Shown here: piece by piece, positions 1 to 64,000 of the stretch
How the letters are laid out: each line of letters opens with the position of its first letter
How positions within the stretch are numbered: the stretch's first letter is position 1
Assembly (NCBI GenBank): GCA_038496445.1
Contig: JALMLS010000307.1
Location: 1 to 64,000, forward strand
Direction: 5' to 3'
DNA length: 64,000 nt
DNA from: Trichosphaerium sp. ATCC 40318
Lineage: Eukaryota; Protista; Tubulinea
Program-made: the position numbers and the translations under genes
Notes under the pieces: model-generated
What the model saw: the letters and a program-made list of their open reading frames with translations, nothing else
The model's database searches: none
Told to the model about the DNA's origin: nothing

Positions 1-66
1 AAAACTTGCAACACGTTTTTTTTCTTTCAATCTTTTTTTTCTTTTCCTTCTTTTTTTCTACTTTAT

Positions 67-2795
67 TTAAAGTTTATGCCTTGTATTTGATCTCTTACTC
101 TTGGTTCTACGGTAAGGTTTATCTGATACAGGTACTGCAAGCGTAGTGGCGGATTTCTGCTTTTTTGTTTTCTTCCAAAATTTATTCTTTGATTTTCTTG
201 TTTCCTCTCTTGAGCTCGCAGCTGCCTCCATTAAGCTTGGTGCCTCGCTAGCACTTCTGTTACGATTCTCTGAACTTGTTCGTGACTCTACAGTGGCAAA
301 AGTAGATGCTCTAGACCTTGTAGTCTCCTCTGTTTGTCGTGGTAAGTTATCTATTGAGGTCGTTAGTATCCAAAATCCAAGTAATCAGACCTCTACTTTT
401 AGTGTCCTGGGCAGTCCACTTTATCCATCTACGCCATGATTCAACACCGCGAGCGATATTATTTGTTATTTGCATTCTTGCGTATCCATCTAAAACAACC
501 ACACGTGAGAAACACGTGAAAAGAGAAACAAGCTTTTTGAAACTTCTTTTTCGCTTCCAAAATTGTTTTTTTGACTTGCCTGAACGAGAGGCCATTAAAG
601 AATTATCAGAAGTTATCCTATGTATTTAATAAATATTTAAGATTACTATGTTAATTTCAACACTTACCAATGTCGAATATCTTTACTTGTCTTTGATTCA
701 ATGCCCTTTTTTTTAAAATCTATTAATAACAACATATCAAAAAAAAAAAACTGCACTATGTCTGTTACCTCAAAAAGTCGGAGTGAGAAATAAAGTAACA
801 TGCTTGAATTTCGTTTTAGTATAACCAAAGCCTCAGCACATAATGATACGAAAATCTTCCATATTTTAAGAGATACCATCGCCTCTTTAAGCTCTAAAAA
901 AACCCATAAGATTTGTATTTTCAAAAAAAAAAAGTTGTGTCTAACCTGGAGGAATTGCAAACCTTGGACCAATCACATTTTTCGTCTACAAAAGCGTTAA
1001 TTACAGAATTAAACAACAAACATTATTAATAATTACCCTCTGTTCAAAATTATGGCCTAGATCCACGTGATATATGTAGTGCTTAGTCTAATAAACAATG
1101 AATAAATCCAATTTTTTTTACTCCAATCGTCGTACAGTAGAAACCAAAATATTATCTGGATGGCTATCACGAATACCCAGAACCTTGTGTTCAGTAAGCC
1201 ACGAATACCAATATTATATCCATTTATACTACTATAAACCGTACCCATCTGGCGGTATATCCACCGGCTGCTGAAGCAATGAATGTATCACGCTGTTCGG
1301 GTGAAAGAGTTGCCAAAAATTGTTTCCAATTTACTTTCATCACAGGTAAGCAATCAGGAATAAACTCAATCCAACCAGAGTTTACGCTTAATAAAAAGCG
1401 TTAATCAACGCAACGGATTGTAAATTTTTTTAACACGTGGGAATCACGTGAGTTTCACAAAAACCCCGAAAATGCAGCTAAAATATTTTTTTGTACCTCG
1501 CCGGCATTACTCTGTATTGTTGTACAAATGGTTTTAAAGGCATATTAGAGTTCTCCCACATACGATTCATTATGAATTGTAGACTATGCATTAAGAAATC
1601 CTGGCTTAGTTTATCATCAGTTTTCCAAACAAGTTTCGAAATAGTCTTATTCTTTCTCCTAACAAAAAAAAAAGTTAACAAACAATACCAGAAATTCTAC
1701 AAGTTATTCACGTGTTATGAAAAAAAACTACAAAACTGCATATGTGATGGTTAGTTGAACTATATTTATAGGTACCTGAATTCCACTAGAAGAGGTTTAG
1801 TACTGCTTTTGATTACTTGAAGTATAACTGCTTCTTCAACAGAATATCCAGTGAATGGTTCAACAATAGGATCTGTTAACTCGATGACATCTCCTTTAGA
1901 GCATTGTGCAAGATGACTCTCGAATTCTCTTAGGTTTCTTAGACCGTCGCTTATGATCCACGTCAGGTGTGTGTTTTGAAAACCGTAGCCAATCATCTTG
2001 AGCCTGTGTTGTTCATCAAAAATCTGTTATCACGTTGTGTCTTTTTTTTGCGAAATGTTTGTATGTATGTACCAATATATCTGACATCCTAGGAGAGGTT
2101 CTTCTCCTACACGAACAGCCAAGTTCTTAAGAATGGTATCGTATACTTTATCATCTTCTGTAGCTTCCAGGAATCGGATAATGAGAGGCTAAGTAAAAAA
2201 ACAGTAAGTCGTTTTTCTATCATTTTTTTTGATTGAGGTTTTTTACGTACCATGTACCAATACAATTGGTTTGTTGTCATACCGAGTATAGCCTTAGGTT
2301 CTTAAACAAGGGTAAGTATAAATCCAAAAAGGAAAAAACTGCGCAAGCACAACTAGCGACGAAAGAGAAAAAAAAAAAAAAAAATCAAAAAAACTAACTG
2401 CTTACAACAAAAAATAGAAAGAGCTTTTCTTTGCCTCACCTAGAATATCGTTCGTATACTGAAACATAAATAACCCATCTTTTACCTTCCCTCTACGTCT
2501 CTTCTTCCTTACACATACTGATTTATCCCATCCACATAGTACTACACCAGTAGAAAGTTCTTTAAGCGCCTTAACAAAAAAAAAATAAATAACTAATTTC
2601 AAACTTCTTTTTTTGAGTTTAAAACACGTGATATCAGATAAAAATATAACAATTCGGCGTATTTAAGAATTAATTAAAGGCGTTTTTACGTACTTGTTGT
2701 ACTTTATTTCTAACTTGTTCGTTATCGTGATCAAGTAATGTAATAAGTTCTAATATTGGTTTAGGTATTTTTTTAGCTCCTTCCGTTGCTTCCAT
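67..2795 (-). CDS. Compact PI3/PI4-kinase-family protein (multi-exon) with divergent catalytic motifs
   Basis: Spliced exons give VIKSSTKPLLVEF, WKTDDKLSQD (cf. FKxGDDLRQD), GWIEFI, FIASAAGGY, VLGIRDSHPDNIL (cf. LGIGDRHNDNI), YHVDLGH (cf. HIDFGH) and FVSLCAEALVILKRN. Termini inferred manually. Confidence 0.8.
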
Positions 2796-3203
2796 TGTTG
2801 TAATTTCTCAAAACGAATGAAAACGTGATAAATCACATGGTTTACAAATACAGACGTGCTCAGAGGTTTTGAGCGCTATTGATTAGGCGCAACTATAAGC
2901 TGTACTTACTTACAGGCGTTTAAAGGCTAAAAACTACGAAAGCTGCATGTTGCGGTTTAATTTTCTCAATTCACATTGTGTCCCAATCCTACTCGAAACA
3001 AAAAATACCTTCTGAAGCTTCTCGCATATCATTGATGTAAATGAAAGTTAAGTATCAGCACGTGCAATAGAATGGCTGGATGGAGTGAACCAATGAACGT
3101 TTTTTACACTCACAACCACTTGATGGTGTTATGAGAGTAACTCTGAGTATTACAGATAAAGTTGATGTTCTGATATCTTAGGAATTTTTCGATGGCAAGT
3201 TCT

Positions 3204-4732
3204 TTATTTTTTAAGCTTTGCAAGCTCTTTAATATGACTTGGTCCAATACCACAGCATCCACCGATTATAGTAAAACCTCTTTCATCATTCCATCCTTTG
3301 GACACAGACAAATAATCTTCCTACAAAAGAAAAACAATATGAGATTTTTTTTAAAGAAAAAAATCCCAAAAACCATAAACCCCCTCCAATTGTGCTGACG
3401 TATAAAAGTATACAAACATAATATATCATTGAAAATACTTGTGTGTATAATCTCTATCATTTAAAAACACCACGAAACCCTCATATGTCCAAGCAACCTT
3501 GTGCAAATCCAAAAAAAAAGAAAGAAAAAATTAAGAAAAAAAAAGCAGGATAAAAATATCGTACAGGAGAAATATCTCTCATTGCTCTGAAGCCGGATCC
3601 TTCGTATTCGGTTTTCTCAGGCATAGGTTCGAAAGCGTTTGCATAAGCACCTAAGTGACAATTCTTTCCTTTAATGGCTTCCTTGAGCATAGGAACAGCA
3701 CTTGTTATTGATGCGATTGAACAGCAATTGACAAGCAACCCTGAAATCCTATCAAACCCAAATTCTTTCTCAATTTTATCCAAGGCTTCTTTGAGACTCT
3801 GACCTTTCTGGGAGAGAAATTCTAAAAGGTTTAAGAAGAAAGGTAAAATCTTAGCTTTTTGGGTTTTTTCCACTTTTTTTCGTCTTTTCAAACGAACCTG
3901 GATTGGTGTCATCAAGAGTGATGCTCAGAAGTATAGGTTTCCCTTGAGCGTGATTGTAACCAGCTTTGAGTGCTTCCAGCATCTCAGTACTATGAGACAT
4001 GGTTTCGGCAATGAAGATATCAACATCTTTTGCTAAGTTCTTTGCGATCTGTTCATTTGTAAGTAGGGTTTTTGTGTTTTCTATTTTTTGAGTTGCATGT
4101 ACCAGATCGTATGTCACAACCATCTCTGATACAGGTATCATCTTATCGGGCCTATAAGATGCTGATAGAGGTGGTAAACTACCTAAAACAAGAAAGGTAA
4201 GGCGACTTTATGGATTTTTTTTTTGGGAAGAAAAGTTGTTAAACTTGCCTGCGATAAGGACACCTTCTTTCTTGGCGTTTGTGCGCGCTTTTACAGCACA
4301 TGTAGCAGAAAGAGCAGTAAGATCTCCAACACGATCTTGTTTGTTCACTTTCGACAGATAGAAAGGAGTAGCTGCGTAATTCGAAGTAGTAATGATATCG
4401 GCTAATCAAAACAAAAACAAAATTAGAAAGTGGCGTTCTACGCCACGTGACTTTTTTGAATTTTGTTGAAAAGAACCTCCAGCTGCTATGTAGTCTTCAT
4501 GTACTTTAGTTACAGCGCTTGGTTGCTTTAGAAGGGCTGCAGATGACCATATCTCAGTGTCGCAAAGAGAAGGATCTCTACCCTAAAGAAAAGCGAAAAA
4601 CTTGTGAAAAACTAGAAAGGCCAAGAAATAAACGCGAGAAACGTCTTTATTAGGTTGGAATTACTCTATTCTGATACATACCTTGAGTTCGCGACCCATA
4701 CCACCGTCTAGAACGTAGAAAGCTTTATTCAT
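3204..4732 (-). CDS. Homocysteine S-methyltransferase family protein (multi-exon)
   Basis: N-terminal VLDGGMGREL, IAGSLPPL, FIAETMS, LLVNCC, GAYANAF and C-terminal IIGGCCGIGPSHIKEL zinc-binding motif. Confidence 0.9.
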
Positions 4733-5216
4733 TTGTCAAACTTGATTAAAATAGTGTTAAGCGGTTGATTACGCTTGTATTTGATGATTTATGGTTAGGG
4801 ATGGGTATGCCGTCAACGTTGGGTCTTGGGAACGCTAAGTAGTAAACGCGACTCCGTTTTTCCGTTTTAGTATCCTTAAGTGACTATAAACAACTCCGAG
4901 ATTGTTACTAGAACTCGAGGGATAAACTTCTGTTAGTGTGATAGCGAATTCTAGCAAATAAAATTGCTTTGTACACTTGCCAAGTGTCAAAAACTTCTCT
5001 TCACTACATGGCTCTCAATGTTTTTGTCAGCAAACACGTGATTGTGCAATTATGATGTGTTTTCCCGAAGTTCATAACAAAGCTATCTGTGGTTGTTGTG
5101 TGGAGCTCTGGGACGCAGTAATTTACCTCGGGCACAGTAAAGAAAAAACGAGACCAAAGGACCAAAAGCTACTTTCTGCTCTTCGCCTCAAAGTTCGACT
5201 TGCGGCAGTCTTCATC

Positions 5217-7650
5217 ATGGACAGACCACCTATGCTCGCGTCATTAAAGCTAGGACCCTCTGGCATGATATACCCCAGGCAAAACTTCACAAAACGCGTT
5301 ACAGATGTATACGAGTTAGGAGACGTTGTTGGAGAAGGGACATTTGCTGAAGTGCGGTAAGCATTCCCCTTTCAGATTTTGAATAAAATCATACAATTCC
5401 AAAATACGCACAAAACTGCTTCCTTCGCGTCCGGAGACATAGTAGTACCTGTCCGTTTAATACAAATGGCATTTGGTGCCCTAAAAATTATATGTTTATT
5501 TAATCATATTCTATTCGATGTTGGTCCTCGGAAACGTGTTTTTAACGCTTATTTTTAGGCTTGCTAAGGAAAAAAAGACTGGTGAACAATATGCTGTTAA
5601 AGTAATTGATAAAGATTATACTGGATCTCTTGATATGCTTGAAGAGACGCGGATTTTAGTACGTTTTAACAGAAAAAGATCTTTTTTGCACACAAAATCA
5701 CGTGATAAACACGGGGTTGTTGTATACGGTTCTCTACAAGCTCGCAAGAGCGATAACCTTGACTTGATAATATTTTTTGTTATGGGTTTCTCGTTGACAC
5801 GTTAAAACTAACACGTGATTATACTTACTATGTTTTAAGGCTAAACTAAACCATAAAAATATTGTTGCATACAAAGAGATGTTTAGTTCTGATGACAAGT
5901 ACTTTGTAATATTGGAGGTACATAAGAAATTAAATGAATTATTTAGTTTGCGATCTACCATTGTGTCACGTGGTAGTGATACGTGCCTGTAGGCGTGGAG
6001 CGAGTAGAACATTTAGCGATTTCGCTTTTTTTTCTGTTTGTTTTTTTTTGTTAATCACGTGTTAGTATGTCTGTGGTGGAGAGCTGTTAGATAGAATTAT
6101 AAAATTGAATAGATACACAGAAAAGCATGCTGCAGATGTAATAAAACAAGCGTTACTAGGTATAAGACATATGCATGATAAACACTATACACATAATGAT
6201 TTAAAGTATCCAACACTTTTTGTTTCTTTTTTCTTTTTTTTTGAAAATCTTTTCTTTGCGCCTTAACTCCTCTATACCTGAAAATCTTCTATTGGGTTCT
6301 AAAGAATGGGATGCGGAATTAAAAATTGCAGATTTTGGGTATGCAAGACATCACACTGATGATATCAAGGTAACGCTTCAACAAAAACAGAAAAGAGTTT
6401 AAAGTCAATTTCTTAATGAACTTTTAGGAAGTTATTGGAACGTAAGTGTTGGTGTTTTTGTGATCGTGTGGTCAATCATTTAATTGTTTTACAGACTTCC
6501 GTATATGGCACCGGAAACAGTCATGGAGTTACCTCATGGCAAGGAGGTAGACATATGGTATTAAAAGTTTGTAAAATGTAAAATCTCATTCTGATGACTT
6601 TTTCTTTAAGGTCGCTTGGAGTAGTCATGTATGTACTTCTGAGTGGATTTCATCCTTTTCAAAGCGATGATGATCATTCGGTTGTAGCATCAATAATAGC
6701 GTGGGGAAAAGAAATAACGTGGTAGGCACCTTACATCTAAAACAAACAAACAAAAAAAAGTGAATGCATCCAACTGTTTATGATTTTGACCCTAGGTATG
6801 GCAAGGTATGGCATAAAATCAGCGATAATGCAAAGGATCTACTACGTAAGATGTTGGTACGGCTACTAATACATCCACAAGTCACTATCTTTTTAGTCGG
6901 TTTGCACAAGCATTTTTTTTTTTGGAATTTAGAAAAAATCTAAGTTAAAATCGTTTGTTACATCGCATGTCTCACGTGACTTTAGTGTTTTGATAGAACA
7001 AAAAGAATCTCAGCGAAAGATGCTCTTAAGCATCCATGGATATTAGATCTATGTAGTGATACATCTGACGTTGCAGGTACTTCTTCTATTACTTTTTGGA
7101 AAAACCACTAACAATGCATTAGAGTGTCCAGAGTTACCTGAAGAAGTTGCTCAAGGCATACGCAAATTACAGGTAGGTTACCACTGCATTATTAATGTTT
7201 TATGTTCATTGTTGTCACGTGATTTTTAAAAGCACGTGCTGCGTGTACAGCTGTATAAACAATCGTCTTTTTCTACAACTTTTTTTTTAAATGTTTGTAT
7301 TGAACAGGCAAGGCGAAGACTTAAAGCTGCAATGTTTGCTGTAAGGGCTACAAAGAGATTAGAAATTCTTAATAGAACAAGAAAGAGAAAGCTAGCGACA
7401 AGCAGATATATGGACTACTTAACGCTAACAACACTACCTCTACCAAAAGGTCAGTAAACAAAGTTCACTTAATGAAAATCATTGTTAAATTCTTTTTAAT
7501 GTTTTAGGTTTAGGTATTAATATAAAGAAGAGGGAGTCTTATCTTTCACCTGAAGACTTTAAAGTAGTTCTAGGATGTGAGAGAGAAAAGTTTTATAAGT
7601 TACCTTTATGGAAACAAGACTCATTAAAAAGATCTGTTGGTTTGTTTTAA
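5217..7650 (+). CDS. CaMK-family Ser/Thr kinase with C-terminal villin headpiece domain (multi-exon)
   Basis: [39 protein letters not shown], CaM-binding-like ARRRLKAAM. Last exons encode [48 protein letters not shown]. Confidence 0.88.
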
Positions 7651-8409
7651 AAAAATTCAAACAAAAAATGAAACGTTGAGTACGAGTTGGTGGAAGTGCA
7701 AGAGTAAACACTCTGTGCTATGCAATTCTTTCTTTCATTGCAAACGGTTGATCATTGCAGTTTCTTCAAATAGTGCAGGCAAGGAAACCTGCTATGATCG
7801 CTTCCTGAAAAAAAGAAAAAAAACTGTTTCGTTTATCAACAAAAAGAAAAAATAAAATGTTTAGATATCACTTCATGCATGTCACCATTCTATACTCAAT
7901 GTACACAAGCTTTAGGCATTGATATCATCACATAATGTTACATAAAGATTGGGTGCCTTTTTTTTAATTTTTTCATCGTTGCAACTCCTCTTCCAGGCTT
8001 GTAGTCGTTTGTAAAGCGGCACTGTGTACCTCAGGCAGCCAAAATATTAAACTCCTTACGTGTAGTAAAAAAAAAAGTTACGTGTAGTAAAAGTATTTCG
8101 TCATTTATTTTTACTGATGTGATCTTTTGTGTACAAAGTTACATTGAATAGCAAGATAGCAGCCTTGCGCCTACTAGTGTTGAATTTCGGCGTTTTATCA
8201 GGTGTCATACTGTCGATAATGGCATGTAAAGATGTTAAGGTCAGTTTCATAAGACCTCGTATCATGCAGCATTTCTCATTTTGCACCCAACCCTTTTCAA
8301 CATTGCACCATGGCATCTGGTTGGCCTTATCCACAGAGCAAAATTTGGCCGTATAAAAGGAATGCAAAACGGCTTTGTCAGTTCTGGGACGGCCTACAAA
8401 TAAATCAAG

Positions 8410-8817
8410 CTATTTTTCTGCATTTTCAAGTAGATTTGGATTTGTGGCTCGAAGAATGCGATTGATCAAAACAGGCTTGTTGGCACCTGATTTAAGTAGT
8501 AGCTTCTTGCATATATACTGAAGCTCTGGTTTGTGTTTGGATTTTAGAGTTTCCTCTGTCCATCTCAATATTTTTTGTCGTTTTTTTACTTGTTGCTTGC
8601 TGCAGTTGTAACAAGAACATGAATCGCCCTCAAAGTTTTCCTTGCGCTCCTCAGAATCCCAATTTAGACATTCAGCGTCATACCAAAGTTCACAATCATC
8701 ACACAAAATCATTTCAGGTCCATCAATTTCTTTGTTTTCAAATTTACATTCATCTATGCAATGATATTCAACAGCATCAGAGAGGGGTTTGAGAAGGATT
8801 TTTTCTTTCTCCTGCAA
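8410..8817 (-). pseudogene. PHD-finger-like + SAP-domain coding segment inside the piggyBac element
   Basis: MILCDDCELWYDAECL...CSCYNC (PHD-like, His ligand replaced by D) followed by LKSKHKPELQYICKKLLLKSGANKPVLINRI (SAP pattern). Confidence 0.65.
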
Positions 8818-9102
8818 TACTTTAACATCTTTTAAAGATAGTCCACTCTGATTCTAGTTCATACAGCCACAGAATTCCAAAATATTTCATAATCTCAGAA
8901 ACAGCTACTGGCGTCTTCCAAAATGAATTTAACTTGACACCTTTTTTTGTTCGGGCAGTGTATATACCTCGTTGAGCTTCAGAGCATGTTGCAAGATATT
9001 CCCAGACTCTTATCGGAATCAGCTTTGAATAAATAGATTTAACTGAGTAATTACTAATATTCCCTCTGTCAAACAACGCAAATTAGGTTCTGATACTTGA
9101 AC

Positions 9103-9468
9103 TAACGCCCTTCCGTTATGGATACAAGCAATATTCATATTCATTGTCCCGTAAGCCATATTCATTATTATTCATTCATGAATATTCATGGGCGTTTGGT
9201 GAGTCAGGATGTTGAGGAGCTTTTGGTTTGTAGCACCTAGCGATGTTCCAAATGGATAGATTCAACAAGTTGCATTTGAAAACCGAATCGGAATAGTCAA
9301 CAGAACACCAAAAGCCACAAATCCAGTCAAAATCAGCCATCAAATTGCACAATTTTCGACCGTTTACTGTGTGCATGAATAATGAATGAATTTTTTTAGT
9401 CGTGAATATTTGTGAATGTAGGCTGTATTTGAATATTCAAATTATTCATTCATAACGGAAGGGCGTTA
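9103..9468. mobile_element. MITE with 18-bp TIRs and 8-bp TSD (hAT-like), nested in the piggyBac element
   Basis: TAACGCCCTTCCGTTATG at 9103-9120 and its exact reverse complement at 9451-9468. ACTTGAAC is duplicated at 9095-9102 and 9469-9476. Subterminal ATTCAT/ATGAAT repeats. Confidence 0.9.
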
Positions 9469-9980
9469 ACTTGAACTTGCTTTGCCTCTTTGATGTAGTG
9501 GAATTCCTCATTTAACACTTCCCAACCTTGTTGTTTTAATTTGAAAAGGCTCTCAGAGATTTGTACTAGATAGGCACGCTGTTTGCCAGCGTTTTCTTTG
9601 CTATGGTTGTAGTCTACGGGCTTTTTCTGCTGCTCTTTTTGCATTTTGCCTGTCTGCGTTATTTTGCACTTTGGCCTCCAGACCGCTGATGTCCATCACG
9701 TAAAAAGGTATGCAGGCACAAAAAGAAGACGTTTTACTAATATTTACTACACGTAAAAAAAAATTTTACTACACGTAAGGAGTTAAAGCCAATAAACTTA
9801 AGCCCTACAATTGTACATCTTATGTGCGACTGCTTGATAGCAACGTGGATTGGTGAAAACTGGCATATTCATGGTTTTTTGATTCATACATCAGTACGAA
9901 ACAAAAAAAAACAAAATGAAGCCGCTGCTTGTTGTTTCTGTATTGATCATTCGTTCCAGTGCCTGTTGATTCTTATAGCG

Positions 9981-11123
9981 ATGAACGCTTGTTTTTTAAT
10001 GTCGTCAATATCATCTATAGCTATGATACTAACAATAACGGCATTACTGGCTATCGTTTTAGCAATACACGTGTTTATGTACAAAAAATGGTAAAAATCG
10101 CAAAAGTGAACTAATTCGGGTGTTTGTCCGTTATTAGGTGCTTCGTAAGTGATGACGGACCTTATGAGCTTGGTTACGGTTTTATAATAGGTGCTATAAT
10201 CGTAGAAACCGTTGTAATCCTAGCTGCATCTTCATTCTTTGACGTACTAATCTAATAATTGGTGTTGGAGTCCTACTAAAGTACAAAAACAGGTTTTTGA
10301 TGCAACCAGGGCTATTAACTCCAACACCAATATCACGATGGTACACTATTAATAATGTTGCACCTAGAAAAAACCTTCACATCTATCTACTAGTTAGTTG
10401 TTGCGAACAGTAATGTTTTTTTTTTTGTTTAGGATTCTGATCCATATGATAAAATCTTTGCGTTTGATGACCACCCAGTTGTTGCAATTTCATTCTATGG
10501 TGAATACAAACCTAATGGCAACGATGCAAAGTACACTTGTGTAGCACCCATAGCACTGAACAGTTCAATAGTACTTAAAAATAATATCCACTCTTTTTTT
10601 TTCTCAATACATTCTTTCTAGTTTTACAACATTACTCTACTGGACACTGTGCATTACTACACTTATTGTACCAGTAAGTCTTTGGGTTTCAATTTATATA
10701 TGTCATATATTTACTTACAGGTTCTCATTCATGCAAGACAAGTGACTGTGTGAACACGTGGACTCAAGACGAATATTTAGGTATGAGTGACCAAAGTCTT
10801 GATTTTACACAATGGCCAAAGTCTTCTGATATTTTTTCAGGCCTAAGGATTCGTTCCGTTGATGTTAAAAGCGCCGAAAAGGCAGCTAATAATGCTGCTA
10901 ATAATTATAATCTAACGAACAGCGAAAACCTTACATTTGTGTACTGGGGTAATCCACAAAAACAGTTGATATCTTGGTACCGTTCATTTGTATTATGGAT
11001 GACAATCCCAAACGCAATCTGGTACCTCCTTATTTTCCTACACTCAACTTTCCTAACCAATCACTACTAAAGGTTTTTTATAACAATGGTGGTATACTGT
11101 GCAAAGTTTGTAAATGAATTCTG
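9981..11123 (+). CDS. Hypothetical multi-exon membrane protein
   Basis: Hydrophobic exons bounded by GT/AG (ILTITALLAIVLAIHVF; GFIIGAIIVETVVIL; CVAPIAL; FVLWMTIPNAIW). No family recognised; ends uncertain. Confidence 0.4.
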
Positions 11124-11858
11124 AGAGGCAACAAACCATTGAAGGATAAAAACAAGAAAAAAAACCCTAGCAACCAAAACGGCTAGGTTCAACTGTTGCA
11201 ATAAAACTTTTATTCACAACCAGTATGCTCCAGTACAAGCCAACAAAAAAGGCCAATTGACATCACAATTCAACTTAGTGCTATCACGTTTTTAACAACT
11301 GTTATGGTCAATCTACCTCGTAAAGGTATTTTTCCCAGAGAAAAAGCTGACTTGTAACTCTAGTATATTACCCTCCTTCTCTCAGTGCCTACTCAGACAA
11401 TTTACCACCATTCTCTGTTGCATCTGCTTTGGTTAATCCTTCTTGTAAATCAATGCCTAGGTTGCTCTACATTCAACTTACTCTAAGATACTTCAGGCTG
11501 ATGTACTCACATCTAACTTGTGGCGTATACAGTTGCCAAAGACATACTGATGTTAAGTGCTATGAGGAGTTGCTTGCCTATCAAGTCTCCTGTTGCAACG
11601 GTAGTATCAACTAGACACTGTTGTAGTGACCCTTTGTGTCAGCAACGTTTCAGCATTGCCACTAGAACTTAAATTCAGTTTTGACATCATAGTTTTTACG
11701 CCTGTGATATTGTTAACTAGCTTGTAGTATGTTGTAGCTCAACCAAGTGTCAACAACTAGAATGAATCACATAACAGCAGAGTATTCAATATTGACATGG
11801 TTATTTGTAATTGTTTCGATCCTCCAAAGCATATTTGCAGGAAGAAGTGATAAAAAAT

Positions 11859-11931
11859 TGAATCGGCCAAGAATCGAACTTGGGTCCCCTTCATGACGTA
11901 AAGGAATACTTAACCACTATACTACCGAGAC
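11859..11931 (-). tRNA. Degenerate tRNA-Asp(GTC), probable pseudogene
   Basis: GTCTCGG TAGTATAGTGGTTAAGTATT CCTTT-ACGTCAT-GAAGG GGAC CCAAG-TTCGATT-CTTGG CCGATTC A, followed by a T6 tract. A and B boxes are intact, but there are two acceptor-stem mismatches and no U33. Confidence 0.7.
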
Positions 11932-13049
11932 AAACTTCATAACTGGATATGCAACTTTGGAATACTCGACTCAATATGACTTTTGTGTATACATGAAACT
12001 ATGTAATTAATGACTGGGATAAAGCTTTGCTTAAAATAGCCTCAAAAGGAGTAACGTGTGAGATACGAACAATATAAAAAAAGGAGGGAATAGCGCACAC
12101 AGACGTCCTTTAAGTTCAGAAAAGGCCGGTTTTGTTGTTTAGGCAGAGTTTTCCTTCAGTTGCGCTTACCATCATGCAAGGCTGTCGGAACGTTCGTATC
12201 TTGCATTGATAATAGCACTCGTACGAAACACAGTACTTGACCATTGCTTTTCGTATTCATTATTATTATTACTTTATTTAACGTCAACAACATTCTTCAG
12301 GCTGCCGTGCAGCGCTATAAAAGTTGAATGGTGAGACGCAGTCCTTCTATTCTTTTGCGACTGATAACAAAGTTATTTACAACCGATCCCCCCCTAATAC
12401 CAATTCCCCACTTCTCATCGTTACCAGGATCTCCATGTCACCAACGCCCTTACATAGTTATTCCTCAGGTAATCCTGCAACAAGAGATCGTCTTTAAGCA
12501 CCAAGAATAGCCCTTAATTTTGATCCAGCAAAACGGAGCAACCTACGATTAATATACGCCCCAATATCCTTTTTATACTCAATATCAAGCTTACATCTCC
12601 TTCGATAACGTTGGTACAGAAGAGCCATATAGACAACCATGATACGTTTAGCCATGCATCGTCCATCAGGTTCGCTCAGTTTGAAGCTCTGTCGAATGTC
12701 ATTAACCTATTCCTGGGTGACCCAGCCCTGGGACGTGCGAAAACTGAGATCGGTACGATTTGCATCGCAGAAACCAAAAGAATCTAAAAACGCTTGCGTA
12801 ACCATTCCAAGCGGTTCCTCTCCCACACATTCATCACTCCAAGTCCCTTCCAGCTTGTAGTTTAAAATATAGTGCCGTGTTAACAAAATAGGGTAAGCTA
12901 TAGCCTTTGTGCGTAAAGAAGTTATTACTGACATTGTTGCGTATTAAGGAGTAGCAGTTGAGCTTAGAGACATCGTATTCATTGTCACCAATTAACTTAC
13001 TTAAACAAGAAAGTTAAGTTGCTTCTTTTTGGATATGTCGTGATTGTCG

Positions 13050-15152
13050 ATGATACGAACACTTCTTTTAATAGTGGTGATATGTCCTTATTGCCTTCGT
13101 TGTTTAGAATTTGTTGATAGAAATGGTACAAGTACAATGACGGGTTTTAAATAATTTATCTCATCAAATTGGATTTAAATAGAATCCTACAACACTCCTG
13201 ATATTTCTTGGCTGTCAAAAGATTCGTGGGGACAAAACCCTATTTCTGGTACGGAATAAAATAATTACACGCGTATTAGACCTTATTTAAACCACGTGGT
13301 TTCCACTATTGTCGGAAAACACCAAAAACAAAAAAACTCCGCTATTTACGAACTTTTTTTCGAGATAACGCGTATGTAGGTGATCTAGTATCTCGTGATC
13401 ACCCTAATATTACTGGGAAAGTTGTTTTTATGCATGTCGAAGGAGGAGATTGGAAGAACCTTGAAGAAGTCTACAAGAAGGGAGCGAAAGCACTTGTTCT
13501 ATTCAACACTTTTTTTCGCACGTGATTTTTTTTGAAAAACATCTTTTTGTTGTTTTTTGTGTTTTTCTTAACGTACCCATTTTAGTAGTAGAAGGATTTC
13601 TTAATTACATTAAACTCAATGGCATTGTCGCGAATATACCTTCTCATTTACCATCAGTGGAGATTAGTCACCAAGACTCAAAGAAAATTAAACAACTTCT
13701 TAGGCCAGTGAACGGTACATATCCGAGCCATAGAGTCACTTTATTTTCAGATGGTACGAAAACCTCCTATTCTGCGTTGTTTGTAATTATAACGACATTG
13801 ACACTGCGTAGATCATAATCCTTGGCGAGCGATAAACAGAGGATACGTACGCAAAGAACCCAACCCGAATTTTGAAGAGTTTTTTGTGACATGACAAATT
13901 ATTTTTAGGTATGGTTTTCCGTCATTATAGGCGGCTTGTGTGTGGTAGCGATCGTTCTAGCAAGTAGAAAGATATATAAAATTAAAGAAAATAGAGGCTT
14001 GAAAGCATCTACATCAGTCATCTGTCTTTCAATTCATGTTCTAGCAAATTCTTGTACGAAAAAAAAAGAAAAAACAAGGAAAATCTTCATCACTTACTGT
14101 ACTACTAGTGAGACTTGTATACGTTGTCATTGATCCTATATACTCTCGATATATATTTCCTAAGTTTATACATGACTTATTCGCTCCAGGGATACCATCA
14201 CTAACCCTTACAACAACAGTACTCGTAGCTTTTTATTGGTGAGTAAAATAGCACAATTACAAAAACTGAGCTTTGTTTTTAGGCATGAAACACTCTACAA
14301 CGCTAAGAAACTCAAAGAAATGAAGCATCAACGTGTTGATGTATTCCTTACTCATGCTATTATTGCTTTATCAGTGATTGTTATAATCGACATTGGCGGT
14401 GCCATAGTCTATGCAATTCTAGATGAGGCTTTTCTCTTTTTCTTAACAATTGCTCTTGCTTTAATGAATATCGTTTCAGCTATATATTTATTGGTGACAG
14501 GGTCATTTGTCCTATATCGAATGAGTAAGATTAAGCAAAGTAATTCAACTTCGATGAAAATCATCAGAAGAGTACGTTGCGTACTGGTGTTTAAAAAAAA
14601 ACAAGAATTTGTTCAAAACCAAGAAAAAAAAAGAAAAAGATTGTTTGTTTTTTAGTCCCTGCAGGTGCTCTTGGACGTTTAAATAAACTTTTATAGAACA
14701 AAAAAAAATAGATAAAATATGATAACCCTTCATTACTTTGCTCAGAACAAACATATCCATTGAATCATTCTTTGAGTATTTTTTGGTTCGCTAAAACTAG
14801 GCACTTTTTCAGTATTTTTTTTCTCTTCATCACGTGTCACCACTAACTTTTTTTAACTAACCAGATAACCATACAACTCATGGCAAGCGCTGTGCTAATA
14901 ATATTATTACCTCAGTTTGTATATCTAACAGCAACGCCGGCATTTAGAAATCCGAATGGTTTCTTTTGGTTTTTCTTTGTTCACTTCATTTTCGTCATGA
15001 CTATAAGCATTGTACAAATCACTGCTATAAGGATAAGACATCCGGATAACTGTAGTTCATCAAAAAAGAATACACTTGTGGGTAATGATATTGTACAAAT
15101 GGTTAGTAGTGCTACAGACAACAAGTCAGTTCAATCTCACAGCATTCTGTAA
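13050..15152 (+). CDS. Signal peptide + PA-like domain + multi-pass (7TM-like) membrane protein (multi-exon)
   Basis: MIRTLLLIVVIC leader, ITGKVVFM...YKKGAKALV...PSVEIS (PA-domain-like), then several hydrophobic helices in ORFs 13936, 14236 and 14880. Confidence 0.55.
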
Positions 15153-15269
15153 AAAAAAAAAGAAAATGAAAATAATTTTTGTACTTTGAATCACTTCATT
15201 CATTAAGCACCGTAAAGTTTATCCGCTGCCTTTCTGTTGTGCCACTATACACATGTATTAAAAGCTGCT

Positions 15270-15460
15270 TACAGATTTGTTGTATTCGTCCCTTGTACTA
15301 ACACCATTGTCTGTTATATCCAGTCCATGAAAATACACTTCAATCCTGTGATGTTGCTGTTCTCGCAAAGCCTGAGCGACACCATCAAGAATAGCCGCAT
15401 CAAGTGTGTCCCAACATTGCATCGCAATATGGGTGTTGTTTAAAGGAGGGCACGTGCCCT
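15270..15460 (-). pseudogene. Decayed F-box/LRR gene fragment
   Basis: Minus-strand remnants CPPLNNTHI and LDITDNGV resemble GSPLLKNTHI and ITDEGV of the LRR genes at 54.5-56.8 kb. Confidence 0.35.
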
Positions 15461-16233
15461 TAAATTAAAAGAAAAAGGTTTAGTTTACAACAACCCTTTG
15501 TGAACCAGCGATACCCTACACATAGAAAATAAGTTTTAAATGACTACATGTACCGTTCTGCAAGCCATCATCTTATCACCCAATCCATCCTGTGAACCCT
15601 GCCTAATGTACCATCCTATGAATCTATGCCCTCTTGTACCTACCTATTGTAAGCTAAGCTGCGAAGGTAGAACAGTTAGTAAATACGCTTTTAAACATCT
15701 ATAAACATGTACTAATGGGAGGTAAAAACTGAATTTATTTGAAAAAACCGAATTTGAGGATTCTAGCATAAATAGCACGTGTAAATGTAATTTAAGATAT
15801 AAACCATCTAATTTTAATAGTACCACTGTGATTTTTGTGTTATCACTTGTGAAGCACCTTATAACGCCCAAACACCAACCTTAGCATTGTGGTACCACAA
15901 TTTTGTTGTTTTCACAACACTTGAGCACGTGTAGTGCAAAAACGATAACCAGTAATGCCGTTGTTAATATCTTGCAATTTTGTTTTATGGGCTTTTATGT
16001 TTCGCACCGCTGTATGGATGAAATACATGTCCCGCACAAATACATGTTGCTATCAAACAATCGTAGATAAAGCAATGGAACATAACCAAAGAGTTTTTGA
16101 CTATAAGTCATAACCTGAAGGAGTCCTGTTTACTCATGAGGGCAATGTTGTACTGAGTAAATTACAAGTAAAAACCAGGAAAATCTACCACATAAATATA
16201 TACATTACACATCCCACTGCACTATATCATTGG

Positions 16234-16545
16234 ATTAATGGATGTGCTTGATTAATGTGCCATTGTAACTCCATTGCTTGTACTCCCCCTCTTGTTTACC
16301 ATTCACATAATTGGCCTGCTCTTGCAATTGTCCATTGTCATACCAACACTTATCTTCTCCATGTTCTGCACCATGTGACCAACACTGTTTCTGAGTCTAA
16401 CCATTATAAAAATCAAAAAGTTGTCTTAAACTGTAGGTAAAAACGAAGTTAAAAAACAGCTTTTGACGAACTTGGTTGTTGGGGTTTGCCATTTTCCATG
16501 CTTTTTCATCTCACCGTCAAACCTTGTCATCTGTTACATGCTCCA
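16234..16545 (-). pseudogene. Decayed MORN-variant repeat gene fragment
   Basis: Translates HGEDKCWYDNGQLQEQANYVNGKQEGEYKQWSYNGTLIKHIH*; more broken repeats upstream. Confidence 0.75.
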
Positions 16546-16792
16546 TTTTTATAGTTAACGCTTGAAAGGGGCGCTAACAAGTTGAAAATAGTAGTTAGTG
16601 AATAGCACTGTTATTGCAGGTCAAATCCATAGTTTTTGCATAGCAAATCCTTTTTTTTCTTCGGTCAAAGGCAACAATCACGTTAATACGTTATTGTTTT
16701 TCCGTCGTATAGAAAAACCATGGGTATTGATTATACAACAATACCATTGAACTAAGGCTTTTTTTGTTGCAAAGTTTCCAAAGAAATTGTAG

Positions 16793-19700
16793 TAGATACT
16801 ACCTTTTCATAATCTACAAGCTATATAATCCGTAGTCCCAGAGCTTCCTTAGGTAGTAAAGTGTCATCTGAAGTACCTACAATACGTGATATTGTACCGA
16901 CAAGATATTGGAGTTGAGGTGTTTTTGAACTATGTAGCAATGCTTACAGCAGTGGGTTGCTTAGATTGTGATCGAGTTCACAAATATATTACGAGGAAAG
17001 ACTCTTCTCTTGCCTATACATTAACGTATTTCGAATATGTCCCTGATGATCTTTCTTGAGCTTGTGTAGATTGCTACATAAATACAAGTGACCACCCTGG
17101 GTAGCGATTTCCTAACGTGTACAGCCTTCATTGTGTTATGTACAATCCAAAGAGTTCTGTACAGCTTAAGGGTTCTTAAGGCAGTGACGCTAACCGACAG
17201 CATACATCAAGTGGAAACAAGGCCAAGACTATATTCAAATTATCACTATACGTTTGTACGTTGACGTCACGTTTTGTAAACTCACTTTTTTTTCAAAGGT
17301 TATTTGGCTTTAGCGCTATTATTCTACGTATTGTTGGGCTTGCTTGAATGTTATAGAGCTCTGCAAGGTTTTGAGAGATTGTTCCCTAAGCGGTACGTTT
17401 AGATTTTGAAGAAACCGTATTTGAAACCCACTTTACGCTCGTATTTTCGAATTGCGAGCATCGGAAGCTGTTTTTTTTTTTTCGCCGGTTTTTGACTAAA
17501 AAACCCATGTGATACTTGGTTTTTTCTTATAAAGATGTGAGAGCACAAAGTAGGCTTTAACCATGTTCCAAGCTACTACGTTCATTTTAACAATCTATTT
17601 GAAAAAAAATGAAAACAGCTTTTGTAGTGAGATATTGTAACCGTTCTACAACCATTCCTTGAGGTCCTAACTGCCGGCGTCTCAGCAACTGAACTCATCA
17701 AATTACAAAATTATGATAAAATTGTCTTACTTCAAACTCGGGCTATTTCTACGCGTGCAAAGTGATTATAAGAGGTTTTCAGAGAGTTAAAAAGTGACTC
17801 AAGATGACGCGAAATGTAAAAAAAAAAAACTGTCACGTTTTTACTTTTTGGTGAAAGATTTGGTATTCTATTCCTTTAAAACAATGTTAAGTAGGCTACT
17901 TCCAAGGTTCAAATACTGTTCGAGTCTTTTATGTGAGGCAACGGAGTAGGATTTAGTTAGGATGTACACTTAAGGCACATAAGAGATATTTTAACGACAC
18001 GTGTTAGTATAAGATACTGTTGATGATACTCTGTGATGAATCAGCTGCAACGCATAGCTTTGCTTGCCTTCGTGCGGCGATTTTGTGTGATTTGTGAGTT
18101 AGCCTGTAGGTGTCGCTATGCGCCAATACGTATGAAATACAAGTTGGCTCTGTTAGGATCAAGGTGAAATTGTTTTGAAGCTGGCGTTCGTGAGCAATGG
18201 ATGTCTTCACTATCCGCGTCACTTTGACCTTTTGAAATCCTCAAATATCCCTTCATCCGCGGATTAATCTCTTCCTCCATTTCGACCTAATAGATGTGGA
18301 TTGTTACCGGCTACAAAAATTCATAACCGAACGTCCAAAATCAGAATTTTATGAGAAATGTTTTGTACGTCACTTGGTACTTTTTGACAGTATCTGGTTC
18401 CATTTTTTAAAGTCAGGTATAAGCAGTTATAGCGGTTATGAGAATTATCATTACAGGTTTTACTTTCCTCTCAATTTCTTTGCAGCATACAATTCCGTGT
18501 CTATTCCAAAGTATTTAGTGTTAACCTGGGTGAAGAATTTTTTATATCTACTTTTGTATTTTGACATCTTGTTTACAAAGAACAGACAAAAACTCTCAAA
18601 CATTTTTTCCCTCTCTATGATCTTGTTATTAATTTTTTTTAGATTAAAAATAGCAAGATTATGTCTTCTCGTTCTTCCTCTCCATCCTGTATGAGTTTAT
18701 TGGATATCCCGTGTGAACTTCAACAGTACATTTGTACTTTCAACAAAGAAGTATTCACGAAGTTCCATTCTCTATCAAAAAGAGCAGCAATCAACACACA
18801 TTTTGATGAAGCATTAGAGAGAAAAGGAAAATGGATCAGATGGTATAACAGTGGTACTGTACAGGTCCACGAATATGCAAAAAATGGACTTGGCAACATG
18901 TGGTATGAGAGCGGAGCAAAAAGTGCACAGTACATGGTCTGTAATGGCAAAATAGAAGGAAAATGTACTAAGTGGTATGAAAATGGACAAAAATTGGAAC
19001 AAACAATGTGGGTTGCCAATAAAATGACTGGTGAAGGCAAACAGTGGTACGAAAATGGACAAATGTTGACACAAACAATGTATGTTGATGATAAAATAAC
19101 TGGTGAGCACAAAGAGTGGTATGAAAATGGACAACTTCATGTTCAAGAAATGTGGGTTGACGATAAACTAAATGGTGAATGCAAAGAGTGGTATGAAAAT
19201 GGTCAATTAAAGGCACAAACAATGATGGTTGATGGTAAACAAAATGGAGAGCACAGAGTTTGGTACAAAGACGGACAACTTAAGACACAACAAATGATGG
19301 TTGATGGTAAAAACCATGGTGAAAGCAAAGAGTGGTATGAAAACGGACAAATTATGACACAAACAATGTATGTTGATGATAAAAGGAATGGTGAAGGCAA
19401 AGGGTGGTATGATAATGGCCAACTTAAGGTACAGATAATGTTTATTGATGGTAAACGAAATGGGGAATACAAAGATTGGTACAAAGATGGACAACTTAGG
19501 ATACAACAAATGGTGGTTGATGATAAAAACCATGGAGAATACAAAGAGTGGTATGAAAACGGACAACTTATGACACAAACAATGTATGTTGATGGTAAAA
19601 ATAATGGTGAATACAAAGAGTGGTATGACAACGGACAATTAAAGACACAAGCAATGTTTGTTGATGATAAACCAAATGGTGAGGTCAAACACTGGTATAA

Positions 19701-20018
19701 AGATGGACAACCATTGCGCTAGATATGTGGGTTGACAATAAACTGGTGAAGTCAAAGATTTGGATGAAAACAGACAACTTATAAAAAATGTGAAGATAGA
19801 GGACAAAAAGATATTAGATGTAACCCAATAAAGTGTTAGAGCACATCACTATGATATCAAGTTAATATATTTAACAGTTGTACTATAGAAGGAACAATTG
19901 CTCAATAGACACCTGCTATAAACGGATCAAAAAGTCACGTGTATGAATAAGTAAGAAGTATTTCTAAGTTTTGCTATTGTCTACATGTGCTTTCTTATTG
20001 CTCTCACGCCTCTGTTCA
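16793..20018 (+). repeat. Cassette copy A (spacer + MORN gene + downstream block)
   Basis: 16793-16969 aligns with rc 54112-54290, 16970-18034 with rc 51268-52303, and 19752-20018 with rc 51004-51264. More diverged direct match to 38400-39130 and 40050-41523. Confidence 0.9.
18661..19722 (+). CDS. F-box-like + MORN-variant repeat protein (intronless CDS; 3' end damaged)
   Basis: LLDIPCELQQYI N-terminus and about 11 units of 24 aa, GExKxWYxNGQLxxQxMxVDxKxN. The broken terminal repeat continues after the stop (19723-19794). Confidence 0.85.
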   Translation: MSSRSSSPSCMSLLDIPCELQQYICTFNKEVFTKFHSLSKRAAINTHFDEALERKGKWIRWYNSGTVQVHEYAKNGLGNMWYESGAKSAQYMVCNGKIEGKCTKWYENGQKLEQTMWVANKMTGEGKQWYENGQMLTQTMYVDDKITGEHKEWYENGQLHVQEMWVDDKLNGECKEWYENGQLKAQTMMVDGKQNGEHRVWYKDGQLKTQQMMVDGKNHGESKEWYENGQIMTQTMYVDDKRNGEGKGWYDNGQLKVQIMFIDGKRNGEYKDWYKDGQLRIQQMVVDDKNHGEYKEWYENGQLMTQTMYVDGKNNGEYKEWYDNGQLKTQAMFVDDKPNGEVKHWYKDGQPLR

Positions 20019-20325
20019 GTGAGTAGATAGCCTAAATTCTTTTCATCCTTTCCAAGTTCACGACGTTTTTTCTACATTAGACGTTATGCAAGAGCGCTAT
20101 AGAGGCTTTCCAGTAGCGCGTACTTGTAAAAAACTGGTCAAAGCAAAACAACGCAGTATGACCCCATACTGCCGCTAAAAGGCTCATTCAATCCCCTTTG
20201 CACTAGAAATTGCTTTAAGACGTATGTAAAGGGCGCCAAAGCTCGAAACTTCTTCATTAAACCTCTGATTATTTCTGTATTTTCTCTGCCATTAATTATA
20301 TTAAAACTAACGTCAACCTTGCACC
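20019..20325 (-). pseudogene. Duplicated fragment of the TRF4/PAPD5 gene (exon + intron + partial exon)
   Basis: Near-identical reverse complement of 49250-49557, including the intron GTACGCGC...TTGTAG. Confidence 0.93.
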
Positions 20326-21432
20326 TTAGCTCACTTTCAATGTAATGTCCACATTTGTCCCAACTGGAATTGACCAGAACAATAAAGACATCTTTACTTT
20401 CTTACAATCGTTGTACCTTTTCTCTCATTATCAATGTCGAAAGGGTTCATGTAACATCACCATATTTCGAGTCTCATAAAAATTTATACCCAATGTATCA
20501 ATACATTTATTGAAGATGATACTGTATCTCTCTTATCAAGTGTTGACTAGCAAGCATATGCAAACCATAGATGACTACTTCCAAAACACACTTTTCTGAT
20601 AGATAGTCAGTGTTCGCTTATGTTAGGCCCTTTGCTTTGCAATGGGAAATAAATATTTACCTTCCCTCTCCTAAGGTATGCTATTGGTGGTATAGTATTT
20701 TTGGACCATTCGACTTCGACATATGAATGTCTTATTTTGGGTAAAGTTTCAGTATTCTCCCGAAATTTCGGTAGTTTCGCAGTATCCTTATTTGAGGTTG
20801 GTAACAGTAGTATGAAACTGGTAAATATCTATTACATAGCATTGGATAGTGTTTCCTAGGGAAGCGACTATTGGAAAAACGTTGTTGGAATCGATTTTCA
20901 GAAAAATTCGAAAAAACCCACATGTTTGTTACTATTTACAGTATTTATCTAGATAAATAAAAAGCGTTTTGTATTGATTATTGTTGATTACTTTGTTATT
21001 TCGCGTATACTGTAACTTGAAAACGAATTGGAGTACTTGAAAATACGAAAAGCTGAAAAACACAAAAAAATCCAATTACCGTAATCAATCCGCTTCTAAT
21101 TACACTTTGTTGCCACTAATATTATAAGTAATAGATAGAAGATACTTAAGAGATAGTTAGCGGGTATAAAAATAAGACTGACTATTTATAATTATCAGAA
21201 AATGAAATGCCGAAAAGTGATACTTAGGAATATTTATTTTCTATTTTTTCAACTTTCTATTGATACATTTTTACAGCCTGGTTTTTTGCTTAATATACAA
21301 TGGGACTATACCCATACACCCGAAAACTAGCATTACAAACAATGCTTCTTATTCTAACTCAATTTGTTATCAATCAAATCGTCCAAACACCCAAACGTCC
21401 AACGTTCTAGCATTTTTTTCTGTTGACCACTT

Positions 21433-22336
21433 TCAAGCTCTTAGCGCCTGTAGTTGTGATAAATCATCAAGCGTAGGGCTTGCTTTTTCACTACTTAGCA
21501 AACCTTCGCTAATAGTAGAAATAGAAACCTCTTCAGTATTACCCACACCGCTCTGTTTGGCGACGAATTCAGTGAATAAATCGTATTGTAAAAGATGTGT
21601 AATTTCATCCCTTGAGTTATCAAATAATTCCAAATCACCCTTCTGATAGCTATTTTGTATAGCCTTAAATAGTATATAAGGACTCAGAACGATAAACGAA
21701 GAAAAGAAAAAAAAAAACTGCACACTTTACGTTGTGCCGTTTTAAATACTCTGGAATTCAAGTTTTACGCCCATATACGTACAATTCTTTGCTCGTATGG
21801 AATATTTACCGGTTCGGGACACTTTGCGAGGTCAATCCATTTTTGAAAGATACGCTTCGCTAGCAGCTTACGCTTCTCTCTACTCTCTGTTCGCTCGTAT
21901 AAAGCTATTTGTATAAAATTAGAAAAAACATCTGCGACGGTCCATTTTTGTTGTTTTGAGTCTACGTACCAACTGCTGTTAGGAAAGCAAGGTTTTCACC
22001 AGCCATATTGGATCTTACGAACTCTCTGAACTTTAAAAACAGTTCTTCGTCTACAAACAACTTTTTCCATTCATCTGATACTGACGGTAATTCTTGAGGC
22101 GTAGGAGGTATTCTAAGCGATTTTCTAGAAACAGCTCTTCGGAAAAAAAGTCAGCACGAAGTTATAGCGTGTAAACGGCGTGATAATAAGCTTACAACAC
22201 GCTAGTAGTAAAAACAAGGTTTTTGTAGAGAAGCATTCACGGGAAAAGCCAAAAAAACTGGAAAAGTTGTTTACCTTCTACATGCCTTTAAACATCGTGA
22301 TATTGATTTACTGGTACTCCTCTTTCTACTTCTCAT
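21433..22336 (-). CDS. RGS (regulator of G-protein signalling) domain protein (multi-exon)
   Basis: FLKFREFVRSNMAGENLAFLTAV, AKRIFQKWI...PVNI, LFDNSRDEITHLLQYDLFTEF. Start codon uncertain. Confidence 0.8.
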
Positions 22337-24762
22337 AGTCTAAGCAGATAGGAATGAAATTTGTAGAAAAGTTGTTATGATAATATGCAATTGCACTTTT
22401 CTTCCGTTTTTTTCGTATGATTTCTTACGGTTTTTTACCGCAAAATCTGAAATTTCACCAAACAGTCAAGAAACGTCTTCGGAAAATGTTTCTCGCTCTT
22501 CCACGAACCCATTTTTCTGTATTTATTATTACCTTTACAGTCTGTACATTGTGAATGTTTCCTAAAAATGAATTTGATTTTGGTAATCGGAAATGTCACG
22601 AAAAGGTTACGTCAACATTCTCGGAGTCTGGATTTTTTGTTTTATCCTTTTTTGGAACACATCAACATTTTTTGAGTTTGGTGTTTAAGTATAGTATACA
22701 TATGATACTGTTTATGATGGTTATTATGTTTCCATTCATTTGAGAAACCAAAGAAATGATGGAGTGTAGTTTTTTTTTAGCTTCTTTTTCGAGCAATGGA
22801 ACTTCTTTGTCCCGTTTTTGTCGAATACGTTAGTACCAATTCTCACTCTGCATACTAAAGATGTATCACACTATGTATACAAACACGCTTGGCTTCATTG
22901 GTATGAAAAGGAAACACGTGTACATGGGGTTAGCAGTCCCAAAAAAAATCCCAAAAAACAAAACACTATCATTTGCTTATTTAGCGGCTTTGTATTTATT
23001 TAAACGTCCCTTGTTAGAGTTTAATGGCGCCATAAATAGTCCGTATTTTCCACAGTACGAAGGCGATAACGTGACAAAGTTAGAAGTCTGTAAAACCTCA
23101 TCGAGTGACCCACTAATCACGATATAACGATAACTGTTCTGCTGCGCAACACTTCATTGCAGAGTTCATTCCAATAGAAATATTTCTATGCGTAATGCAT
23201 ACAGTTAATTTGACACCCATAGAGGTTAAATACAAACTTGTACAGAAGTTGTCTAAACTAAGAGAGTGACTTCCTTTTTTGGAATTTTCAGTATTACCAA
23301 GAGTTCCGAAAGCATAAAACAGAAATATGCATACGTAGTAGTTTCACGCTAAAATAATTACCAATCTCTAGAAGCAGGTATTTAAAACCATGCTTACACT
23401 CACAGTTGTTTACAAAACTTTCTATTCGAAAAAAAAGAGAAAACTCTAATTTTAGACATATCTCCTGTACTTTTTGTCAGAGGCTCAATTCAAGTGACTA
23501 GTTATCATACATGGACATTCGAGGATCGTTAAAAGTTCAGAAAGCGCTCAGAACGCTTGTTTAAAAGTGGTTTTTATTCGACTTTTTGGTTTTCTTTCCA
23601 GCCTAGAAAACAATTCTTCTTTTGAATCACTTTCATCGTTTACTATTTAGTTAATTACTTCATCAAACTATTCTAAGTACTTACGATTGTTGCTAATTAC
23701 TTAAAAAGACCGTATTTGGATGAAAATCAGCAGTTATGAGTTGTATAATGCCAAAATTAGAAACCTGCAACAATTTTTTTTAACATTCTGATCGTCACAC
23801 GATCTCACTGACTACAACAGTTAAACAACACTTCGTACGTATGACCTAATTAACTATAGTTTCAACAATTTCTTGCAACACTCAGATTTAATGACACTAT
23901 TCACGTGCACGTTACAACACCTTATTCCGGTAAGAAACAACATTGTTGGAGAAATACTCAAAAAAGGGTTAACGGACTACAAATGCAATGATTTCGCGTC
24001 GCCGAAAGAAAAAATTAATTCGTATCAATTATCTCAAGTAGTGTTATCTTGTTGAGCCACCATTGAGTTGGAAATCGTACGTCTCCAGTGGATAATTACT
24101 TTCCTTTGTATCGCTGCATTAATATCCATACATAAAGGTAGCATATATTCCATAAGGGGGCAAGTAATAAACAGAAGTTGCGACGGCAATACCGCAGCTT
24201 AACGATAATCCCATTTTTGAGTTCCTCATAACCCAAACAATTCCCATGCCTCATATTAATACTGAATAGGCGCTGGTAAATACATTGAATTTTTGCTTGG
24301 GTAACGAAGTGTAGGCTCACAGTGATGCAAAAACGAGATTAAAATAGAAAAGTGCAGAATACAGAATGGTACACTTTTGATTCTTCGTAGAAAATATCCA
24401 CCACAGTGCTGCTGAAAGGTTAGATTAACAGTAGAACATTTACAGTACATCCAAAACCAGTATTTTCGGAAAACTAGCCTGCTCAGGTTTAAGACACCTT
24501 TCAAAGAAACAAGAGTCAGAAATACAGGTAATCTATTACACCAGTTTATTTTAAAGCTTTTGCACTTTTAGCATCATTACGCTTATGAACGCACACAAAG
24601 TAGTACAAGAATGCAAGCCATTGATTTCTATGATTTCAAAACATTGAAAGCTGTTTGAACTTACGTGGTGACTCCGGAGAAACAAAAAAAAAGAATGTGA
24701 TGTGAACAAACACGTGTTTGTCCAGAATCATGTTCAATCCAAAAGATGTGTATACTCTTCTT

Positions 24763-25706
24763 TTACATCATAACACAACGTCTTTTTGTTTTACTAGGCT
24801 TAGGTTCTTCCTGTTTTAAACGTTTTGACATCTCCCGCACAAGTTGGTGAAAAGCTTCTTCAACGTTAACACTTGTTTTAGCTGATGTCTCAAAAAAAGG
24901 TATTCCGTAATGTTGTGCAAGCTCTTGACCTTCAGATGCTTCCACTTTTCTCTCTTCTTTGAGATCAACTTTACCACCAACTAATACAGCACAGTGGTAC
25001 TCTGGGCCCTTAATCCTATCAACAGAAAGTGAGATGATTGACCTTAATCAGTCTCTGAAAAAATTGTTTGAACCACGTGAGTTTTTCGTATCTTGCTCTT
25101 CGCACGTACTCGGTAATAACCTTGAAATACTTTGGTATTTCCTCAAATGTGCTGCGGTCTATAGTGGAATACATAACAAGATACCCTTCTCCGGAACGGA
25201 CACTCTAAAAAACCAAAGTTAAAAACCTTGCTACCGAAACTCCTTCCGAAAATGCAAGCGCTCTGGAGCTGTATGTGAGCATTGAATTGTATAGTGCTTT
25301 TCAGAACTAGCATGCATATTGTTATACATCATATATACATTATGTACAAGCATAGTTTCGCCCACCCATCCAAGAAAAAAATCCAAGAAGAAAAAACGTG
25401 TCAAAAAATATTTACCATATCAAGCAGTACAGGAGGCTCTCCTCTTCCTGCTGTATCAAGAATATCCATCACCACTGTATCATCATCTACTTTGACTTGT
25501 TTACGGAATCTAAAATGAGTGTGGGTCTTTGTTTTGTCGAAAACCAGTTAACAAGCCTCAAAATAGCTTAAAACTGTCTAAAACGCGTACGAATCTTCTA
25601 TTGTTGGGTCGTATTCACCAACAAACTGGTCTGTTACCAATCGCATCGACAGGCATGATTTTCCAACTCCGGGTTCGCCAAGAACTACTATTCTGTATAT
25701 TGACAT
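24763..25706 (-). CDS. Ras-subfamily small GTPase with atypical G-boxes (4 exons)
   Basis: [17 protein letters not shown], effector loop [35 protein letters not shown]-terminal KRRCVMM CaaX. Confidence 0.9.
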
Positions 25707-26156
25707 CAATGGTAATACAACTATTGTGTTTTAATGTTGTAATGTCGTACAATTTACAATCAAAGTCGTACACAGTCAAATAAAATTCTCTGAAACATTT
25801 TACCAAGCACAAAAATAGCAACAAGTTATTTGATTATGACGTGGTTTGTAAGGTACGTATATTCTTATTATTAATGGCAAGTGGCACTTTGACATCGTGA
25901 TAGATTTGACGGAGTGTACAGATCCGTAGACTTGCTAAAAGTGCAGAACTGTAAACTTTCTAATAATAACTTGTTTATCGCATTTCATGTTTTCATCATT
26001 CGTTTCACTGTTATTGAACGCGTATATTAACTAGTCTTAACAAGTGTATACACATGGTGTTAAATGAAAATGTGAGCCTGCGAAAGTCGAACTCATTGTT
26101 GCTTTGGAACAAGAATGATCTTTTTTTTTTTTTGAGAAGTTTTTGTTTTTTATTTT

Positions 26157-28469
26157 CTAAACACCTTTTTTGCTTGCATTTAATACATCCATAACTGGTT
26201 TACATTGACGTACAATACGCTCAATATTCTTATCAGGAACCAAACCTTCTTTTTCAATAGCATACTTTAATATATCAGCAGCATGTTGTTCATCAATTTT
26301 ACGAAAAAATTGTAAAAGATACAACATACCATCGCAAGATAACTTAACCCCTCGCTCTCTAATATCATTATACACTGTATCAACAAACTCTCTATACTCC
26401 TTTGATTCCGGCATAGAACTCAAAATAATCTTATAGTGTCTTGCAGTGACTGGAACTTGGTTTTTTGAAAAAATATCAAGAACCTCAAGAATCCTTTTAA
26501 AGTCTTTTTGTTTTCTAAGCAATAAAAACACGCCTGTAAGTGCCTTACTTGTAGGTTTTGTTCCTGCATCTAAAGCAGTATGAATAGCCTCCATACAAGC
26601 ATCCATCCTCCCATAACGAACTGTAGTCGATATAACATATACATACGAAGAATGATGTTTGAAATGTCCCATTTCTTGGATTTCCTCAAGTGAACTCTTC
26701 ATTAAGTCCATTTTACCCTGTTTTATGCATGCTGATAGAATAGAGGAGTATACTAATGAAACGTCCTTTTCATTATATCTACGGGATGCAATCATTAGGT
26801 ATAAGTACTTCAATGCGTCTTGAAGTCTTTCGCAATCACATAATCCATCCACAAGGAACTTGTACGTGTAGAAGTTAGGAGATACAGCAACAGCGGCAGA
26901 AGCCATTTCGTTAAATGTTTCAATAGCTTTATCAATATAAGCAGTACCATACGACTAGAGTTAAGGGTGTAAGCATTAAAAAGAAAGAAAACAGCAATAA
27001 GGAAGTAAGTCCACAGAAAGGTAGACAAAAGTTCACATTGACAAAAACAAGAAAAAAAAAAGAATTGGTTTTTTTCAAAAGCTAAAGAAGAGATGATCAA
27101 TCGATTTGATTCAAAAAAAAAGTTGGAAAACGTAAACACCTGTTTTTCTTCTAGTATAATGTTGCCAAGTTTAGATGATAAAGTAGTGTAAAAAACAACA
27201 AAAATGTCATTGTAATTTTTTTTGAAAAAACAAAAAAGAAAAAAATGTCATTGATGATTGCAGTCATATTACGTACTCTTATTATGAGTGTATAAGTTAA
27301 TGTATTCTTAATAATCTTTCTTTTCTCAATATGATGTTTCCAAAACTTTCTAGCTTTACTTAAATCACCTTTCTCAATATGTCCACGCAAGAAAGCATTA
27401 AGTAACCCAATATCTAACTTATCTCCCTTTTTTTGTTCTTTACGCAGCTCATGTAGAAGAGTCTCAAACCTCCACGTCTGGTTCTTTTTAACAAAAACAG
27501 TAACCATAGTGTTTAATAGAGGAGAATCAGGTAAATGGCCGCAAGACATCATACTATTGAAGTAATCAAGCGCCTCCTGGTATTTACCAACCCTTACCGC
27601 GTGCATAATAATTGTAGAGTAGTCAGCAAGTCTTGGTTTTAAATCGCTTTTACGCAGTAGCTCAAAAGCGCTAAAAGCGCTTGTAGTTCTATTAGATATA
27701 ATAGCAGCTTTCATTAGCGCGTAAAAATTCTGTTCATCAATTGTATGCCCAGCCTCCGCGTATTTAAGCAAAAACTCTTCTGCTTGTTGGAACTTCTTCC
27801 TTGATGTATACATAGACGTTATAGCATTTGCGAACTGAGGATCACCTTTAAGACCTTGTGTCTTCATTCTCTCATAGACATCCAAAGCAGCGCCAATATC
27901 ACCTGCTCTTGAGCATACTTTGACTAGAGATCCGTACGTGTCGACACCCGGCACAACTCCTTTCTCCTTCATTGTCTCAAATACAGGTTCTGCTTGCTTT
28001 AAGTTTGGAGCAACTGATATAATGGCGTTCCATACGTTTCTATGCGGAGAGAACTTTGCCAATATGTCGTAGAGCTGTTTTTTGGCATATTTGAAGTTTT
28101 GACTTCCAGAAGCTGTTAGTATCAATTGCGCTTCCGCAGCACCTGTTGTAGCAGGCGTGTAGTCTTCTTGAATCTGTTGCGCGTGATCTATCATTTGATT
28201 TACACGTTTAGCGACATGACACACTAAATTAGCGTACCTGACGTTAAATAAGACTCGAACTTGTCTTTTGGAGCATCCTTTCTAAAAAAAACTGTTAAAA
28301 CAATTTTATGACATACAAACCTTGAATATCGTAGCACAGTTACACGCGTAGAGCGTTTGACACCCTAATATATTGTAAGAACGCTGTTTATACTCACCAA
28401 AGGCTACAAGCGTACATAATCGCGAGTGTAGGTACCAAAGCCAATTCTACTCGCTGACAAGCGTAGCAT
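26157..28469 (-). CDS. Pentatricopeptide-repeat protein, probably mitochondrial
   Basis: Tandem 35-aa PPR motifs (TYGSLVKVCSRAGDIGAALDVYERMKTQGLK; TYKFLVDGLCDCERLQDAL) and Arg/Ser-rich leader MLRLSASRIGF. Confidence 0.85.
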
Positions 28470-28629
28470 GTCGCCTACAACACAGACAAGACAAAGTCAA
28501 AATAGAGTCAACGAAACAAAACTCAAAAATGCTGTCAAGAAAGAAATAGACGTCGACTACAAAAACTAACACCGAGGGAAATTAGATTGCTGTTTATTGG
28601 TACTACAAGCAAAAAATGAAAGAAGGAAT

Positions 28630-29463
28630 CTAGAATTCAGTGTCGTTTTGAGTGAAGTCTCCTGGGCAAACAGTAGCGCCAGCGCCAGTGAGAGAGCAGT
28701 CAGAAGAGCAACGGGATTGGAATCCTCCAATACCAATGCTGGTTGTTGTGTTTCCGAGGCAACGAACGACACTCTACAAAAAATACGGTGAGCGAACAAT
28801 AACTTTGCAAGAAAAGCCTTTAAAAGCACGTACTCCAATCATACCGATGTACTTTGGTACGGAACCAACAGTGAGTACAGCGTTAGGACCTCCAACTTGG
28901 AATACTTCACCACAGTTAGTGAAAACGAAGTTACCATTTACGGTGTGTCTGGTGTTTTCTCCAAAACGCATAGCATAGCTATCCCAGTTAGTGTCAGCTT
29001 TATCTGGAGCGCTAGAAGCACCACAGTTTACCTTAAGTACAAGAGTGAGAAGAAGAAAACGACCCGAGAATGTAAGACAAAAACGTACAGTAACAACGCC
29101 ATCAGGAGCTTCATGAGCTACAATGCTAGATTCTTGCCAGAACTAACGAACAATTAGCGAAAAAGGTAAATGTTTACTCGCGTACTGAGTTACCAGTGTA
29201 TGTGCCGGCGGCATAGGTAAGGGTTGCGTTACCGGTACCTACAGTGGAAGCGGCAGCAGCCATTGATGCAACAACTACATGAAAGTTAAAATCGAAAACC
29301 CAATGCGCTGGAAAATAGGTAGAAAGTAGCATAAACACTACTAGCTTGCGACATTATGTCGCGGCAGCGTACCAACATTAACCTGGCTTGGTCGACTCAC
29401 AGTAATTTGGGCGGTAACAGCCAAGCAGAGAGCGAAAAGTGTGACTACGAGTCCTTGGTGCAT
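28630..29463 (-). CDS. Small secreted Thr/Gly/Cys-containing protein (multi-exon)
   Basis: Signal peptide MHQGLVVTLFALCLAVTA. Last exon SVVRCLGNTTTSIGIGGFQSRCSSDCSLTGAGATVCPGDFTQNDTEF*. Confidence 0.6.
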
Positions 29464-29568
29464 TGCGGCGGAGTTCTTGAGCTACTTTGAGTATGCGTGA
29501 CCAAACACTTCCTAATTAGGAGATTTGTTGTTTTGAATTGTAGTCACTTACGTCACAAGCTCATAGTC

Positions 29569-30871
29569 ATGGAATTCATCACTGGCAAAAACCCTAACTG
29601 GTTACGAATGTTCCAAGGAGCGAGTACGTAGCAAAAAAAACCCAACTCACTCGTTTAACTCCGATTAGTCGTAGAGTTTATTGCTCTCCTGTTGTTCAAC
29701 TTCTACAGTGGTGGTGCTGTTATTGTACGAGAGAACTACTTTCTGTTTTCAAAATTTTAATGGTGCAACTAGGCTTTCCAATCGCAACGTCCACTCGGCC
29801 CTCTAGATCTTATTTCTATTGCTTTTGGCCATGGTCTCATTCTTGGCCTAACTGTTGCCATGAACGCTCATACTTCAGGTACGACTTTAACAAACTCAAA
29901 CGAGTGCTTTAAACGCTTCACAGCAACTTTAAAACATTTTCCCTCTTATTTCTCTCCTGCAACGACCTTATTCTGGTATTTAGGCGGTCACAGCAACCCT
30001 GCAGTAACCCTTGCACTCGCTATCACTCGTAAGACCCATTTGTATTTCCTTTTTGGTTGAATGCTAAACAAAACTTGTAGACCACGCTTCTGTTCCTCCA
30101 ATTCAAGTTCTATTCTACTGGATTGCTCAATTCGCTGGTGCTTTCACTGGAACCGGTTTATTAAAGGCTGTTCTCCCAGAAGGTACGTAGAAACGATGTT
30201 GGCGCTTTAAAACTAGCATTGGACCCTTTTTGCCGCTTTTTCTAACTACCGCGTAGCACTCGAATTTCAACTCGGTCTACACAGCTTGAACGTACCTGTC
30301 GGTTATGTAAGTTCTTATTCTCTATCCATTGTACCCATCCACAAGTGTTTGCGCTAATCTCCGTGGCCAGGGTTTCATCATTGAAGTCGTCATCACTTTG
30401 GGTCTTGGTTTGACTGTATACGCAACTGCTGCTGATGCCAAAAACTCCAAAATCGGTGCTGCAGGTGGAGGTACGTTTAAAGTTTGCAACAACGAAACAC
30501 GCTAAGCGTGAAAAAACGTAGCCGCTCTTTACATCGGTCTCGCTGTCACTGCTGGTCACTTGATCGCTGTACCATTCACTGGTGCTTCCATGAACCCTGC
30601 TCGCTCATTTGGACCTGCAATATGGACTGGTATCTGGGATTGTACGTAGATTAGAATATTGTTGATGACGCTATCATTTGTACTTAAAAACTTACCATTT
30701 TTAATAGTCTACTGGGTACATTTCTTTGGTCCATTCGTTGGTCTCCTTCTTGCTGCTGCCATTTACACTGGTATCACCTGGGGCCGCTTCGACAAAAAAA
30801 AGGTACGCATTCCCACCCACTCCGGTACTTGAGCTATTACAGAAAATCTAATTTAATCTTTTTAGAACTAA
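29569..30871 (+). CDS. Aquaporin (MIP family), multi-exon
   Basis: [53 protein letters not shown]. Confidence 0.93.
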
Positions 30872-31277
30872 AAGTATTCTTTCTTTATCGGTTGTCAACT
30901 AATAAAATGAACCACGTCAATACGTGGCGTTTATTTAAAACTCTGTCGTATTGTACCATTTGGTTTTTTTTAGTCAGGTTGGCTTTTTTCACTTTGTTCG
31001 CCTCAGTTTTGCGTACTAGTCGCCCGGGCTTGGTTGTTATACAAATCGGGCGTTGAAAGCGCTTTCTAGCGCCAGTGCGACAATAATTGGTTTTTTTGAG
31101 CGGTAAAATGAAAATCGAGCTATCCAAAGGCATTGCCCGCGTGGTAGCAAGTATGAGAAATCTCCACAACGGCTCTAGTTGTCATTCACAAGAATGAGCC
31201 GACAAAAAAAACCGCAGGAGAAAAAGTAGTGCACCGAATGTGACACATATCCACAAACCAAAAAGCATCAACTCCCG

Positions 31278-33954
31278 ATGGCGTTTAAAAAGACACTAAA
31301 GAAAACGAAAAGCTCTGTACGAAAGGGGTACGTGTAGCCCAAATGTTAAAATAGCGTTTTCATAGTCGTCATGCTAGGAGTAACAAAGCTCTTGGATTTA
31401 CTAAGACGGAACTTCTCATAAAGGATGCCACCTCTTCTACCAAGTGGGGGCCTACATCAGCACAACTAAGGGTAACAATTACCAGTTTTTATTATCCCCA
31501 AATATAAAAACACGTTCTAACGCACGTGGGGTTTAGGAACTAGCGGCAAAATCTTTCAATTATGCCTCATATCAAGATTTGATGAATATCGTATGGAAAC
31601 GCCTCGGATCTCATGGTAAATACTGGCAGCACGTGTACAAGGTTAGAATTTAAAACAAAAGACCCTTTCGTTGTTATTTTTCTCCATCAAGGCTTGTAGC
31701 TCTTATGTGTCGCGATTTTTGAACAAAACAAGCACAGCCATACTATTTGGACAAAAAAAGATGGTTTTTATGCTGACAGCCCTATCTGATTTTTTTTGAA
31801 TCCGAAATTACCTTACTTCTACTCCTTGATATTTGTGGTTATTATATACCGAGCTATTTATCCGATCACGTGATATTGGAGTGATTTTAATTAAAAAAAT
31901 AATTTTTGGTTTTTTGTATCTGAAAAATAATGACGTCATTTAATCATCACTTTAGTCTCTTGTTGTTATTCATTATCTTCTTCTTCACGGTGCTCCTTCT
32001 ATCGAAACTGAAGTTAAGACGCGTATAATCGAGATAAAGACATTACAACAGTTCGTGAAGCTTAAAAACGGGAGAGATTTGGGTCTCACAGGTGCGTACT
32101 CAGTACTAGTCTTTTTTTTTTTGTTTTATTTTTTTGGTTTTGACGATTTCTAGTTCGGGAACGTGCACGACTTGTTGTTGGTCTTATAGAAAGTAAAGGA
32201 GCTCTAGAGGCAGCAAGAAAAGTAGCTAAAAAGAACCAAGATAAAGAGTTTTTGAACTCATCCTTTGCACCAATAAAGTACGACAAAAGAAACCTTTTGA
32301 TTTTTTTTTTTCGTTTTTCTGTTTTCCAAGCGATGCTTTGCACGTGTTACTCAAAAAACACTAACAATTAATTCTATAAGACAAGAAAACGATGATGATG
32401 AATCAAATAGCGGTATGAGTGGTGACGGATCAAGCACTGGACCATTAAGACACAGTTCAGTTTCTTCAAAATCAAGCACAGCAAGCAGAAACAGCACCTT
32501 AAGCACTCCAAAAGCGAGTTCAAATGGCAAATCAAGGAGTGGCTCACCTAAGCGTATGGGCGCTAAATCAGCGCCTATTTTAGTGTTTAATCCGTTTGAT
32601 GATTACGACGACGCGCCAAAGGAACCTACAAAATCGATTACACCAGAACCTAGAAAAAAACCTAAATCGGTATCATCTCCACGTGCTGCTGAACAATCAA
32701 ATCATAATATTCAAAAACCATCTTCTGGTTTTGATTGGTCTATAAAAGGTGGTATTGGCGCACAAATGAGGGATTTATTTATGAAGCTTGATACAGATAA
32801 CGACGGGTGAGTTTATTTTTGTTTTTTTTTTTGTTTTATTGTTTGTTCTTTTTATTAATGCGTTTCCGCGGAAAATAGGTTTATAACCGGTATTGAGGCT
32901 CAAGGATTACTAAAAAAATCGGGGTTGTCCGTATCAATACTTGCAGAGATATGGGATATGGCAGATGAGGATAAAGATGGTACGACATTCGAATGAGCAC
33001 AGTACTTTTACTTAACACAAAAAGAAAAAGGAATTTTTTATGTGACACCAGCACTTTCAAACGAACGATTTTCTACACAAAAAAATTACATTTATAATAC
33101 AGCTTGCCTATACGCCAAATTAAAAAAATTTGCGACGTGTACTTCTGGCTTTTTAGATAAAAACAGAAAGCTGAAAAGACGAAAACAGTTTTTTAAGTTT
33201 ACCCACGTGAACTGATTTCTAACTCTTTGATACAGGCAAACTAAGTCTAAGAGAATTCGTTATAGCAATGTCTTTGACTACAGCAATAAGCAAAGGAGAA
33301 CCAATGCCAAAGTACGTATTTTTCTCTCCCTCGATTCATTTTTGAAAAAATTAACAAAAAAACTTTTTAGATTCCTTCCTCCTGGCCTAGAAAACTCTTT
33401 ACCTCCAAAATCAGTACCTCAGATACAAGCACCGCCATCCTCATTCCCACATGAAGTCAATGGTCTTTTTTCAGTATCACATGGTTCCGTTGCTAGTGTT
33501 GCTCCAGTAATGGGTATGCAACCAAATAACGGTTTGTATAATCACGGATACCCAGGACAACAAGTACGTCAACTCAATTATTAATTTCTTTTCGTGGATA
33601 TTTTTTTTTGAGGATTTTTTGCTTTCCTCATTTGGACGGACTGTACCGTCCTCCTTACGACCTTTTTTGCTAAATTTTTCTTCCTAGATGCCTGTTACCC
33701 CAACAAGTCCTATGCTGAATAATACACCTCAAATATTAAATATGAATAGCTTCAACACTCCACAAGTACAGAATCAGCAATATCCTTTCCAAGCAGGAGG
33801 ATTACATCAAGGTCTATTTAATCCTTATCAACCTTCAACTGCTGTTGCTTCTCCATCTACTTCAGAGCGTAAAAGAGCAGTAGTAAAACCGATCACTGGA
33901 GATCCATGGTCACATGATAATCTACTGGATCTCAGCAGCCTTTCAGCGAACTGA
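31278..33954 (+). CDS. Epsin-like ENTH-domain protein fused to an EH domain (multi-exon)
   Basis: ENTH: KDATSSTKWGPTS, IVWKRL, YWQHVYKSLVVIHYLLLHG, VRERA. EH: LFMKLDTDNDGFITG...KSGLSVSILAEIWDMADEDKDGKLSLREFVIAM. NPF, DPW and LLDL motifs present. Confidence 0.88.
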
Positions 33955-34267
33955 GAGGAAAGAAGAAAAAGGCTCAACTCTGAAGTATACTTATAATTGT
34001 TTTCCTCCTCTGTTTTATGTTGTCTTTTTTTTTGGAACACGGAAACGCCTGTATCAAGAACTACACTGTTAAATAATAATAATAGCGCTGTGTTTCAACA
34101 TGTAAAAAGCTGACTTATTAATATGAACTTTTGACATGACTGTTTGTTTTTAAAGAAAATTTTGGTTGTATGAACTTCTAAACTACTTTGATATTATGTT
34201 AGCAGAGTAGCAACAAGGGTAGATCTAGAATATGAGGTTTATTGACAATACAGGACTTTCACAGTAT

Positions 34268-34782
34268 TTACACCCATCCGAGTTGCTTGGAGCTAAAATG
34301 GTCGTTCCAGACTTTGGTCACATGATAAATCTTTCCATCTTTGTTGGTATGCATAATATGTACAAAGTCGGTTTCACATGTCTTGCCAGTAGCTGGTTGC
34401 GGTCCTCCAGTACCTTTATGAGTACCATAGAATCTTCCAGATCCCATGTAGATGTTGTTAGCTCCAGAAAATGAATATGCTTTGTACGAGGAACCAGGGA
34501 AGGTATCGATGCATCTCTCTAAAACAAAGTGGTTAGACACTTAACAAGATATTCAACAAATCACGTGACAAAGATACTTTATTTTCTTAACATACCTTTC
34601 AACCATTCAGCATATGCTTTTACTGTTTTGAGATCTTTGAGAGCCTCAGTTTGAGCTTCAAATGTTGCATCTGGTGTTATGTACTTCTTGACACCTTCGA
34701 ATCCTTTGCCAGTTTCAATAGCATCAAAAAACTGTTTGATATCTTCCATCTTTGTGTTGCTTGTGTTGTTGTTGCTTGTCAT
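34268..34782 (-). CDS. SnoaL-like / NTF2-fold ester-cyclase family protein (2 exons)
   Basis: FFDAIETGKG...DATFEAQ...YAEWLK and FYGTHKGTGGPQPATGK...KIYHVTKVWND...LGW match a pattern I recognise from bacterial SnoaL-like proteins. Confidence 0.75.
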
Positions 34783-35381
34783 GTTTCTATTGTGTTGTTT
34801 TGTTTTGTACTAATCTATCTATTTAAGGCATAGGAGGTGCGAATTCGTTGTATTCCGTGTGACCAAAATGGACAAAAATGTACGAATTCATATTTGTACG
34901 TCGTGTCAGGTTACATCGCACTGGTAGAGAGTGTTAATGCCCTTATGGCTTTAGGGTTTTCTAAACGCTGCGGGTATGTTGCGATTCTTCCGCACAATCC
35001 TCCGCATACGCTATGATTCGTCATAAATCACAATTTTTGGTTCACTGAAGGCATCTAAACGTTCGAGACTAAAAGCAGTCTCGTACGTTTAGATTTTGCC
35101 TGTAGGTTTACGTGACTTTCTTACACTTCTGATGAGTTTAAAACAATAGGTAAAGTTAAAAGAGACGTTTTTCTAAACGAGAAATCAGTCTGTCAAACAA
35201 ACCACCAGTAAATGCAAGAAACTGTTGATTTGTCATTTCTGAGTCTTTATCTCCTCAAAAAAAACCGTTTATAACTTTATTTCTATAAAATTGTACCATA
35301 GCTTTGCGTATCATGTAGAAGGACAACGTTGGGTACAGTAACTTTACTTGTCACGTGTTTTTGTCGAGATCATTTGGTTTT

Positions 35382-36893
35382 TTATAATTTCTTGTTGGTT
35401 GCATTCCATACGTCCATAACAGTTTCTCCTTGATTGTTTTTTATGTTCCAATCCATCTCGTCATTTATTAAACGTTTGGCCAATATTTGGTCTCCATTTT
35501 TAATAGCAACCATGTACGCTGTATTACCTTGATCATCTTGATGATTCGAATTGTAGTCTTTATGATGGCCGCAAATGTAATCAACCAACTTGTGAGGGAA
35601 AATCTCTCTTCTTCTTACTAGATCATGGCTGAAACTATACGTATGCCTTCCGTCACAAGGTAGGACTTTGCAAACAATCTCTTGAGACATATCAACAAGA
35701 ACAAAAGATACAGTCTTGTTATGTATACCAAAAGGTTTATGTATCTTCATCTCTTCAAAGTTTGGTGCATTTTCACATATCAGAACAACCTTGTCGAACA
35801 AACGCAACCTGAGTAATAACCAGAATAACTCTGTTTCTCCTAACAAGTCAATGATATATTCCATATTCTCTTGTGTTATCCAGTTTGGTTGATGGTACAA
35901 AAAACTCCAACCTTTGTTATCTCTTATGGTAAAGTCATAATCTTGTTGTACTCTTCTGACATCAAAGTTTTTAATGACATTGCCAAGGTATATGAGTGAA
36001 GTCTTTCCTGATAAGTCACGTGTATTGGTGTTACTATGGTTGACAAGGTATTGGTACACCGGATCATCAAGTATATCGTCATCGTCAAAAGACTGAAACT
36101 GTTCAATATAACGCATCAAAGGTATTCTACCAAAAGCATCTTTTTCATGAAAAACGTCATCATTACCGAGATGCTTGTGCCAAGCCTTAACCTCTTCTAT
36201 GCTCATACATTCTTCCCAAATATGGTTAATACAAATGTTATCGTATATAATATGACCACAATCATCTATGTATTCAAGAAAGGTTTCGGTATAATCAAAC
36301 TCATAAGGGTCAACTTCATCATCCGAACAACACTCAAACTCGCACTCTTCAACGTTTTGAGTAAACTCAGGATCAAAGTACCCCAGTACTTTATTGCACG
36401 TGTCTGTCACGTGATTAATATCGGCGACAGAACATATACGTTGAGAAGCGTGGATTAAGATGAATAAAGCCTCTACAGAGAACGTGATATCAAAGCAAGA
36501 GTAGTCATTGGCAATGTTATGTACAATAGTCGACATCGTCACTGTGTCAAGCACTTGTTCCCTTAAATTAGGTCGTATGTATCCCAACAGGACTGGCAAG
36601 TATTGCCAATAGTATGAGGTAAAGTCTTGACCTGAGAATAGCGGAAAATCAGTAGTATATAATGGGAAGTGTTCTCTGTGACTTGCTTTCAAGCATTGTG
36701 GGCTTAATAATGATATTTGGCTGTAAAAAAACTTGCATGTCCTTTTTATTGCAATAGGGCTCAATATAGGATCCGCTGGTGGTCTGAATACGATAATTTC
36801 GAATATTTCAGGTGGAAGTGACATAAAGGGCTGATTAGAATAGGTGTTGGTCTGCATTGAAAAGCATATTTGTTTTGAACGAGGTGCGAACAT
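35382..36893 (-). CDS. F-box-like + ankyrin-repeat protein (intronless)
   Basis: FMSLPPEIFEII...IKRTCKFFY N-terminus and ankyrin-like DAFGRIPL, DLSGKTSL, DDQGNTAYMVAIKNG, NIKNNQGET. Confidence 0.75.
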   Translation of the reverse strand: MFAPRSKQICFSMQTNTYSNQPFMSLPPEIFEIIVFRPPADPILSPIAIKRTCKFFYSQISLLSPQCLKASHREHFPLYTTDFPLFSGQDFTSYYWQYLPVLLGYIRPNLREQVLDTVTMSTIVHNIANDYSCFDITFSVEALFILIHASQRICSVADINHVTDTCNKVLGYFDPEFTQNVEECEFECCSDDEVDPYEFDYTETFLEYIDDCGHIIYDNICINHIWEECMSIEEVKAWHKHLGNDDVFHEKDAFGRIPLMRYIEQFQSFDDDDILDDPVYQYLVNHSNTNTRDLSGKTSLIYLGNVIKNFDVRRVQQDYDFTIRDNKGWSFLYHQPNWITQENMEYIIDLLGETELFWLLLRLRLFDKVVLICENAPNFEEMKIHKPFGIHNKTVSFVLVDMSQEIVCKVLPCDGRHTYSFSHDLVRRREIFPHKLVDYICGHHKDYNSNHQDDQGNTAYMVAIKNGDQILAKRLINDEMDWNIKNNQGETVMDVWNATNKKL

Positions 36894-37449
36894 GTTTTTA
36901 GCTGTAAAGTTGTATGCCGGTGGCTTAATCGCACGTGACTACTTGTTTCCAACAGTGGATCCATAATAAGTGTACAATGGTATTCCAGTGCGTCATCATA
37001 GTTGTTTTGAGTATTCGGCGCGAACTTGGTAGGTTTTGACCAAAAAAAAAGCTGTTCTTAATCGGTCTGAAACAATGTATGCTCCTAAGGTGTCTGCGAG
37101 CTCTGTGTGGGTTCGGACTAACTTTTCGATCTACCAGGACATTTTCAAAATAGTTCCAGCTGAGGTATGCATCACGTGGTACGTTAAACTGCACGAAAGA
37201 GATTTGGACAAGAATCTTTGACGATTGCAGAAACATCACGGTACTGGCAGCCTGTAGCGGATTGACAACAAATTTCGGGATATTCTAACCATGCGATAGA
37301 GATAGCCTGGGCATACTCTAACATTTGTTGAAAACGAGTGAAAGAACTTTTTTTTTCGATTTTTTTTTAAATGTTCTAGAAGCTTCTAAAATGATTTTTC
37401 TCAGCGGTTTCACAATTTTAGCAACTACAGTAATAAACACCGCCCACTC

Positions 37450-38331
37450 ATGTTGAACTGGTTCTCAAAGCTTCCAATTGAGCTATCTTCCTCGATTCTT
37501 AAGCTTTTAAAGCACGACAGGTTCAATGCAGCTCAAACTTGTACCAGCTTCGCAAGCATCATCCGTGACTATCTTGGGTATGTTGAAATCCATCTGTTAA
37601 CACCAGAACACGCAAAGTCTGCATTGTCTTTGCAAGGTGTAAGAGAAAACTCTGAAACTTTCGTATATGATACTTGTATGATACCTCACGTGACAGGAAT
37701 GAAATGGATAAATCTCACCAAGTGTCGAACACTACAGAACATCCATTTACAGCAAATGACTAAAGTCCATGGATTAGATATTAGCAATCAAGAGTTTATT
37801 AATGATGATGGTATAAAATCTCTATCTGGTGTTCATACGATCAAACTTCGTCATTGCCAAGGTGTAACAGATGAAGGCATAAAAGCATTAAAAGGAGTAC
37901 ATGCGATTAATCTGTACGGCTGTAATAACATATCAGATGAAGGGTTGAAGCACTTGACTGGTGTCAAAAGTATAAACCTGTCAAGGTGTTCACATATTAC
38001 AGATGAAGGTATAAAACACCTTGGTGGTGTACACACCATTGTATTAACACGTTGTTGTAATATAACAGATGAAGGGATATCTCACCTTTCAGGTGTACAT
38101 ACAATAAGTTTATTTGATTGCTATCAAGTGACCGATGAAGGCTTGAAATCATTGAAAGGCGTTTCGAAGATTTATCTCAACTTTTGTCATAATATCACTG
38201 ATGATGGTATTAAAGCACTTGTGGGTGTGAAGTTTATCGATGTTACAGGTACACAAGTTACCAAAGAAGGTGTTAAGTGTCTTGGAGATGCAAACATTAA
38301 ACTGGTGTACCAGCAATGGGGAAAACAATAA
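37450..38331 (+). CDS. F-box + Cys-containing LRR protein (intronless)
   Basis: FSKLPIELSSSILKLL...AAQTCTSF and 22-aa repeats GVHTIxLxxCxNITDEGIKxL. Confidence 0.88.
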   Translation: MLNWFSKLPIELSSSILKLLKHDRFNAAQTCTSFASIIRDYLGYVEIHLLTPEHAKSALSLQGVRENSETFVYDTCMIPHVTGMKWINLTKCRTLQNIHLQQMTKVHGLDISNQEFINDDGIKSLSGVHTIKLRHCQGVTDEGIKALKGVHAINLYGCNNISDEGLKHLTGVKSINLSRCSHITDEGIKHLGGVHTIVLTRCCNITDEGISHLSGVHTISLFDCYQVTDEGLKSLKGVSKIYLNFCHNITDDGIKALVGVKFIDVTGTQVTKEGVKCLGDANIKLVYQQWGKQ

Positions 38332-41300
38332 ATAGTTTTGGATTTGAAGGTATTATTTTTGTACATCACAAAAATGGTTGGTAGCGGTATTCCATAAGCG
38401 GATGCTACCATTTAAGAATCTACGAGCCATATAACTTGGTAAAAGGGCAGCTTCTGTAGGTACTTAAAAAAGTTTTTCGAAGACCTACAACACGTGATTG
38501 ATTGTACCAACCAAAATGGAGTTAAAATGTTGTTGATCTACAACAAGAATGGCTATTGAGTTTGCTACGTTATTAGTGCGTATTCTCAGAGGTTTCAAAA
38601 TGCTTAACATAAAGTTTGTTTATTGTATATCGCTTGGTGTTGACCTACAATAGTCTACAACGGCTGGTTGATTACATTGCGATCAAGTTTTAATATTCTT
38701 CTACCAACACAATAAAGTAGTTATGTTGCTTGAAATAACCGCAATCCTTGAGAGCTGACTCTTCAAGTAGGTCGCTTGAGAATACAACCTTCTCTTGCGC
38801 TACCTACGATCCAGAGAGCAGTTCTTTACAAAAGATAACAAGCTTAACCAAAAGGTTAAGGCAGTGAGCACTGACGCTAACCTACAGCATACATCAAGTG
38901 GAAACAAGTCCAAGAGTATAGAATTAGCACTATACATTTGTACGTTCATGTCACGTTTTGTAAGCTCACCTTTATTTCTCAAGGTTATTTGGCTTTAGCA
39001 CTTTTATTCTACGTATTACTGAACGTTGTGGAGCACAAGGTTTTGAGAGATTGTTCCTCTAAAAGGTATGTTTAGACATTAAAGAAACCGTATTTGAAAC
39101 CCACCTTACGCTCGTATTTTCTAATTGCGTGAAAACAAGCTGCATTGTTTTACCACAAAATAATTTCTCGTAAGTTGTTGCTGTTGGTTTTTGTGTTGAC
39201 TAAGAAACCCACGTGATTGTTGTTGTGATACACTAGTGTTTTTCTTATACATTAGTGGTTTGTACGCGACAGAGAGAGCTTTAGAGAAAACCTGTTATCG
39301 ACTTGACTAGGTTACGCCAATTTGGTTATTGGCTCATATTTAAATATGAACGTCGTTGACTTCTTTGTAAGCCTCCAGCTAGAGATGCTAACGAAGCGGT
39401 TTCAGCTTGTAACGACTTTTTGGTGTGTAAACGGTTTAGGCCAAAGTGAAGCCATTAAAAAACATGGAAAAAAAAGAGGAGTGACGAAGGAATTAGTTTC
39501 GTTTCTTGGGTTTTTTTGCATTTTTTCAAACTTTTTTTTCCCACAGTCGGAAACAGATCTGTATTTTTTGAGCGTAGAAAATGTTGTTTGACATTGTCTC
39601 ACATTTTAAGCGCCTCAGTTTTTTAGGTAGTTTTCGGAAAAATGTGCAAAATTAATGAGTTTGTTCGTATTCGCAGTTTGAGAATAAAAACCGAATTTTT
39701 GACTTAAACAGTTTACGACTCGAGTCGATTTTTGCGACAGTTTGCCTTTAATCCACGCTGTTCAGCGACAATATTCCACTGAATTGTAGTCCTTGAGAAG
39801 TCGAGGTTTACTGGTTTTCAGAACCTAAACGGTTAACCGGTTTGTAAGACTTCTAGCTAAAAAACCGTATTTCAGGTTTGAGAATTCAGAACCTAAACAC
39901 CTTCACAGGTTTGCTTCCTCGCAACAGTGTGGTGATTTTGTTTACCTGATTGTTTGAGCGGATTTAGGATCACGTTAGTTGAGACCATAACGTGACATTA
40001 AACCTAAGGAGTTAGTTTCCGCTGGTTGTCAGCTGATTTGAATGCGTTCGGATCAAGGTGAGATTGTTTCCAAGCTGGCCTTTGTTAAAGATGGATGTCC
40101 AGTACCTGTATCACTTGTGTCTGTAGAGAGCCACAAATCTCTCTACTGCTTCAACCTAATAAATGTGGCAATGGCCTTGTCCCGGCTGAACCAACAAAAT
40201 TCATATCTGATAAGAAACCGGAAACTAAATCAGAATTTTTTGAGAAATTTAAGCAAGACATAGTATTTAAATATTTTCGTCCTACTCTCAATTTTTTTTG
40301 CAGTATACATAATTTCGTGTCAATTCTAAAGTGTGGAGTGTTACCCTTGGGTGAAACGTTTGTTATTTATCATTTTGTTTGCAAAAACTCTCAAACTTTT
40401 TTTTTCGTACTATTATGTGTGCTAATCTTTTTCCAGATTCTAAAATAAAAAGACTATGTCCTCTCTTTCTTCCTCTGCATCCTCTATGAGTTTATTGGAT
40501 ATCCCGTGTGAACTTCAACAGTACATTTGTACTTTCAATAAAGAAGTATTCACGAAATTCCATTCTCTATCAAAGAGAGCAGCAATCAACACACATTTTG
40601 ATGAAGCATTAGAGAGAAAAGGAAAATGGATAGGATGGTACAACAGCGGTACTGTACAAGTCCACGAATATGCAAAAAATGGCGTTAGCGACATATGGTA
40701 TGAGAGCGGAGCAAAAAGCGCACAGTACATGGTTTGTAATGGCAAAATGGAAGGAATATGTACTAAGTGGTATGAAAATGGACAAAAAATGGAACAAACA
40801 ATGTGGGTTGACAATAAAATGACTGGTGAAGGCAAAGGGTGGTATGAAAATGGACAACTAAAGGCACAAACAATATATATTGATGGTAAAGAAAATGGCG
40901 AGCACAAAGATTGGTACAAAGACGGACAACTTCATACACAAAAAATGATGGTTGATGATAAACACCATGGTGAATACAAAGAGTGGTATGAAAATGGCAA
41001 ACTTATGGTACAAACAATGTATGTTGATGGTAAAAATAATGGTGAATACAAAGGGTGGTATGATAATGGACAACTTAAGGTACAGATGGTGTATGTTGAC
41101 GATGTAAGAAATGGAGAAGTCAAAGAGTGGTATGCCAACGGAGAACTTCATGTTCAAGAAAAGTGGGTTGACGATAAACTAAATGGTGAATGCAAAGAGT
41201 GGTATGACAATGGTCAACTAAAGATACAAGGAATGTTTATTGATAATAAACCAAACGGTGAAATCAAACACTGGTATAAAAATGGACAACTTAAGAACAA

Positions 41301-41523
41301 AACAATGATGGTTGACAATAAACGAAATGGTGAAGTCAAAGAATGGTATGAAAACGGACAACTCAAAGTTCAAGCAATGTGGATTAATGGTAAAATAACT
41401 GGTGAAGTCAAAGAGTGGCATGTCAATGGACAATTAAAAGCAAAAGCAATGATGATTGATAATAAACTAAGCGAATTCAAACAGTGGGATGAAAATGGCC
41501 AACTTATAAAAATGCAAAGATAG
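38158..41523 (+). repeat. Cassette copy C (LRR 3' end + spacer + MORN gene), the most diverged copy
   Basis: 38158-38331 matches rc 54335-54505; 38856-39130 matches 17176-17456; 40050-40455 matches 18156-18660; the MORN CDS is paralogous to 18661..19722. Confidence 0.85.
40456..41523 (+). CDS. F-box-like + MORN-variant repeat protein (intronless CDS, intact)
   Basis: N-terminal ~120 aa nearly identical to ORF 18661; 24-aa repeats ending EFKQWDENGQLIKMQR*. Confidence 0.88.
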   Translation: MSSLSSSASSMSLLDIPCELQQYICTFNKEVFTKFHSLSKRAAINTHFDEALERKGKWIGWYNSGTVQVHEYAKNGVSDIWYESGAKSAQYMVCNGKMEGICTKWYENGQKMEQTMWVDNKMTGEGKGWYENGQLKAQTIYIDGKENGEHKDWYKDGQLHTQKMMVDDKHHGEYKEWYENGKLMVQTMYVDGKNNGEYKGWYDNGQLKVQMVYVDDVRNGEVKEWYANGELHVQEKWVDDKLNGECKEWYDNGQLKIQGMFIDNKPNGEIKHWYKNGQLKNKTMMVDNKRNGEVKEWYENGQLKVQAMWINGKITGEVKEWHVNGQLKAKAMMIDNKLSEFKQWDENGQLIKMQR

Positions 41524-41940
41524 GTAAAGGAAAAACCCGAACAAGTGTTAAAAGAAAACCGCATTTAAACTTGAACTTGCATTGAAAGCTTCAACAAACC
41601 TAGACCACTACAAAAATGACTTTGTTGCTCATTTAAAACACTCTAATAAGACTAAACAGTATAAGATGTACACCAATAAACGTCCAGTTACTTCTATTGA
41701 ATTATGTTAATTTAGGTTCACGATAGCTCTACATGTAAGGTATGTCATAATATAGGTTAAAACAACTGTCTATTAAGTAGCTCTGACATAGTCATAACAC
41801 GCCAGGGTACAAAGCTTTGTGATTGATTGTACCCCAAAATGTTGGAGTCAAATTGTTTCTTGAGCTACAAATCAGGAATAAAAAACAAAGTGATATTACC
41901 TTTATTATTTGATTAACAAGTTAACACCTTAGGATACGTG

Positions 41941-44900
41941 TCATTCTAGAGTTCCACCTGGAGATGATGGTGGTGTATCTAATATATCATTTGGAGATGA
42001 TGGTGGTGTGTCTAATGTATCATTTGGAGATGGAGGAGGTTCAACATACTGTTGCTGTGGGGCATCCATGCCAATCATAATGTGGATAACAGCATCCTTG
42101 GAATACTGTAGATCTGTATCGTTTGCCAATCTTATCAATGCTCTAACACTTATTTAAAAAATTGAATATTCGTTCTCAAAGATCAGAGGGTTGTAGCAAT
42201 TAAAAAACAAACAACAATTTCCTAGCGACGGAAAAAAAAAAGTTTGGAAAAAGTTTTGATGTTTTTTTTTAATTCTTCCTTACGCTAAGTATGGTCTACA
42301 CAATGGTAAAGGGATTGATGAATAAATGTAAGTTATAAGCTATTAATATATTAATTGAATCTAAAAGCAAATAATCAAGCATACATGCCTCACACGAATA
42401 CTGTGAAGGTGGAAGAGAAAAAAAAAAAAGGTCAAAATGTGGTAATACAACAAATAGCGGAATATCTCTGAGGTGTATGATCACTATGCAAATATCAAAA
42501 ACAAGAAACAATCCAAGTAAAGGATGTCTTATGCCAGTAGGATCTTCTCTTAACGACTTGCAGATAATCTTTGCATACTAGGCATCACACAGTTAAGTCA
42601 AAGGAAATCAAAAACAAGTGACTTACGTTGTTCTTTGGGTTTTTTGATGTTTTTTTTTGCTGTTTACGTACATGCCATGCTTCGTTTATCATTCCTCTAG
42701 AAAAATATGTCATTGTGTACGCTAGATATACGAATAGTATAAAGTTTGAAGAGATGCTATTTCTCGACTGAAGAATTATTTTTTTGCATGGTTCCAAGCA
42801 TTCCAAGTCGTATAAGTATTGCGCTGTTTCTTCTTCAGACTGATGTAGAAAAAACATTAGATATTACACTAACAGTTACTGTTCATTCGAATATGATATT
42901 ACTGGAAAAAGTAGTGAACCACATTGAACATTGAACAGCATTCCTCTTTTTTTCCTTTTTTTTTGTACAACTGAATTTAAGGCACGTGTTTTTTACGTAC
43001 AATCTTTTTGAATGGTATTGGTGGAATTTGTCCACTTTGAGCGATAAATACTGGAGATATTGTTGATATACTCATCCAAATCTACAAAAAAATCCGTAAG
43101 TTAGATAATGCCGTAGGAGTTAATGGACATTGCTTTTTTTGATACAATACATAAACAAACACTATCACATCAAGTGCATCACTCACAACTCAAAGCTTGA
43201 TCTCAATATCAAGCTATAATATTAAACGCCCGTTTACATTGTACTACATTCTATGAATACAGCAACCCAGTCTAAGTTCTTGGAACCAAACAGAAAACCA
43301 CTTTGTTTGAAAAAAAAAAAAACTTGATACGCCCTTCCACTACATGCCCATGCAATCATCAAAGCTTGTGATAATGACGGATTATTTGTATTAATCATAT
43401 GAGATACATCTTGACCCAGTTGTGTAATATTTGAAAGTTCCTTAACCCTAGTGTTTGTTAAGAAACAATTTTGTGTTGTCAACTTTTTTGTTTTTTACCT
43501 GTCTGTCATAAAGTTGTGAGTGTACATCCTAAGTCGTACTGATATTATTTTAAGGTCTTCTATTTGTTGTCGTGTACAGATGGACTTTTTATTTCTGTCA
43601 TTGTTTATGGCAAACAGCGTTTTTATCATCTCTGAAAGTAATCAGCATTTTTTTTCAAATAACTTTTTTTTTGATTAATTGTTACTTTCTAATGTCTTTC
43701 ACGTGCTCTACTTTACATTTTTATAACTCTTGAAAGGTACCTTAATGTTGTTTAATCTTTTTTTTAAAAATAAACTGTACTAATACTACTAGGCACGTTC
43801 AAAGAAGCAAGTAAAAAAATTTTTGTTGGGTACAAATATTGACTATGTGTGTACGGACCATGTCCTGTATTTCTAAGAGTACAATCTTCGCTCAATCCAG
43901 ATAACAAAGTATAGTCATTAAGTAATATCTTACCAACTAAAAAACAAACCAATCAAATCCAAAAAAAACCAAGATTCAATCGTTCGTTTTTTTAAAACAA
44001 CTTACTTGCAAGACTTGGATGTGTTACGCCTTTTAATTGTTCAATTACTTGTAACCCGAATTTATACACAAACTGTGCACTTTCCATATGTCCATTTTCT
44101 GCTGCACCAACAGCGAGAAACCCCAAAAGTTCAACAGATTCAGGAAGTCGCCGCCATTCAACTAAAAAAAGTTAAACATTTTGGTTTGATTTGTCACCAA
44201 CATAGTGCACAACAAGTTAAAGTCGCTCAAGCACGTTGGCTACAATAGAAACAAAAAGTGAAGGGCAGTTTGCCCGAAACAGCGGCTATTTTTCTTTACG
44301 CTGATTGGAGAAAATCACGTGTTACGCCAACAACACAGCACAATTTTGGGGCAACCCAGCCTTGAACTGCATTTAACCGTTTTTCTAAAATCTCAAACAT
44401 TAATCAACGCACCTGAGTCATGAAATGCTTCCACCGTGTAATTTCCATTCCAGTGACGCGAAGGAACAGCCTTTTTTCGGTTGAGAAACAAAATTAAAAA
44501 GAAAAACGTTGTAGGCCGTACCAAAACGCTTGCAAATGTCTCTTTATATACTTGAAGCCATTTAGATACAGATGAGGTTATGTTAAGACGTTTAGCGATA
44601 GACCAAAGAAAACTAGCTTTTTTTGGTTGTTTGCGTTGTGCCAACCGTTGTTGGTTCATAAATTTACGTTTCCAGTACTCTGCTTCATCTGTTTTATCGC
44701 TTAGTTGTTGTTTTAGGTCATTTACCTTCGTTTCGTCCGTTGATGCTGTATTACGTTTAATATTAACTATTAACACGCGCTGGTACGTACTGATGTCTAT
44801 TTGCTGGTTGTTTGGATAGATACAGACTTGGCCTAACTCAGAGCATCTGAAACAATTAGGAGAGCCATCACAGTCAATTTAAGAGTGGTGCAGCTGACAC

Positions 44901-44949
44901 AATGTCTCTTTCCGCTTACACGCCTTTTTTTTCTTGAAACGACCGCCAT
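41941..44949 (-). CDS. Zn(II)2Cys6 (GAL4-type) transcription factor, multi-exon; one-base frameshift in an A run
   Basis: MAVVSRKKRRVSGKRHCVSCTTLK[I]DCDGSPNCFRCSELGQVCIYP gives C-x2-C-x6-C-x5-C-x2-C-x6-C if one A is added near 44878-44880. Followed by a coiled-coil-like exon (VNDLKQQLSDKTDEAEYWKRK). Linkage of the 3' exons is inferred. Confidence 0.7.
41960..42040 (-). repeat. 33-bp coding tandem repeat (PPSSPNDxLDT), about 2.5 copies
   Basis: GGAGATGATGGTGGTGT(A/G)TCTAAT(A/G)TATCATTT repeated. Confidence 0.8.
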
Positions 44950-45330
44950 TAACCCAATCCTGGCTTTAAACTGTAGCCTGTGGGTCCATTGTTGTTGTGG
45001 AAAGTGCTAATAATGATACGGTTGTACCACCTGACGCTGAGCCTGTTTTTAGAAAGTGACAGATTTTGGCCAACAAGAAAACGGTTCGACCAAATGTTTT
45101 TTCGCCTGAGACGGCATCAAACAATGTAAAAACTGCTTTGACACCGTTGTACGTGATCAAGTCGGTGCCAAGCAGGTTTCAGCTAGATTTTCTTTTAGAT
45201 AATGACGGTCCAACATCACGTGTTTCTTACTTAAAAAACTGATGAGATGATACCAAGAGTTGGTTTTATTGCTGATTGATCAGACATAGTTACATAAGCA
45301 CGAAAGCTTTATTTCTTTTTACAATCACGT

Positions 45331-45426
45331 CAAGGTTTCGTTCCATCCTCGTACCACATTATAAATACACCATCTTTATACCACTTTGTACATTTACCTT
45401 CCTGTTTGTCATCCTTAAAATAGCAC
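45331..45426 (-). pseudogene. MORN-variant repeat gene remnant
   Basis: Translates CYFKDDKQEGKCTKWYKDGVFIMWYEDGTKP*, cf. KIEGKCTKWYENG in ORF 18661. Confidence 0.65.
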
Positions 45427-45589
45427 AAGCTTGGACGTATCAAGTCCAAGCTATTCAAAGACGTTTACAACTTGATCACTTTCGTTTGTGGTAACACTTG
45501 TACTACTTGTGGTAACTGAGTTGCTATTAATTTGCTATTACTGTCAAAAAGTGATCAATCACATTTATTGAACTGTTATGATACATCAC

Positions 45590-45688
45590 AAGTTAGCAGT
45601 TTCAGCGGTGTACCAATAGAAAATATGCACAGTTGCTCAATAGACAAACCTGCTATAAACGGTTCGAAAGTCACGTGTATGAATAAGT
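45590..45688 (+). repeat. Short fourth copy of the cassette downstream block
   Basis: TTGCTCAATAGACAAACCTGCTATAAACGGTTCGAAAGTCACGTGTATGAATAAGT matches 19898-19952 and rc 51071-51127. Confidence 0.8.
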
Positions 45689-46523
45689 CGCATACAGATA
45701 TACACTCATTACTGGTGTTACCTTTTGCTATATTATGACTTTTTGAACCGCCATTTGTCAATTAAGATTGTGGGTGCGGTGTTTATCCCGTTGGAAGTAT
45801 CATTATAACACCATAACTCTTTACAGATACAGATGCGTGAAGACGCTTATAAAGCATGCTACTAACAATATGGGAAGTGGCACTCTTCACTAGCCGGCCA
45901 TTATGAATCACAAGCGACCATTATGAGCGAAAAGGAAACATGCCAACTTTTTGGCGAAAGCACGATAAGCGACTTTCTACTGTATACTCCTTTACGGTAT
46001 GCATATGGAGAGTCCAACGGCCACCAAAGCCGTTCTAGTTAAAAAAATAGTCAGAATCGTTTTTGTGGTCGTAGCACCTGAATAACGTGCTCTTATATGA
46101 ATATTGATATTACGTACTTCCGTTTGGAATGATAACTTCTTTATCCGGTGGCCAACGCCTAATTACTACAAATTATCACGTGTTTACCTTTCTTATCACG
46201 TGATTTATACTAGATGATTATAATCAAAGTGCGTTAAAGACCTCAGGTCGCAATTAGTAGTCAGCCGTTATCAACAGTTTTCTATCGCAGTATAACGTCA
46301 TATTCCGACTCGTAACGAGTACAAATCCTTCTCATTGGAAGCCTCCTTCTATTTGTTGGTAAAATAAACTCCATTACTTCATGAAGCTGGCTACTAACTA
46401 CTTATTACCTGATAATATATCACGAAGCTCAAGGTACCACTGAACAAGAATCAAAATACCAAAAAGGTCCGTTTAGTAAATTTCGCTGACAATCTTTTTT
46501 TTTTTAAAGCTCTTGCAGCGACG

Positions 46524-47650
46524 ATGGTTTGTTGGGTCTTCCAAGAGAGCTAGTGGGTGTATTCATGGGTTTTGATATCGGGCTATCTGATAAAATACCT
46601 ATGCTATGCAGAAAGTTAGCGTTAGCGTCAGGGAGGTATACGAGAGCGTTTGATAAGCAAGGCTTGATAATTAAGAAGCATCCAAATGGAACAAAAAAAA
46701 GTTCTTGTTCTTACGTCGCAGGTAAAATAGACGGTGTTTGTAAGGAGTGGGATGAGTATGGTAATGTTATATTCGTTGGTAGATACAAGGCAGGTGTTGT
46801 TCTTAAGTTTGTTAGATACAAAGACAAAGGAACGAGAAAAGTCGAAGCTTTTGATAGGATTGAGAGGTGCTTTAGGTATTGGAATAAATTTTCATCAACG
46901 TCATCGGATACTGCTTCTTTTTCTCTTGATGTTACGAGTTTAAGAGATAAATATGAATTCCCTGGATTGAAGGAAATGACAATTACTTCTCAGTTTTATG
47001 ATATTTGGGGTGAAACGAGATTTAGTTGTTATCTTTCTGATGATGCTCTTGGACAAAAGTTTTCTGAAGTTCAGTTTAATAATGGCAAACCTCATGGTAG
47101 TTATCAGGTATGGCACGAGAATGGTACAATTAAAATAGAAGGTCAGTATGTCAACGGAAGTAAAAGCGGACTTTTTTCAAAGTACTTTAAGGACGGAACA
47201 CTTAACGTTTCTGTTAACTACAGGGATGATAAAAAACATGGAAAATTAAAGCACTATAACAGAAAATCACGTCTCATACTATGTGCGCCATACAGGAACG
47301 GAAAAAAATGCGGGACTCAGAAAGAATGGCATCCGAATGGAAAAATCAAAGCTCGTTATTCTTTTATTGATGATCGTTTGGTTGGTGTCGTTAAGCATTG
47401 GCATTCAAATGGTAATATGTTCCAAGAGTTTCATACTAGTAAAGGCAAAGTACATGGTGAGTTCAAGGAATGGTTTAAGAACGGTGAAATGGCTATTCAA
47501 TGTCGTTATAAGTACGGGAGAAGATGGAGCGTTTTTCGTCATTGCTATTTTCATGAGATTGGCACGGGTCCTATGCGTTTCTGGGAGTGTGGTGGCGTAT
47601 GGGATTTTCGAGATAACCCCAGAAGCTCATGTATTTTAAAGCTCGAATGA
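46524..47650 (+). CDS. Divergent F-box-like + MORN-variant repeat protein (intronless)
   Basis: LLGLPRELVGVF N-terminus and repeats such as GKPHGSYQVWHENG and GKVHGEFKEWFKNG. The ATG at 46524 is one base out of frame with the ORF (possible homopolymer error). Confidence 0.75.
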
Positions 47651-48036
47651 GAAGACATAAATAATATAAGCCGCCGCGATGATGTATCACGTGTCATGTA
47701 TTTTTAGATAAAAAAAAGAGAATAAATAAACTATCATTAGAACAAAACAGATTTGATGGATATCAACAACGCTCGAAAATAGAAAAGCCGGAAGGAAACT
47801 AATAATTTTGCCGCCTGTCATTATTTGGCAGGTTCATTATATACCTAACTACAAGTACGTACTACATTCTGAGGTACAATGGAAAGATCTTTGCCTAAAC
47901 ATCAGATGCGCAGCCTTTTAATACGCATTTTTTTTGACGATCAAGAGTTTTTTTATCGCAAAAACCAGAAAATTAAAGAATATTTGTAGAAACCCATTAG
48001 ATTAATTATTAGCGGTTACATATCAAGCGTACAGCG

Positions 48037-50288
48037 ATGTCTGCAAGGAAGAAAGGGCAAAATAGGAATAAGAATAAACGTAAGAGACCCTATGTTGCAA
48101 ATAACGCAGAAAAACGCCGGCGTGGAGGTTCGAGTGGTTTAATGGCTGAATACCGCGCAGAAGTTGAAGAAGACGCCAAACAGAATGCAAATAGCTACAA
48201 TGCCATGAAAAATCCTCTGAGGCGCACGTCAAAGGTTAAATTGAACCCAGTATTCGCAAAAGGCGTAGAAGAGGAAGAATACGAAGCGGACGAAAAACCA
48301 AAACGTAAATTAGCCGCATCTGCTTTATCAGATATACGAGACAGCCTAGCGTTACCACAAACACCAGAAATACCAGAAATGCCACTTATTCCAACAGATT
48401 TTAACGACAACACCGACTTTATTGCCTTCGCAACGGAGAAAAAACCTCGTACGGTTCTTTAACGCATTACACGGTGTACCGTGCTTTTTCTGATTCACGT
48501 GTATCAAATTGCTTCAAACACAAGCCAAATACGTCATTGGTCGTACTAACGCGTAAATAAGAGATCGACTATTCAAAACCGGCACCAGAAGTTGACGTTG
48601 GAGATGGTATCTTCCCTGAGGACATGATATACCCTGAGGAAGCAACACCGCCGTGGCAAAAGGAAAAATACAGAAGTGAAGACATTTGGGCGTGAGTTGA
48701 TTTTGCAAACCTTTTTTCCTGTACAGTACGATGAACGTTAACGCTAATCCCTCCCTGTTATAGCTTGCACCAAGAGATAATGGATTTTGTAAATTGGATC
48801 AAACCAACTCCAGCCGAAGAAGCTATGCGCATAGATGTTGTTGAAAGAGTTGAAAAGGTTGCTGTCTCACTTTGGCCAGATGCAGTCGTAAGAGTTTTTC
48901 GTTTAAATATAAACCCCCTTAAACTTGTATTAACTTGGTATGGTAGCTCCATGTATTTGGATCTGTAACAACTGGCCTGTATCTTCCTACAAGGTGACAT
49001 TTTGACTTGTTCGGTTGTACTTGTGATTAACTTATTTCTAGTGACGTTGACGTTACTATTTTATGCCCTGCGAGGACACCAGGTTGTTTATATATGATGT
49101 CAAGACGTATACAGGAGAGCGGGCTTTCTAGTGTTGTAGAGGTTATCTCAGGTGCTAAAGTAAGCTCTACCTTCACTTCTCACTCGCTTTCTTACACTTT
49201 ATTTCAAAAAAAAAGGTTCCAATCATAAAACTTAGAGACTCAAAGACTGGGTGCAAGGTTGACGTTAGTTTTAATATAATTAATGGCAGAGAAAATACAG
49301 AAATAATCAGAGGTTTAATGAAGAAGTTTCGAGCTTTGGCACCCTTGACATACGTCTTAAAGCAATTTCTAGCGCAAAGAGGGTTGAATGAGCCTTTTAG
49401 CGGCGGTATGGGGTCATACTGCGTTGTTTTGCTTTTGACCAGTTTTTTACAAGTACGCGCTACTGGAAAGCCTCTATAGCCCTCTTGCATAACGTATATT
49501 GTAGAAAAAACGTCGTGAACTTGGCAAGGATGAAAAGAATTTAGGCTATCTACTCACAGAGTTTTTTCGGCTTTACGGTCGTTCTTTCAATTATTTCACT
49601 ACAGGTGTTAACGTAGAGAACGAAGGAGAGTATTTTAGAAAGGTACCAAAGCCAGCGTAAAAATGTTGATTTTGTAGATTAACTTTTTTCTCTCCTCCAG
49701 ATCGATAAAAACATGACTAGACCAAAGCAACCTTATATGCTGTGCCTCCAAGATCCTCATGACCCTTGTACGGATTAATAGTACATTCTTGATGGAACTT
49801 ACTGTCTACGCGTAGCCAATGATGTAGCGAGACCGTCTTTCAAAATTCGAGAACTTAGAAGAGTCTTTGATTATGCATACACGTAAGCAACTACCTGTTT
49901 AAACAGTAATTCTCCGGAGGGTTTAACGAACAATTTTTTTTAAAGGAGGTTGACAGTGCCTGTTGATTCACGATATGAAACAACGTCTACACTGCTCAGA
50001 AGGATTCTGAGGGTGGATTTATATGAAATGAAACATCGGTCGTGCGTATTTTTGAATCTTCACCGCAATTGTCGCCAAAGCTCGATTCTAATGCGTTATA
50101 ATACTAGAGAGATTGAGGAAATGTATAAACAAGCAACAACAGCAACACCTCAACCGAAATCGAAGCCAAAACAGAAGAAGTCGAAGAGGAAAAAGAGCAA
50201 GAAGAAAAAACATAAACTAGCAAAGAAACTGAAGCGTCAGCGTGAATTAGAATATGCTCAAGAGACAAACGTAGTAGACCTCACTTAA
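48037..50288 (+). CDS. PAPD5: TRF4/PAPD5-like non-canonical poly(A) polymerase (multi-exon)
   Basis: LHQEIMDFVNWIKPTPAE, VFGSVTTGLYLPTSDVDV, AKVPIIK, VDVSFN, LKQFLAQRGLNEPFSGGMGSY, NLGYLLTEFFRLYG, LQDPHDP. Confidence 0.92.
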
Positions 50289-52391
50289 CTGTGTGTCACT
50301 TATTACTTTTTTGGCTTATTCTTCTACCCCTAACTTAAACAAACTTTTCTTTTGTTTATTTGTAACACTCCTTCTTGTAGATTTAAAAATTTCGTACCCC
50401 CTACACACAAACTGATAACCACCTTTTCTCTATCACTAGCTTTTTTTTTTTTCTTTTTCTTTTCAGCTTTCCTTTTTTTTTCTTGGTTTTTTTTTTTTTT
50501 CGTTTTTTGATTAGAAGTTCTTTACTGCTAATGTCTGACTTGTAGTATATAGTTGGGAACACCATTATATTATACTAATACTCTTTTTTATTGAGAGTTT
50601 CTGATAGCTTGTTTTGGAGAAGTCCTTTGGGTGTTGGGTCTATCGCAGGAACATCTGCTTTGGACAAAAAACAAACCCAGCAAAAAAAAAATTATTGCGA
50701 GTATCCACCTCAAAAGTGGTCTTTCGCGCCTTGGTATTATTGACCTGTTGCATATCGTACCATTTGTACAGGTCAATAACATCAAGATCGCTTAGAGATA
50801 ATGCACATGCTTTGAACGTTACTGTGTGGAGTGGACTTAACAAACGACAGCAAACGACAAAAATATCTACATCACAAACCTATCAGATTTGTTGGAGCTC
50901 AGAAACAATAAGTTGCCACCCACTAAACTACTGAAAGTTGAAAGAAGGTAATAAACAGCAACTCTTACATATCTTAACCATAGGTTTCAAAGCAGGGCGC
51001 ATGTGAACAAAGGCGTGAGAGCAATAAGAAAGCATATATAAACAATAGTAAAAGTTAGAAATACTTCTTACTTATTCATACACGTGACTTTTTGATCCGT
51101 TTATAGCAGGTGTGTCTATTGAGCAATTGTTTGTTCTATAGTACAACTTGTTGAATATATTTCCTTACGATGTGCTCTAACATTTTATTGGTTACATCTC
51201 ATATATCTTTTTGTCCTCTATCTTCACATTTTTATAAGTTGTCCGTTCTCATCCCAATCTTTGAATTACAGAGTTAATCAACAGTATCTTATACTAACAA
51301 GTATCATTAAATATTTCATATGTGCCTTAAGTGTACATCCTAACTACATCCTACTCCCTTGCCGCACATAGAAGACTCGACAGTATTTGAACCTTGGAAT
51401 TAGCCTACTTAACGTTGTTTAAAGGAATAGAATACCAAATCTTTCACCAAAAGTAAAAACCTGACGGTTTTTTACATTTCTGTCGGTCACTTTTAACTCT
51501 TTAGCTGATGTAAAAATAGCCCGAGTTTGAAGTACAACCATTTTATCACAATTTTGTAATTTGATGATCGTTCAGTTGCTGAGACGCTGTAGCGGTACCA
51601 CAATCCACATCTATTAGGAATGGATAAAGTATGAGGCTTTCAATATCAAAGTGACACAGATAAAGCTCCATCGCTTGACACTTTTTTTCAAATACAATTG
51701 TTAAAATGAACGTAGTAGCTTGGAACATGGTTAAAGCCTACTTTGTGCTCTCAGATCTTTATAAGAAAAAAACAAGTATCACATGGTTTTTCAGTCAAAA
51801 ACCGGCGAAAAAAAAATGTATCCGATGCTCGCAATTCAAAAATACGAGCGTAAGTTGGGTTTCAAATACGGTTTCTTCAAAATCTAAACGTACCGCTTAG
51901 GGAACAATCTCTCAAAACCTTGCAAAGCTCTACAACATTCAACCAAGCCCAACAATACGTAGAAAAATAGCGCTAAAGCCAAATAACCTTTGAAAAAAAA
52001 GTGAGTTTACAAAACGTGATGTCAACGTACAAACGTGTAGTGATAATTTTATATAGTCTTGGCCTTGTTTCCACTTGATGTATGCTGTCGGTTAGCGTCA
52101 GTGCCTTAAGGGTAAAGAACTCTTTGGATTGTACATAACACAATGAAGGCTTGTACAGGTTAGGAAATCGCTACCAGGGTGGTCACTTGTATCTATGTAG
52201 CAATCTACACAAGCTCAAGAAAGCTCATCGGACATATTCTAAATACGTTAATGGTATTGGCAAGAGAAGAGTCTTTCCTCGTAATATATTTGTGAACTCG
52301 ATCTGTAGTAGCAAAAAATAAACGAAAAAAGGGGAATAAATGTTTATTGGTTCTACATTTACAAGTAGCGTAAACAAGGGTAGGTAGGCAC

Positions 52392-53850
<1,459 letters not shown>

Positions 53851-54334
53851 GATTGTTGCTATTTTGTGTTGTTACTGAGGTTTGATCCTTGTAATAATGA
53901 AGTGTAAACGTAACACAGTGAGCGGAATTTTTCAATTTTCTGAAAAATACTCTGCTCTCATTGATTTTCAGCGTACAGTGTGAATGATTGCGAGACGCCA
54001 AAAAGGACTCGCTGTATGAAAACCTATGGATCAGGCTTTTACGTTATTTATATGACAACTGTAAAAGGTTAAAGGAGAAGCGAGAAAAAAGAAAACCTTC
54101 AATAGCCACAACACATCTAAACAACCCACTGCTGTAAGAAAATAAACAATAAACTATCTCTTTTGTTAAGCTTTGCTACATAGTTCAATATCTTGTAGGT
54201 ACAATATCACGTATTGTAGGTACTTCAGATGACACTTTACTACCTATCTCTAGGACCACGGATTATATAGCTTGTAATTCTGAAACGGTAGGTCTGCTAG
54301 AAAAATGGAAAACAATTTCATTCAACTAAACTAT

Positions 54335-54505
54335 TTATGTTTTTCCCATTGCTGATACACCAGTCTAATGTTTGCATCTCCAAGACACTTAACACCTTCT
54401 TCGTAACTTGTGTACCTGTAACATCAATAAATTTCACGCCACAAGTGCTTTAATACCATCATCAGTGATATTATGACAAAAGTTGAGATAAATCTTTGAG
54501 ACGCC
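54335..54505 (-). pseudogene. Frameshifted 3' fragment of an F-box/LRR gene, paralogue of 37450..38331
   Basis: Near-identical reverse complement of 38158-38331 with small indels. Confidence 0.88.
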
Positions 54506-54564
54506 ATCAAGCTCGCAGCCAAATCAAAAATCAGATGGTCAATGTTTGCTTGTTCAGTAAGTCG

Positions 54565-55752
54565 TTAATCAAATGGGTTTTTGAGACTGAGACGAGAAAT
54601 TCGATTCACAGTTATACCCAAGGCTTCAGCGCACTCTGTTGTAATACCACATGTGCTTGAGAAGCTAAAGTTTTTCAGAGATGTCAAGTGTTTCATGCTT
54701 TCATCTGTTATCTTAGCCACACAATAAAGGAGAATGAGGTATTCTAAGTTAATCAAATGCTCCAATCCTGATTTTGTAATTTTATTAAAACCTTTGATGA
54801 AGAGTTGTTTGAGGTTAACCAATTTTTTGATTCCTTTATCAGTTATATTTTTGCATCGTACAAGAACAAGACTTTCGAGATTTACCAAACACTTCAATTG
54901 ACCATCTTGTATATTCTTCATATAACCCTCCTTTATAGTGAGATATTTGAGGTTTACCAAGTTATGTAGGAATGAGTAATTGATACCATCACATCTTCTA
55001 ATATCAAGACGATCAAGATTGACCAATCCTTTTAATCCATTGTCTGTTATTTTCTCACAATTAACAAGACGTAACTGTTTAAGGTTTACCAAGGCTTGCA
55101 ATCCTTTATCTGTTATTTGAATACAACCACCAGGACGTAGCTGTGTGACATTGGTCAATGATATGAGCCCTTCATCTGTAAGCGAACTTCCTTTGTAAAT
55201 GTTAACTATATGCACTTTGGTAAGGTATTTGATCCACGACTCACGTGGATTACTTAATACTATTTTTTTGACGTTTTTAAGTGCTTTGATGCCTTCATCA
55301 CTTATATTCTCGCATTTGGCAATGTTAATTGTGTGTATCTCACTGAGTGCCTTTAATGAAACATCAGTGATGTTTGTACATGCTAAGTTGATTGCATGAA
55401 TGCTGTGTTGTCCATGTTGTAATAAAGAAAGGATATCTGAGTCGTTAACATTTGAAAGATGTAGGCCAACCGTGTGAACACCGCAAAGACAAGCCAAGTC
55501 ACTTGATGTAAATTCGAGACGCATACATGTTATTCTAGTGTTTTTAAGCAACGGACTGCCTTTTAACACGTGACAATCCGAAGATTCTTTCAATTTGATC
55601 TCATTAAACCCAATATTTTGGCGGATAATGTCATTAAACAAGTGAGACACTGTAGAAGCCATAATACGATTGTGTCTGTTTAAATAAAATAGAATACACG
55701 TTAATATCTCTGGTGGAAGCTGTTCAAGTAGAATAACTTGGTTTATTGCCAT
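54565..55752 (-). CDS. F-box + LRR protein (intronless; ORF open from 55863)
   Basis: LEQLPPEILTCILFYL...ASTVSHLF and repeats LVNLKQLxLxxCxKITDxGL. Confidence 0.88.
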   Translation of the reverse strand: MAINQVILLEQLPPEILTCILFYLNRHNRIMASTVSHLFNDIIRQNIGFNEIKLKESSDCHVLKGSPLLKNTRITCMRLEFTSSDLACLCGVHTVGLHLSNVNDSDILSLLQHGQHSIHAINLACTNITDVSLKALSEIHTINIAKCENISDEGIKALKNVKKIVLSNPRESWIKYLTKVHIVNIYKGSSLTDEGLISLTNVTQLRPGGCIQITDKGLQALVNLKQLRLVNCEKITDNGLKGLVNLDRLDIRRCDGINYSFLHNLVNLKYLTIKEGYMKNIQDGQLKCLVNLESLVLVRCKNITDKGIKKLVNLKQLFIKGFNKITKSGLEHLINLEYLILLYCVAKITDESMKHLTSLKNFSFSSTCGITTECAEALGITVNRISRLSLKNPFD

Positions 55753-56019
55753 TGTGTTTGGATACAGAGATTTACGACAACTACTATTGGTAAGCACGTG
55801 ATGTTTTGGACCAAACTCTATTCTATTACTCACGTTAGATTTGCTAGCTCCATTATTGTACATTCAAGCTCTCTCTACTCTTTTATTGTTGAACTATTTA
55901 GAATCAGGCTCCTGATGCCTCTTCAAGTGTACGAGGTTAAGTTAAAATCAGTATTGGCTGGTGGTCTGTTTAAGTCAGTCAACGCTTATTGTAGTTTCAA
56001 TTCAACACTTGCTAAACAA

Positions 56020-56844
56020 ATGTCTACATTGTACAATGCTAAACAAAGCTTGCTTCAAGCAAAAACCCCAAAAACAGTAGAAGAGTTGCCACCGGAGATG
56101 TTAACACATATTCTAAGTTATCTAGAAAGAAAACAACGTATTATATCATCTGCAGTTTCTCACGTGTTTAATAACATCATTCGCTGTAATATTGGCTTTC
56201 ATACAATTAATTTAGACAATTCATCAGATACTGCTGCCCTCAAAGGCAGTCCGCTTCTGAAAAACACACACATCAAATATCGTGGTTTGGTTCTTACGCC
56301 TACCGATTTGTGCTGCCTTTCTGGTGTTAAATCAATAGATGTGGGAACAACCACTATTACAGACGAAGGTGTCCTTGCCTTACTACAAGGAGGAGATCAC
56401 ACCATTCATACCATTGATTTGTCACTGACAAAGATAACAGATGCTTCATTGATAGCTCTCAGGGGTGTGCACACAATTAATCTTACTTTTTGCAGTATTA
56501 GCATTGAAGGAATAAAGGCACTCAAAGATGTACATGATATTACAATCGCTAATCCAACAGACTCATGGCTCAAACATCTTGGAAATGTACACACTGTTCG
56601 TATTGGTGGTGGTATATCATTGACAGATTATGGACTCAAATCATTGATAAATGTTAAGAGCTTACATTTATCTTGGTGTTCAAAAATAACAGACTCAGGT
56701 TTTAAGAATATGAGTAATCTTCAACATTTAGAACTTTCTTTGTGCGATTTACTCACAAATGGTTGTTTGAAACACTTGACTTCTCTCAAAACTATAACAA
56801 ACTGTAAAACAGTCATAAAATATGTTGCTGATGATTGGGTATAA
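56020..56844 (+). CDS. F-box + LRR protein (intronless), head-to-head paralogue of the previous gene
   Basis: VEELPPEMLTHILSYL...SSAVSHVF, shared LKGSPLLKNT motif, fewer LRRs. Confidence 0.85.
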   Translation: MSTLYNAKQSLLQAKTPKTVEELPPEMLTHILSYLERKQRIISSAVSHVFNNIIRCNIGFHTINLDNSSDTAALKGSPLLKNTHIKYRGLVLTPTDLCCLSGVKSIDVGTTTITDEGVLALLQGGDHTIHTIDLSLTKITDASLIALRGVHTINLTFCSISIEGIKALKDVHDITIANPTDSWLKHLGNVHTVRIGGGISLTDYGLKSLINVKSLHLSWCSKITDSGFKNMSNLQHLELSLCDLLTNGCLKHLTSLKTITNCKTVIKYVADDWV

Positions 56845-57917
56845 CTTGGCTCCTATACAACACCTCTTAGATGAAGTCATAAAACAGAAATGACGATATA
56901 TCTTGATGTCATACTTTTTTAGTTGTAGTAGCACATCTTCTGGAGCAAACTTATTGCATCAAGCGTTTTAAGATGGCTTATGCTACCATTCTTACTTTCA
57001 GGAAATAAATTATCTGTTAGTAGAAAAGCAGTGTGAAACGTTTTTGTGCCAGTGTTCATGAACCTATCAAAGTGCATACCAAATTTTTTTCCTGATTAGA
57101 TTGGTCATTTGTTAGTGTCTCAGCACACTCTTGACACTGATCTGTGTTACAGACGCCTGCGGGAACGATTGAACAAATCACCATGTTGGTTATACTGTCA
57201 ACTAGCGTTAGTCATGGGACAAGTAGAGTAACATGGCTTCAAGTACTTGAAGTATGGTTTTGCTGTTTCTTTTTGACGTCAAGCCACTTTTAAGCTAAAA
57301 AGAATTCCTGCCCGACAAAGAACTAAAGTCAGTGTAGAAATAAACACAAAGGCTGATTATCTAGTACTTATTGTCATGATGTCATTTCTTGGTGGCATTG
57401 TCCTACTAACTGTTCTCTTTGCGTGTTATATCTTTGTACATAAACAATACAAGCAAGATTACACAAAACCCTACCCATATAGCTACTGTTGGACCTGCAA
57501 TACAGCGTAGCAAATGTATTAATAAAATGAGTATGATTGCTTAATTGTATTATGATCTGTGGCTACTTAAGCAAACTCATCAACAAGCCAACAGCCACAT
57601 GTTGAGTAGTTTACAAATATGTAAACCCCAGGTAACAACCAACAGGCTAAGAAGACTTTTTCACCTTATATAACGCCAAAATCCGCTCTGAGTGTTTTTG
57701 TGTACCACTACTGTTTTTTCGGCCAAGTACCATTTTATTCCGGTGCACGTGTACTCCAACGAGTGCAGAACCTTTGTCTGTCACGTGATAAATCTTAAAT
57801 CTACCGTGTCCTTTGTAGTTTTCTTCACCAAGCACTTTGAACTCAAGCTGAGGTTTCAATTAGACACTTGATTATAATACATGTGGCGTTTGTTTTATTT
57901 AAAGGGGAGGAGGGTTG

Positions 57918-59461
57918 CTATTTAAAGTACATATCAAAGTAGTCATCCAAGAATTCAAGTTTTCCCATCTTATAAAGTACAGCAAGTGTAAGCAGCAAAA
58001 CAACAATACCTATGAACGTATCAATGCAAGCAGTCGACTGCCTTTTCGAAGTAGTAGCCCCAGTAGTAGGAGGTGCAATAACCTGACCAGGTTCAAGAGC
58101 TACAGTTTGACTTGCATTAAGAGGTGCATCAAACGACGGCTGTGGGACCTATACACTAGTTAATGACCTTTCTAAAAATAGCATAACATTTGGGGTTTTT
58201 TTTGTGAAAAAGTCTGTACCGGTTCACTATCACGTGCTCTACGAGAAGCACGTGGAATTATTGGTGTTTCAACATTAGGATCGAGATCAGCTGATCTAAG
58301 TAGAGATCCTGTAGAAGTACGTAATACAGGACGTTGTGGAGTTGTTTGCCTAAACCTCAGTAAAAAAAAACTTCGTGTTAATATGAGGTACGAACGGAGT
58401 AATGGGTGTGGTTGTCGCTGTTTGTGTTTTTTCTTCTTCTTTTTTATTATCCGAATCGGCACCATTTGTTTTTTCTTCTTTGTTATCTTCTTGCTTATCA
58501 CCATCATCGCCTTTCTTTATTTTTTTCTCCTTGACAAGCTGTTCTTTTGTTGTAACACGCATCTCCTTTGTGATATCTTTTAGTTCGTCGGATTCAAGCA
58601 CTTTAGAAGCTTCATTTGGGTCCTCTGGTGGTAGTGCCTATAACACGTGATTAAGTTAAAGTATAAGTAAGCCATTAACTTACGATCAGATTTGCAGAAC
58701 CGCAGGCAGTGCATTTCCATGATAGAGACTTTCTCGCAGCTTCTTTACGGTTAGCTTCGCTCCAGTTGAGTGCGCCTATTGCTCCATCTCCTGGAGTTGG
58801 CATGAACGACATCAGAGCCAAAATTACTGTGCGCACTAGACGAAAAACATGAGACGAAAACCAAGGCAACAGCCAAAGTACAAAAATGAGTGTCCAAAAA
58901 ATAATCACAAAGAAAAATAAAAAAAAATTGTGAGGAATGATGATGCCTTACCGCTCCATGAAGGACGCCACGTTTCCTTATGATGTGAAGAAATTGTTAG
59001 ACATATCTTTTGTCCACACTTAAATCTTCCATTCGGCTTGAAGAAGACGAGTAAGTCATGATTCTTGTGCAACGGAATTCGAAAAAAAAAAGTCTTTTTT
59101 TTTTTTTATGAAAGCTCGGAATTATTGTGGCATACCGTTAGGAATACTATGTCAGGTGGTTCTAGTGGGTATTCAGGCGGTAGAATGATTCTACCGTGGT
59201 AAACGCCACCTTCGTATGGTGTGTCCCTAGGACCGCGTAGAGTGAAATGCCATTCGAATATATTGTCCTTTGAGGGTGTTAGAGCCGTGTTTACAAATAG
59301 TGACGTGTAATTTGAAACAAACACATAAATACGCTCTATATTACCTCTAATGGCTCTGCACAGTACAATGTGCTACTCTCTTTTTGCATTTCTTTAATCT
59401 CGCGCATAATTCTGCGTACAGCAGCGCTATTCATATTAAGCTTTGAATTAGAGCTACGCAT
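57918..59461 (-). CDS. UBE2J1: UBE2J1/Ubc6-like ER-anchored ubiquitin-conjugating enzyme (multi-exon)
   Basis: AVRRIMRE, DNIFEWHFTLRGP, GGVYHGRIILPPEYP, PNGRF...KICLTISSHHKETWRPSWS, C-terminal TM IGIVVLLLTLAVLY. Confidence 0.92.
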
Positions 59462-59635
59462 GATGTAAGCGAAGCGTCTCACAGACTAAGAATACAGAAA
59501 TTTGAAGTTTAAGTGAATGATTGGCTTAAACGCCTTCTGTCTTTGTTTGTTTGTTTGTTTTTTTTTTTTTGAACAAAAAAAATGTCTATAATTACATTAT
59601 GCCAAGCTACGTCTTTTCTTTTCCTTTTTGTTATT

Positions 59636-62600
59636 CTACTTTGGATCACGAGGTCCAATTGGATTGTGTTGGCTAGTGAATGCATGGGAGGCAGTATTTC
59701 TTTGACCTGTATGGCCCACGTGTTGCGACTGGATGTCTGGGTGATATGATTCGACCGTTCTTGGTCTAGGTTTGATTGCAGTCATCGCAGGGTATACCTT
59801 CTTGTAACCAACATACCCAGCTGCAGCTACGACGGCAGCAATGACTTACATACGAGTTAGAAACGAAATACATCAGAGGTTGTGAAAGAACGTACCCAAG
59901 ACAGCAATAGTGATACCTACAGCTGCGCCAGCGCTAATACCTGCAGCAGCTCCAGATGCTGTTCCAGCTGTCACAGTACCTGAAAGCACTCCTCCATTTG
60001 CTGGGACAGAAGTTAACGTCAATGGTTTTATTAGAGTTATACGCACCTTGAGTAGAACAAGAAACCATCGTAGCACCAATGCTGCCTTGTAACACACCTT
60101 GTTGAAATTAAGTTAGTTTCGAATGGGGAAAAAAAAAATAGATTCTGGAAGACTAAGACTAGTTATTTAGGATGGTACGTACCATTAACTCCATCGGTTA
60201 GTTCTGGTGTTCCACAACCTATGCCCCTTCCCGCTGTTGCTAATGATCCAGGACCTAGGAATAGATGAAAAACGATTCGATTTAAAATTCTTGGTCTTTT
60301 TTTTTTTTTTTTCTTACCAATTGATGTCAGTTCTACATAAAGTGGGGTTGTTGGTTCAATTTGTCTCTTTTTAGATATTCTTATCGTTATTTTAATAGTT
60401 ATAGTTATTTTAATACCAGCCCTTTTTAAATAGGATGGTTAGTGCACAATTTCAAATATTTGAAAAAAAAAAAAAACAGAAAAAAAACAGAAAAAAGAAA
60501 AAAAACTACATTGCCATCGTACCTGTCTTGTAAGTAGGTTGTCAGAGCGTCTTTCCACGAATTATTATTTCCGTCGAATATAAACAGTTTGAATCTCAAT
60601 ATCAATGTAATTGTGGCCAAGCATTTAACGTTGGGAGCTGGTTTGTAAATAACAAACTTCAAGCTGAAAGTGCCAAGGTTCCAGTAACAGTGGTCCCTGA
60701 ATCCTTTCTTATATTTTATAGTAAACGCTGCTTGAGGGTAAAATGATGATCTTCCTTTTGGATATGTAGATAATGACTGCAGATATACCAAGTTAGCTCA
60801 GGGTCTAAGAAATATAATAATTTCAAAAAAAAAACAGCATTACGTTTCCTGAAACAACTTGGTCTGTAGGTCCAACTGCGTTTGTATTAGGAGTAGTCGG
60901 TTCAGAACAGTTGTATCCAAAGTGCGCTAGCACATCACCGCCTACAAGTTCTTCAAGGCACTCCAAAATAGGTGTACAGGTTGAGTCTGGTTGTGTAGGT
61001 GGGGCTGTAGGCAGCGGTGTAGGTGAATCTGTTGGTGCAAGTGTAGGAGGGGGTGTAGGAGGGGGTGTAGGTTCAGGTCTTTGAGGTTTCTATTAGTAAA
61101 AGGTAACCCAATGTATCGACCGTACGTGGGTGGTTCAGTTGGTGGCGGAGATGTAGGTGGTGGGGCGGTAGATGTCGCTAGAAATTTTTAATAGAAGCGA
61201 ATAATGAGTACTTACAGAAATCAATCGCTAGCACATCGGCGCTAAAATCTGGTACCCCCTGTGGACAGCCCATACATACTACATCAACGTTCGTTCCCGA
61301 GAACGTTCCTGGGGCCGTTGCCGTAGCAAATTCGATCCGTGTTGAAGGTGGTTCACCATCGACTAAGTCAATCACGACTTTTGTGTCAGAACCTACCGTC
61401 CAAGTCTGAAAAATATTAGTGTTGTGCCGGTCAGTCTTGGTTTAGTTTTTTGATGTTAGCTCACTTACACCTCTAGTAACCTCAATCACACCTGTTGGCA
61501 TTCCGCCTTCGAACTTTAGAACTATAGTAGAAAAAGAACTGTAGTAGGTAAGAAGTGGATAAAAAAAAATCATTATCAAAAATATTGTTGGCACGTACTC
61601 TAATGTAAGATCTCCCATTAAGATAACATCACTTTCAACTACTAGGTTCAATAGCGTAGATGAAACACCATCCTCTATTATCACTGTCCCTGACTCCATA
61701 CCCGTACTGGTAATCTGAATATTGCTTTCGAGTATTGCGTTTGTAATGGTCACACTTCCAGCTTCAATTATTATCTTTGCACCAGCGTCCAGAGCTGTAA
61801 CTGAGTGGCCTCCTTTTCTAAATAGTACAGTGCCTTCTCCAACTACGCTTACACTAAACTACTATTAACCCAATGCTTGGCAAGGCCTACACAAGAAACA
61901 AAAAAATAGGGAACATACCCAGCAGCACCATAAACTTGAGGCTCATCTGTGTTGATTATAAGCTGGCTTGCATCCGAACTAAAGGTCACCATGTTTAAAT
62001 TTTCGCTTCGGTCTTCAATAGTCAACTAAAAAAAAAAATTAAAAGAGTGAACAAAAAAACACGTGAATAAAGGTTTGTAATTCATAAAAAAAAACCTACC
62101 TCTGAAGAGCCCTCCAGTATAAAATTGTCACCATCAGCAATTTGTGTAGTAACCATTGAGTTGTCAATGATAAGATCACCAGGTTCAGGTCCTTTCAAGG
62201 ATGTCTATATTCGAGTTTAGTGGTTAGGTGTTTGGTTGGTCGAAAACGCACAATTTCAAGGAGGCCCGAAGATAATATCCGAGTTGGACTCCTGGCTGTT
62301 ATTGCCACACCGTTTATCAGAGTACCTTGAAATTCAAGATGAGTTGCGTTTTCCGCAGGTCTGGCATGTTCAACAACGACTATCATTGTTATTTAGCTAT
62401 ACATTACGCATAAGATGAGTACCCTCCATTCCCTGTATTTCAGCTGTAGAGGTGAATGTCACTTGTGGTGCGGCAAATAAAAGTTGTGATCCTATGCCAG
62501 CTGGAGGATTATCGATTCTTTTAAACGTACCACCTAGCTCACAACTCTGGTAAAGTAGGTTAGAACAAAAGTGAAAACGATACAAAACTTTACGTACTCC

Positions 62601-64000
62601 TTCACCAACAAGGAAGAGGTCTCCACCATTTTGAAAAGTCCAGTCGCCGTTAATCACAGATGGTCTACTCTGCCTGACATTAAATTGACTATTACCATCC
62701 ACAGAAGCCGTAAGGGTATCTGCTGCGACAAAAGAAAGAAGATTGAGCACTGGATCTGAGAAAACTTCTGTAGGAAGATCTCCAGTTTTGGTAAAAGTGT
62801 CTTGTAATGTGAAGGTGAAAAAGTCTGATTCTATGTTTGGTGGAGCATCAAATATGATTTCTCGTTTTCCAAAACCACCAGGAACATCCTGACTGTCGTC
62901 AATAATAGTATTCCTTAAAAAAAGAGCATCAGTAAGTGTAAAGATTTGTTAGGTTTTTTGGTTCGCCAAAGTCGTACAAGAAAGTATAATCTGGTAGGAG
63001 GTCAGGTTGATCAGTATCTCGAACAAAACTAAACTGAGCACCCACAGTGATAGGTCCAGCCACAAAATCTTGAATGAATGCTCCTGTAGAACGAAGAGAG
63101 AAGACTCCTCTAGTACCTTTATTTCGAAGTCAGAGGCCGTGTTTTTTTTTTTCTTGAGATGTTCGAGAAAACGTTGAGTTTCGGTTTTTTGCGTACCCTG
63201 TTCTAGCGAATATCTTATCGCAGTGAATATAGTTCCACCAAACAAAAGACTACTCGAAGATGCACCAGAGTAAAAAAAAGAATAGCCAGCAAGAAAAGTT
63301 TGAAAAGAAGTAAAACTGACCTAAAGACACGTTACATAACGTCAAAGAATTTTTTTTTCTGTTTCTGAAAAGTTTTTTTCTTTTTTTTTTTTGGTAATTG
63401 AAACGTACTGTAGCCCCGTTTTGTATCACAAGATTTACTTGACCTAAAAGAGAACAGCATGAGAACCAAATAAATATATCTATTGGTTACCTGACTGAGG
63501 AGCGCGGAACAGAGGTGGAGGGGAGATAGGTGATGATATGGTTATATTATAAGGCATATCCACCGGAGCGTTAAATTCTACAACCTTAAAAAATGTTTTA
63601 GTGGCACGTGGTAAAAAAAAAATATTGTGAAAAAAAAATGATAATTACGGAAATAGTCACGTGACAACAAAAAACAAAGACGTCGGTGTCGTGCTTTATA
63701 GCTTCCAGAACGGAAAAAAAAAAACTAAGGTAGAAACGTACAGCGTCGAATACTGGGTTTGTAGGAGGTACATTGATTTCACAAGTGCCAACAGGTCCAC
63801 AGTCCCTGTTAGCAAAGTATTAAAAAAAACTTTAGGTCTTATACAAAATAGCATCGCTATTTAAACCACATACCAGTTGTTAGGATTTTCCCACTCACCA
63901 GGAGCCGTCTATTTAAAACAACGCTATTAGCAACTAGCGACAACACGTTATAAATAACCGTACAGCTATCCAAGTGAACTGTGATGATTGTCCATAGGTT
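59636..64000 (-). CDS. Large single-pass cell-surface protein with Pro/Thr-rich stalk (5' part probably beyond the window)
   Basis: Many beta-rich exons, PTPPPTPPPT tracts at ~61000-61175, TM GAAVGITIAVL-VIAAVVAAAGYVGYKK and a short tail. Confidence 0.7.

Follow-up and report, generated by a model that had tools for sequence, protein, structure and literature searches.

Probable ordinary repeat-array evolution in two MORN_2 paralogues with different unit order, members of a probable F-box/MORN receptor family in Trichosphaerium

The 64,000-nucleotide stretch of Trichosphaerium sp. ATCC 40318 DNA analysed here (the window) contains two genes, A and C, whose arrays of MORN_2 units differ in the order of their units. 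They probably belong to a family of F-box/MORN receptors, and most likely their arrays have evolved as repeat arrays ordinarily do. In the reading that we favour, to which as a whole we give a probability of roughly three in four, A and C are germline paralogues in a family of probable F-box-like/MORN_2 proteins, and the difference in order arose by ordinary homologous recombination within the array after gene duplication. An initial annotation of the same DNA had proposed that modules are shuffled by recombination on a constant N-terminus and that new specificities are thereby created, an interpretation that as a whole is weakly supported.

Gene A (18661..19722, plus strand) is a 353-aa ORF in which 12.6 MORN_2 units follow a constant N-terminus of 55 aa, as defined by the ORF, its translation and Pfam, and it ends at a premature TAG within unit 13. 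The rest of unit 13 and a terminal partial unit follow as a decayed 3′ tail of the array (19723..19800, plus strand), which was recognised by alignment and three-frame reading. The stop and two small indels interrupt this tail, whose homologue is the C-terminus of gene C. Gene C (40456..41523, plus strand) is a 355-aa ORF with an N-terminus as in A, 12 units and a terminal partial unit. The two genes are intronless paralogues with arrays of 12–13 MORN_2 units of 72 bp each, and their 55-aa N-termini are nearly identical (7 of 165 nucleotides differ).

Other members of the family were found in the window. Gene D (46529..47650, plus strand) is a distant one, with MORN_2 repeats, about 23–30% identity to A and an L-P-R-E-L motif at its start. 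A frameshifted or intron-split fragment (16220..16520, minus strand), detected by tblastn and three-frame reading, has an N-terminal T-R-F-D...K-H-G-K-W motif and about two MORN_2 units. In the remnant of a third copy, B (51221..51265, minus strand), the last 15 array codons survive, as seen by self-comparison and translation; 16970–18037 pairs with 52303–51265 and 19749–20018 pairs with 51267–51004, and the inverted segmental duplicate around B is without an equivalent of 18037–19749. The premature stop and decayed tail of A, together with the deletion in B, look like birth-and-death turnover. Both A and C adjoin F-box/LRR genes within segmental duplications. Insertion of a giant virus at the A/C locus was also considered and was rejected, since an actin gene and PPR genes lie nearby, GC content shows no shift and viral matches are absent.

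Units were counted from the G of G-E-x-K-x-W-Y with 72 nt per unit, by which the first unit of the initial annotation (18958 in A, 40753 in C) is renumbered A3 and C3; its 72-bp MORN units, their coordinates and register were right. The unit types are 3, c′, Q, a b c, a2 b c, d, e, tail in array A and 3, a b c, a2, Q, d, e, 11, 12, tail in array C. The ends of the arrays are collinear (A1–3 correspond to C1–3 at 88–97% identity, A12–13 pairs with C9–10, and the tails are homologous), but the middle is not, Q preceding the a-b-c block in A and following it in C. The Q patch consists of the tail of A5 and the head of A6 (19135..19212, plus strand), before the a-b-c block, and of the tail of C8 and the head of C9 (41146..41223, plus strand), after the a-b-c-a2 block. 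Its copies are identical at 61 of 62 positions (19135–19196 versus 41146–41207), in agreement with the near-identical segment reported earlier as units 3–4 in A and 6–7 in C, and the match extends to 72 of 75 positions (19138–19212 versus 41149–41223), from halfway through A5/C8 to halfway through the unit that follows. In-phase 62-nt windows between the arrays match at 44.6 ± 6.3 positions as background, and the level of the Q patch is reached elsewhere by the positional orthologues A3/C3 alone. A second block, identical at 100 of 111 positions (19534–19644 versus 40969–41079), corresponds to A11–A12 and C6–C7, which are units 9–10 and 4–5 in the earlier numbering; the reversal of relative order noted there holds, and contigs of other runs agree with it. 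The longest inner block of C collinear with A is C4–C7 (a b c a2; 40825..41112, plus strand), which matches A6–A9 at 252 of 288 positions on the +2-unit diagonal; the segment finder merged adjacent segments, and its output was used for long diagonals only.

Three features are as expected of unequal crossover: a 216-bp super-period, a tandem duplication of three units, and individual units that match one partner in the head and another in the tail. The three-unit super-period outscores the 72-bp period in both arrays when analysed by TRF. For the tandem block in A (19174..19605, plus strand), which comprises A6–A8 and A9–A11 according to TRF and unit identities, the score of period 216 is 825 (79% matches) and that of period 72 is 460, and the duplicate units are 88% (A7/A10) and 92% (A8/A11) identical. 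Unit C9 is of mixed parentage, with 2 of 36 mismatches to A6 in its head and 5 of 36 to A12 in its tail. The head of A5 has four mismatches to each of the C6 and C7 heads versus eight to the C8 head, and its tail differs from that of C8 at 1 of 36 positions. Inner matched units are 82 to 98% identical, a spread wider than one age would give, and DNA identity from unit to unit is 62–92% for units 3–11 and lower for C12. A tree of the 72-nt units groups A5 with C8 at 80/76 and A7, A10 and C5 at 96/95, but is poorly resolved (2 of 17 branches well supported) and cannot settle the history.

The sequence of events that we infer begins with gene duplication (dS approximately 0.13–0.22), after which the interior of the array would have been remodelled while the end units stayed collinear. 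Unequal crossovers between diverged 72-bp units would duplicate or delete whole units, often three at once, possibly aided by a short tract of ectopic gene conversion whose ends fall in the conserved W-Y-x-N-G-Q segment. The order would appear reversed as a result of the tandem repetition of the a-b-c block, since deletions flanking Q, after a duplication, alter which of the copies survives. In a breadth-first search of tandem duplications and deletions, the A order was converted to the C order in three events and in no case with two; from two full arrays this event history is non-unique, the junction signatures depend on few mismatches, and the C8 head does not fit the unit expected from the duplication step of the three-event route. 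Tandem gains and losses may thus suffice to make the arrays collinear, the outcome that the initial annotation had set against its own proposal. Of the proposed shuffling, the recombination-type rearrangement remains, and a separate shuffling process is unneeded because the three-event route exists. The Q patch and A11/C6 have dS values (0.14 and 0.20) equal to those found for the collinear N-terminus (0.13) and for units 1–3 (0.22), which dates the rearrangements to about the time of the gene duplication. Repeat arrays in general gain several units at once, and do so internally (Bjorklund et al. 2006, PMC1553488). The A/C locus is an example of this multi-unit tandem duplication model, from which it shows no difference of substance (three-unit duplication, changes only in inner units, conserved ends), and serves as a worked example of tandem duplication and deletion mimicking unit shuffling.

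A single ectopic gene conversion, by which about 75–100 nt (the Q tail and the next head) would have been transferred from a different position or paralogue to a non-homologous position while separate indels altered the unit number, is a tentative alternative that we consider rather less probable. The Q patch is about one period long, it is 96–98% identical between flanks of 78% (8 of 36 mismatches between the A5 and C8 heads), and both of its ends lie within the conserved W-Y-x-N-G-Q-L segment, all of which speak for conversion. This account, however, is no cheaper than duplication and deletion, since one conversion and two indels give an equal number of events, and a recent transfer is unsupported, the patch divergence (1/62) being not significantly below that of the N-terminus (7/165). 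It is moreover a sub-case of homologous recombination within the array rather than different biology.

The repeats belong to Pfam MORN_2 (PF07661), with 150 bits for A (E = 3.9e-46) and 144 bits for C against a gathering cut-off of 29.6. An AlphaFold2 model of gene C has pLDDT of about 98 across residues 80–355 with two strands per unit, and its best Foldseek matches in PDB are MORN1 structures (E = 1e-8 to 3e-10). The predicted fold is therefore the extended MORN beta-hairpin sheet of the MORN1 crystal structures, in accordance with the beta-sheet expected in the initial annotation. A and C resemble MORN_2/YwqK-type "MORN repeat variant" proteins in motif, above the Pfam threshold, and canonical MORN1 (PDB 6t4r, 6t69; PMC7725318) in the predicted twisted single-layer beta-hairpin sheet, but differ from both relatives in 24-aa units with additional fixed Q15, M17, V19 and D20 and in a helical module attached at the N-terminus. 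The nearest database proteins found by protein search are generic MORN_2 proteins, at most about 35–53% identical and only over the repeats. Exact look-ups of the A and C sequences gave no match, and no relatives were found in the viral contigs searched. Nine loci from metagenomes are likewise generic MORN_2 genes; in L001, which was looked at more closely, the N-terminus differs from that of A and C.

The constant N-terminal module (18661..18825 in A and 40456–40620 in C, plus strand) is probably an F-box-like three-helix module missed by Pfam, as judged from an L-x-x-(L/I)-P-x-E-L motif and three predicted helices. It is also present in marine protist transcripts (MMETSP/JGI). In the AlphaFold2 model of residues 11–63, three helices were predicted with pLDDT 82, and 29 of the 30 best matches of the module in AFDB Swiss-Prot are F-box proteins aligned at the F-box, each at E = 3–9 and many with rmsd of 1.4–2.0 Å across 34–37 residues. 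The sole PDB structural match is an LRR-F-box ligase, a weak one at E = 4.5, and a PDB profile search with the module found nothing. A Pfam F-box search at E ≤ 10 gave no hit in A, C, D or nine of ten relatives, the remaining relative (P0123) having a weak match (E = 0.1 across 12 residues). By hhalign, the module aligned with three neighbouring F-boxes at E = 0.006 over 18 columns at L-P-x-E, with a probability of just 6%.

An enrichment of F-box and MORN genes has been reported for the amoeba Trichosphaerium (PMC10521059). Expanded F-box families (F-box/LRR, F-box/FBA, F-box/Kelch; PMC8120010, PMC3719486) are like A and C in having a short constant N-terminus with variable C-terminal repeats and in being lineage-specific multi-copy genes, those of A and C lying in segmental duplications next to F-box/LRR genes. 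The plant and nematode families share with our module the L-P-x-E-(I/L) motif and a three-helix model, predicted on the A/C side, whereas the A/C module is undetected by Pfam F-box models. The N-terminal module is probably an adaptor, with a putative role in Skp1 binding and SCF, and the beta-hairpin array probably binds a partner protein. Such an F-box-like module would give a family that occurs in several marine protist transcriptomes a putative function as SCF adaptor.

The fixed scaffold with varying positions described in the initial annotation was recovered as 13 near-fixed unit positions (1, 2, 4, 6, 7, 9, 10, 11, 15, 17, 19, 20, 22) and 10 variable ones (3, 5, 8, 13, 14, 16, 18, 21, 23, 24). 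At scaffold positions dN is far under dS, with a ratio of about 0.2 (Fisher p = 1.6e-4), and the scaffold is under purifying selection. At variable positions dN/dS is 0.78, 1.12 and 1.30, not different from 1 (Fisher p = 0.34–0.84), values that best-match pairing of units biases downward and that, at about 1 over about 10 sites per unit, are also expected from mixed positive and purifying selection. While scaffold residues are kept by purifying selection, the remaining positions would drift approximately neutrally, and the creation of new specificities proposed for module shuffling is not borne out by these ratios (0.8–1.3). Strand parity places the variable positions on both faces of the sheet and in the loops of both rims, the faces having been assigned from DSSP strand limits and residue parity. 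By this assignment the single variable surface presumed earlier is improbable, because within one strand position 13 must point away from the side of 14 and 16, and both rims vary.

It is unlikely, in our estimation, that out-of-register recombination between paralogous arrays was selected for new specificities, yielding a diversifying repertoire of, for example, SCF receptors in host–virus conflict. Such selection would accord with the real non-collinear unit and the mosaic of divergence levels, with dN/dS of about 1 at non-scaffold versus about 0.2 at scaffold positions, with the F-box-looking N-terminus and the F-box/LRR genes alongside in segmental duplications, and with the positive selection known in substrate-binding parts of expanded nematode and plant F-box families (PMC8120010, PMC3719486). 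However, dN/dS is not above 1, the variable positions are spread across both faces and both rims, just one non-collinear element exists between the two genes, a second data set shows the C order unchanged, and the fates of A and B resemble turnover by birth and death. If selection of this kind were true, the family would be a protist receptor repertoire diversified through repeat-unit exchange and would offer a functional lead on the poorly understood MORN_2 repeat. It is a quite doubtful extension that, in a marine protist, the F-box-like/MORN_2 genes together with the F-box/LRR genes next to them make up a substrate-receptor repertoire of fast turnover, with recurrent, selected out-of-register exchange between paralogous arrays supplying new target specificities, for example against giant viruses.

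Nothing shows a dedicated diversity-generating system at A/C. Lamprey VLR is an incomplete germline gene with hundreds of flanking donor cassettes and somatic assembly, and TALE has near-identical 33–35-aa units that differ in two residues and bind DNA. Both are like A and C in logic only, as variable modular repeats on a fixed scaffold, and the analogy drawn with them fails in their defining features. Unlike VLR, A and C are two complete, uninterrupted ORFs and no split gene, accompanied by stray fragments; tblastn of the window gave A, C, D, one two-unit fragment and the 15-codon remnant only, with no donor cassettes. Unlike TALE, the arrays contain no near-identical units; about 10 of 24 positions vary, DNA identity is 62–92%, and the predicted fold is a beta-sheet.

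Tandem arrays are prone to misassembly, but mis-joining of the A and C arrays is highly improbable, because contigs of independent public runs reproduce both junctions, the units are merely 62–92% identical and both ORFs are intact. The read-side evidence consists of short assembled contigs from four small runs, of which those spanning junctions agree with the window. One contig (run X2) equals 19098–19251, including the Q-to-a junction of A, and another (X1) equals 19179–19498, both with 0 differences. A contig of a further run (X3) has the gene C order c, a2, Q, d, with 33 bridging letters identical to 41088–41120, and the C order is inherited, because it recurs in this non-identical contig of another run.

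The DNA of the window looks eukaryotic: GC is about 36-38%, long ORFs are sparse, and actin and PPR genes occur. It contains two intronless paralogues, gene A (18661-19722, forward strand, 353 aa) and gene C (40456-41523, forward strand, 355 aa). In each, a 55-aa N-terminus (7 of 165 nt differ between the two) precedes an array built of 72-bp units; both genes are far over the threshold for Pfam MORN_2 ("MORN repeat variant"), and by its sequence the repeat domain is a MORN_2 member. The initial annotation had claimed that units were shuffled between the paralogues, creating new specificities. The reordering that it observed is correct, but its interpretation was overstated, and we give a probability of roughly three in four to the view that ordinary recombination shaped these tandem-repeat arrays within a birth-and-death gene family.

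The unit register originally proposed, with unit starts at 18958 (A) and 40753 (C), was confirmed. The segment described as near-identical (19135-19196 versus 41146-41207) matches at 61 of 62 positions, against a background of 44.6 +/- 6.3 matches for in-phase 62-nt windows between the arrays, and a second block (19534-19644 versus 40969-41079) matches at 100 of 111. An order map, with letters for unit types, was built from a unit-by-unit identity matrix and half-unit mismatch counts: gene A reads 1 2 3 / c' Q / a b c / a2 b c / d e / tail, and gene C reads 1 2 3 / a b c / a2 Q / d e 11 12 / tail. Collinearity holds for units 1-3 (88-97% identity), for d-e, and for the terminal partial unit. 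The a-b-c block has Q (A5 = C8) before it in A and after it in C, which is the reversed relative order first reported. The high-identity Q patch spans mid-unit to mid-unit, i.e., the tail of Q and the head of the next unit (72 of 75 positions identical), and across the head of Q itself there are 8 differences in 36 positions.

Both arrays carry signs typical of unequal crossover. One is a three-unit super-period: Tandem Repeats Finder reported the 72-bp period in both arrays, and the 216-bp period outscores it (825 versus 460 in A, 645 versus 510 in C). Units A6-8 and A9-11 are a tandem duplication (A7/A10 88% and A8/A11 92% identical), and the (D/E)N - KD - EN rhythm carries on through A12-A13 and the tail. 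A number of units appear to be chimeras that change parentage within the conserved W-Y-x-N-G-Q-L: the head of C9 resembles that of A6 (2/36 mismatches) and its tail that of A12 (5/36), and the head of A5 is closer to those of C6 and C7 (4 mismatches each) than to that of C8 (8), its tail being C8-like (1/36). In repeat proteins generally, multi-unit duplication occurs mid-array and the ends are conserved (PMC1553488).

In a breadth-first search of unit-type strings, with tandem duplication and deletion as the only moves, the C order was reached from the A order in three events and by no two-event route; this event history is drawn from two sequences, with junction evidence at few sites, and is not unique. 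Duplication of Q-a-b-c-a2 would be followed by deletion of c'-Q and then of six units, a through c. The head of C8 fits the duplication step poorly, and one gene conversion tract (about 75-100 nt) together with two indels could account for the orders with an equal number of events. There is no evidence for a special shuffling mechanism, and three tandem duplication/deletion events would suffice to connect the two orders. Because the dS values of the Q patch (0.14) and A11/C6 (0.20) equal those of the N-terminus (0.13) and units 1-3 (0.22), the rearrangements date from about the same time as the gene duplication, and the synonymous divergence of these regions gives no sign of recent or continuing exchange.

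An assembly artefact is ruled out, and the order reversal stands, because both orders recur in contigs of independent public sequencing runs: those of X2 and X1 match 19098-19251 and 19179-19498, respectively, with zero differences, and one of X3 has c, a2, Q, and d, the gene C order. In the X3 contig, the bridging 33 letters equal 41088-41120 exactly and the following 30 differ from gene C at two places; the C order, found thus in a second, non-identical sequence, is therefore inherited. At 19490-19610, the depth of short contigs matching G-E-Y-K-E-W-Y-E-N-G-Q rises to as much as about 295 in X2, and their flanks vary, so this part of the unit is common to many further copies, expressed or genomic.

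Among 20 canonical units, the fixed scaffold (positions 1, 2, 4, 6, 7, 9, 10, 11, 15, 17, 19, 20, and 22, nearly invariant) and the variable positions (3, 5, 8, 13, 14, 16, 18, 21, 23, and 24) were as annotated; at position 12 Leu predominates, and position 18 takes only Y, W, F, M, or V. With pS pooled across all codons per comparison, pN/pS at the scaffold was 0.22 (Fisher p = 1.6e-4) in best-matched A/C unit pairs, 0.19 in within-A duplicates, and 0.21 in other matched pairs, and at variable positions 0.78 (p = 0.34), 1.30 (p = 0.63), and 1.12 (p = 0.84), respectively. The scaffold is under constraint, and the remaining sites are indistinguishable from neutral; the collinear N-terminus and units 1-3 have dN/dS of 0.18 and 0.24. 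These variable-codon values (0.78-1.30, p = 0.34-0.84) give no evidence of positive selection, but pairing by similarity pushes pN/pS downward, and weak positive selection may therefore still act there. In matched pairs of units A3-A12 and C3-C12, synonymous differences are far more frequent at scaffold codons (pS 0.29) than at variable codons (0.05), probably an artefact of the similarity-based pairing.

The AlphaFold2 model of C has a pLDDT of about 98 over the repeats, and its best PDB matches are MORN1 crystal structures. Each modelled unit has strands at 1-6 and 12-19 and five-residue loops at 7-11 and 20-24, and the DSSP limits are compatible with pairing of 6-12 and of 19 with position 1 of the next unit. 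With faces assigned by residue parity and DSSP strand limits, one face would hold E2, K4, W6, L12, 14, 16, and 18, and by analogy with MORN1 may form the aromatic groove, the binding site in MORN4 (PMC7725318); the other would hold G1, 3, 5, 13, Q15, M17, and V19. In strand 2 of this model, position 13 must face opposite 14, 16, and 18, and position 8 would lie in the loop rim opposite 21, 23, and 24. The proposal that variable residues occupy one surface is thus not borne out, as parity suggests that on either assignment they are not confined to one face.

When residues 1-100 were searched against 1.84 billion representative proteins, 18 shared the N-terminal module (E down to 2e-15), with the consensus L-L-x-L-P-x-E-L-Q-x-x-I ... 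K-W-P-x-L-S-K ... T-R-F-D ... K-x-G-K-W. All seven whose source was traced are MMETSP transcriptome or JGI metagenome records, and MORN_2-type units follow the module in 10 of the 10 relatives whose sequences were read. Pfam made no F-box call on the module, and a profile search of PDB with it gave nothing. Alignment by hhalign with the three F-boxes of neighbouring F-box/LRR genes matched the L-P-x-E motif (E = 0.006). The AF2 model has three helices (pLDDT 82); in PDB it matches a single entry, an LRR-F-box ligase, and of its 30 best Swiss-Prot AFDB matches, each individually insignificant, 29 are F-box proteins aligned at their F-box. The module is probably a divergent F-box, putative and unproven.

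The family resembles lineage-specific F-box receptor expansions of plants and nematodes (PMC3719486, PMC8120010), and the analogies drawn with VLR and TALE fail on defining features of both systems. For the marine amoeba Trichosphaerium, a genome GC of 37.7% is reported, with F-box and MORN the most frequent domains in its putative giant-virus-derived genes (PMC10521059); the window agrees with these GC and domain data, and no viral relatives of the family were found in the viral contigs searched.

The family is regarded as birth-and-death because it includes a deleted copy, B, and a copy, A, that is cut short by a stop and trails a decayed tail. The premature TAG of gene A lies at 19720-19722 (in the region 19690-19800), and 1.5 units beyond it are still recognisable, with small indels. 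A 93%-identical contig (runs X1 and X4) likewise has no change listed at the stop. Of B, the last 15 codons of the MORN array are the sole survivors (51221-51265, reverse strand). Cassette B (51004-52303, reverse strand) is an inverted segmental duplicate of 16970-20018 (forward strand), in which the upstream flank (85% identical) abuts the downstream flank (87%) without the 1.7 kb holding gene A. A third, distant member, gene D, lies at 46529-47650 (forward strand). A fragment of another at about 16220-16520 (reverse strand), whose T-R-F-D...K-H-G-K-W motif and two MORN_2 units are read in different frames, may be either a pseudogene or an intron-split gene.

Genes A and C are embedded in segmental duplications and neighbour F-box/LRR genes located at 37450-38331, 54565-55863 (reverse strand), and 55738-56844. 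Directly after the A cassette, 20016-20325 has a 311-bp inverted duplicate at 49560-49250 (96% identical). The ORF at 52392-53273 (reverse strand) matches Pfam Actin (E = 3.7e-103) and represents a fragment of an actin gene; it lies within cassette B, between an F-box/LRR gene and the flank common to cassette A. At 54565-56844, two F-box/LRR ORFs stand head to head with about 125 nt of ORF overlap and have a common inverted repeat (55538-55725 versus 56267-56080, 71% identical), and the F-box/LRR gene at 37450-38331 has a 3' end that is 93% identical to 54328-54505.
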